In this document: piece by piece, positions 1 to 64,000 of the stretch
Position numbering within the stretch: the stretch's first letter is position 1
Layout of the letters: each line of letters starts with the position of its first letter
Source of the DNA: Yuukianura sp. NJ FZ-2021
Lineage: Eukaryota
DNA length: 64,000 nt
Assembly (NCBI GenBank): GCA_046563655.1
Contig: CM102286.1
Span: 4,278,001-4,342,000, forward strand
Direction of reading: 5' to 3'
Made by a program: the position numbers and the translations under genes
Notes under the pieces: model-generated
What the model was told of the DNA's origin: nothing
Database searches by the model: none
Seen by the model: the letters and a program-made list of their open reading frames with translations, nothing else

Positions 1-840
1 AAACGTGAAGGTGGTTCTTGTTAAGCTTTAGTGCAAAAACGTTTGTCCCATTAAAAAGAGTAATTGGAGTTCCAAGGGAAAAAGACATAAAAATCTTTAC
101 CACAAAAACCAAAATTAAACTGGCACTTTCAAATTCGGTTTTGTTGAAAATTCCCAAGTCTAAGAAAAAAGATTTTTGAATTCCACTGCTTTTCCGTGGC
201 ATGCCATCATAAATTTCTGTGTGTTCAGGTTCTAACCCCCATTTGAAATTCAAAGTCAGTGCCGTTACTTTTTTCCTCTCTTGGAAGTTTGAGTACTTTC
301 TCCAACTTTCACACGTTTGAGAACCTTCTCATAGAGTTGGCAATTGGAAAACGACAAGGTTTGCCTCCAACTTCTAATGTTTCACGCAGTTACCTTATCC
401 AAACTATGGATCTTACGACTCTTCTACCACGCATTTAGAATTCTTTAATAGGATTTCAAATTTAAACTTTTGCTGACTCTACATTCCTAACCTTTCTAAA
501 TGCTCTCAAGCCGCGCCGAGGAGTTAAATTCCTCTAAACGGTCCAAAAAATTATTCCTTCTCCGAAAAATTTTCAGATGCTTAACATTAGATGAAATAAA
601 TATTGAACACTTTGAGCAAGCAAGACGCCGCATTTTTGCGCCGTGAGTGCTGAATGTACAGCGTTAATTCAAATAGTGAATATAAATATTAATTTTTATC
701 TCAAAGTCAGTAAAATCACAGGTTTTTTGAAAAGTTTGCATTAAATCCTCTGAAATGGATACTTTTAAGAACATAACCGGCTTAATGATTTTCAACTACT
801 AAGGTTTTCAGGTTTTTTAGAAGTAGCAGTACAAGTTACG

Positions 841-940
841 CCCATCTAATTTCAAACTAGCCAAGTAGGCATGAAAAGTCCATAAGAATCTATTACAATT
901 CCTCTGCCGCAATCCAACTATTTCAGTAGAAAACCCGCTT
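841..940 (+). promoter_or_regulatory. Conserved non-coding element in A intron 1 (paralog ~14874-14970)
   Basis: CCCATCtAATTTCAAA..GTAGGCA..AAAAGTCCATAAgAATCTATTA shared in direct orientation with 14874-14970. Confidence 0.6.
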
Positions 941-3900
941 TAGAGCTTCTGCGCTTACAAAAGCAAACCGATTTCCATAAAACAACAATAATGAGCAACA
1001 ATTGCTCACTTTTGTTGAAAAAATTGGGTTTTAAACTTTAGTTGTTTCTTGATTCAAATGCATTAGGAAAAAGTGCAATTGCTAGAAAGATAAGCTGACT
1101 TTTTTCTCAAGGAAGATCCAATTATTCTAAAAGTAGTTCATTAGACAATGTTTTTGACATGAATAAGTATGAAGAGCGGCAAGTGACAAAAGTCACTAGT
1201 GGTAGTTATGGCGGGTAGGAATCCAATTTTGGCCGTCTAAGAAATATGTTGGGTCTCTGGAGGCTCATTTTTGGTTTGGATGGCCATTCATTAGAGGCGG
1301 GTTAACTGGGGGAAGTTGACTCGTCAGTGAAGTGGAGAAGGGGGCCCTTCGGAAACGTAATTTGACGCAACGGTTTCTCTCTTCTTCACTTTTTTGACAA
1401 ATTGGAAGTTCTCAAAGGAACGGAAGAGTCACGACTTTCCTATTAAATCTAATGCCTCCTCCACCACTAGTAATAGCACAAATTTTTCATTTCTTTTCTC
1501 CAAGTCTTTTCCCATTATCTCACCTTACTCCCAAACCAATTTTCCCCAGCAGCGTTCCACTTCTTATACAGTAGTTGGTGAAATGATAAACTAGTCGGTC
1601 CATTCTCCTACTTTTAGCCCTCATTCTTTAGTCATATTGACGCAGCAAGTCGATTGCCTCGAGGACTTGTAGTAGCTAAAAAGTCATTAAAATTCTTCAT
1701 TTTCAAAAACACATACTTTTTTAAATTTAGACAAAACTCAATATTTGATTTCTGCACTGGAAACCAAAAATGTTAATTTAGAGTTCATGCGTTCTAGAGG
1801 ATATGCAATGTTTATGTGAAGTTTATTTAAGGTATCGCGCTTTTTAAAATAGTTGTTTTTTAAAATGAAATTTACAATAGAAACCGCAAAGCCAAAGAAA
1901 TGGGTTTGAAATTGGCAACGTAAATACGTTCTCTGACATGGTTTATGGCATTAAACAACGGAAGGGATTCGCGGAAAATTCAAGATACGCTCCACTAACA
2001 TTATTCTACGCATGATGTGTTACAAATAAACTTTTGGTTTCTTGTATTTGCCTACTTCTTTTACGGAAGTCACGACATTTGCCAGCGATTTGAAAAAAAA
2101 AACTTCATTCCCTATCTAACTTCATCTCAAGTTGAAAGTTCAGTTATGTGGAAAAGCATGATTCCTTTTTCACTTTCCTTTTTTCGCGTTTCTCGTAGTT
2201 CCAGGATCTCATGATATTTTTGTTTCAAACTACCATGCTTGCCTTCGAAAATTTTTAGAAACTTAAATGGCATTAGTAACAGCGATTAATCTTTTAAAAC
2301 CAAGCAACGATATTCTTTATCAAATGAAGTGGAGTGTAGGCGTGCATGTTAGTGTTAGTAGACTTTGTCAAATCTAAGAATACAATATCTTAATTCTTCT
2401 AACCACAAAGAATAAAAACAAGTTCACATTGATCGCGTATCGATATCGATATACTGTCCACTGGGACACTAGTCCAATAATGTATTGAAAACCGTTAGTA
2501 AATTTAGCCAAAAGTTTAGACAGCTGAGCGCTTCTGTCAAATTTAATTAAGGTTTACGTGTGTGTAACCAGAGTTTTAATTTCAAGGAGTTCTGCCAGCT
2601 TCGACACACACCTTCATTTACGTTTTAGTGTAAATCTATATCGAGTAACCTACAATTCTTTTTAAACACTATTCCCGAAAAAAAATTACATAGGAAGAAA
2701 CGAAGATAATAATTAAAAACATTCTACAGCCTGAGCACCTCTCTATAATTTCAATAATTTGAATGCTCAATCATATTCATAACATAGCCTTTTCCCTTTT
2801 GATGTCACTTGGAAAGAAATTTGAGAGAACCCCATCACCTGAATTGTATCAACTTATTGTACGAACTAAATTTTGCCAACCAGAATCGTCTCAAATCGTC
2901 AATTGTGTCAACTTAATGCTTAGTTGTCCTTATTGCTTAGGTTGGTTGGTACAAGTAGCCGTTGACAAAATTTAGTGTTGAGACAATTCAGTTGATGCAA
3001 TTCAATTGACACAATGGCATGAAACAAGAAATTGTTACCACAACCAATATTTTTTAGTGTTAGTGTATTCCTTCGGCGGTTGTCTTGTGGCGCGTGTTGT
3101 ATATACAACCTACGCAAAACAATTGATTGACCTTTCCACAATCGACCAACCAGGGAACCAATGAATTATTTATACTTATGTAAGGATCATTTGACGTTTT
3201 TTAAAGAAACTTTTTCTTCAATAAGTGTGCTTATTTTAAGTACTACCTTTCTTTTTCGAACAAAAAGAGAGGGAAGTCTCTTATGCTGTTAAGTTGTGCC
3301 GAAGAAAATTATGGCTAAGGAGACAGAATTCTAAAATGTAGAGACAGTAAATCATTTCAACCGGCACAATAACAGTTTCTATGCATCATTTCCAGAACAC
3401 TTCAAATTTCAGCGGTGGCTTTTGCAGTACTTATGCACACAAAAGGGTTGCGGATGTCAAAGCCTTCAAAGAGTCAAACTTTCTCCTTCGAACAACAGTA
3501 AAACGCACATTCTCATGAAGGCAGCAAAAAAGAAGAAATATTTGTGTTTTGTTGGGCCTCCAGGTCGAGTTTTTATTTGTCGAGGGATACATCTAAAAGC
3601 AAAAAAAAATAACACATAGTATACTATAGTTCTTTGCTTCTCCAACTTTTGAGAAGTTTGGGTCCATTGGGTTGGTGACACTCATGCTGTTTTGGTGATT
3701 TTTAACTTTTACATCCATTGTTTGCTCATTACTGGTCGAAGAAACATTGGAACTTTGATGAATAGTTTTCTAGAAACTTGAAAGTGCCTTTAATGTCATT
3801 TAAACTTTTGAGCAACGCCGTGTCATTTGGAAGTTGATGACAAATGCCTTTTAATTAAAGAAAGAAAATACTTTCTTTGGACCAGGGAAACTAGTTTTAC

Positions 3901-6900
3901 GGGTTTTCTTCCACGTTTGCTGCGTTTCGATAATTACCATTTTTACTTAAAATTGTAAAAAGTTTGGTTTTATGAGGCCCATGAATTACGGTGCTTATTA
4001 CACGGGAATCCACTTTTGTCCCCTCCGTCCCTTTGTCGTTACATGCCCTCTCTTCTGCTAAGAGAAGATGGTACTTATTGTTCCGAAGACAATGGGCACG
4101 AAGAAGATGAGTAAGGAATGGGAGGGAAAATTTGAAAATGAATACGACATGTAATGTTCAAATCATTAAAGGAGGGTGGTTGTACGAAGGGAGATGGGAG
4201 TAAGATTCGAAGATGCGATGCGACAACTTACACAAAAATTTTCAACTCGTCTCGTCTTTGCTTCATTTCAAAATTCCAACGTAGGTACTACAGAAAAAGA
4301 TTCTTGTCTCTGGCTTCATCACGAAAACTTTTTTTTCTTTGCTTCAAATGCACGTTTAATTGTCCTACATTATTTAAATTCAGATTAACAGAAGTGTTTT
4401 TTGAAAAAAAATTACGTAAAATAAACTTTACAATTTGAATCAGCAAATTATAATAGTGAAGTTTTTTTATCCAATTTTTTTTATTTAAATTTTCGAAGAA
4501 ATTTTGAAAAAATCAATACACCTATCAATCAATACCTATTACAGCACTCATCCTAACCTACTTTTAAAACGTGTAAGAGACACACACGGGTTTCGCTCAA
4601 TTTCTTGTTTTTTTTTTTACTTTCTGTCTAATTAAGCCATTTCCATTCTGGAATTAAATTAGATACAATTATTGGCAAATATCATCAAAAATGGGTAGGA
4701 ATTTGAAGCAACAATCGAAAGTTCTATTTTTGTCTTTTAGTTTTCGACTGGTCTCTTTGACATTCAACTGAAACTCATTTTCTCAAAAACCTTCTTTTTC
4801 ATTCATTCAAGGTCTTCTTTTGAGAAAAGTTCTGTAACTGTGGAATTTTGTCCTGAATGCTTTTTTTGACGTTTGAGTTATGTGCTTTCTAGTTCTTAGT
4901 CTCTAAAAAAATAAAAACTGTTTTTAGTTCATGCGTTCCTGCGTTTCCCATTTCTATTTATATTTTGAACTTCCTAGTTTTGTTATTCTGCTTCGATGTT
5001 TATCTAGGCCAAAACAGTGTTTCATTTCTCCGACTTTTCTAAGTTCAGAAATCAAAACTTTTGGGAGAACAAAAAAATCAGCTTAAAGTAAACAGCACAA
5101 GAGTATGTTTCTTTTTGAAATGTGACATTTTTTAAGTAACTTGTATAAATACAGTAGAGGCAAAAGCAAAAATGTTGAATATAGTACGGTAGCGTACAGT
5201 AGGGTAATGTGAGAGTACTTTTGTAGTTTTGTACCTTTTCTTACATAAAGACTATGCTGCCTCTTGTTTCTGTTAAAATAAGCAAATTCGGTACTGAAAC
5301 AACAAACAGTTTCTATGCAAATAAGTAAAGTGCAATATGAAACTTGACTTTCACTGGGCTTTTGGAAAACGACTTAAGCTAGAGGTCATGCACTTGTCTG
5401 CGTGAATTCTGAAAATGTTGCTGTTATTATAATTCGGGTGAAATGATTTTTTGAACCGTAAATCCGACAAGTATTACCCAACCCATGCTTGTGGAGCACA
5501 TTTGGCTACTTTTTGGCACGAACTGGATACTTTGACGCGGAGTTTTTTTTTTCAAAACAAGAAATGGATTGTCTTTGCCAAATATTGTTGGAGTTTTTCG
5601 AAATATGAAGTATAAAAAATTTAGTAAGCACTGTTTAAACGCTTTAAAACAAAAAACATTAGTTTGAATTTCGTCTTACTTTTACGGCAAATACTAATGT
5701 GAATTGAAAAGGTTTGTTTTAGAACTTTGGGAAACTAGAATGAAAATGGTTTCGCTTAAGTAGCTGATTCACGTTGTTTCAAAAAATTGCCTTGCAGAGC
5801 TTTTCATTTTTTCAAAATCAAATATTTGTTTTTGTGAAATGAAAGAAGGGATCCTTGAGAATTTGATGAAGACTGACATGTTCCTTAGACGATCCTTCAG
5901 TTGGATAAATCCGACTGAGAGTGAGAAGTGTTGTCGCCATTTTCACGCTCTTCAGCACATGATCTGTTTTCATATTTTTGACAGCTTCAAAAGTGGGAGT
6001 TCCATCACGTCTAATCGAATTCGCATTGACCCAATTACAGTGTGATTGACTTACTGTAACTTTCACTAACAACGATGAAACCGTTCAAAGGTCTCCACTT
6101 TTGAAAATCCACAGATCAAAACAAAGTACATGTACAATAGATTTTTACAGCTCGCTAGGCTATCCCCGTTTTTTTTTCATTATGTTGATTTGGTTAGTTA
6201 GTTTGACATGGCTCGTTTGTTAAAAATATTTACTCCGATAGCATTAGCGACTTCAACTTGTTCTACTGTCCATTTTCATTAGGCGAACGTCAGGAGAAAA
6301 CGTCAAGGCTAAGTCAATAAAGTATTCAATCTTAAGACATTCATGAGCCAAATGCCACGGTCATGCCAAAAACTTATCATGATGAATTTTTCATCGAAAA
6401 TTTCAAAGACGGATTTTATACTTTATAGACGCGTAATGAAGTTGTATAGAAGCGATTTGTTCATCGTCTCTGGAATTACTTATTACGTTCATTTTAAGCT
6501 TAATTGAAACTAAAACTTAAAAAAGCTCATTATTTTTGAAGGAAAACGAAAGAAAGTTTTAATTTTAATTCATAAAAGTTCAGTCTGATGATCTATTTTC
6601 ACTCACAGCAATCCCATCCCCAAGACTCATTTTCAATTAAAATTTCAATTTCATCGGCGAAATAGCTTTCCCGTGTGATGCACCATGATTAACAACCTTG
6701 TCTATCCAATATCATTTTCGTCATTATAAACCTAATTTTTGAATCTCTAAGTTTTCCAAAAAATATGATGCCAAAAAATCAGTGTGAAATCGATAGGGTT
6801 CCTGCTTGAGCCTAAAAAAAATATGAAAAACTTCAAAGCTGAAAGACAAAAACGATAGCGGAATTTAAAATTTCAAAACGCGGTACTCTCGCAAAAAAAA

Positions 6901-7089
6901 ATCAAGTAAATTTTTTTTAAATCACGTTTTTTTTATAAAGTAAAAGTTTTCCAGGAAGATAGTGAAAGCCAAAGTGTAACTTTGAGTTCACGTAAAGTCC
7001 ATTATCTCCAAACCCCCATCCAGGAGGTGTTTTCTACTTCTTAAAATCAGAACTGGGCAAAACAAGTCGTAAAGCTGCCCTCCTTCAGA

Positions 7090-7965
7090 TGGGCGAAACC
7101 TCTGAAATAACTTATTGCATAGAACCACTTTCACCAAGGCTTTTTTCTCCTGCACAGCAGGTTCCCGTTGTGTATGTTTTTTCATCTGTTTTCCAGGAAA
7201 CCAAAAGTGTACTAAGACTTTCTGGACATAAATTACAAAGTACTCTGCCTCTTTTCGTAGAACACACTCCTTCAACAATTATCATTGTTGTTTAAGAAGG
7301 GAACTTCGGTAGGAAGCGATCTTTCCTTGCTATCGCTTCCAACCGTGGCGGTGCGTGAGAGACAAAGAAGAGAACTTTCGGGGGAAAACTTTTAGAATTT
7401 ATGGGCAATCTTAAATGACTTTTGTTGGGCACATCCCACTTCACTTCACTGTTGCTTTTCCTCCCCACTTCATTTTCCCCTCTTATGTCTTTACTTTCTT
7501 CCCAGTACTAGTAGGATACAACTTCAAATGGCGCCAAAATTCAAATACTGAATGAAACAGCATAGATTACCATGGATTATCAAACAATGGGATCAGTTTA
7601 GAAAAGAACAGAAACGATTCCTGTAAAAGAAAGCAACGTTTCTTCTAAAAATGTTTTAGGATTTCTTTAGAAAATTTTAGGTTTTCAAAAAACGGAAATT
7701 TCGTGACGGCGAGACAAAATGTAAGGTGAAAGTGAACTTTGTGTTAAAATGAAAAGTTTTCCTGGAGAAGATAAGTTTAAGAAGATCCGTATGCGGTTGC
7801 AAAGAAGATCAAGAGAAAGTTTGGGAAGATGTGGTTAGTGCACCACGTTTCTGCCTGCTGTTCTTGCAGCATCCTGGTCCTCTTGCCACTATTTGTCTTT
7901 TGTTTCTTGGTCCCTTGTTAACCAATTCATTAGTACTTTAATTGAACCTAAGTTTTCCTCCATAG
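7090..7965 (+). promoter_or_regulatory. Conserved non-coding blocks in A intron 1 (paralogs ~20594-20800 and ~21240-21410)
   Basis: GACATAAATTACAAAGTACT..CTTCAACAATTATyATTGTTGTTTAAG and TGCCACTATTTGTCTT..CTTGTTAACCAATTCATTA..ACTTTAATTG are shared, in the same order and with similar spacing. Confidence 0.65.
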
Positions 7966-8310
7966 GAATGTCTCTTAACTTCGCATTATGAGACAATTTA
8001 TGTCTCTTTTATCTTTCCGCCGAAACTTTCCTTGGGTTTTCCCGCACAATTTAGACATGGCCCAATCCTTTGGAAACAACTTTATATCCAAAAGCTGTCG
8101 CATCCATACTTTCACCTTCATAACTCTGGCTTTAAAAGAAGAGAAATATACAAACAAAAATTTTAAGCTAACCTTGGAGTAGATAAGAATACACAAGAAT
8201 AAGAAGTTTAAAAAATAAAATTTCAACGTAAGGTACACAAGTACTGGCCTAATCGATAAGAAAAATGAATGATTTTACAGTTTTTTAATATTTTTCTTTG
8301 TGTTTTTCAG

Positions 8311-11300
8311 TTTTAAGTCAAGATCTGATTCCGATGGATCTCATTTCGTCAGATCAGCCTCGATTTACAACTCGTGGAGGCACTTACCGAGTTGTCAACG
8401 GTGAAAGCATCACTCTACCGTGCCAAGCTGAAAACCTAAGTATGAAATCAATTAATCTATAATCTAAAAAAAACAAATTTTATATTGAAAGTTGAACTTG
8501 GAAGTGTTTGAAACCTAATTTACATCAACATTGAAAATTCCCAAAGTATTTTTCTAAAGAATTCCTCTGATGTCCGTCTTTACTTCGATTTAAGACTTTC
8601 CGACTTTCAGAGGAATCTTCTGTAAGAGACTTTTTCGGATGCAATCACAAGGTCTAAAGTCCTCTCCCAGATTCTTGATCTGATAAGTACTTCGGAGTGG
8701 AAGGAAAAGATTTGGATGATTTCTTCGACTTTTGAGGTCCTTAGAGCCTTTTCCGTAGGTTCTGTCCCAGTTGACTTCATGAAACATGACTTTACGCAGT
8801 AGTGGCACCAGGCAGTTGGATTGGATAGGAGCACAGATGTGTGCACTTTTTCTCAGGAAACAATTCCAAGTTCTTTAAGAATACTTTCGTTCTCTGGAGA
8901 ACTTTCACTTTATAATCCTAATACCGTTGGAAGTGAAAGTCCAGTCCAGACATTGTCCTTTGCTTCTATAAGATGGAAAGCACTTCTTCACTTACGGAGA
9001 AATTGAATTAGACTGAACCATTCTTCTTTTTTACTTCCAGAACCCTTTTCTATTGTTTGGAAACGAGGCAATGCCGTTTTGACTGCCGCTCAACTAAAAA
9101 TTACACCAGATCCAAGGATCGAACTCGTAGATGGATTCAATCTCAAACTGTCCAATGTAAGGACTCAAGATGGCGGAGATTACGTTTGCCAACTCAGCAC
9201 TTACGTCCCTATAGAGCAAGTCTACACTCTCGAAATCCTAGGTAAGCTACTCTAAATCCACAGTCCATTTTTTGCTAACCGGCTTTAGGAGCAGTAAAAA
9301 TCAAAAAGCATGTCAAAATTTATTTTGGCAACGGTCAACGGAATTCCTGGAAGTATTTAAGCTCCGTTGTAGAAAGTTTATTTCGGTGAAAGTTCAAGCT
9401 TGCGGAGTTTAAAACTTTGCTCCTAATTTTATGCAACTGTGCTTCGAGAAATCGAAGGGAGAGAAAGCATCCACCACACAGACACTATGTGTCAATCTGG
9501 GTTAGCATTCTTGGAAGGAGTAACTATTGCTCAGAATTTAATCCGATTCTCTGGGCGAATTTACACCGCTAGGAGAAAGATAATGAAATTTAGGTCAAGA
9601 CTCAATGGAGTTGCTACACCACAAGCTTTCTCAACAGTTTCAGTAGATTTAGTGAAAGCGTATTCTGCTGGTTCACAGCACAAATTAAATTTTCTAGGGT
9701 AGTGTAGCACTAAATTCAACAAAGCTCAGCTTCCGTGAACTATTTGTTTAAGCAACTCCACAACTCGAACATTATTGAAGCTAACCCAGTCATAATATAA
9801 CCTAGCGCACAGATTCGATTGACACACATCGTAACACTTTACAGAAGCTTCGTAATTTCGCAAAGTGAAAAGAAACGACATTTAGAAAGTTGAAGATTTT
9901 GTAATTCTCCAAGGTAGTTTTATTCGATTTTTGTTTTTAGTTCCTCCAACTGTCTCCAGCGATTCCGCCAACGGTCATGTGAGCATCATCAAGGGAGACA
10001 CAGTCACACTCAAGTGTCGCGCCAACGGAAATCCTTCACCCTCCATTCGATGGACGCGCAGAGTGAGGCTGTATTTGAATTTTATTCAATTTCTTCCGTT
10101 GACTAATTGCAGTTTTTGAAAAATGTTTTTCAGAATAACTTGCTACCGGGCGGAGAGCAATCAGCCGAAGGGAGTAGCTATACCATTCAGAAGGCTGATA
10201 GGTACATGGCTGGAATGTATGTATGCAGTGCATCCAACGGCGTGGGATCTGCTGCCACCGCAGTGGTCGAAGTGAAAGTTCAGTGTGAGTTTTTCATATT
10301 CTTTGTTTGTAACGTTTCGGACCGCAGCATTGAACACTTTAATGTCGTTCGCTGCAATTTGTAGGTTGAGTTTATTGATTTACTTTATAATTTCATTTTC
10401 AGATCCACCTGAAATTGACGTGGAGAGGGGATGGGTACATTCTGGAGAAGGCTATGAGGCTGAACTGGCATGCGTTATTCATTCAGATCCAACAGCCTCT
10501 GTAAGTGCAACACATCATTTCTAAATAAAAATTCTGACGAAAATGAATTTTTGGAATTTACATCTTAAAAGTAGTACAAAATCATAATTTTCAACCAACA
10601 TCTCGCACTTTGAAACTCGTTTCAATTTTAGGTCAGATGGTTCAGGGACACGATGATTTTAGACACGACTGACCGTCGTCTCGTAGAAGAACGTGGCTCC
10701 CGCCACTCGCTTATAATTCGTAAAGTGCAACCTATTGATTTTGGTAATTACTCTTGTGAAGCAGACAATAAACTGGGCAGGACGAAGAGACACATCGAAC
10801 TCTCTGGTAAAATTATTCAGTGCATAATTTAAAATGAACTTTAATGAACTTTCTGAAAAATGTCACTGAATTCCTAGGCAAGCCAAACCGGGCTGTTTTC
10901 CGGAGCGACCCCACCGGGCGACTCCGAGATTCTTACAACATCACGTGGGTTGTTGAGAGCTTCTCGCCCATTACAGAGTACAGACTCCTGTACCGCAAAG
11001 CCCACGTAAGACAAACTGCATAGAGGTCAAAGGTCAAACTGCAATATTTGCACTTACACTAACCTAATAATTATTGTTGGCTGGGTAGGTGAACGATACT
11101 TACGAGATGGCTGGTGACTGGAACGACGTGGTTCTGCCTGCGACAGAGTACATGTACTACCAGGGGAGCGTGGGGGTGCCTCGGGCGGTGACCTCGTTAG
11201 CTGCCCCTTCGTCTGCGTCCATCGTCCATGTCAAGTCGTACCACATCAAGAACCTGGAGCCAGAAGGACTGTATGAGGCTCAAGTGGCGGCAAGAAACAA

Positions 11301-11788
11301 GTACGGATGGGCTCACCCATCAGAGCTCTACTCCTTTCACACACGAAGAACAGGTAAACACTTTCACTTCTCCATTCACTTCCTCTCATAATTCAAAACC
11401 TTCGGCATATTATGCAGTACAGAGCGCGATTGAGCTCAAATCTAGAGCCATCTACACAATTTAATCTTTTGACTTTACGAATTTATTCAGATCATTACCC
11501 ATTTGTATCGTCGGCGCAGCGTGAAGTGATTCCAGGTCTGATTCAACAACAAAAAATTGTTTAACTTTCTTCTCAATTTTTTGTCGAAGTAATACTAAAG
11601 TAGTTTTTTTTTCTTGGAATTTAGAACCTGAAATTCGCGACTTAGGAATAACGGCAGCATCTTCTTTCGCCAATCCTCTCTCTCCACTGCGTCCATCGGT
11701 AATCCTTTTTAGTACTTTTGTCTTACTAGTTAATAGGATTTACTACTGTAGTTTCCAGTCCACTTCATTCCAGAGGTCATTGACCTAA
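8311..11788 (+). CDS. Ig superfamily adhesion protein copy A (3 Ig + FN3 + GPI-like tail; Klingon/Wrapper/CG34353-like), 5'-partial
   Basis: Ten GT-AG exons join in frame: 8311-8439, 9041-9241, 9941-10062, 10134-10284, 10403-10500, 10632-10806, 10878-11005, 11089-11353, 11491-11535, 11625-11788 (TAA). Ig motifs: LPCQAENL..VWKRG..DGGDYVC; LKCRANGNPSPSIRW..AGMYVCSASNG; ELACVIHS..VRWF..DFGNYSCEADN. FN3: YNITW..IKNLEPEGLYEAQVAARNKYGW. Moderately hydrophobic C-terminus (SVILFSTFVLLV). No signal-peptide exon found in the window. Confidence 0.93.
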
Positions 11789-13034
11789 ACGAACAAAACC
11801 ATGGCTAATTTTGAGCTTAACCTTAAACTACATTTTCTACTGTTTAAAATACGTAACCTAAAACTCCTTGCATTTGTATCCTACTAATTAGCTATTAAGT
11901 AGTTACTAAATGTTAATTTAAAGAAACGAGTTGTGGTGTGATGTACAAAACTGCCGACGAAATGAAACAATAAGTAAATTTGTCTTTTAAGCACTGAAAA
12001 ATTTTGTACAGATTATGGAATGTTTTTTCCCGGTTTGTGAACAGTTTTTACACAGCTTGCGATTGGAATCATTTTGGCTGTATTTTTAACTAAAACCTCC
12101 GTGTTTTCGTGTGCAATGTGGTGGAGTTGTTATTGTTGAATTTGGTTGAAGTAAACTTTGGCCGCCAAACTGTATCTACCTGTTAAAATTTTGCTTTTTC
12201 AAATAAAAATTCCCGCCAAAAAATGTCAAACTGTATTTAAATAAACTGGAAACATTGGTATAAAACGTTAAGTCCGTTATAGATTTAACCCTAGTCAATA
12301 TTGTTATTTTAAATCTGAAATTGAGAATTTCTTTTAATGAGTGAAAGCGACAGTTTTCGTTAAAATTTTTGTACTTACACAAAAATTAAGTTAAATTTGG
12401 CATTCCCAGGGATTTTTAGAAGTGTTTTGGTACTTTGTAAAGGTAATCTTCTAATTAAGATAAAATAGGTATCCGAGAATTCCGTCAGTAATTTAGCAAT
12501 AACTGCTTTCCCTATACACAAAAGCCTTCGTTTAGTTGACAAAACATCTTTCGCTATGTAGCCTAGACCCACAAATTCAAAATTCTTGTATACGATAAGA
12601 CTAAAATTTTCTCCTAAACCGCAGCGCTAATCTAATTTTTGGCTTAACAAATATTTTACTACCCATCTTTTAAGGAGTGTGGAATCCTGCGCTTCTTAAG
12701 ATTGCTTAATATTTGTGAAAGGAACGTTGACTTTATTAAAATGAAAACAATTTCAAAAGAAAGTCCACAAATTAACTAAAAAACAAGCTTTTGTTTTTGT
12801 TATTTTCTGTATCCAGAGTTCACGTTCGGTTCAAATTTTATCACATCAAAAGTGACACTGGAAAAATAGAAAGACAAGTGAAGGTTAAACATAATTGCGA
12901 AATGTCTGTCTCTTTTGAATCCTCATTCGCTTTGCACAAACTTCCAAGACCAAGTTGTGTAATAGTTATTAGCGACAGTTTAAAAATCTTAGCGTTATAC
13001 ACTTTTTGTTAAAACAGTTTTGCTAAAACTGAAG

Positions 13035-13042
13035 TATATAAA
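13035..13042 (+). promoter_or_regulatory. Candidate TATA box for copy B
   Basis: TATATAAA about 260 nt upstream of the ATG at 13300; motif and position only. Confidence 0.35.
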
Positions 13043-13299
13043 GCAGGATTGTTGTGTGAAAAAAGCAACACAGGACACATTGACCAACTTTCACTTGACT
13101 ACTCCACCGTAGTTCCCCAATTGGCGTGATTTATGTTGTAAATTTACCTACTCCTACAAATACCCCCTGGAGTCCTCTACGTTGTCGTCTGACATCGAGA
13201 AGTTCCAATTTGCAACGAAAATCAGACAGAACAAGATTTATTTTCATTGAGGGAAGTTTCGCTTCGAACGGATTCGGACTTCCGTTACAACACAACACA

Positions 13300-13384
13300 A
13301 TGAATCTGGTCTACTCAAACATATCCAGCAGCGGGGTACAAACATTGGTTATTTTTATCCTGACTACGACCATCTTTGGATCAG
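13300..13384 (+). CDS. Signal-peptide first coding exon, assigned to copy B
   Basis: ATG..MNLVYSNISSSGVQTLVIFILTTTIFGS then CAG|GTAAGG, a phase-1 donor. It joins in frame to the phase-1 exon at 39388 (..IFGS-VSSKGIRSTDLI). It lies 1.5 kb after the copy A stop, and the downstream intron is collinear with copy A intron 1. Confidence 0.72.
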
Positions 13385-16300
13385 GTAAGGACTTCGTCTT
13401 AACATTTTAATGACTAAAAATTCTGAAGAATGTAGTAACTCTGGAGTATGGTATCCGTGGAGATTTATCAGCGGAGAAGGTTGAAGGAGTGGAGAAGCAG
13501 AGTGAAAATCTTAATTAATTTGGAACGAGAAAGTTCATGCAAAGTGGAAAAGGAAAAAGGAGAATGTAGTGGTATAACCCAGATTCAAATTTTCCCGCTT
13601 CTGCCTTCAGTTTTAAACTCCCAAATTGGCTTCATCAAAGCGCCTAGGTAAGAACGATCGATTCCAATCTTGGCTAAAGTTTTTTAACGAAAGTTTGTTA
13701 CATACCGCGTATTTCAGCAACAATTTTGAACTATTTTTGGCCAGACTTTTGGAAATTAAGTTGCAAAGTAGCAACTTCCACTTTTGCTTTTACAAAAAGT
13801 TACGTTAAAACATAAACGAAAACGGAAAGCATGTTTAACCTGGCGAAAGATGTGTGATTTCTGGTTTTAAAATTTAGTCTTGAGTGACGGTTTTCAAAAT
13901 AGCTCCGGGTTGTTTTTTGTTTGGTGAGGGCTGGAGTACAGAAGTTCAAAAAAGAAATCGTATTCTAAAGAACTTTTTTATTGTTAAAAGCATACAAGAA
14001 TTTATATAGTGAGGGTCAGGATCTTGTTACATTGGGCTTGTTACTTTGAATGTAGTTTATAGTCTTCCGCTGTCACTTTCATTGTCAGAACACTTACTGC
14101 TGTGAAATCCTTCCCCGAAGGAGAATACATAGGTGTGAACCCAAACAAATTGGTGTGAAGTGCCTTCAATTGAAAGCTTCTGTAATGCCAACTGAGGATA
14201 AGATGGGATTTGACCCTCCGTGTGACCTTTGTGCTACTCTTTGTGTCGGTACACTTCCCTTTACACATGAATTGTTCTTATCCATTTCCCAAATCTTCCT
14301 TGATCTCACCAACTTATTTTATCCCGGTCCATGGATCCTGGAGGGATATAAAATCCCGTATTCAACATGCGGTGTAGAGCCTACTTTTCTGCTTTCATGA
14401 CTTTCAATGCATTTGTGTCCAAAGTTTGATCAGAAAAGTGTCACCACAAGAATTTAGAAATTCTGAGCTTTCAGTGGTTGTGAAAAGTCCAAACACATTG
14501 TGGGCACAACAATACAAAAGATGCATGCTGAGTTTTCTGTTGTGAATTTTTACTAGTACATTTGAAGAAAGTTTTGCTCCGTACTTGCATCAAACTTGCT
14601 TCAATACTTGCATCAAACCAAACCAACAACAGTAAAAACTTTTGTGTAAGGTAATGTAAGGTAATTTTTTGGAAAAAAATTTCTCTAATAGCATTTTTAT
14701 GTAAACATGTTTATGTTAACTTACCACGAGACTATTCCACCACAACACGCAAAATTTCTAAAGTTTGAAATATTTTTACTCCAGCAAATGCACCTTCGTA
14801 AACCAAATTCTGGTGTTAACAGATTTCCATTTTTTGTGCTGGCTTATGCAGGTTTTTGCAAGTAAAAAGTAAGCCCATCCAATTTCAAAGGAGCAAGGTA
14901 GGCAGAAAAAGTCCATAAAAATCTATTATATTCCACCGCCGACGTCCAACTTCTTCGAACACACGCGTTTTCCAGGTTTCAGAAGTTTACGACATGGTCG
15001 GAGCGTCTCATCTTTGCAAAGCCATTTCCAGTCTTATGAGTTGAAAAGCTAGGTTTAATTTCATAAGCCTTAGGAACTCAATTCCAAAAGAGATGTTTAT
15101 ACTGAGGGCCTTTTGACCATGGAAGGAAAACAAACAGTAGCAAAGCACATGCACAACTGCTTTCTGAAATGCTAGGTCAAATCCTAGTACCATTTTTAAA
15201 TTGTTAGGATAGCTTTCTGAAGTAAACAGCTTTTCTACTTTTGAAAATAAGTTAAGCTTGAAGACAGAAAAATTTAGAACAGATGCAACCAATTGGTTTT
15301 CAGTCTTTCAAAAAGAACTCACACTCTGCTTTAAAAAAAATCTGAGAACATTGTTTTCAAAAAGTTTCTGAAATTTTCAAAACACTATAAAACCTTACAC
15401 ATCAGTAATGATGTCTACACCGGACCAATAGCATGTTATGTCATAGGTCAACTTAAGTTAGTGCAGAGATCTAATTATATTTCTATTGTTTGAAATAATT
15501 GAAATTTAAGTTTCCCATTGTCCAGTTCCAGTCTCAAACTGTTGCACTCCGGATGAAAATGGTTACATGCTAACGATGGCACAAAACTTTTTGTAAACTA
15601 AGTTCCAGCTTTTAAGCTCTACATTTGTATTTTTCCAAATTGGATTTGCGTGTCATCCTTAACAAGATCTTCCAGAAAGTTTGGTTAACCAGATGCCAAA
15701 GGTGAGTACTGCTGGAGGGAATGCTATAACTTTTGTTATTCTTTGATGCAAGTAACAATTAAGGTAGACTCTCAGGTGGGAAATTGTTAGCAATTCTGAA
15801 AAGAAGTTTTTTGAATACTATCCAGTTCTCTGGAAGTATTTTGAAATCAAATAGAATTGAGCAACGGTTCACGTGAGGTCTTGAGTTTAGCCCCATCTAA
15901 ATACTGTAATTATTTATCCGGTCCGAGTGAATTTCTTTTCATGGCAATTAGTTTTATACGGGAAACTACTTTGGAATATGTTCCAACATTTTGCATAAAA
16001 AATGGGATTTTTTGTTCAAAATATTTTTCTTTTTCTGTTTTGAAAAAAGTACGGGAGATGAAATTGATTGGATCGTTTCATTTGTATTGTCAATTGGCCT
16101 GTATTGACGAATTTCAGCTTGAAATGAAATCGGTGATGGATGGTTTTTGAACAGCACGACATTTCGATCCTTCAAACAAGAAATATTTGAGCGGGCAAAA
16201 GTCATATTTCGAGTTTAGCTGCGTTCGTGTTAGATAAAAGAGAATTAGCGTCGAATTCCCAGGCGAACTAAGAAGGGGATGGTGGACATTTGGAAGATTG

Positions 16301-19300
16301 AAAAGTCCGAGTGTGTGTTTGGCGGGTAATTGAGCTTAGGGAAGACACAAACTGTCAATGGCCAAAGTGGAAGTGAAGATGACAGAGTGCATATTGGTGG
16401 CTAGTGAAGTCATTCCGGAATCACTTGCCTTCCCAACACTCTCTCCAAAAAAATGACAGATTACATACTCCCCCTACTTCCCATTGTGATTTCTGGGAAA
16501 CCAGGAGAATCAATGGACCTGGGCATGTCTTCCTTCCGAAAATGTCACTCGAGAACAACCCAGAGGTTGAAGGATTGTCCAACGGTTGTATTGTTGTTGT
16601 CAGGACCAAAAAATTATTTTCGGCGTTTAGACAGTCCTTAGGTTCATTCAAGCGGAACAAATTAGAAGTTTAGCAAAGGGGTGAATCAGATTTGCGCGGG
16701 AGAAATCAAGAGTGAAAGCGAAAAAAGGTGACCCCATGTCTCTGTCTGTTTCACACTTCAACTGATCTCTGTCACTGATGTGTGAAATAGTGTGGAAAAA
16801 TAAAATTAAATTGAGGTCATGTAGACACTGTCAGGATTGATTCGGGTTTCAATTCTTTTGAATTTAGGCGTTGAACAAAATTGTTGAATAGAATTTGATT
16901 CAGATCCCCGTTAACACGCGGATTTAGATTTTACATAGGAAATGTTTGCGCCAATTGTTCGAAATTGGGTTTAGGCGCCGAGCTTTAAAAACTGCTGAAC
17001 TTTTGTCAATCGAACGGCTAAAAATAGAATAAATTGAGAGACATTGCAATCGCGAATGCAATCGAATTCCAATCAAGAATAGAGAAGATCAATCATTCTC
17101 AGAATAGATTTGGTAAATGCTAAATTGAGTTGTACATGCTTGGATTAATCATGTTAGGTTATCATTTAACATACCTTATGCCAAGGAGATTAGAATCACG
17201 TTATTGGTTACAAAAACGGTAAGGAAAACCAGTGAAATTTTTTGTTTGATTTTGTTGATACGAAGTAGGTTGAATTTGACATCTAATATTAAAAACATGT
17301 TTCTCTTTCTGGATGACTGGAAAACTGATTTTCTCATTAAAAATGTCCACCAAAATTTTCTTTTTGTGCAAATCCTAACAAAAAAGAAGCCGTTGCATGT
17401 GTGCAGAAAGTCGTAGTGGATTGGAGGATTCCTGTCAAATTGTCAGTAGCAGACGGGTAAGTCTTTACGTATTCCGTTGGTATTTTGGCTCCACACTCTT
17501 CGTTTATGCAAGTGGAATGAGGCAGAAACGGAGGATCCACTGCAAAAAATATCTTCGGTGAAAGTCAACTTTCTCTTGGACGATGGTAAGGAAGAAGTCG
17601 GTGATGTCCAGGAAGAGAAATGGGCACAAAAAGTCAATATCTAAGTCAGCATCGATCAATCTATATCCACCTACGCTTCGTCTTACATCAAGCACTTACA
17701 TCCATACATAAACAAGGCGAAATGGCGGAAAAATTCTTACATCAAAACAAGCGAAAAGCGAATCTCCGATTTCTTACAGTGTTCTTCCAGTTTTAATTTG
17801 TCGTTTCAAAAATTTTCCTCTGTTGTTAAAACTGCGGGTAGCTATGAATGAGTTTCGAACTTAACTCTCCACATTTCTATTAATAACATTAAGTAGCATC
17901 AACTACGTGGTATCAAAGAAGTTTTTTTTTGCTTTTGGTTCAATAACTGCAGGGATTTGGACATAAAAGATGCAATGAATGTGTCGTGCCTTTTCCGTTT
18001 AAAATAAACTCCCTTGCACCTTCTACTTTTTCCATTTTTTGAAACTGGATCCCATGTTCCAGGAATTATTAAAAGTTTCACTCCAGGAGAAAAACTGGGA
18101 ACCAGTTTCCGTCCTGGGAAGTTCAAAAGAAATAAAAGGGAAGATTTTTTACTGAAAATTCATCTTATAGAAAAGGTTTTGATCCAGGGAACTTGAGAAA
18201 TGAAGAACCGAAGTGAAGGCAATCCCTCCAACTGTTTTTTCAGATCTTTTAAACTTTCTTTTGGTCTCACCATTCATCCATGCCTCTCCTCCAACAACCC
18301 TCAATTCATTCATCATTTTCATTTTCTTTCAATTTCTCAAACCGTCCTTCTTCCACCTCTGCTCCTTCATTTACACTTGAAAAACCAAAGTACTTTTTCC
18401 TAAAATCTATTTGCTCTTTTTTCAATTTCAAACTTTAGAGGCATTTTGTGAAAATTTTTTCTCGCACTGCTTGGGGATTACTTTCTCCCTACTTTCTCCT
18501 TGAAAAATGAAGTTTTAAATAAAGGAAAAGTTTGTTTTGTGGTAAAAACAAAGCATTCAAGGAAACATTTCTGTTTTAGTAAAGTTGGATGAGAGATGAT
18601 TTAATATTCGGGTGTTAAAAAAAATTGTACGATCGGCTCAGGATAAAATTGTCGGGATACAATTTGCTGCATTTGGTTTAACTTGGGGTTCTCAGTGGTA
18701 TCTGTTATGCGACGACTTTCTTATAAGATCAGTACCTCTCAACATGGTTTTCCTCGGAGGTCTCCGGAATATAAAAGTGGGTTCAGTATGGGATGTGACA
18801 GACGATGAAATACGACATGTCACCCTCCCCCTTCTTCCAGTTGTCTCCACTGACATCCTATACCGCACGAATAGGCAACTACAGTATGCCGTTACTTTCA
18901 AGCCACTTTAAGTCCCACAATTTTCACACTGCAGATTCAAACTCCTAACTCCACTTTGTGAAAAAAAAATCTAATCGGAAACAGGGTTTCAAACATTTCA
19001 AGGTTATTTGGTTTCCAATATTTGAAATTTAATAAAATCGGTTTGGAATTTAAACCAAAATTGAAAGTGACTTGCTTAGAAAACTGCTACTGGAATTCTA
19101 AAAAACATTTTCATCACATTAAAGTTAAGAATTGTGTATTTTGGTTTTTAAAATTCCTATCAAAAAGTTTATGAAATCTAGGTGCAGTGGTTTTTTTTTT
19201 GAGAATTTGTGGTTGGTTGGCATGATTTCGAAGAGTCAAACACAGAATTCTGTGGTGAATGTAAGGTGGAAGTGCCTCGATTTCATTAAAAATCTGAAGG

Positions 19301-19419
19301 GAAAAGGCGTGCTACTCTCCCATATATTTTGTTAACGGTTATTTATTTCACTTCAAAACTTCACTTTTCTCCTTGTCTTGAACTCCAAGCGACTCAATAC
19401 ATTAGGTTAGATGGCAAAG

Positions 19420-19780
19420 AATTCTGAACAGCACAAGTTACTTGAGCAAAGTAACCTTCAGAACGCGCTCGCTCGTGATTCAAGTTCAATGGCAAAAAAT
19501 TCCAGACTTTGTGAACTGTGTTATATTCGTAGACTTCCAGACCCAGTACAAGCGTCACTTCAAAGACCCACATGAAGTGTCTCGTTTCCAATTTTCGTGG
19601 CTCGAAACGACTCATAACTATGACCTGACACGACATTCTGAGATCTATGAGTTGAGATATAGACTGGAAGTCACAAAGTTTTGGCTGAGTTGTGGCGACA
19701 AATCATGAAACTACGACAAGGAGAAAGTCGGCTTGTTGGTGAACTGTTTTAAAATGAATAATCACCACAAGAAGCCAAAA
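19420..19780 (+). pseudogene. Possible degenerate C2H2 zinc-finger remnant
   Basis: CELC (19510-19521), then in a shifted frame FQTQYKRHFKDPH and RFQFSW..TTHNYDLTRHSEI, resembling finger helices. Frameshifted and missing several ligands. Confidence 0.3.
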
Positions 19781-20303
19781 AAACAAGCGTTCTAAAAAGT
19801 TTATTTCAACTATAAAACAAGCAACGCTTTGCAAAAACCGGAATTTGGCAAACAACACTAGAACAGCACAAGTCAGTATCCAGGAAGAAACGCATGAATG
19901 GAAAGGGAAGGCATGTTGGACCTCTGCAAACAGTAGAATGATATAGCAGTTCCAAAAGATTCGAAACTGCGTAGAATATTTCTAACTTCGTGTTTTGTGT
20001 GCCTTTTGACTGGAAACAGAATATCTTCTGGGCAATTGTGCTGTTTGAATTGTTCTCTGGAGAAATCCAGCTACTGGCAATATCCAGAACCTTATCTGGA
20101 AGCTGCATGTCTCCAAGTACGAACCGAGGATCCATTCCCAGCCCACCCAATAACTCCCTCTGCTCCAAATTAACTCGCTTCCTCCCCTCTCACTAAACTA
20201 CCACGCACATAATCTTCACAAATGTCAATGGCATGGACCAAATATGGAAGGAAGATGTCAATTTGAAACTATAAATGCTCTCAAAGGACAACTGCTATAC
20301 ATA

Positions 20304-20420
20304 CAGGTAGGGCCTTTAATCTCCTTACCCAAGTGAAAGAAAGAGAAACTCTCACATGAGTTTCTTATGACAATAGTGAGAGGAAAAGAAAGAGGGTAAG
20401 GAGATTAAAGGCCCATCCTG
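20304..20420. mobile_element. Tc1/mariner-like MITE (117 bp)
   Basis: 27-bp terminal inverted repeats CAGGtaGGGCCTTTAATCTCCTTACCC / GGGTAAGGAGATTAAAGGCCCatCCTG (21-bp perfect core), flanked by TA on both sides; no coding capacity. Confidence 0.6.
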
Positions 20421-23400
20421 TACATACAACTATTTTGTGAAAAAAAAAATTAGAATTGAAAAGCAAACTAGGTTGGGAAAAAAGAGTAAAATTAATCTTT
20501 AGTCTCGAAAACTTTTTCTTTGCTATCTTGTTATGTTAGTTTTAAATCCAGTGCTAAGCAAAAGAAAGTTAGTGAAAAACGACTTTTAGGAGGTGGGCGC
20601 GAAGGTAGAAATAATTTATTGCTGAGAGATATGTACTCGGTTAAGTTTTTGCTTTCTCTTTTCAACCGAACCAGGTTCCAGGTTTGCTTTGTGTTTTTCT
20701 GTAAGGTTAAGAACACTTCAGACATAAATTACAAAGTACTTTTCCTCAAGGAACACTACTTCAACAATTATTATTGTTGTTTAAGGAGGAACTCTAGAAG
20801 ATACACAACAGTAAAGCTTCATTTCCACTTTCACCGCGGCTTGAAAGCGACGTACACTAGCACTTTTTCATAAAAACTTTCACCATTCGAATACATCACC
20901 TCGCTTATGCTGTGCTATGCACCGGAATTTTTTTTTGCCTGAATCAAAATCCTCATTTTCGTTTAGTTTAACTGCACTTCGTTGATTCAAATTGCAACAA
21001 TGGTTTCAAACTACAACTTCAGACGTCAATGCTTTTGATAAAGTCATCCAATGGCTGTAAGTTGAAACGATTGATTGAGCAAAATTGCTAACCTTGAGGA
21101 TTGCGTTTGTTTGAAACAGTCATGCAGGATGTTGCACTAATCGTCTAAAATGGAAATACAATTGGATTCGAATGTAAAATCTGTTGAGATGAAATATTCG
21201 AAGGGTGAGGTGAATGCTGGAAGAGATCAGAGGAAGATTTGTTTGCGGTAGTGCGGGAAGATCCGGAAGGAGAAAGTTGGAGGTACAAAATGTAGCATCT
21301 GGGTGCCTGATGTCGCTCTGCCACTATTTGTCTTCTGTTGCCTATGTTCTTGTTAACCAATTCATTACCACTTTAATTGGACTTAACTCTCCTTCCCCTC
21401 TGCTCCATAGCAAATTACTCTTTTAGCTTATTTCTTCTCACTTTAGACAACTATCTTTTCCATTCCAAAGTTTTACTCATTTTCAGCCTACGTTCATATC
21501 TAGATACAAAGAATTAAACGTTTCCATTTTGTTACTTTTGTGTTAGTTTTGAAAAAATAAACTTCAGTTTGACATTAAATTTATTTCGTGTCACATGGAC
21601 ATGGTCAAGACTCGTTTTGGAAAGTGGAGCTGTTGTGACTTAACGACTGGAAGGCCTTTTGGAGTTTGTAATAATGAAGCGATTGAGTGAAAGTAGGGAC
21701 AACGAAGCAAGCTACTGGTTATGTGTAATGATCTGAAGAATTTGATGCTTTTCCAATTTGTACGGAAATAATGGGCTCCACGTCTGAATTTGATGGTTTA
21801 TAAAAGCAATTCGAGCTGCTGAGGCAAGAGGTTGCTTTTTGTTCTACTTCAGTCGTTTCTATCTCGTATGATTCATATCGCTTGTCCTTTACCACCATTA
21901 CGCCTCTCTCAAGTTTATTTCCCAAAGCAAGTAACATCACTACTGAGAAAGCATTTCCCGTTGCTCTATGTTTACAACGCCAGTTAGATGTCATTTTCTC
22001 CGGTAAAATATTGTATTTATGACATAACATTCAAGCTACTACTACAAAGTGTGAATCGATAGTAAAAATAGAGATACGTGAATGATCGCTTGGAATTTTG
22101 ATAGTTTTTAAAATTTAGAAGCAAAATTTTATTTCAAATACGGTACAATTTTGTTTAAAGTTTTTGTGCAATGGTTCACTAACTCTAGCTGGAAAGTCAA
22201 TGTAATTAGGAGTGAACTGGACCAAATAAAAATTCAAGTCACTTCCTCTCTCTGATTCTTGTTTAATTGACGGGGTAACCAGGGACATTTTGGGCTGAGG
22301 AAAGTTCGGTGTAGCGAGGAAATGAAAGGCTGTGAGGGAAAAGTTCCTGTTAAGTTTATAATGCCTAGAGTAATTCAGCAAGAGGGACACAGCGTCTTCT
22401 CGTTGTAATTAATAGAAAATCACGTAGGAGCAGGCTTCGACGACGGTGAAAGTGTTGAGGTCGGGAAAAGTCAAGGAATTAACGGAGGAAGTGCACAGAA
22501 AAGTCTTCGTTGCACTTTTCCTGCATCTTCCCTCTCTAAAACTTCCAATTTCCTCTCCTATCAGAAATTTATACTCGCACATAGAATTGATGACTCATTT
22601 TGCTCTCCTTTTCGTCTTACTTCTTGTGCCTATTTCGGTAACGTAATAATTTTTTCAACTTTTTTTTAACGTTTTTGGCTAGTTTATTCAATTCCGTTTT
22701 TAGACGCTGAGAAGTAAAAAATGCTGGTAAAAAACAAGCGGTAAAAAATGTTTGTTTAAATTAATTAATGAACTTTTTCAATATTTCTTGGAACTCTTTA
22801 CAAAGAAGAAAAATTTTAATAAGGAAGATGACATATTGAAATTATTTTTGTAACATTCAATTTTTTTTTGTCACTTTAAAAGCAGTCAATCAAGTTGATT
22901 GGTTTGAGAAACCGATTCTTCATAGCGAGTCTCGTTGGGGAATTGGAAGTGTTATTTTTGGTCCAATTGTTCCGTGACTCCTATTCAGCCCATGTTGACA
23001 TTCCAATGGAAAATTATAAAGAAGCTGAATTATGCGAAGCGTAAAAAACTCTGCCAAGTCATTCGTCGTATTGTTCAACTTCATTTTAGAAAATACATGG
23101 ACTAGCATCTTCGCTCATAGAATTTTGATTACCCAAGGAAGAATGGACTATTGAAAAAGATGATGCTGCAGTCAAATACCTCTGCAACCAGCAGAGCTTC
23201 AATTCCGAATCTTTTGTTCAGTTAATTACAGTTCCGTCTCAAGAATATTCGAATGGATTGAAATTTGGTATAGTTCAAAACTTAGAATAACTATCCTTGC
23301 TGAACTACACAACCAACTCGACGTTTCAAAATTAAAATTGATGTTTAAAATTCATAAAACTTTAAATTGAAAATTGCATTCTTAACATTTGACTATTGTT

Positions 23401-26400
23401 TTCAGTTTGCTGGCTACGACTGTCGAAGGTTAGGTGCTTACTGAGTTTTTAGTTAACATAAAGATGTAAACTGAATATGCCTGTTAAAGTGTCTGAAAAA
23501 ATGTCCGAGAGGACATTAATCACATTCGAATCCTCCGCCACCTTTTTGAGATTAATGGTTTTGAGGAGAGATCTCTGACACATGCATCACAAAAACTTTT
23601 GAACGGTTTTGTTTCCAGTACAATTTTTCAAAAATACATCGTACTCGTCTTCCACGCATCAAATTACGCTTCACACCGCGAAAAACAAAGTGTTCAACTT
23701 AATACTCAAAAGCATTCTGTAACAAAATTCTGAGTAAGTCAAAAGTAATGTAAAACTGTATCATTTGAGATTGTAAACAACAAAATATTGCACAAAATGG
23801 CATTTCATGTACTGTAGACAGTACATGAATGTTTTCACCGAGGAAAGTTTCTCATAAACGTTCTGAGAAATGTACACCGAAAGTTTTTCTTCTTTGAAGT
23901 GAATTTGATTTAATTGGTGTGTACAGTAGTAAAAGCTTTACTATGTACTTTTGCAATGACAACTGCTTTCCGGATTCGGAGAAAACAAAAAGTCGGCATT
24001 CCAAAGAGTTACAGTTTCTGAAATCACCGTCTCCTTCTTTTTTGCTTTGAAATCTTTCTTTGTTTAATTCAAATAAGGTTGTGTTCATAATATTTCTCGA
24101 AAGTTGTAATGCTATAAAATGAAATTCGAGGAACGGACATAACCCTAACTTAGCCAATGCCCTTTTTTAAAGTTCCACAGAAAGTTCGAAACAAGATACA
24201 TAATACTGCAAACGGTTTGGTTAGAGATAAAGTTCTTGTGAGACCGATTATGCTGCTAGTAAGTTTGATGAACCAAGTAGCACGTTCTACTGAAGTCTTC
24301 GAGGTCACGCAACTGGTTATGTTGATAGTAATTGAGAAAGTTATATTTGAAAAATTGCGAACGATGCTTTTCAAAGCAAAATCATGTCTGTGGGCTAGAA
24401 ATTTGGACAGTAAAACAATATTGCTCAACATTCAGAAAATTAGTGAACAGAAAATAAAACAATATTTGTGCGTTAACTTTTTGCTAAATGAAAAAAAAAA
24501 CACTCATCGTTTTGCTCTGCCTGTACTTAATAAAATTATGATTTCTATTTCAATGTCCAAGCTCCTAAGAGGGTATAAAGTGATGAAATAGCAAAGCCAT
24601 TTTCCCTTGCGTGTGCTAAGTTTATTTGTGAAACGTTTGCTACCTTTCTTGCATTGTGCGTCGGTCATGTTATGTTGAATTGGAACGAAGAAAATTTATG
24701 CGTGGAGAAAATTGGTTTAAAATTAGTGAAATCATAGCTTAAGAAAGCTTTTGTTCCCTGATTTAAATCTTTTGACACGATAATTGAGTTTCTGTTCTCA
24801 GGGGAAAGTGAAGAAGGTTTGAAGGGGTTTGGCCCTGGAGAAAGTTCCTGGATTCCTTGCATAAATAATTATTCCCGCCCTTCCTTTGTCTCTTCCTCTT
24901 TTCACTTCCTAAGTAACAGAAATTAATTCTACTTTGGCACAGATTTTCCTAATTGAAATTCTCCTTTCTTTTTGCGTTCACTCGTGCGGTAATGCGTGCA
25001 CTTTCTCCGAGTACCACTCTCTTCCCTGCTCAAAATTACTCTGGAACCTCTTTAAAATACTACTCGAGCACTACCATGCGCATGCACGGCAGAAGTAAGT
25101 TTGGGTTAGATTGAGCTGTTGAAAGTTTAAGTTCATCCAACTTCTCAAAAAAGTTTCATGAATTTTTTCTCGCTTGAATTCATCGAGGTTGGTAAAAAAA
25201 AATTGAAATTAAGCTTCGATTTTCTCTTTTTATAGATTTTTAAAGTGGTTAATTCTATTATTTTTGATTTCAATTCCTTGGTGGCAGAGGGGGAGACAAG
25301 TACAGTGCGAAATCGAATTATGTTTAAGTCACCCTCATCGAATTCGTTTGGCCCTTATTTCTGATTTTTTTTCGGATGCAACTTCCCCTCGCTTTTCATT
25401 AAAACCACGCAAGTCCCTAAATTTTTGCCGCCTGAGAATCGCCCAGACAGAAACTCGGTTTGCTCTATTCGCGGCGGCAGCGCGGAAATGATGAATGACT
25501 ATGTTGGTTCATTAGAATCCGAAAACAAAATTAAAGATGAAATTTTTTGTTTCGAAAACTCTACCTCTTTCTCATTTGAGCGTTTCAGGACGTGTATAAC
25601 GGAAGCATTTTTGAAATTTGGTTCTGAGACCTGTACTTGTCGATACTGAATGGATGAACTGTCTGCCCTAGCCTGAAGTTGGTGAAATAAAAGGTCTCAA
25701 TGGATTTTGAAGTCTTAGTTTCCTAATGATGTTTCTCCCCTCTTGAGGACGGAGGGATTGAGTACGGATTGTGTGTAGCTGTTTTGGAATTAGGTTTAGG
25801 TTAGGGTGCTGGAATTGGATCCGACGGATGTTCATCCCTCAGATCATCCCTCTTGTACTAATGAATGCTAGAAGACAATTGGATCAGTGAGGGAACCAAA
25901 AACTAATCCAAGCGAACTGAACTGAAGTACAGTCTAACCTAACCTCACCGCATCCAATTCTGACGAATAGCCTAACTTTGAATTTCGCACTTTCCGGACC
26001 AGCCCTCACCGCAACACGCACAACAATTCTGACTCACCGGTTGCAAATTAATCACCTCAGTATTACAGTGCAAAAACATGCATTGTACTTAACAAGGGAC
26101 GAGGCTTCGTGGAATCTAATAATTTCGATAAGTTAGGAAAGTCGCAAGTCATGCACTTCGTTGAAGTAGAAAATCTACTTCTGTATTGTTGATCATCTTG
26201 CAAGCATATGTGTTACCACACTCAATTTTAACCAAAAATCACCAAATACCTCATAGTAATACATGTCGAAAATTTTTACAAATTACTCTGAGGGGAAATT
26301 TGGTCCAAAAGAAGATTCAATTTCACCCAGAGCTTTTGGAGCGTGGCAGTTTTGGACAAATTAGAATCCCACTGGAATGTGCGTTTTGGAATCCTATACA

Positions 26401-29400
26401 ACTGAACCACCCCTTTCTCAATTTCTGCCCCATCTAATAATATACATTGTGAAATACATTTGGTACCAAACCCATTATAGCATTTATTGGTAACTCTTTT
26501 CAGAAGAACCCTCTCCCTTCAACGTTCAATTTTGGCAAAGATTCCTCTGAATTGTAAAGAAGGAAGTTAGAAAATCCGAAATGGAAAGGGTAAAATGCTA
26601 TAAGTCACTTGCCGCACGTTCACAGACAACAAATTGATTCATTGTCACAAATAGAAATACTTTTCTCCAATAGTCAGATTCCTAGGAATAGTCAACCCCT
26701 CTCAAATACTTTGAATATTTCCAATATGGCCCAATCACACGCCAGATGACATTCCACATGTCGCACAAAACACAATGGCTTCAATACCGATACCAGCGCA
26801 GGAAAATGTGCTGTAAATTGATAAACAATTGTTTCAATATTACTTTTAGTTTTATAACAAAATGTGTTTGTTTTAACATAACTTTAGTTTACATAACATA
26901 ACTTAATCTAATTTTAGGTTAACTTAAAATTGCAGTCGATGAAGAACATGCTTAAAATGCAATCATAGAGGACTTCGCGAAGCTGCGATTGCTTTCTCTC
27001 GACTTTCACTTTTTAGAATGTTGTCTTAAAAAACGAAACTCCAGCAAACACATGCGTTTTGATAAGATTCTTTTGGAGTCACCCTACGCACTTTTTGTTT
27101 GCTCAAAGCAAACATGCACACTACCAAAGCCTTTCTGCAAACACAGAGGCGCTGCTGAGGTCAAACATTTCTTTTTCCTTTGAGTCGAAAGCATTCAAAA
27201 GAAAGCTCTTTTCGAGAAAAGCAAAAATACGATCTTTCACGTTTTTTTCAAGCAGACCACCCAGTTTGAATTTCAAAATAGTCAATTGTTTCGAATAACT
27301 TATTTAGAGAAACGGCATTTAACAAACTATCCAGAACATGCGCAGTCTGACGTTTTTTAAAGTGTCACATTGCCGTTTTTAGGAAGTTAGACGCAACCCA
27401 CTCAAGATAAATTTGGTTTCAGGTAGAGTTTAAGGAGATTAAGTAAATTGCTTCAAATTAGCAATAAAACAGGCTACACCAATTTCTTTTAGTGCTCATA
27501 AACTGTGGACTTGTGACAAGGTATAAACTGCCTGAATGCTTGATAGTGCCATAAACCTTTAATTAAATTCCTCACTTAAGAGGTGTCATAAACTGCAAAA
27601 ACAAGTTCGCAGATCATATCTACATGCAAAGAGTCCGGAGATAAAAGCCATATATGAAAGTATACGTGGACATGGTGGACATGAGGCATGGTTGGTTAGG
27701 TTTTTATAACTTCAACAAGTAACATCTTCCCTTTGGGAAGATTCTGAACAAACTGTCCTTTCCAGATATTCCAGATATTTGTGCTGGAAGTGGACTCTGG
27801 AGGGAGCTTTGAACTGAAAGTAGGCCAAAAATAGGAAGTAAAAGGAGGGAAAGATAACAAAAGGAAAAGCGACCATGTTCAATCCAACTTCCAATTCTTC
27901 AACTCTCTTTACCAAGGAAAACTTTTTCTTACTTTCACTTTCTGTCCTCAATAAAGTAACTTTTCATCTATCTACGAAATGCACGACGCAAAAATTTGAC
28001 GGCGCGGATATAATATTTACGCATTCTTGTGTTGTACATTTCATTTGTTGACGAAACTCATCAAATTACATCCAGGTTTTAGTCTAATCTGTCTATGCCT
28101 TACAAGCTAAACTGACATGATCAAAATTTTCTTAATGGCGTTTGAGTTACGATAGTAAAACCGAAAATTGAATTAGTTGCTGCATTTTTTTTAAAACTTT
28201 ACCTCATATTTTCCAATGTTTCATTTAATTTTTGGCCTTCGGCGTAAGCACTTCTTGGGAAATTAAATGTTAACAAAGAGAAAGTCGAGAGAACTCAATT
28301 TAATCAACACCAATGTCCCACTAGGGAAATCTCTTTAACACAACTGCCCCCCTTCCGTCCAGGCTTCTCTCTGCCACTGTTTGTCTTGATTATAATAATT
28401 ATTGCGCCATTTATTTCATTTTGGGTTTTGGCTTATTTTGACTCATAATAGAGTCAATTCAAAAGTTACTTTTACTTTTGTCCTTTTTAAAAAGCAAAAA
28501 AAAGTAGTTCTGGACGCCGTGTCCCAGTTGGACACGACACTTCATTTAGGCCGTCCTGGTTGAATGAGGGTTCCAACAATGGGAATATGGAAAAGCACAG
28601 TTTTGTGTTCGGTGTCATCCTGTTACTTTAAGAGTCAATCTCCTGGTGGGCAGCACTTAGGATTTGAATTACCAAAATAATGGACCGCTTGACACTTTCA
28701 AAAGGGCAGATGGCAGTCGCTTTACTTTTGAAATTGATTTTGTTAACCTTTTAATTTTTGTATATCTAATGCATATCTGTGTGTTATATGTATGTCTGCA
28801 GACATAAACGACCACCAACTTTGTTCAATTTTTCCATCATCTACTTTCTCTTTCATATTCCTAACTTTTAATGTTAATGCAACCGTTATCCCGCGTTTGT
28901 TGCTCCACTTTCACTTATTTGTGAATAACTAATTCTCTGTTTGTTGGTTACAAATGTTTGGATTGTGAAATTAACCAACTTTTCCAACTTTGCCTGAAAT
29001 GGGAAATAACCCTGGAGCAGTTTGAATGTTGGCGGTAGTTGGAACGTTGAACAATAATTTATTAAATGCCAAAACCGCTGAAACATTTGCATTGTTTTTC
29101 TAATCAAAGCACTTTTGCCAAAATTAAGTTAAACAATGTATTTCATTTCGCAGAATTGTTTTCAAGTTTGATTTGCAAAACTGACGAATTCCAGCTCTTC
29201 AAACACATTGTGATATATTGTGTCCGTTGTATATTTGTTCACTTTGAGTAAACAAAACTTCCACTACACAGAATTCCTTGTAACTGCCTAGCTCAATTTT
29301 GCTTTTACTCCAATAACATTGAACAAACTTTCGCGTGAAAGGCTGACCTTCAGAAGCACTTTCTAATTAATTGGACTATTTTTTGTAACGACACGGCTGG

Positions 29401-32400
29401 GAGTCTGCTTAATTTAAGGTTACGTGGTGCAGTATGTTTTCTTTCTCCTGCCATATTGTCACCAATAACAAAGGGCGTCTGCCCCAACTTTCTCCTGTGT
29501 AACAAAGAAAAACGATTCTTGTTTCAAAAATGCATTTTATATTATTTTTGTGTATCTAAAACTGCCACTTTATTCATAATAACTGCACCATGCGCAGAAG
29601 GGGGTCCCCAATGAAGTACAGAAGCACTATTTTGGTTACGTTAAGCGTCGTTGCGCAGCTGGAAACGAAGTTTCAGATGATGATTTTCTTTAGAACGCCG
29701 TTAGTTGGATGCACTTTGAGTGATTTTAAGGAGGGTTTATGTGCTTCTTACTGCAGTAGAAGCAGTGAATTATCCTCATTTCTTATGGTTTGATCTTCCC
29801 CCAACTTCCTGGATCTTCTTCACCCATAGACCAGATGCATATCACTTAAATTGAATTCTGAAGATGCACTTCTTGGGATTGCATGGACCAGAAGTGCAGG
29901 AAGGGTGAATGAATAAAAGAAGAAGAAGCTTCTGCATGAATTATTAGATTTACACGACTACAAAATTCTTCTCTTTAGATTTCTTAAAAGCAACCCCTTC
30001 TACTTTTAGGGAAGATGCAATTCAATGGGGTGAGAGACAATAATGATAGGACATGATGTGTCTACAGATTCATTTGGGCAGAAGTAATATTTATAGAAGT
30101 TGGGGTTCTATTTGGACGGGACCATTTCTGTGGTATGAGCGCTTTCAAAATTTTGAAAATCTGTATGTTGAGTTTTTGTTAGCATATTCTGAGATCAACC
30201 AAAGATTTACTTTAAAAAGTGGGTTTCCATTTTCGACCACTAGTTTTAGATCTTTTTTTTGTAAATGCGCGGAACCCTGTGGCACACACCCTGAAAATCA
30301 TTAGAGTTTGCGTGTTAGTGACACATTTCCATGTCCAGGTGAGTGGAGGCCATGATTTATGTCGTGCAGCCTAAGGACAGCAATTTATCAACAAGGACCC
30401 AACACAAGCCTCAATCCGTCTACCTTCCCAGCACTCTAATTCAATCAGCGATCCACACTCTGCTTTCTTTGCTTTCACTCTCCAATCACAAATCTAAAAT
30501 AAGAGAAAACCAGGCTCGTCAAAGGCAAAACAAAATCCTTTGCTGCTTCTGTTGTCCACTGCCCCTGTCAATTTGCTGAATTCTGAAAATAACTTTGTGG
30601 ATATTTTGCTTTGCAGGATGAAATTCCATCCTGGCTGAGAAGATTGGCAGGTGATGATGCGTTATGAAGTTGTCTCTGCCCGTTGATTTTCCTAATGGAA
30701 CTTCTCTCTCTGACTCAGTTTTGGGAATTTCAGTCTTCTTTTGTGTAGATTTTGAAATGAATACCTCGGTGGGTGCTTTGTGCTATGGAAAGTCAAATGT
30801 AGGGATGATGGAAACTGGAGAGGGAAGTCAAATTCGTTTGTTATTTGGGAGGGTGAAAGCCAGGGACGAAGCAGTTTGAGGCAATGATGCTGCATGTCAT
30901 GTTCATTTCTGAGAATCCCTTTGTATAAAAACGGGAAGGGGAGAATCGAAAATGGAGAAAGTCTCGTTTTATTTACACAAAAATCCAAATAATACGTAGT
31001 ACGTTTAAGTGCTACTGAAACTAACGATAGCTCAGTAGTAAGTGTCGCTGGGAACATAAAATCCAAACTCGAAATTCTGACTTTGGAAAACGATGCAACG
31101 TGCTAACAATGTTGAAAGAATTCAAAAGGCAATCTGCGTTAGCTTATAAAAAAACCGTTACGTTCAATGTCTTTTTCAGAATAGTATTTGTCGCCAAATT
31201 TCAAAATTGCCTATCGATGTGTTAACTAACACTCAATGTGAAAAAATTTGTATTTGTTGAACTTTTTTGAAAACCTAATTTGTCAAATCTGTCGAGACAT
31301 ATCGACGTAAGATGTGTTGAAAGATGAGTTAAAATAAGACATTTGTTTTTGCAGAGTAATGCATTATGTCGTTTTTCAAGAGTTTTAAAATAGGAAACCA
31401 GAATTCATTCCCTCCGAACTGAAAGAATGACGAATTACTTCCTTTAGAGATCTCCGTTTTACGTCTTGAAAAACGACGTTAGTGTCATGGACGTCTGACG
31501 AAGAATAAAGAATTGCGGATTCGGAAGTGACGTTTCCTAAAGATACTTCCGTTTGCTTCTTACTACACTACACCAAACGGAACAGGAATATGTCTCCAGG
31601 GATGACCAATGGAAAAAGTGAAAGTGAAATTCGATTCCAGTATGATTTCGTTTCTCTCGCTTTGGAATTGGTTCTCTGTGGCGTCCATTTTATTTTTTTT
31701 TATATTTGAGACGACAAGGTTTTTATGGCTTCCTTGTAACTTGTTCTGCCAAACTCCAGCGATTTGGAAGGTTGAACTTGTGGGCGTCTGGAAGATTTAG
31801 ACGATTGTACAGAGTATATTGGTGTGATCATGGGATCTTGTGCAGTATCGTTTCGATCTTCATAACTGTTTCCGTTTAGGATCTATGTAGTTAGGCCGCT
31901 ATAACGCTGGGTTTAGGGTGCTAACAAGTAGAAGTTCATAGCTTGTCAGGAAATGTTTGCGTTGAAGGGTGTCGATATAAATGTCTGATAAACATGAGCT
32001 CCGGCTATCAAACAAACTTGTGAACCGTGTTTCATGAAAAATTAATGTCAGTCCAATTGATTTGAATTGGAGGGAATAAGTGGAGTTCTGGTGGAGTGCC
32101 AGTGGAAATTAGGCAAGAAACTTTTCCGACTAATAGTTTAGTAGTATTTTAGAACCACTCATTACCTCGTCACTAACGCATTTGTCTAATTCAGAACTGC
32201 AACATGCATTGTACTCAGTCAGTTAAAGCAAAAAAAAATATTTTTTTCAACCTGTTTTGTGTTAAAATGGGGTTATACAGCCACAGTTAAGGTTTGGTTA
32301 GCCTATGGGTTTTCGGTTGGGTCGAGGATTAAGCTTGAACTATAAAACCAGGGAAAGCATTCGTGTGATGCGTCGATTATAGTTAGCATTGCATATGAAT

Positions 32401-34591
32401 ACTGTCATGGTGTACTATTATTTTTGAATTCAGATTTTGTGCTGCTATAAAAAAGAGTTATCGTTTCCGGATGGAAATTATCCACACCACCCAAATCCTC
32501 CGTACGTTAGCCATTAAAATAGTACATTTGAATTTAAATAATTTTTTCAAAATATCATATGGAGAAGGTTCCCACTCCCGTAAAACTAATAAATTTATTA
32601 GTTTATTGGAAAATAGTAAACTGAAATTATTTGGATAATTTCAGTTATTTTCAATTTGCAAGTTTTTTTCTAATCTAAACTTTTAAAATTTTCTTTTTCA
32701 AAAGGACGGTTGACAAAACTGCTAGATAAACTCAAGGTAACTTTGGAGGATCAAGTTGTTGTGATGACAGTTGGGATTGGTCAGTAGAATTGATGTGAGA
32801 TGATGATTGGGGGAAACAGGGGATAGAACTTTGGAGTTGATTTGATCTGAAGGGAGAAGATGGACGAAGTGTTTTCTGTGGTTCGGTGTTCTGTGTTTTC
32901 TGACCTAACCGGTCATTTACTGAGGTTTTCTCTCGGCACCTATTTCTCAAATTGACTTTTTCCAACAATGCCTCCGGAGAAATTGAAGAAGTCATCAAGG
33001 TGAAAGTCTCAAAGTAAATGCCATCAAAAGTTAGCAATTGATCAGCTCACCAAAAGAAAAAGTTGTTAGGTTAGCTAACTTTTAGATAGAGACATCGTGA
33101 TTTACTTTTAAGAATTTACTTTATAGAAATTTTGGAATACTCTAGAATATCACTTTGCTTCGTAATCTGCATAATACGCGACACTGTTCCATCTGAGCAT
33201 CAACATTTATGTCATTTCTCAGTGTTCAAAAAATATCATAAAAGCTGCTCTTTCACCACAGTTTTTTTTTCCAAATTTGAAAAAAAGTCTCCCCCAGATT
33301 TTCCCAACGGAGCAAACAAGTAATATTGATGCGAGCGTTTTCAGCGGTTCTTTGATCCCAACCGCTTTCTGTTTTCGGTACAGCAGGACTGATGGACTGC
33401 ATTATTGGAAGTTACTCATGTTGAACGAGTGCGGTGGACCTTTGGTACATAATAATCCAGAACGGTTTTTGGTTCTCATTGAGTGATACGCGGTCCTTTT
33501 AGAGTAAGTACCAACAAAAGTTAGGGAGACTAGGGTTTTTGGTGGCAATGAATCGAGATCAGAGTCAGATCTAAGTCTGACCTCGTAGGAACAAATTCGC
33601 CTTGTACCAGAAGGGCCTTTAATCGTGTGAAGAGGTTAGGAAACATGAAATGGAAATCCACTTGATTTATGTTCTGCAGCCATGGTGGATTGACTTCCTA
33701 ACTTTATTCAACGTACTAAGTTTCAAGGGCTGGGGTCCTTGTAAGGGCCAATTTCTGGTGCACTTACAAAGACTGTAACTAAAATGATGATGTCAATGAA
33801 AACATAAATTTTGCTAGAGAATGAAGAAGGTGGGATGGATTTATGGCTTTAATAAAATTATTTTCGATGTTTCATTTCTTGGTCCAAAACTCATCCGCAG
33901 GATTTTATTAGAATTTAACTGCCAGGATATGCCCATGCGGCAAGTTCTGAATTTGAGTTTTATTTCCTATTTGTTCCAAACAACTAAAAGTTAGAAATTG
34001 TAACTTTGTTTGTGGTATAATTCATGATCTTGAGTTCAAAAGTTTCGGACACTGGGAATTCATCAATGATAACTTACAATTCTTGTTTTTAAAGAAAGTG
34101 CTTCAAAAAGTGTGCTAAAAGTTTTTCTGTTGGTTTCTTCAGTTAGTGTGTGTGTGATACCTTTAACAAAAGTTGGATTGTGCTTTACAAAAATGATGAA
34201 AAACTGAAGAGTCCAATTCTTTACTCCTTTTCCCTCACTTTCTTCGGAAACTTCGAAACTTTTTTTTTAGAAAATGAAACTGAAATTGAGAAACTCAACT
34301 TTCTCTTCAGTGCTAAAGCCCATAAGAATAGGAGCGGTACCCAGCTCCAGGCTTTTTATCTAATAGAGTTTAAGTGTGCGGAGATTTCTAAAAAGTTGTG
34401 TGGTATTTTCAAAAAAAGGACGTTATCGTCTCTGATTTCAAAATCAACTTTTCTAACTAAGCCTTTGAGTTTGACCTACACCGTGGCACAGTAGGTTCTC
34501 TTTTCTTTCCGGTGCAGACATAATTTTCTGTTTGTCTGGTTGCGTGAGGCTCATCTTCGGGTATTAAGTCCATCCAGAAGTCTTTGTATTA

Positions 34592-34820
34592 CTAAGCCTA
34601 CCTCCCTAGCTCTAGCCACAGAAATGATGAGATGAAACAATGCGAGGTTAATCGGATCATGGAGAAAGTGGATTTGGATTCATGCAAGCGAATGGAGCTT
34701 TAGGTTAGGTTTGTGCCTAACGTCTGGGGTCTATCTGTCAGTCTGTCTTCAAGTTTTGTGATGACTCTTCATTAATCCGAAAACCATAGAGGTGTCATGG
34801 ATACGCTCTCTCATTAATTC
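34592..34820 (+). repeat. Diverged inverted paralogous non-coding element (partner ~62395-62636)
   Basis: Core AGATGAAACAATGCGAGGTTAATCGGATCATGGAGAAAGTGGATTTGG is shared exactly; surrounding blocks (TGTGATGACTCTT, TGTCATGGATACGCT) align with gaps. Confidence 0.85.
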
Positions 34821-35445
34821 TGGTTCTGGAAGTGTGTAGATTTGGTTAGTTTAAATCTAAGGCATTAATATCACGTCTCACGTCACCTTTTACTATATTT
34901 GAGCTTTCTTCAATTCAGGCAAAAACTGCAGGTTTTCAAAAACAAAATAAAATGTTTAGAATAGAAATATTAAATAATTAGATTTTCGATATAATTTAAT
35001 TTTTCAAGGGCTTTCTCCTCCAAAAATAGCCAACAGGCAATATGGTCCAAGGTTGATTCGTTTAGCGTTGGCGTTTTTCGTTCATACACAAATCTTGTCA
35101 CGTTCTCAGTCCAACCCCAATGTAATCATTTTTGACCCCACCCTGTTCCCCTTAGTTTATAACCATTCATTTAAGAGATTGGAAATGCGGAAGAAGGGGT
35201 TTGACTTTGGTAGCAGACAGAATCAAGTGGGAGAAAGAAGATGCAGTCAGAATTCTAATTGAAGTTTTTGTCTTATTTCGTAATAAACACTTACTTCAAA
35301 TGTTACGACCACACTAGGAAGCATGGGTGGGGGAAAATTGTGGCAGAGATGAGGATCTTATATGTTCATTTTGGAATGGAGAAAGTTTGACTTGAAGACT
35401 TGACTTTTTCCAAGTATTAAATAGAAGAAGACTTCATTCTTTCCG

Positions 35446-35777
35446 ACTTCCTCCAGGCCATCATTAACTCCTTCTGAAAACAAGCCCCTGCTGTAACTTC
35501 CCCTCCGAATCCGGGTTTTCCGGTGTGCTTGGAGGTGGCGGGTATTTTCTTTTAGGGAAGAAAGTGGTGCGTAGTTACAGTTTGGTGAAGTTTATTCTAC
35601 GGATGGATGGGTGTTATTCTTCCAGTCACTTGGTTTTAGCTCCACTGGGAAGACTTGGGCCTAACCTCTTAGTATGGAAATAGTGTCTCATAAATGTGTG
35701 GACGTGGGGTCCTAATTAGCACCTACAGCCACTCCAACGCACTAAAACTCACTTGACGTTAATGATGTACTTAACAC
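35446..35777 (+). repeat. Inverted repeat 1, copy in B intron 1 (partner 61255-61585)
   Basis: ~330 bp reverse-complement match with only a handful of differences; flanks unalignable by eye. Confidence 0.95.
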
Positions 35778-37156
35778 TGAATTATATCCTCGGTGAGATA
35801 GGAGTCTCTATCTTTTTAGAACGAAAAATTGGCTCTGTTGCTGCTATGAACATTTCAAATTGCTTATTTCATATAAAAAAAAATAGAAGGATTTTTGCAA
35901 ACCGTTTGTGTTTAAAGTTGATTTGCGATTTTCAATGCTAACAATAACTCTCAAAGCATGTTCAACAGTTAATATCGAAAGTACGAAAGAAACTGTGTTT
36001 AACTCATATTGCATGATTGAAGGGAATTGAATGTAAATGGGGATGCACAAATGGAGTAAGAATTTGGATGATGGCGTGGCTGTGGGTGGTTTAGTGGATT
36101 TAAGTTGCTGAGATCTTTTAATATAAATTTGAAAAGTGCATTGAAAAATGCTATCAAGAGGGCGGGGTTGCTTTCTCCCATTTCAATATCTGCCAGAATT
36201 CCGGGGCAAAAGTAAGAGGGAACACGGAACCTTTGTAAGAAAAGTGCATGTATATTCAAATAGAAATTAACTTTCTCCAAAAGTGCCACGAATGTATTGA
36301 AGTTTGTCATGAACTCTGGGCAACTTATGCACATTCCAAGAGTACAACAACATTATTTCTGATTCTGAACTGCAGAAAATAATTAAAATTAAACCGTAAA
36401 TGAACATATTTAAATTAGTTTAGAAAATAACTCATGCTTAACGAATACTGCACCGTGTATTAATTAAGTTTTCTCCATCACTGTAATGGTACTAGGTATT
36501 CAATTGGAATTTCATAGTGCTGATGGAGACAATAAAAACACAAAATGATTCTCTTTAGAAAAATGGGTATAAAAATTTCTCAAGAAAGAAACACAAGCAA
36601 AAGAGCGCTCGGGAGAAATGACATTCCCGCTTGTTATTTACGGATTTTCGGGGAGATAGGACGAGCGACTTATCGGATTCTAGGATTTGGACAAGGAACG
36701 CCTGAGAGGAAATGTTTTTATTTCCCGTAGAAACACTTCAAAATCCGGTTCAGAAATAGGAACTCAATTGGATCCACCAAATTCCAAAGACTTTCTCTCC
36801 TAAAATCGTGTACGTTTCTCTCAAATTTGATTTAAACCTTTACTTCATTCCTGTTTTCCAATCCTATCCTTCCCTCGCTTTCCAAGCATAACAGTGCCAG
36901 CAAAGAACCGTCATCGAAAAGAGAAAGTTCCCGTCAATTAGGTATCCTTAGCCGTTTCAACTTCGCCCACTTTTATATTTCGTTTAATATTCCTTTTGCA
37001 AGCAATTTCAACAACAAGTTTTGCTAATATTCGTACTGCCTGATACCAAAATTGAACTTACAAAAAAATCAGGCGAGAACTAATCTATCATTGGAAATAC
37101 GTAAAAATAGATTGGTACTTGAAGTAAACTTTTCATACGTTTGTAAATGGATGTTT

Positions 37157-37470
37157 TTGAGTGAGATTGAGACAGTTGCAATCATTTCCCTTTTACTTTC
37201 TTCCAAGTCAAATATTTGACTCATTCCAAAACCAATATTAATTTTCTGGAGAGCCACATAGACTGAGGATTGGAGTAGAGAAGGAGTGGGATTGGGTGGC
37301 TGGATGGATGAAATGGGAAACTGTTTGGTTGTGGGAAAACGGCGCTTTCCTTTTAAGTAACTGAAGGGAGAAAGTCATTGGGTGGGAAATTGGCAACTGC
37401 CGCCTTTCTCCATTGTCCCTCCACTCTATTATCCTTATGGCTTCATAATACCATCATCATCATCAACATC
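37157..37470 (+). repeat. Inverted repeat 2, copy in B intron 1 (partner 58488-58803)
   Basis: ~315 bp near-identical reverse-complement match; the ORF track shows the same peptide MALQKINIGFGMSQIFDLEESKREMIATVSISLKN at both sites on opposite strands. Confidence 0.95.
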
Positions 37471-39387
37471 TTTGTAACGGAAAGGTTTTAACAATAAGTT
37501 CTGTCAGTTGACCCCCATCTACAATCTACATCATCTTCATCATCACTTCGTATTGTTGGAGAGATTTGTGGACACTAGGACCAACGACCTGTGACCGGGA
37601 AGTATCGACTAAAGTATTGAAAACTTCTTCCTGGGTTATTTTTGTGACTTTTTATTGGTAGAAACGTGCTAAAAAGTTTTGCAATTTCTTTTACATATCT
37701 AGCAAAGAAATTTAGCGACTGTAGTTTTCAGAGCTCGCTTTCTCTGAATTTCGTGTTCTTCGTGCCAAGGACCAATTTTCCCTCCAAATACATACAATCC
37801 GTCATTCTAATTATAGTCCTCAGCTCAAACTGTTGTACGCTTATTGTTTTCTTTTTCCTGGTGCTAAACTTGCATGACAAGTTGAATGACCAAAAATAAA
37901 ATCCAACAATATTTCTTTAAATCATGTTAGATTAGAGTGTCACGATCAAAAAGTCGCGTTTCGAACATTGGCGGAAATACTCTTCTAGCACGACAGTCTA
38001 GCACTCCACTTTCAAAATCCATTCCCAAAACCATTTCTGAATTCTAAAAAGAACAAAAGGATAAAAATTCAAAAATCCAATTTTCACTTTAGTCTAACGT
38101 TGTGCAAAGTTTAGGAAACCTAGATAAAACAGCAACGTCAACATCGACGTACCAAAAAGCTATGAACTCTGGCGTGAACTTTTCATTCTAAAATGGCAGA
38201 TTGGCGTTGCCTTGCCTCTGGCCCTCTTACCTCATCCTTCCAATTTTCTTTGAGAGCCCGTAACCAAGGAGAATTCTAAAATGTTAGCTTAGGTTAGAAT
38301 TTTTGAAAAATGGATAAGGAATATAGAATGGCTCCTGCCTCTGTCAGTTGAGGATCAAGGTTTTAGCTTCCATTTTGAGTAGGACGATTATAGGAAGCAA
38401 TATTGGACTGACATGAGACGGCTGAACATGACACTTCGTGGATACGATGAGAACTACGTGGGTTATTCCTGAGAAGAGCAAAAGCCAAAAGTAAATTGCA
38501 AAATCATAATATCAAATTCCATGGCATCTTTAACAGCGGCAATAAAAGTCAAGTATTAAGGAGAGCCTGACTTACAAAATTTCCGAAGCGGAAAACTGAA
38601 AAGGAGAACTTTCAATTTTTTTGCTGAACCAAAAAATTACTTTTGCGAAGTGTCATTGACATTCACTTTTGAACCCGAGGCCCATCAATGTAATTTGGAG
38701 TATATGTGAAACAGTAGGTTTCATGTTCTTGTCGTTTCCGAAGATGCGGATGTCGCTGTTGGAAATTTAAATGAAATTTGAAAGATTAAAAGTAAAATGC
38801 ACAAAATCGAATCTCAGCTGGAGTTTTCAATTCAATATTTTTAAAAAGTCGTTTTTAAAGCAGATATCATGAAGTATTCGTTTTCACTCTGAGCTTTGTT
38901 CCTTCGGCTCAAGACGTATCTTGAACTTTTGGGCTTAAAGTATGTCAGGCATTTTCCTGCATTGCAACGTTTGCTTTTAGAAGATTGGGGTCAACATTTT
39001 GACGTAAAATATTCATTGTTTAGAAGCCTCAAATGCTTTCCTTAAATTTTGAGCCTTTCTTGCAAGACGTAAATTCAAACAATAACAGTAACACCAAACA
39101 ACTTTGGTCAATGTGACAGTGACATAAAAGCACTTTGCTAATCATAAACCCGATCTCACACTGCCATGGTTTATTATATTACTGCTTTCACTAATTTCCT
39201 AAACCACTATATAACCTTTAGTTTTAAGAAGAACCTATTTTTGTGTAATCTTGCGGTGTTCTGAAGTAGTGTAAGACTCTAGTTGTTAGCATATCGACTA
39301 GTTAAAAACGTACAAACAATTTTAAGAAATTTGGACTAAAGATTTATAATTATTTATAATTATTGTGTTGTTTTTATCGTTTTACAG

Positions 39388-42300
39388 TTTCAAGTAAAGG
39401 CATTAGGTCAACGGACCTCATTTCTACAGATCAACCTCGATTCACAACCAGAGGCGAGACGCACACTGTCGTCAATGGAGAAAGTGTCATTCTACCCTGC
39501 GAAGCTGAAAATCTTGGTAAATTGTAGTTCAATAGCATTAGCAAAAAGGATTTTGATTTTAACTTGATTTACTTTTAGTATTGCCGAAGAAATTGTAAAT
39601 TAAAGTTTTTTAAATTTCTTCTCAATTTGCTAAAATTGCCCATTGCACGAACATTTAAATTCAAGCTCCGACTAAAACATTATCAAAGTAAAAATCAATA
39701 ACTAAAAATATCATTTTCTTTCCGTTTTTTTTTCATTTTGGTTGTTTAAAACGACGCTTTCTTTAAAAAAAAACGGTGAATATTCGTTGACAAGATCAAA
39801 CGGGGAGATTTTTCTTTCTGTTTTGTGTTTACTGGAGCAAGGAGATAAGTTGCCTTTCCTTCTACTTTCTCTTTAAAACCCACTACATCATTATACTTTA
39901 CAGAATAAAAGAAAGTACGTTTCCGTTTTTCTTTTCTTTTGAATAGCAGTTGTAACGACAAGTTCAATAGAAGGGCGAAGAGCAGTGAAAGCGACAGGAG
40001 AAAGGAGCAGGTGGAAGGCAGGAGAAAACGCCATTCCGCTTTCACCCGCCCTTAAACTAAAAATGGACAAAAGATAAGACAGCCAAAATAAATAAAAGCA
40101 AAGAGGCAAGATGAATCAGGGCTAGAAAAGAGTAAAAAGAAAAAAAAAAGCGAGCGGACGTTGCTACTTGGAAGCGATCACAAATCTCACTAAATTTGTT
40201 ACACAAAAAAAACATTTCTTTTGAATTCAAAGCCCATCGAACTGTTACGCAAGTTAAATACGTTGTTTAAAAGTGAAAGCAACTTTCTTTCTTTTTGTGT
40301 TGCTCACACAGCAGTCTTTTTCTACTTTGTGTCCACAACTATTTGGCAAGTTACTTGGATTTTTGCAAAACTTTGCAAAAAGCTGCCAATGATAATTTAG
40401 TTTAAAATAATACAGCGGAAAAAGTCAAATCTGCAAGTATTTGACATTGGTATGGCTATTTTCCTTTTTACTAATCCACGCGGGAGCCGAAACCCAAAAC
40501 CCGGGAGATAATCCAAGGTTAAGAATGTTTGTTTTGCTTTTGATCTGATAAACAACGCAAATGTCAAGGAGAAAAGTCAATGCTAATAGAAGGGTTAATA
40601 TAATTTTCTTAGCTTCTGCCTCCTTCACTAACTTAAGATTTTGTTGAAATAAGACACATGACTCTAGTTGAGATCTTGACTGGATCAAGTAAAAACAGAT
40701 GCGCCACAGCGTTTTCTAAAACAGGTTTAAACTTTATTTTCTCTTATCTCCACGATTCGTACAGAAAAGAGAAGGCTATGTCGTGAAAAGTGAGCGTGAC
40801 GTTAAGAGAATCAAGTTTCAAATTCTGTTACAACAATTTTTAGACGACTACAACATCGTGTTGAAACGCACGAATTCCATTTTGGGTACCATTTAAAAAA
40901 TGAATCAGCTCTGATTTCTTCTTCTTATGCTTTTAACTTTTTAGACCCATTTACTATTGTTTGGAAACGAGGCAACGTCGTACTCACGGCTACTCAATTA
41001 AAAATTACACGAGATCCACGGTTTGAACTTGTAGATGGCTACAATCTCAAAGTGACCAACGCTACTGCCAAAGATGGCGGCCAATACGTTTGTGTAATCA
41101 CCACTTCTGATATGACGGAACAAGTTCACATGTTAGAAGTCCTAGGTAAGCTTTGAATTCACTCAAATTCAAAGAAAAGCTCGAGTTTAGCATTATCAAT
41201 TTGGAGAAATTCTGTTTCAAAACAAATTGGAAAACTCCGGGAATGTAAATTTCATAGTTACATAATGCAATAGAATAACAAAACTGAAATTGATGGAGAT
41301 AATCGGTGTAAGATAACATAAAAGATGAAAATCTTGCAGTGAAAGTATTCCGAGTCAACATTGCCATGTACGGAAAGTTTAAAGATACCCACTCTGTAGA
41401 GTGAAGAGAGCTAATTTAAACTTTTTTTTTGTTTGCAAAATTTAAAATTTGAATTTAAAGTGTCAGAAAAGTTTACTAAAATGAAAATCGTAACTCATTT
41501 TTAATACAGAGAGAATAAATTAATCCTGTTAAACGGGAAGCTTTGGGTATAATTTATTACCGTTGAGGTTACCGCCACTTTCTTCGCTGTGCCATTCTGC
41601 AGAAGGTCTTATAGTACTTCTGTGCCCAACAGAAGAAACCTTGCAGAATCCACCCAAGCACGTATGGCATACGACTCTAAACTTGTGGCCACGGCTAGTC
41701 ATCGCCTTGAATCATCTTGCCCATAAAATTGTTCCTGTGTTCCATAATAACGCCTTCCCTTGCGGTCGTCTATTTTCGAGTTCAAGAGCAGGAGTTACAA
41801 AATTTTGGGAAAAAAAAAGGTTCTGCGCCAAAACCCAAAATTCTGCTAGTCCTGAATTTACGTAGTTCAATAGCAAAAAATCGCTCTTCAGAGCTCGAAA
41901 GTTGGCAAAAGTTAGACAAACACACGTCAAAGATACGAGGAACGCGACGGAGCTGGAGGAAAAATTGTATTGACGGTGCATACTAGGACCCTGGGGAAGA
42001 TTTTGGTAGTCGTACGGGTGAAAGTCCTGTGTGTGCATTATTATTTATTTATGGTAATAAATGTTAGTTCTCTGAAGCACTCAAGTGTTCCTGTACTCAA
42101 CATTTTGGGATGGTTGAGGATAGGGCAGAAGGAAGCGACGGAACAGAAATTTAGCCAAGAACAAATTGATATTTATTCCATTTGACAGTTCCTCGCGGTT
42201 GGTTTAGCAATTACTTGAGAAATCGCTGGAAAGCGTAAAAAGTCAGATAAAAAATGAATACATTTTCAAAGGATTTTTTGGGTACGGAGCGTGGCAACTT

Positions 42301-45300
42301 TTTTAGGAAAACTGTAGCAGTGGAGAGGAAGGGACGCTGATTTTGAGAAGCGCGCTAAAGGGAATGAGGCTTTATTCAGTGAGCCAATCGGAAATGATAA
42401 ATGACTTTTTCCACTTCCCCTAATTTTTTTAACGCCGTTCTCCTGTTTTTGTCTTTTTTGTTTATGCTTCAGAAGCCTTTTTATTGCCAATTTAAGCAAA
42501 GAATTCATATTTTTGACAATTTTGGGGTACTTAAATTCAAGACTTGGTGAAGTATCCAAAAATTACATTAAAAACATTAGATTGACGAAAGTCAATTTGA
42601 ATTTCATAGTTTTCACCAGGTTAAAAATTTTCCCCAACACAAATTCGTTTTAGTGGGAGGTGAAACCGAGTGAGAATTTTTGAGAAAGGAAATGAAATGC
42701 CTAATTTTCAATTCTCACTTTTAGTTGAAATTTTAACCCTTTCAAAGTGCAGGGTCGTAACTCGATTAGAGATCTATCATTTTGAAAATGTAATTTCGGT
42801 CGGTTTGTTTGCAGTTCCTCCGAGTGTCACCATCGAATCTATCAACGGTTATGTGACCGTCATCAAGGGAGACACAGTAACACTCAAATGTCGCGCCAAC
42901 GGAAATCCTTCGCCCTCCATTCGATGGACGCGCAGAGTGAGGCTCTATTTGAATTTTATTCAATTCAAAATGCTTCCCCCGTGGACTAATTTCAGTTTTT
43001 GAAAAATGTTTTTCAGAATAACTTGCTACCGGGCGGAGAGCAATCAGCCGAAGGGAGTAGCTTCACCATTCAGAAAGCTGATAGGTACATGGCTGGAATG
43101 TATGTATGCAGTGCATCCAACGGAGTTGATTCTCCTGCTACTTCAGTAGTCGAGGTCAAAGTTCACTGTAAGTAGCTTCAAAATTACTGTAAGTTTGTGA
43201 ATTTTTTGTAGAATTTAAAATTCTCCACTTTTGATGTTCAAGAAACTTTGTTATAATAGCACCATGGGATTTACAAGTATAACATCAACATTTTATTGCA
43301 CGCAATGAAGTTGAGCTGCGTTTAGATGAACTGAACAGTGTTTCGGTTGCATAAAGCTTGCTTCTGACATGACAGCGACAGAAGACGGATCCAGTCAGTC
43401 AGTTTTTTGAAACTGTTTTGCCAGGCTTTAGATTGTGTTGCATCTGTAGCTGTTTCTATTATTATTGCAAAAGCCATTTCCTGAAATGCTGCTTGCTTGG
43501 ATTCAGAGGAATGCCAAGATTTTATTTGAGTGTCAAGATGACATGATAAGCTCTCGGGATACAGAGGCACTTCCTGTGACATTGATGTTGAAGACTTCAT
43601 TATCCACAGATGAAGTACGCATAAGACCATGTCAGATTTTTAATATCACATGCTAGGATTGTACTGCCGCCAAAAGCAAACCTGACATGCTTAAAAAATT
43701 ACAACTTTCTTGCCATTAGTTTTCTAATTTCAGCCTGAATTTTTAATACATATTTTACTAAATTCGAAAATTTTCTAATTTCCTCATCTCTATAAATTCT
43801 AACAATGTAAAATCCAACAACTAGGAGTCAATCTCATAAAATGAAATCAAAATCCTGGTTGCTTTCATAGCTTCTCTAGTTTGGTTTATAAAAAATGTGG
43901 GGAATGTTTAGTTTAGGCATGTAAACGGGATTGAGCAAAAGTTGGTAAAAAGTACAAGGAGCAGTTAAAAGTGAAGTGTTTAAGTTGAAGTGGGAATTTA
44001 AATTTTAAATTCCTCTCTCAATTTCTTTGCTAAAGTTTTAAATTTGGGCTCCCGGGTATTTTTTTGTGGCGAGGGTAATGCCCTTTGAGAGTTCTGGCGA
44101 GACTTGAGAAGTCAAGGATTCTTCATTGACTTTCTCCTCCACTTTCACTCATCTTCACACTCGCCTTCCTTCTTACACTCGAACAACCTGAACAGCATCT
44201 TCCAAAAGCACAAGGCTCAAGTGAGTCTCAAACATTCTTACATGCCTCTGTGTGCTCAATTTTTTGCAAAAATATTTGTTTTGTAATGAAAATCTCCACA
44301 AAAATCACAAACTCAGACTTATTCAGAAAAGCTTTCACGAAGTTATATTCAACAAACTCTCTAAAAAACTTTCATCACGGGAAAAGTTTTTCTTTAGTTT
44401 ATTTATTTTTTCCAAATTTGTAAAAGTTAAGGTGCTTCATCTTTATGGTTTTGGTGGAAAGTTAACGTGAATGAGACAGAATGATTATCTATCACCTTTG
44501 ATTTCTTTTGTGTGATCTGTACCTATCCAATCCAGATGCTCCAGAAACTCTACTGTTCTTTATAGTAATGAAGTCATTTCTAATTTTCACTTCCAGATCC
44601 ACCTGAAATTGAAGTGGAGAAAACTTGGGTTCATTCTGAAGTGGGCTACGACGTTGAGTTGGTCTGTGAAATTCAATCACAACCACCACCAATTGTAAGT
44701 TAGAGCATTGTTTTATGATTTTTTGTTTTTCAATTTAAAAGAAAGTGAAATTACACTTTTTCATCCAGAGCTGGATGCAAAAATGGTTTGTTCAAGATAT
44801 CCAAACTTTATGAAAAATTTTAAATCTTGAAAACTTTGGTGCTTTCTGATGGCCGCTAGCGCTTATGAAAGTTGAGAGAAACAAATGCTGGATGACGTGA
44901 AAAGTGAAAGGTCAATTAATAGGGATCTTCTGTCTTCAGTCTAATGAAGAGAAGTGAATCTCGTCTAGTGAAAGCTCCTGCTCATTAAGATCACAAACTA
45001 AAGCACACAGCATCCCTATCTTAGCTCAAACAATTAATTCACTCCCAAATGAGTTGTCACGCTAGCCATATCAGACTCTGTTTTAATATTCCAAATTTAC
45101 TTTACACAGTAGCAACAGCGAGCAAAAGCAATTTGTTGGCCAAGAGGCATGTAAATATAAGGACTTGATGTTGATTGCTATAGATTGAAATCAACGAACC
45201 TTGTTATAATATATTTTGTGACTTACTATAATATTTTTTGTGCTACTTAAGGTACGGTGGTTCCTGGATACAATGATTGTGGACAGTTATGGTCGTCGCA

Positions 45301-46297
45301 TAATAGATCAACGTGATTCTCGTCATACGCTCAAAATTCGTAAGGTTATGCCAGGAGATTTTGGAAACTACTCTTGCGAAGGAGTAAACAAGCTGGGCAA
45401 ATCGCGTAAATACATTGTTTTATCGGGTGAGTACGTAGTAGGAGAAAGTTTAGTAATAAAACTGGATTGAAACTGTATATACCCCGGTCGTTCTTTTTGT
45501 TCATACATACAATTTATTAAATTAAATTCAACTGCCTAACGATTTCTAAAATGTTCGAAATGCTTAATGTCAGTCTTTTTTGGCTCATTTTGTTAGGTAA
45601 GCCAGACCGTCCAGTAATTCGGAGCCACTCGGACGGACAATTGAAGGATGCTTACAACATCATTTGGGCTGTCGAGAGCTTCCCACCGATTTTAGAGTAT
45701 AGACTCATCTACCGAAAAGCCAATGTAACTTCCTACAATTTCCGGACTACTTTTCAGAAAGAGAGGTCATAGGTCAAGTATCAAACGGAGCTTAATTGAT
45801 GTTTACTCTCGTTAGGTGAATAATACGCACGACATGGCTGGTTATTGGAACGACTTAATCTTGCCAACGACAGAATCGCCTGAGGCAGTGACTTCGTTAG
45901 CGGCGCCTTTGTCTGCGTCCACTCTTCACGTTGGTTCATACCACATCAGGAACCTGGAGCCGCAAGGAGTTTATGAAGCTCGAGTGGCGGCAAGAAACAA
46001 ATACGGATGGACAAACCCGTCAAAAGTTTTTACTTTCAGTACACAAAGAATCCGTAAGTGACTTTCTCCTTCCATATTGACCTAGTGTACATACCAATAC
46101 AAAGCTCAAACCCATTTGCTCAAAAATTTGAGCAAATCAGTAGACATTAGCAAAATAAAAATACTGTTATTTTTTCGATAGAGGCAGAAAGCCAAAACCC
46201 GGAAATTGGGGATGCATCTTCGTTTACGAGAATCATGAATCTGCTACTTTTTATAAAAACATTCTGCAAATTGTCTTTTTTGTACTCGTTTTTTTGA
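39388..46297 (+). CDS. Ig superfamily adhesion protein copy B (diverged paralog), exon 2 to end
   Basis: Exons 39388-39516, 40945-41145, 42815-42936, 43017-43167, 44597-44694, 45252-45426, 45597-45724, 45816-46053, 46182-46297 (TGA). Same lengths and phases as A/C except the FN3 exon is 27 nt shorter, the 45-nt micro-exon was not found and the last exon differs. All Ig cysteines retained, no stops. Last exon QAESQNPEIGDASSFTRIMNLLLFIKTFCKLSFLYSFF is less certain. Confidence 0.9.
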
Positions 46298-47866
46298 CAC
46301 TCGAGTTGTAAATGTTGCATCAACAAGCATGTATTCTGTTTATTGCTTACCTCCAAAAATTCTTGTGCGCAAAGCCAGATAAAATATATAATTCCAAATC
46401 AGAACTTTTTCTTCAAATTTAGTTTTAAAGATTTTATTTTCATCTGAGTATTTGGATTTTACATACAGTTTGCTTTGAATAATTTTGTTAAATCTTATGG
46501 TAACATCAACCACAGTCCTGGCTATCTGGACTGTAACAACTACTTTTAGCAAAATATGTAATCTTGTACTACTACTCAAATCTATCGGTTAATCTTAACA
46601 GTAAGCGCTTAAGTAGCATGAGAATACAGGTTCATCGTATACAACAGTTGCTAACATCTACTTTTAGAATTAAACTTCTAATAACTTCTACACGACAACA
46701 AAATCTAAGTAAGCGATTATTGCTGATTACTTGGTTTCAATTGTTACAAACACTTTTCTGCATACCAAATGCATATTTTCTGCACTTGAAAACATTTTCA
46801 TTACAAATATCTTCTTTTCACTTTAGAGTTAAGCAGTACAAATTTAATTTTAACTTAAAACAATATAACTTACATTTACCTTAATAAACTTCCAGAAAAC
46901 AAATAGTTTTAGTTCGATTTGAACGCATACAGAGAGCATAAAGAAAACTTTCATACTCCTCACACTCCACAGGAAGTTGTTGTGTAGTTACACGATCCAT
47001 GCAAACCATTAAACAATTTTCCACTACATCCCTACCTTGACTAGGTTAGTTCTAAATTTAATTGAAATTAATTACCTAAGTAAATGCCAGGATAAAATTA
47101 ATTTAGAATATCTTTTAGTAGTTTTAAATTACTGGCTCTTGGTTTATGGTAAAACATATGACGCATCACATATTTGCGTAATTGTGTGGATGAATTTATG
47201 TAAATTTTTAAATATTGCGGGTTTATTACGATCGATTAAGAGGATTTGAAGTACCAATCAAAGGTTTTATGTTAAGTTACGTATATTAGCTGCCATTGTT
47301 TGGAAAAAAAAATTGTTCAAAGCTATCCTGGCAAAAATTTCTCCCTTTTATTGATTTGCGCTTTAGTATGTATGTCGCGACAACAAATAATTTTGTTAGC
47401 CTTTTTTGAATGAAGTTTATAGCTTGTTTTATGTTATGTCAACAAATTAAGTTGGCAAACGTATCTACATGTTAAACGTCAAGAAGGCACACTTCAGAAT
47501 CATTCAAATATTTACCTGTACTTTCACTCACTGACAAGACAAAACAAGAGTTTAGTCACACACAACACTTTTATGGGGGTGATCATCACATGATTGGCTG
47601 GTTTTACCGACAAACATCACTGTTATAAAACGAATTAATTTTAGACTAAGGGATGTTAAATTTACTCAACCAGCAATGTTTGAACATATTGTAGACAAAA
47701 TGTTTTATGCTCAAATAACGCCATGGTACTTGACAATAACATTTTAAAATGGAAGTTTAGACGCTAGTATGTAGTAGTTACCATACAAAACTTCTGAATT
47801 AAACATAAGCTCAAAATTAGTCATGCCTTGGCTGCTTCTTTGTTTTCGGAATTTGGCTAACTGACC

Positions 47867-50800
47867 TCAAAGTGGAATGTTTCCCAAGAATACTGCAAAG
47901 AGAAGCAGAAATCTGCAGAGTGAAGAGGAAGAATGGACTGATTCGGCGTAGTTAGTTTTAGCTGTTATTCCTAAGTCACGGACTTCCGGTTCTGGAAAAA
48001 TTTTGAAAAATATTTCTCAGCAACATTTCTTGACGCATTGCGTTCACTTGTATTTGACTGTAACCATTATGCAAAAAATCACAAAACTCATTTAAAGCTT
48101 ACCTGTTAGCACGTCGCGCTGCGGTGACGATACAAACGGGTAGTGATCTAAAAGCAACAAGAGTTGTGAAGTAAATTTGCTCTGTCGTAAAACTAAATCA
48201 AGGTCAGTATGGTTCTTGTCACAATCCCAAGGTTACGGAGATGGTCACGTCTCCAAGTCAGTTTGTGAAAATGAAGAAGTGAAAGTATTTACCTGTTCTT
48301 CGTGTGTGAAAGGAGTAGAGTTCTGATGGGTGAGCCCATCCGTATTTGTTTCTTGCCGCCACTTGAGCCTCATACAGTCCTTCTGGCTCCAGGTTCTTGA
48401 TGTGGTACGACTTGACATGGACGATGGACGCAGACGAAGGGGCAGCTAACGAGGTCACCGCCCGAGGCACCCCCACGCTCCCCTGGTAGTACATGTACTC
48501 TGTCGCAGGCAGAACCACGTCGTTCCAGTCACCAGCCATCTCGTAAGTGTCGTTCACCTAACCAACCAACAACAATTATAGGTCAGGTTAAGTGCAGTTA
48601 CAACAGTTTGACCTTTGACCTCTATGCAGTTTCTCTTACGTGTGCTTTGCGGTACAGGAGTCTGTACTCTGTAATGGGTGAGAAGCTCTCGACAACCCAC
48701 GTGATGTTGTAAGCATCTCGGAGTCGCCCGTTCGGGTCGCTCCGGAAAACAGCTCGGTTTGGCTTACCTAAGAATGCAGTGCCATTTTTCACAAAGTTTT
48801 CATTTACAAATTTGAAATTGCAGTGTTTTGGTTTTGTCATTTTGTTTTTACCTGAAAGTTCAATGTGACGCTTTGTTTTGCCCAGTTTATTGTCTGCTTC
48901 ACACGAGTAGTTGCCAAAATCAGAGGGCTGTACTTTGCGAATTATGAGTGAGTAGCGAGAACCGCGTTCTTCTACGAGACGCCGATCAGTGGTGTCCAAA
49001 ATCATCGTATCTCTGAACCACCTCACCTAAAAATTCAACAACATTTTTGATTAAAGTGAAACTATATTTTTTAAACCCAAAAAGATTTATTGTTGCTACA
49101 AAATCTACATATGCTAAACCTTCCTCCTTTTTGCAGACTTTTCTGTAAGCTGTAATTGACGGAAGTGAAACTGACTTTACTGTAACTGGATTAATCCAAA
49201 TGAATTGAATACTTCCCTTGCTAAACTGCCATTTTACACTTCTGCAAGCCTAACAGATTTGTTTTGGGGGTTGAATAATATTAGTCCTAAAGGTGCTAAG
49301 GGCTTAAGGTAGAGGCCCTATTTCACATGAAGTGCCATAAATCTTTTAAAACAAATTTATGTTCTCCTGCTAAAGCTGAAACGCAAGTGGAACGCATAAG
49401 TGTGTTAGCAGGAGTTGTTTAGTTTATGTATGCCGTAACTGAGGAAAAACCTACCTCTCCAAACCATGTTTTCACTAAAACTTTGTTACAACATGGAAAT
49501 GTTTTTTAAGTTAATCCTGTGGGGGGAAAACTTAACTTCAAACTAAAATCTCTCCAAATTCCAAATTTAGCTGGCGATGAAATAATTTGAGCGCTTTACG
49601 TCAGTCGAAATTTGAAACGGACTGCTTTTTGCCCATTTCCCGCCCAAAAAGAGGATACATCATCTTTAGTCATTTTCATCCCTACGATTAATTATACGAG
49701 TTGTGATGAGACTCAGGAAATCCTAACAAATGACCCTGCGAAAAGCCTCCAGAACTTTCACTCTCTATTTGCTCAAAGAGAAAATGCCTTTGGAAGCTTT
49801 GGAAAGTGGAGATTGTGGAATTATGAAGCTCCAGAACCACTAATGATCAAAAATTAATGAATCCAACTTCAACTTCTCAATTCTAGTACTTCAAAATCTA
49901 CAACTTCAAAAGTCAGAACTCAAAAGTCAAAGTCCATCATGAATAAATTCAAACCATAATCAAAATCCAAAAATTGTCTGTCTGTGAGATCGAATCCTGT
50001 CGGTCACTCGCAATAAAAAAAGTGAATGAAAAATTGCCTATGAGCATAAGGAATTTGCTATTTCCTTATTCCCTTTCAATTTCATTCCATGCTGATGAGT
50101 CTGTTCCCATGAGGTTGGTGAGCTGTAAACTCTCCGTAAAAACAAGCAGTGGACCTGCCTTTCTCATCAGCATATGTAACGTAACTGTAAAGTGACGTCC
50201 CGAGTTGTCTTGCTTATCAACTTTGTATTAGCGTTTTTCCCGATGTGTTTTTCCTAATACCTAGAGTCACCTTCTCTAGCCGAATGGAAAGATAGTAAGC
50301 AACTCACAACGCGAAGTAGTGTAAGGCCCTGTAAGGGGGGACTACCTCTCGTACCCATTCAAAAAAAAAAAAAATTCAATATTGAAGGCACAAAAATAAA
50401 TAGACTAAAATTTGAGTTGGACTAGAATTAATTTTGCTTGCAAATAAATTATAAATGAAAAACAACGCCTTTCTAGAATGATTAATGACTGGAATCCTTT
50501 GGTGTCTATCTTTGCTAAAAGATCTGACAGATCAGTTTGGATTTCTCAATCAATTTGACTCAAGTCAAGGAGATACTAAAGGGTGCACTGTAGCAAAATT
50601 TAGGTTAGGCCGACTATGTTTTAATGAGCAGAGCTCAGTCAGAGGAAGATCACTTGTCTTCATTAAGACAGAAGACAGGAGCTCCATTTAATTGACCTTT
50701 CACTTTCTACACGAACCTACATTTGTTTTAGCAGCTTTCCTTGCTAAAGAACTAGGTTAGGTTAGGACTTCCAACAAAGTTGGACTAGGAACGAGCAGAA

Positions 50801-53800
50801 GGAGAGGAAACGAAGCTGGATTTAAATTGACTTCCATTTGATTCTCTTGACTTGGTTCTAATGCTACCCCAGTGACCAATCCAATTCTGAGCGGCGTATC
50901 AACTCCCAAAACTTCCAACTTTCTCTTTGTTTTCTCAAGAGTTTGCCGCTTTTTTTCAAAATTTAAAAATGACTCAAGTTTCTCTCGTTCTTTTTTAAAA
51001 AGAAGTTAATAAAATTAGTAGTTCCAAGGAATGAGCTTCAAATAAAATTTTAATGAAGACGTTTATGTCTTTTCTAAGCTAATGATTTCAGTTCTGAATT
51101 TCCGGAAAGTCAGAAATGGGCAAGTGCCACAATGGGAGAAAGTAGCTATTTCTTTCTCCGCTAAAATGTTTTATTCATCTTCATTTGTTAAGTTGGGCCG
51201 AGGGAAACTTCATCATCATTAAACACGCTTTGAGTCACAGAGGGAAATGTATTTCATTCTTCACAGTGTTCCTCAAATCCCTTGTCCAGCCTTTAATGTT
51301 TCAGTTTTGGAGTCAAATGGAATTTTTGGGAAGTCAATTTTAAAAAAAAACTACTATTGCGCAAGTTGTGAACTGAAACAAAATTAAACTTGAGTTACTT
51401 ACAGAAGCTGTTGGATCTGAATGAACAATGCATGCCAATTCAGCCTCATAGCCCTCTCCAGAATGTACCCAGCCTCTTTCCACGTCAATTTCAGGTGGAT
51501 CTAGAAGTGAAAATTAAAATTTAGCACCAAAAGTTTAAAATTATTTTTAGAAACTATAAGCATAGATGATTAAACCAAGCTGTACGCACGGAAAGTTATA
51601 TTCTTCATACCTTCATTACTAGAAACAAATTTAAGCTTAGGCTGGAGTGATCTTTGGTATAAGTAAAAAGTGTAGTTCATATCGAGACAGAAGTTTTTTT
51701 CAGCGAAAAAGTTATTTTCACTTCAGTTTTTTTTTCTAGTCCGGTGGGAGTAGCAGTTTTGTGCTTGTGTTAGAACAGTGGAGAAAGTCGCGCAATGAGT
51801 GAGACCTTGGAAGAAAGTAAACGTGGGATACTCAGTTTCCGTCTTCTTGCAGCTCGTTAACGATATTACTCTCACCAAAGTTTCTCAAGAAAAGTATACT
51901 TGAGAGACCCAATCTAAAATTTAAATTCCCACTTCAGCAGTATTTTACAACAATTTCTTAGCCAACTTTTTCAATTCTTCATCTCCCAACATCTCGAGAA
52001 GTTTCTTTTACTAAATTCATTTTGGCAACCCTCAAATTAACATTTTTCATTCCTCACTCTTGGTCCACAAAAGTACAACCTTCAAAAAAAAATTGGAGAG
52101 TGACAGTAACTTCAATACTCCAACAGAGTTCCTTGTTTAAACAAACGTGTGTAAAGTATTCCAAAGTTTTGAAACAAAAAACTGCATCCTCGTTTTTTTT
52201 CTCAAAGCGCAAACTTTTCTGAATCTCGTTTTTCGCAAGTGCGGGAAATTTTGAAAGTGCCAATTTCAAAAAATATTTGGGCGCAAGATGTTGCAAAAGA
52301 CTCAGGATCATCGCGTCTTCAAATTGCTTGAAAATTTTCTCCAGCTGATATCACTATTTTCTCTTTTCGTAAATGATAATTTCTTTAGTACTTTTGGAAA
52401 TAACCTTCTAAATGAGTTTCTAAGGAGCGTCTGGCAACAGTGATAGTTTTGTCAACGACTAGCATTATCCTGTGTCGCTGAGTCTTAAGCATTCTTAGTT
52501 TGTAATAGCCACAGCTAATGGAAAGTGACACGACAAGAAAGCAGGAGAAAGTCTATTAAAAGGCGGCATTCATTAACGTGCCAGAAAGTGTTAACTGGAA
52601 TTTTCAATGCAAAAACATAACCGTTATTTCCTTGGAGCTCAAATGCCTGCGATACGCCAAATACTCCGTAATGTAAAACTTTATTATAAAATGAGTTTCC
52701 GGCGTTCACTGAGCCTCACCGTTGAGCGTTGTGAGAAACGATAACGTTCCTGACCTACTTTTTGTGCAGATTACCTTCGGAGGTAGGCCAGTTGCCAACT
52801 TATTTATGTGAAACAAGAACCCGCATAGAAAATAGTTTATGGCTAACTGCATTCTAAATACTTACATTGAACTTTGACCTCGATTACTGAAGTGGCAGGA
52901 GAACCAACTCCGTTGGATGCACTGCATACATACATTCCAGCCATGTACCTATCAGCCTTCTGAATGGTGTAGCTACTCCCTTCGGCTGATTGCTCTCCGC
53001 CCGGTAGCAAGTTATTCTGAAAAACATTTTCAAAAACTGAAATTAGTCCCCGGATAAAGCATTTTGAATTGAATAAAATTCAAATAGAGCCTCACTCTGC
53101 GCGTCCATCGAATGGAGGGCGATGGATTTCCATTGGCGCGACATTTGAGTGTGACTGTATCTCCCTTGATGATGCTCACATGACCGTTGGCAGAGTCGCT
53201 GGAAACACTCGGAGGAACTGGAAACGAACCGACCAAAATTACATTTTCAAAATGACAGATCTCTAATCAAGTTACGACCTTGCACTTTCAAAGGATGAAA
53301 AAAGCTAAATTAGAATCGAAAATTAGGCATTTCATTTCCTTTTCTGAGAGTTTAAATTTTTGCTTGTATTCAGAGTTCATTTAGCTATCTAGCAAAATCG
53401 AAAACTTTGGCGGGTTTATTTGCAACAAAATTTGATTTGCAACACTAGTGATCTAATATAAACTCAAACGCCGTCTGATTCCACGCCGGTGCGAGATCTA
53501 ACGTGTGTATACAAAATGCTACTCCGTTCTAAAAGTACTTCCCGCGAAAAACTTGATTTACAGCGTTATTAAAAAAGTAAGAAATTTTTTATGGTTGAAA
53601 ATGATTCAAGACGATGGTTGGCCACAAGTCAAGTGTGATGCGTAATGCGTTAACGCTGAGCCATGTGGTTCCTTGTGGTGTCTACGACTTCGGATGCCAG
53701 GCTACAGAAAGTTAGAAATGAACACAGGAGAAAATAGGAACCTCAAGAGCCCATAAATTATTCCCGAAAGATCCCCTTGAACAGGATTAATTTATTCTCC

Positions 53801-56293
53801 GAGTATCTAAAATGAATTACGATTTTCATTTTGAACTTCTTCTAATGCACAAATTTAAACTTTTTCAAAAGTTGGAGTTCAAGATACTCAAATTTTTATA
53901 ATAAAATGACCAAAAAAGCTCATCCTCGCCCTCACTTCATCATTTAATTTTTTCAAAGTTTAAAAAATAATTATGCAAGCGATTTGAAGTTTGTTGGTAA
54001 GATAAGGTTAGGAATGGCAAATGCATTTTTGGTAATAGTAAGAATGTAATATTCTCGTAATTGTGAAGCGCGTTTTCAGAAACCGTGGTGCAAAAGCCTC
54101 TTTTCTGAAATTGTCTAACATTTCTGTTCAAAATTTAATTTGCGAAACTGAAAGAGGAGCCAAGGAAAGCGTTAATTCCATCCGTTTCAAATCTTGAAAT
54201 TGTGGTTTGGTGAAAGTGTCATTTCTCTCACAGTTTCAACTTCCTTTTCCGTGAAAACAGTGAATACGGGTAGCAGAATTAAATTTTCAGGGAAACCGTC
54301 TCATCTTCCTTAGTTTCCAAGAACCTGCTGGATTAAATTCAAGTGTTTCCAACTTGTGGTTTTGAGAATCGTCTTTCTGTTTCTAACGATATTCTAGAAC
54401 AATTTACATGAACGAGGCATTAAATGTGTCTATCTCATCACCTTCTTCGAAGTTAATGAACTCTTGGTCCAATATCTTAACACCTACTTTCACCATTTTA
54501 TGCCGAAAATGATGAAAAAGACGTTTCAAAATTTAAATTCCTTGTGACACTTCCAAGTTTAAGTACTTTGAATTTGAATCTTAACTTAGCATACCTAGGA
54601 TTTCCAGAGTGTGAACTTGCTCCATCGGGACATAAGTGCTGAGTTGGCAAATGTAATCTCCGCCATCTTGAGTTCTTACATTGGACAGCTTCAGGTTGGA
54701 TCCATCCACGAGTTCGATTCTTGGATCTGGTGTAATTTTTAGTTGAGCAGCCGTGAGTACGGCGTTGCCTCGTTTCCAAACAATAGAGAATGGTTCTGAA
54801 ATGTTAAAAACAAAAGAGAAGTCAGAGTTAATCCTATTTTTCAATAGAGTCAGAGGTCATTCCTTCGGAAGTAATCGAATAATGTGAGTCCAGCTTTATA
54901 AGCTTTGTTTTAGGAAGTGAAAGTTTTTTTTGCAGAAGGCAAGTAAGTTTCGTGAAGAATAGAATGATTGTAATCTCAGCTGGTTCGCTGGACTTCCTAT
55001 TGAAGCTCATGAATCTTACTTCGACAGGTTCTTAGGAAAAGAAAGCCTTAGCAGACAAAAACTACAGAAATCATCCAAGCCTTTTTGTGTCTATGTTAAG
55101 ATTTCACGCGGAGATTGGATTTAGGGACAAAAGATTTCGCAAACTGCGGCGTCTTTTTCAAGTAGGTATTTTCTACCTTTCAGTTCTAGCAATAGCATAT
55201 GAAAACGCTGAAGGTATGAAAGTAGTTTCAGTCAAATCATTTGCAGCAAAACATAATGGACCTTATAAACACTAAACACCTCAAAAATGAGAAATTGAAT
55301 GCAAATTTTCTTGCACAATTTAAATAGGCGAGAAATTTTGCCAAAAAATGCAGCTTTGTCTAAAAAAAATCATATTCTGCCTTACGATTTTATTGTGGAA
55401 AAATCTTTGGCGTAGTTTGCTAAATTTTTCGATTTTTTTGAAACTTTGAATTTGGGTCGAAACATTGTTTGAAAAAATATAAAAAGTTGATACTGCAGCA
55501 TGTTTAGTACATACAAATAAATGTAGGAGAGTTTACATTTTGCAGTGAAAACAGAACATAACAAAATCCCGTAAATCCTTAAAGCTCAAATAACAAGTAC
55601 TGGGAACAAGTAGTTGTTTACTTGCGGAATCGGAAGTTAACGCCCGTAAGGTAGCGCTTTTACATGCATTTGAAAAAACAACGTACGGAGGAAACAGTAA
55701 GCCAAATGGACAAGGCGGGAGTTTTTTTCTTCTCTTTTGAATTTTATTTGATTTAGACTGAGAACCCATTTTATAAGAAGGTTTCTACAAGTGGATGACA
55801 GTTTTGGACCCAAATTTGAAAGAAAAAATGAACGGGAATGAGCTTTTTTCATACTTTAGTTCTGAAAATGGATGGAAGCTAAATTGAAAACTGGGAAAAC
55901 TTTGACACTAAAATTCAATTTTGAGAAACTAGCTCATAAATATCGAAATGAGGTTGGAAAGGGTAGGCGTAAAAGTTCTTTTTCTTTTGAAGGTGAAAGT
56001 CAAGCTGAAATTGTTTCATCCTCCCCCCGCTTTCCACTTTGTGGAGACTTCAGAAGAATAATCCTGGTGGGACTTGGAGAGAAAGTACACTTGAAACACA
56101 AAGAAATGGAAGGGGAAAGCAATTTGACTTGGGAAATTTTGTTTGTTTCGATTGGATGACGTACTTAGATTTTCAGCTTGGCAGGGTAGAATGACACTTT
56201 CTCCGTTGACGACTCGGTACGTCTCGCCTCTTGTTGTAAATCGCGGTTGAGCCGAAGAAATGAGATCCATAGATGCAATGCCTTGCGTCGAAA
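47867..56293 (-). CDS. Ig superfamily adhesion protein copy C (3 Ig + FN3 + GPI-like tail), 5'-partial
   Basis: Minus-strand exons 56293-56165, 54795-54595, 53217-53096, 53016-52866, 51500-51403, 49026-48852, 48767-48640, 48557-48293, 48147-48103, 47991-47867 (TGA). Internal exon lengths are identical to copy A. C-terminus ..ESVHSSSSLCRFLLLFAVFLGNIPL* fits a GPI-anchor signal. Confidence 0.93.
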
Positions 56294-57150
56294 CTGCAAA
56301 ACAAAAAAAAAGAACAAATTTAGAAAAAAAAAGTCCAGTTCGCTATATACAGAAACTTTTGATTTTGTCTTATGAATTTTGAAAAAATCAAAAAAAAATT
56401 TAGACTTTGGTAGTAATTGCATCAACTTTTAATCAGTATTTTGTTTTGACAAGGTTTGTTCATAAACTTTCTTCAAGGCATGCTAATGAAAATCCCATTG
56501 TTAGTGACGGAGCGTTTTGAATTTGCCAATTTGCTGAGAATCTGATTCTGATGACATGATGAGATTGCCCAGTTTCAGTTTATAATGCATGGCTTCTGGA
56601 AGCGTGTGTAGTATTACGGGAAGAGCGCACGAAGTGACAACTCCTGAATATTTCATGCCAAAATGTCAATGCCTTTAAATGAGATGCATTGATCTGAAGT
56701 GTAGTGAAAGTCTTCTGAGAAAAGCATCAGTGCTGCGCAAAATCGCGCGACGTTGCTTCTATTTCTATTTCCAAACATGTCGAGGGCGTAGACACGCATT
56801 CAAAACCCAGTACGCGTTGAATGAAACGAAAACAGCAAAATTGTATTTGTAATAAAAGCAAATGAAACGACATCAGCAGAAAAGTTTTAGCATTTTGATA
56901 AAAACGAACTTTGGCCCAGTTTTGAGTGAATATCTAGTATGAATACATCAGGCAGTAGATAAATCATTATACATGTAACATAAAATCCAAAATTTGAATA
57001 GAACAAAAGACACTCATCAAACGACCTTGTATTATTCGATTGTTCAGAAGTGAAACTTTACAAATACCGTACATAAAGGTTAAATTTTAAATTTTATTTA
57101 CTATTCTGCATGAGAATCACAACCAGTTGTTGTAATGTGTAGTTGAAAAC

Positions 57151-57480
57151 ATGAAGGCTTTCATAAAATCAGCTTTTCCAATCATTATTTTGCTCGGACT
57201 TGGCGCAACAGGATTTATTTTTGAACGGAACTGCACAACCTATCAAGAATGCATCTTCAACAATGGCATTGTAAAAGAAAGTATATATCTACAGTGCGTC
57301 AACGGAAAATGTGCTTGCCAGGAAGCACGGGACGTGGATCAAGCACTACCGACATTCCACCCAATAGACATAAGTCAAACATGTATTGTTGGGACTGGAG
57401 CTCCATGTGGAACTGTAGAAGGCATAATTATCGTTTGTGAACCGCATAGCTCACATTGTAGGAAAGGAAAATGTGCCTAA
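57151..57480 (+). CDS. Small secreted cysteine-rich protein (109 aa, 10 Cys, EB-module-like), intronless, antisense within the presumed intron 1 of copy C
   Basis: AAACATG start; hydrophobic leader MKAFIKSAFPIIILLGLGATG; CxxxxxC..CVNGKCAC..C..GAPC..C..CRKGKC pattern; ATTAAA about 90 nt after the stop. Confidence 0.8.
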   Translation: MKAFIKSAFPIIILLGLGATGFIFERNCTTYQECIFNNGIVKESIYLQCVNGKCACQEARDVDQALPTFHPIDISQTCIVGTGAPCGTVEGIIIVCEPHSSHCRKGKCA

Positions 57481-58487
57481 GTGACAAGGTCACACTTTCT
57501 ACACCGAAACCACAACAGAAATAATTTGCTAAATTGACTTAGAATTCAGTGTTTTAAATCATATTTGAAATTAAAACATTTTCATGCATTCAGTAAACCG
57601 TTTTTCAACATTCTATTTGCTGCGATTCTTCCATTTTAGTTTAGTTTTTGGCGAAAACCGTTCTGTAGACCCGCGTATTGATTTGCAAAAACGGATGAAG
57701 ATGCGTTGAACTGCGGCGGGCAGCGGAAGGACGTTCCCGTGTATCCTACTGTTAAATTTATGTACCTTCAAGCAGAAACCTAGGCCACAGAATTAGGAGA
57801 ACTTAAGCTCACCGACCAGCAGAACTACATAAATTCCCGTTTCAAAACTACCACCACTAACCCATCTAAAACCCATCCACTTTTCCCTGGAAAGTTTCAG
57901 AATTAGGAGAAAGTGGAAGGAACAGCCTTGAGTAAGGACAGGAGTCGTGGTTTCTGTTTCTCCTGCCACTGTTTCATTGTAATCTGAATCGGAACTCCCT
58001 AGAGGCAAATCTGGAAACTGCAAATACTGAATGCAGATCCGATTCGCCGGTGAAGTAATGGACCTGACCTACCTAGCAACGAAATTTCAAACTAAGGCAG
58101 AATCAAATTCGCTTTTGTTTTTGACAACCACCCTCAGGTGATTTCCAGATTAACACATATTCTAATTCTACACAGTTGAAAGCTATATAGAAATGCTAAA
58201 TTGGGTAAAATTGGATGCTGGCAACACAGTAGCAGACCAAACCTCATACAAACCGAAAAACTCGAAAGAAACCGGAATTGTTGAAACAAAAGAAAGTAAT
58301 CATGCAAGTGACCCTCCCCTAGTTTTTCCGTAGCGTCATTTGTCTTTCTAACAGTTTATGACTATTCGGGAGAAAAGGCAGTAGCTTTATAGAGTGAAAA
58401 TGATGAAGATGATGAACGGGTAGGGTTCAGGGTCGAAGCGACAGCATTTCTTTGGTAAAGTGTCTCCCTTATTTTCGTTTGCAGAGT

Positions 58488-58803
58488 GATGTTGATGATG
58501 ATGATGGTATTATGAAGCCATAAGGATAATAGAGCTGAGGGACAATGGAGAAAGGCAGCAGTTGCCAATTTCCCACCCAATGACTTTCTCCCTTCATTTA
58601 CTTAAAAGGAAAGCGCCGTTTTCCCACAACCAAACAGTTTCCCATTTCATCCACCCAGCCACCCAATCCCACTCCTTCTCTACTCCAATCCTCAGTCTAT
58701 ATATGGCTCTCCAGAAAATTAATATTGGTTTTGGAATGAGTCAAATATTTGACTTGGAAGAAAGTAAAAGGGAAATGATTGCAACTGTCTCAATCTCACT
58801 CAA
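58488..58803 (-). repeat. Inverted repeat 2, copy upstream of C exon 2 (partner 37157-37470)
   Basis: Reverse complement of 37157-37470. Confidence 0.95.
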
Positions 58804-61254
58804 GAACTTTCTCTACAAAGCTCCTCCAGTACTTTTCCTTCTCATATTTCTTAAGTCTCGTTCTGAACCTAGAGTTCTCTCTGCGGCTGAATTTTGTAGT
58901 GCCACTGTATGCTATTCTCAGGTTGGAAAAACGATCCAGACAAAGTAAAGTAGTTGCTGGAGCCAGCGTAAAGTATTCTTGAGAAAGAAATGGGAGAAAG
59001 AGGGAAATATGAATTTGGAGGGACTTTCCATAGAACCGAGGAGAAAGACGATGAAAGACAAATGCAACGGAAGAAAGGAAGTAAACACAACCCCAAATGT
59101 ACTTTAAACATTAGTCATCCACGAGTAGTATTTGAGCAAAATGGCGGGGTTAGAAGACATGGGGGGAGGTGTTCAGTCTACCACGGAAACACGAACTACT
59201 ATGAAGTTGCTCAAATATTAATTTCTAATTACTTAAAATAACTTTGGACAAGTCAAAAGCGAGGCCTAAAGTCGATAAACCATACAGCTTTCTGAACAAA
59301 TTTTTAAAAAGTTCTTAATTCGCAGGAAAGGAAGTCTAAATTAAAATTAGAAAACCATTAGCATATTTCTTATTTATATTCACTCTTTGCAGAAACGAAA
59401 AAAATTTGGCGCGCTATGGCATGTATTTTAAAGTAGTCCCGGTTGAAAAAAAAAGTTTAAAAAAAGCCTGAGTGACAGGAGTCGCTTCTTTTGAAAATGT
59501 AAAAAGAAAAGAAAAGTGTTGGAGACATTGACGGGAGAAAGTTGTGTTTGAATCAAGTTGCAAGGAAAAGTACATGATTTTAAAAACAGAAAATTATAGA
59601 GGATTCTGCAGTAGTAGAATCCAATTCAGTTCCATTTTCAACCGGATTTTGAAGTGGGTCTGTGGGAAATGAAAATATTTTCTCTAAGGCCTTTCCATTC
59701 TAAATCCTTCACAAGTTATATTTCAGTCATCTTCCTTCGAGGAAATCCGCATAAACAAGAAAGGCGCCTAAGAATCATCATTTCATTCAACTCTCTTTTT
59801 GACAAATTCCAAACACGGACACATGTGCTGAAAATATAAAGAGAAACGTCATGAAATCACACAACTGCTTTTTCAAAGCAAAATTTTGTTCATTATTAAA
59901 AAAAACTACTCAAAATTAAAAATTCAAAACCAAGTTTACGACACTATAAATGTGACTCAACTTTCGCTGTAGAGCACTCTAACTTGTATTGTTCACAATT
60001 TTTTGATGAATATGGTTTTAACTCAACTTTAGAATTCACGAAAGTTGGCACTTTTTTTCGAAAATGGAGTTTTGTAATGGTGATTGCACTGAACCAAATG
60101 TAAATATTTATTTTTATGCATACGTTGGCTTACATGGGACTACACTCCACAACGCAAGTTCAACTTTAATATTATGCGTATGTCAATATTGTTTACTGCA
60201 AATCCATTCGGAATCGGGAATGGAAGTACTTTATTGAAAGCAGAAAAAACTCCTGCTTTCTAAATTCCATTTTTGGTTCTTCAAATAATAGCGTACTTTT
60301 CAAATCTATATTAAAGATCTGTAGAGTCAAAGCCCTCAAAATCACCGTGACGCACGCAATTGCAACATGTTTCTTGTTTTTCATTTGTGCTTGCATTAGC
60401 TGCACTTTCATTTACTGGAATCATGCAACATTCGATTACACTTATTTTCAAAATTGAAGTTTTGTTGGGGCGAGGTTGCACGCTTTTCAAAAAGCTTTGA
60501 TACCCATTAAATTCAACTTTACTTCTTCTGGTGACAATTGAAACTAGAAGTAACATGTTATATGTTAAACAAACTATCTTTTAGTCTAACATTTAAAGCT
60601 AACTCGGTTAAATTTATTGAGAGGATGATATGATCTGATTGGAACAAGTCTCCCCATCCTCAAATAGTAAAAAGCTTGTTGAAATAGTGATTCTAAAACA
60701 AGGAAAGCTCAAATAAATACGTTTGACATGACCTGTATTCCCCTCCATTTTCATTTTCATTACTCAATGTCTACGCAACGCTCCAATGTTTTTTGGAAAG
60801 TTCAAGTTCAAAAGAACTTTTCAATCCATATGAATCAAACACTGACTCATTGGAAACGCTGTGAGTAAACAGTGGCTGCATGCATCTCATGACTCCCGGA
60901 CATTATCATAAAGAACCGTTCGCTCTGACTTAATGGTCCGCGTTCAAACAAGCACCAAGCTCGATTTTTAAAATTATGTTTAGCTACGGCAAATACACTC
61001 TCAACTCACTCTCAAATCTAACAAGCTTTTTCTGAGAATACAATTCGAAAGCTGGCAATTTGACAGAAATTCAATTCCCAAAACTAAGAATAAAAAAAAT
61101 TCAGTTAAAAAAAATCATGAATAGCACTATTGAAAAAAAATGGAAAGAATAAAGTACGCGTGCGCTAGAAATTCCAAACTTTGTTAATTTAAAATGTTCC
61201 AAAGCTCAAGTTGCTGGAAAATACTTGAAAAATAATTCAGTGGAAGGACGCTGG

Positions 61255-61585
61255 GTGTTAAGTACATCATTAACGTCAAGTGAGTTTTAGTGCGTTAGAG
61301 TGGCTGTAGGTGCTAATTAGGACTCCACGTCCACACATTTATGAGACACTATTTCCATACTAAAAGGTTAGGCCCAAGTCTTCCCAGTGGAGCTAAAACC
61401 AAGTGACTGGAAGAATAACACCCATCCATCCGTAGAATAAACTTCACCAAACTGTAACTACGGCCACTTTCTTCCCCAAAAGAAAATACCCGCCACCTCC
61501 AAGCACACCGGAAAACCCGGATTCGGAGGGGAAATTACAGCAGGGGCTTGTTTTCAGAAGGAGTTAATGATGGCCTGGAGGAAGT
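61255..61585 (-). repeat. Inverted repeat 1, copy upstream of C exon 2 (partner 35446-35777)
   Basis: Reverse complement of 35446-35777. Confidence 0.95.
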
Positions 61586-62394
61586 TTTGGAAAAATTCAT
61601 ATTTAACGTTTTCCCTTTTATGCTTAAACTTCCAGTAAAAATTTTTTTATTGATGTTTATCCTAACTTCACACTAGTTTATGCTTATTCAACTCCCGAAC
61701 AAACCTAACTTATTGTTTATTGCCAAAGTCAAAACAAATTGGAATCAGAATTCTATTCACATATCCATCCATTTCGGTCCGTCTGAAGAGCCACCCCAAA
61801 GTCAAAAGTCTTTCAATGATTCCAATTGCCTTAACGGAGGGTGGCTACCGCAGCACCCAAAAAGTTATTCTGTTGTTGAGGTTGGGTGGCGTACGTGACA
61901 AGATTCGGATATGAACAAAATTTCTACCAAACCAACATGTACTGTGTTATGCTCGTGTCGTTCATATTTGTTTTTAGAAAGAAAACAGCGTTTTCAGAAT
62001 CGAGTTAACAACAAACAGTGTTAAGGCACAACTCAATTTACTCATACTTTTGACATAATTAAACCAAACCTGGTTTTCAAAAATTATCTGAAAACACACC
62101 TCGATTTCACAAAATCAATAAAGCTGAAATAAAATTTTGAAAACAAAATTCAATAACTTGAATGAGTCTAGAAAAAATTCAAACACCAGCGTCGCTTTAT
62201 ATGTTATTGAATGCGTACAATCCGTTTCCCCTTCAACGTCAAGTTTTCAAATTCTCAAGTGACATGAGGTGGGATGCGAAGCTGCGGAGTTATGTAATGA
62301 CTAGGTCATCAGAAGGTTCCTGTCACCATTAGCCCAGAAGCCTCTGGAACTCGAACCACTCTGTTCATTTTGAATAGTAGACGAAGCCTAACGC

Positions 62395-62636
62395 AAATTT
62401 AATGAGGAAGCGTATCCATGACAGTGGAATCTGAGACAATGAAGAGGGATTTGGGATTTATTAAGAGTCATCACAGGGAAAGGACTGACAGACGGAGACC
62501 AAGGCGTGTCTCTAGAGGCCATTTCATCTTCCAGTCGCTTCCATGAACCCAAATCCACTTTCTCCATGATCCGATTAACCTCGCATTGTTTCATCTATTC
62601 ATTTCTGCGGCTAGAACTACTGTAGAGGTAGACTTA
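62395..62636 (-). repeat. Diverged inverted paralogous non-coding element (partner ~34592-34820)
   Basis: Reverse-complement similarity to 34592-34820. Confidence 0.85.
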
Positions 62637-63178
62637 CAAAGAGATTTCCAAACTACCCGCCCACCCGATAAGTTCCACGCAACCAGATAAACTGTGAAAG
62701 GAAATGTAGGTCATCAGATACAAAACTGTTCTGAAATGAAGCGGTGGGCTACGTTTAGCACCGGCATAGAAGCTAAAATTGTCAAATAAAAAAAAATCTA
62801 AGAATTCTCCGTACATGACAGAAGTTGCAGAACATGGCAACTTTCAGCTTCGAAGAAGTGATAATTTTATGTCCTTACTGAATGCCATTAAGTCCTCCTC
62901 ATCAACATTTTTTAACGGTTTTTTTTAATTTGTAATAAAACAAAAGTACAAGTCATCCTTGAATTGATTGTGATCGTAAGAACATCGCTTTAACTCAGCT
63001 TAGGTTTACAAAAGCTGTATCAGCAAATGACTCATGTAGCATCTTGTTATCAGTTTAAGTTTCTATTTTAATATTAAGACCAGTTTTAAACTTAAACTGC
63101 CACGTCACAAAAGACCGTCAGTGAACATCTAGAGTGCATTCAAGGCGTTTGAATTTGAAGCAACCGGGGCTGAAAACA

Positions 63179-64000
63179 ATGGAACTCCAATACAACATTT
63201 ACTCACGGAAATTTTTGTTTCCAGCTTTCTTCCTTTTGTGCAAAGTTTATTTTACACTTTTTTACAAATACAACTACAGAACCTATATTCAAAACAGTTT
63301 GGTGTTCTTTGGTTCCGTCATTTTTGGAATCAACACGTTTAGCAGCGACTTGACGCCTCACTTGGAAAATTGTTTGCAACTTTGTAGGTTGATTAATGAG
63401 TTAAACACGAAAGTAAGGATAACCTCACTTCTCAGAACCCTTTTAAAACGTATTTCTAAAAACATTTAATACACATAGAGAATCATGCCGTAATATTGTT
63501 GCACTTTTTGTGTCAGATTGACGGTTACATTGAGTTTTTGGAAACTGAAAAGTCTTGGTTTGGACTGGGTCTGGAAGCTGATTTAGAAGCTTTTGAAGTT
63601 CAACTTGACGCAGTTCAAAATCAGATAATCGACAAATACTACAGTATTTTTATCAACCAAGGGTACTACACATTTGAACAAAAACAAGCTTTTTTAACGG
63701 AAATTTGGGACCAAGCTCTTCCTTCCCTGAATGATAGTGCAAGCAAAATCAATTCAAAGGTTAGAAAACGTTTTTAACTTATTTTTTTAAAATTGCTAAA
63801 TATTTAATTTTTCTAATAATATTTTCCGTAGAAAGAGAAGCTGATTTCGTTTATAAATGAAACAGTAACGCAGTCTAGCAGAGAAGGAAAACCAGAATGG
63901 TTGGAATCAGTCGTAGTCCTTCATCAATCGGGAATTCGAATGAGCAAAATGAATCCTAACGAGACCTGTTTTGATCCAGAGCTTCTCGAGGAATTATACA
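63179..64000 (+). CDS. Spliced gene of unknown function, probably secreted or membrane-anchored, 3'-partial
   Basis: ATG at 63179, open to a phase-0 donor after 63412 (possible in-frame 60-nt intron 63238-63297). Exon 63517-63759 (IDGYIEFLETEKSWFGLG..SKINSK) and exon 63832 to window end (KEKLISFINETV..ELLEELY). Canonical splice sites with matching phase 0; hydrophobic N-terminal segment. Confidence 0.72.

Follow-up and report, generated by a model that had tools for sequence, protein, structure and literature searches.

The first introns of two convergent adhesion-type genes, here called B and C, contain two pairs of short segments which are almost identical in inverted orientation, and which bracket both gene bodies. 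Are these segments sites of crossover, by which the two bodies change promoters, or have they been kept alike by conversion between paralogs? A preliminary description of the locus had put forward the former, as a polymorphic or somatic switch, and mentioned recent non-crossover gene conversion of shared enhancers as the simpler explanation. Both were examined here in the window, i.e. the whole 64-kb stretch of DNA that was analysed.

Predicted genes of the cluster

The window holds a cluster of three genes, A, B and C, and in B and C, which lie tail-to-tail, three Ig domains are followed by one FN3 domain. Exon-wise Pfam searches recognized I-set or Ig_3 domains in 4 of the 7 exon translations, and fn3 in one of the 7. 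This succession of I-set Ig domains and an FN3 domain is the one by which immunoglobulin-superfamily adhesion genes are recognized. Matches in the PDB search were generic neural Ig proteins only, and one Ig exon searched against longer proteins gave no match at E ≤ 0.001. Judging from their predicted domains, B and C are immunoglobulin-superfamily adhesion genes with an architecture like that of IgLON, lachesin or DIP. The exons important for the question are the following, as modelled from sequence alone:

13300..13384, + strand: putative exon 1 of B, with start codon and signal-like hydrophobic stretch; 85 nt, ending in phase 1
39388..39516, + strand: exon 2 of B, coding for the first half of Ig1; 129 nt, in phase 1 at both ends
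56165..56293, − strand: exon 2 of C, starting VSTQGIASMDL; 129 nt, phase 1

Exon 1 of B opens with an ATG at 13300, and the donor gtaagg follows position 13384. Exon 2 is bordered by ag and gtaaat in B, and by ag and gtacgt in C. Exon 1 of C was not found within the 64-kb window.

Two inverted islands in diverged introns

Repeat search, self-BLAST and pairwise alignments all recovered two inverted pairs, hereafter named islands 1 and 2:

35446..35777, + strand: island 1 in intron 1 of B; 97.9% identity over 332 nt to 61585-61255
61255..61585, − strand: island 1 in intron 1 of C; 6 substitutions and a 1-nt indel relative to the B copy
37140..37470, + strand: island 2 in intron 1 of B; 96.1% identity over 333 nt to 58819-58488, with a near-identical core at 37157-37470
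58488..58819, − strand: island 2 in intron 1 of C; substitutions and a 2-nt indel relative to the B copy

The repeat search returned each pair in two pieces (35546-35777/61255-61486 at 94% and 35446-35567/61464-61585 at 98% for island 1; 37258-37470/58488-58700 and 37153-37260/58700-58807, both at 98%, for island 2), which self-BLAST merged into one alignment per pair, with E values of 7e-161 and 1e-152 respectively. In the pairwise alignments, identity drops abruptly to background at all four island edges, and the right edges of both islands fall on indels. The longest perfect run is 98 nt in island 1 and 99 nt in island 2. GC content is 46% and 42% in islands 1 and 2, versus 36% in the flanks.

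Around the islands, a sensitive BLAST of intron 1 of B against that of C detected only collinear patches of 58-69% identity (in B: 34530-34822, 35076-35296, 35989-36137 and 36630-36837). Two of these are weaker blocks with a more conserved core:

34530..34822, + strand: collinear block in B, upstream of island 1; its core, 34593-34696, is 88% identical to 62636-62530
36630..36837, + strand: collinear block in B, between islands 1 and 2; its core, 36682-36773, is 79% identical to 59708-59619

Within these collinear paralogous introns, the islands are arranged alike in both genes, with order and orientation unchanged, which indicates that they are ancestral parts of the duplicated intron rather than independent insertions. 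The layout announced in the preliminary description was thus recovered throughout: the two inverted pairs are real and lie where it placed them, the neighbouring intron DNA is heavily diverged, and lengths and phases of the exons agree. Its geometric logic is also correct, as a crossover in either pair would invert 21-26 kb, swap the gene bodies and keep the phase.

Island copies in the window and in public DNA contigs

No third copy of an island was present in the window, even at word size 7. We then turned to contigs from four public DNA runs (X1 to X4), which represent another haplotype or organism relative to the reference. In all four runs, listed contigs end at island edges (for example X4 at 35447-35777 and X1 at 37157-37470), and none of those listed spans a whole island. 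Contigs of this second organism are either collapsed or broken there. Island contigs were ~1.1-2.3 times as deep as flank contigs across the four runs, these depths being per-contig means and not copy numbers: 16.2 and 14.8 for the islands versus 8.67-9.75 for the flanks in X3, and 407-459 versus 187-224 in X2. Among the loose contig ends shown, those at 35777, 37470 and 37153 match C flanks. One contig (X4, record 29) links the end of island 2 to exon 2 of C over 2177 nt, in agreement with the reference. Among the listed contigs, X3 differed from the reference at 5 of 510 nt in the islands, versus 113 substitutions over ~3400 nt of flanks; in X2, the flank 37738-38682 was as conserved as the islands (7 differences in 945 nt).

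Mosaic identity among A, B and C

Third-codon-position identity between B and C ranged from 0.51 (Ig3b) to 0.94 (Ig2b), and between A and C from 0.56 (Ig3b) to 0.96 (last coding exon). Two tracts of high identity involve coding sequence:

42685..43174, + strand: second B-C tract, covering the Ig2 exons, the ~75-nt intron that separates them and intron sequence upstream; 91% over 490 nt, Ig2b third positions 0.94
10866..11376, + strand: 3′ coding part of A, near-identical to C 48790-48270 in inverted orientation; 100% over 11116-11315

In the first, B-C identity extends ~100 nt past the Ig2 exons into the upstream intron, and the ~75-nt intron inside Ig2 is at least 90% identical in all three genes. 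The inverted A-C pair reaches 97% over 310 nt in the repeat search, with 200 nt at 100%. Nucleotide identity of the B-C coding exons is 67-91%, and the islands exceed all of them. The locus therefore combines discrete-ended segments of 96-98% identity, set against flanks of 58-69% or unalignable, with identity at sites not protected by selection and a mosaic of ages within the same gene pair, features by which interlocus gene conversion is recognized. Such a silent-site mosaic is what repeated interlocus gene conversion leaves behind, and the islands fit this picture.

Gene conversion as the favoured explanation

We consider it probable that the islands represent ancient paralogous portions of intron 1, probably regulatory, which non-crossover interlocus gene conversion has kept alike. 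Intron 1 of B and that of C would share these pieces from the duplicated gene, and non-crossover conversion between the inverted copies would keep them, or make them, near-identical, possibly with the help of purifying selection. Their inverted orientation would be a simple consequence of the tail-to-tail arrangement of B and C, and a crossover inside an island, swapping the gene bodies, would occur as a rare by-product rather than as a functioning switch. The right edges of the islands lie at indels, where conversion tracts are expected to stop. Also in favour are the presence of two copies only, as judged from the window and the listed contigs, the non-coding nature of the islands, and their smaller difference from the other haplotype or organism compared with most flanks. 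Conversion needs prior homology, yet the flanks are nearly unalignable, so that the islands would have been protected continuously.

The need for such continuous protection counts against gene conversion.

The whole finding is most likely ordinary, conversion keeping the islands alike with no flipping switch. From the interpretation of the preliminary description, the geometry is sound and the fallback, non-crossover conversion, is favoured by the mosaic seen across the cluster; for the switch, no machinery was noticed.

Alternative explanations for the islands

Purifying selection alone may have held the islands at 96-98% since the duplication, as ultraconserved paralogous regulatory elements. 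They are indeed among the least variable stretches relative to the other haplotype or organism, some flanks being equal to them among the listed contigs; the neighbouring collinear blocks are graded, with cores of 88% and 79%, as is typical of conserved non-coding elements; and a 9-mer, GGATGGATG, is common to both islands (3 matches versus 0.16 expected). However, constraint alone would have to make the islands more alike than any B-C coding exon, while silent sites of unconverted exons are near saturation (0.51) and other tracts of the cluster have homogenised silent sites and a homogenised short intron. Indels also figure among the differences between island copies, and we regard this explanation as unlikely. 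Less likely still is that the islands are transcribed, either as untranslated alternative first exons together with promoters of their own, or as exons of a non-coding RNA located in the intron and duplicated along with the genes. Island 1 opens with a good acceptor-like CTTCCTCCAG placed before a G, GC content is raised, and long first introns leave space for alternative 5′ exons, but no conserved donor is found at the island ends. No reading frame stays open in both copies, every frame being shifted by the 1-nt (island 1) and 2-nt (island 2) indels, and none of the 4 ORFs overlapping the islands matched a Pfam family; the islands are therefore non-coding. No structure signal emerged when both strands of both islands were folded as RNA (z = 0.03, −0.07, 0.92 and 0.07). 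Across the whole window, no Rfam match reached gathering score, and a 4.5-kb scan gave only one match below threshold, outside the islands; no tRNAs were found. A transposable element, of which fragments or ends would be present in both introns, is the least credible source, in spite of the sharp borders, of a size (~330 nt) typical of short non-autonomous elements and of a perfect 10-nt inverted repeat near both ends of island 1. This repeat, the only inverted one, is internal rather than terminal, 13 and 10 nt in from the two ends, the edges lack a target-site duplication, and the islands hold the same order and orientation within an old collinear paralogy. The preliminary description had named high-copy element fragments as one outcome adverse to its proposal, and this is not what we found: the window, the contig depth and the loose ends shown, which match only C flanks, point to two copies. 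Exact-pattern scans of the island cores gave no match in two metagenome and two viral scans, in collections that would hardly hold springtail repeats and are unlikely to hold springtail DNA, so that this says little.

We judge it very improbable that the islands are crossover sites at which 21-26 kb flip, in a polymorphic or somatic manner, exchanging the B and C bodies between promoters and signal exons. Inversions do arise by recombination between inverted repeats, according to PMC2583991, and here the repeats are 96-98% identical, 21-26 kb apart, and combined with an exon geometry and splice phases that allow the bodies to be exchanged. Yet the second orientation was never observed, the listed DNA contigs breaking at island edges. 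The perfect runs of 98-99 nt are below the 134-232 nt range at which, in the same source and for mammals rather than springtails, intrachromosomal recombination is already reduced 20-fold; between close repeats, however, shorter tracts can suffice. By these mammalian thresholds, our comparison suggests a low efficiency of crossover between the 330-nt islands; springtail values may differ, and a rare crossover inversion is possible. Moreover, no recombinase gene, specific site or other switch machinery was noticed, and an equally good inverted pair, A-C, sits in coding sequence, where a switch would be senseless. If true, an inversion would amount to an animal DNA-inversion swap between two adhesion genes of neural type, with the promoter and signal exon of B driving the C body, and the C promoter driving the B body.

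Comparison with known systems and significance

Bacterial invertible promoters and shufflons, such as the fim switch and Hin, need a site-specific recombinase dedicated to them, as well as short specific sites. The logic proposed for B and C is similar, in that DNA inversion would reassign a promoter to another coding body, but neither recombinase nor short specific sites were seen here. To our knowledge, promoter swapping between receptor genes at the DNA level is not known in arthropods, and it is for this reason, and only if it is shown to occur, that the inversion would be important. Duplicated conserved non-coding elements are known to be retained near paralogous developmental genes. The islands resemble them as non-coding stretches conserved between paralogs, in diverged introns beside neural adhesion-type genes, but at 96-98% identity they are more alike than the coding exons, which speaks for conversion rather than simple retention.

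No animal precedent for a promoter-reassigning inversion was found in the literature searched. The arrangement recalls inversion polymorphisms due to non-allelic homologous recombination (NAHR), for example in the human X FLNA-EMD region, where genes are flanked by inverted repeats, between which a crossover flips the segment (10.1101/2020.04.20.051185; PMC2583991). In the known cases, however, the repeats measure kilobases to hundreds of kilobases and have long perfect tracts, as opposed to 330 nt and perfect runs of at most 99 nt here, with the second orientation unobserved. As in palindromic gene clusters with arm-to-arm conversion (human Y; Folsomia candida), inverted paralogs on the same chromosome share segments of very high identity. 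In F. candida, 11 palindromic blocks are described, one of them made of immunoglobulin-superfamily (Dscam2-like) genes; Ks ranges are wide, and the authors conclude that concerted evolution is not the explanation (PMC5490193). Unlike palindrome arms, the B and C paralogs are old and diverged, with homogenisation in patches of 200-500 nt only.

If gene conversion is the right explanation, the locus would illustrate, cleanly and on a small scale, how inverted paralogs in a springtail-like genome undergo patchy concerted evolution, and the islands indicate two candidate regulatory modules for a three-gene adhesion cluster. It would also serve as a caveat for annotation, as near-identical inverted patches of this kind can interrupt assemblies and be mistaken for mobile elements.

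A past swap of gene bodies was also considered as the source of the similarity pattern among A, B and C, and dropped, the distal intron of C lying outside the window. Intron 1 of A is collinear with the distal intron 1 of B, yet the body of A is closest to that of C.

Gene cluster and intron-1 islands

Three paralogous immunoglobulin-superfamily genes (A, B and C) lie in the window, B and C being arranged tail to tail. Searched exon by exon against Pfam, 4 of the 7 exon translations matched I-set/Ig_3 and 1 of the 7 matched fn3; PDB matches were to generic neural Ig proteins. A repeat search and a self-comparison of the window recovered both near-identical inverted pairs that the preliminary description had reported in intron 1 of B and C, hereafter islands 1 and 2.

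Gene models (sequence-based) and islands
~8293-11376, + strand: exons of gene A
13300-13384, + strand: putative exon 1 of gene B
39388-46066, + strand: body of gene B
56293 down to 48270, - strand: body of gene C
35446-35777 vs 61585-61255, inverted: island 1, 97.9% identity over 332 nt
37140-37470 vs 58819-58488, inverted: island 2, 96.1% identity over 333 nt

The exon structure proposed earlier also held in these models: B exon 1 reads as 85 nt, with phase 1 at its end and gtaagg as its donor, and exon 2 as 129 nt with ag/gt borders in both B (39388-39516) and C (56293-56165).

When flanks were included in the alignments, identity dropped away over only a few bases at each of the four island edges, and the right edges of both islands fall at indels (after 35777, 15 nt in C; after 37470, ~12 nt). 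GC content is 46% in island 1 and 42% in island 2, versus 36% in the surrounding intron. The islands are non-coding: indels between the B and C copies (1 nt in island 1, 2 nt in island 2) disrupt every frame, none of the 4 island-overlapping ORFs contained a Pfam family, searches found no Rfam family or tRNA, and folding of either strand was not better than that of shuffled sequence (z -0.07 to 0.92). Island 1 also carries a perfect 10-nt inverted repeat, CATCATTAAC at 35459-35468 and GTTAATGATG at 35758-35767, 13 and 10 nt inward from its two ends, which could be a vestige of some other feature or due to chance (roughly 1 in 20, by our estimate).

When B 33000-39600 was aligned at high sensitivity to C 56100-64000 in reverse complement, 7 collinear matches emerged: both islands, exon 2 (80%) and, situated before, between and after the islands, four patches at 58-69%, with cores reaching 88% and 79%. 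The DNA around the islands is old paralogous sequence in collinear order. We rejected the idea that they are transposon fragments, because independent insertions would not fall in register with these patches. No third copy of either island was found in the 64-kb window (7-nt words, E <= 10).

Four public DNA runs (X1-X4; two studies, all contigs) were compared with 34300-39600 at 80% likeness. Among the contigs listed, island contigs stop at the island edges (35447-35777 in X4, 37157-37470 in X1), and loose contig ends at 35777, 37470 and 37153 resemble the C flanks of the reference. Island depth is ~1.1-2.3x flank depth among the same contigs (16.2 and 14.8 vs 8.67-9.75 in X3; 407-459 vs 187-224 in X2), these values being per-contig depth and not copy number. 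This is good, if not final, evidence for two copies of each island per genome.

Uneven identity across the three paralogs

In-frame exon segments of A, B and C were compared for third-position identity, which ranged from 0.51 (Ig3b) to 0.94 (Ig2b) for B-C, and from 0.56 (Ig3b) to 0.96 (last coding exon) for A-C. The lowest values are near saturation, yet for Ig3b the A and C proteins share 95% identity. By sliding-window alignment, the A-C last coding exon contains 200 nt at 100% identity, 11116-11315 (+) vs ~48530-48330 (-), as part of a longer tract at 97% (11067-11376 vs 48270-48579). The longer tract forms a third inverted near-identical pair, with all of gene B between its arms. The two Ig2 exons and their intervening ~75-nt intron are 88-96% alike across A, B and C, and for B-C the likeness runs ~100 nt on into the upstream intron; other exons of the three paralogs are 65-90% identical.

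Ig2 high-identity tract
9930-10294: gene A
42685-43174: gene B
52856-53342: gene C

Silent sites and intron bases of a single gene pair differ widely in apparent age, a pattern classically left by repeated rounds of partial gene conversion. Such conversion would act between inverted copies, which lie 10-37 kb apart in the cluster. The intron-1 islands would be two further patches of this cluster-wide mosaic, and conversion tracts would be expected to stop at indels such as those at their right edges. Given the silent-site and intron identity mosaic across A, B and C, we favour gene conversion without crossover, acting on islands that are probably regulatory, which the preliminary description had offered as the simpler alternative; it is the best explanation of the island identity, and a reasonably likely one.

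The Folsomia candida genome paper (PMC5490193) describes 11 palindromic collinear blocks, one of them of Ig-superfamily Dscam2-like genes, and discusses gene conversion; the authors report wide Ks ranges there and are not in favour of concerted evolution as an account of entire blocks. Patchy conversion inside old inverted paralogs, as proposed here, fits that picture.

The islands had also been read as a possible promoter-swap switch between B and C. Recombination between inverted repeats does flip the enclosed DNA (PMC2583991), and the geometric logic is sound, with splice phases that would leave both frames open; no datum, however, supports the switch, and no contig spanning a whole island was found among the contigs listed for X1-X4. 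The same source reports that in mammalian cells, whose values may not be those of a springtail, a 20-fold fall in intrachromosomal recombination followed when uninterrupted homology was shortened to 134 nt from 232 nt, and that tracts below 50 nt can recombine when repeats are close together. The longest perfect runs, 98 nt for island 1 and 99 nt for island 2, are shorter than both of those lengths. Moreover, the inverted A-C pair is an inversion substrate as good as or better than the islands, and it lies inside coding sequence, where a switch makes no sense, which argues that the near-identical patches are by-products of conversion. A real inversion polymorphism or switch at the islands is very improbable, and the switch interpretation is unsupported.

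Possible constraint and possible regulatory role

Conversion requires homology, yet the flanks are barely alignable. The likeness of the islands must therefore have been maintained all along, whether by continuous conversion or by constraint. Among the contigs listed, X3 islands showed 5 differences in 510 nt, some possibly collapsed B/C differences, versus 113 substitutions in ~3400 nt plus many gaps in its flank contigs, and a non-reference haplotype adjoining island 1 in X1 had, over 276 nt, 25 substitutions plus 14 gap positions. The run data are only suggestive of constraint, because other flank stretches are equally conserved (7 differences in 945 nt at 37738-38682 in X2). The second haplotype of the runs differs from the reference by ~9-15% (substitutions and gaps) in parts of 35775-36450 and 34837-35041, and by <1% in other parts of the B intron, variation being very uneven.

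Both islands contain the 9-mer GGATGGATG (35601-35609, 37302-37310 and 61423-61431; 3 matches in the window vs 0.16 expected by chance), with one mismatch in the C copy of island 2. This is compatible with a protein-binding site common to both islands but proves nothing. The islands are probably regulatory modules, and we infer them as candidates for this role.

Other features in the window

An intronless ORF of ~108 aa (57152-57478, + strand) lies within intron 1 of C, antisense to C. With its signal-like hydrophobic start and cysteine-rich sequence, it could be a gene for a secreted peptide, nested in C; its only Pfam match is a weak one to the EB module (E 0.073, below cutoff), and no counterpart was seen in the B intron. 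Two further B-C conserved blocks, 41478-41557 vs 53832-53753 (84%) and 44879-44988 vs 50728-50621 (79%), are without a match in A (E 1e-5) and could represent either small exons or conserved elements of the introns.

Intron 1 of A matches distal intron 1 of B collinearly, with similar spacing and 62-79% identity, in the following blocks:
828-941, 7028-7305, 7884-7961: gene A
14861-14969, 20529-20793, 21319-21396: gene B

Intron 1 of A is without the island-bearing proximal region, and the B intron has ~18 kb extra between the A-collinear blocks and exon 2.
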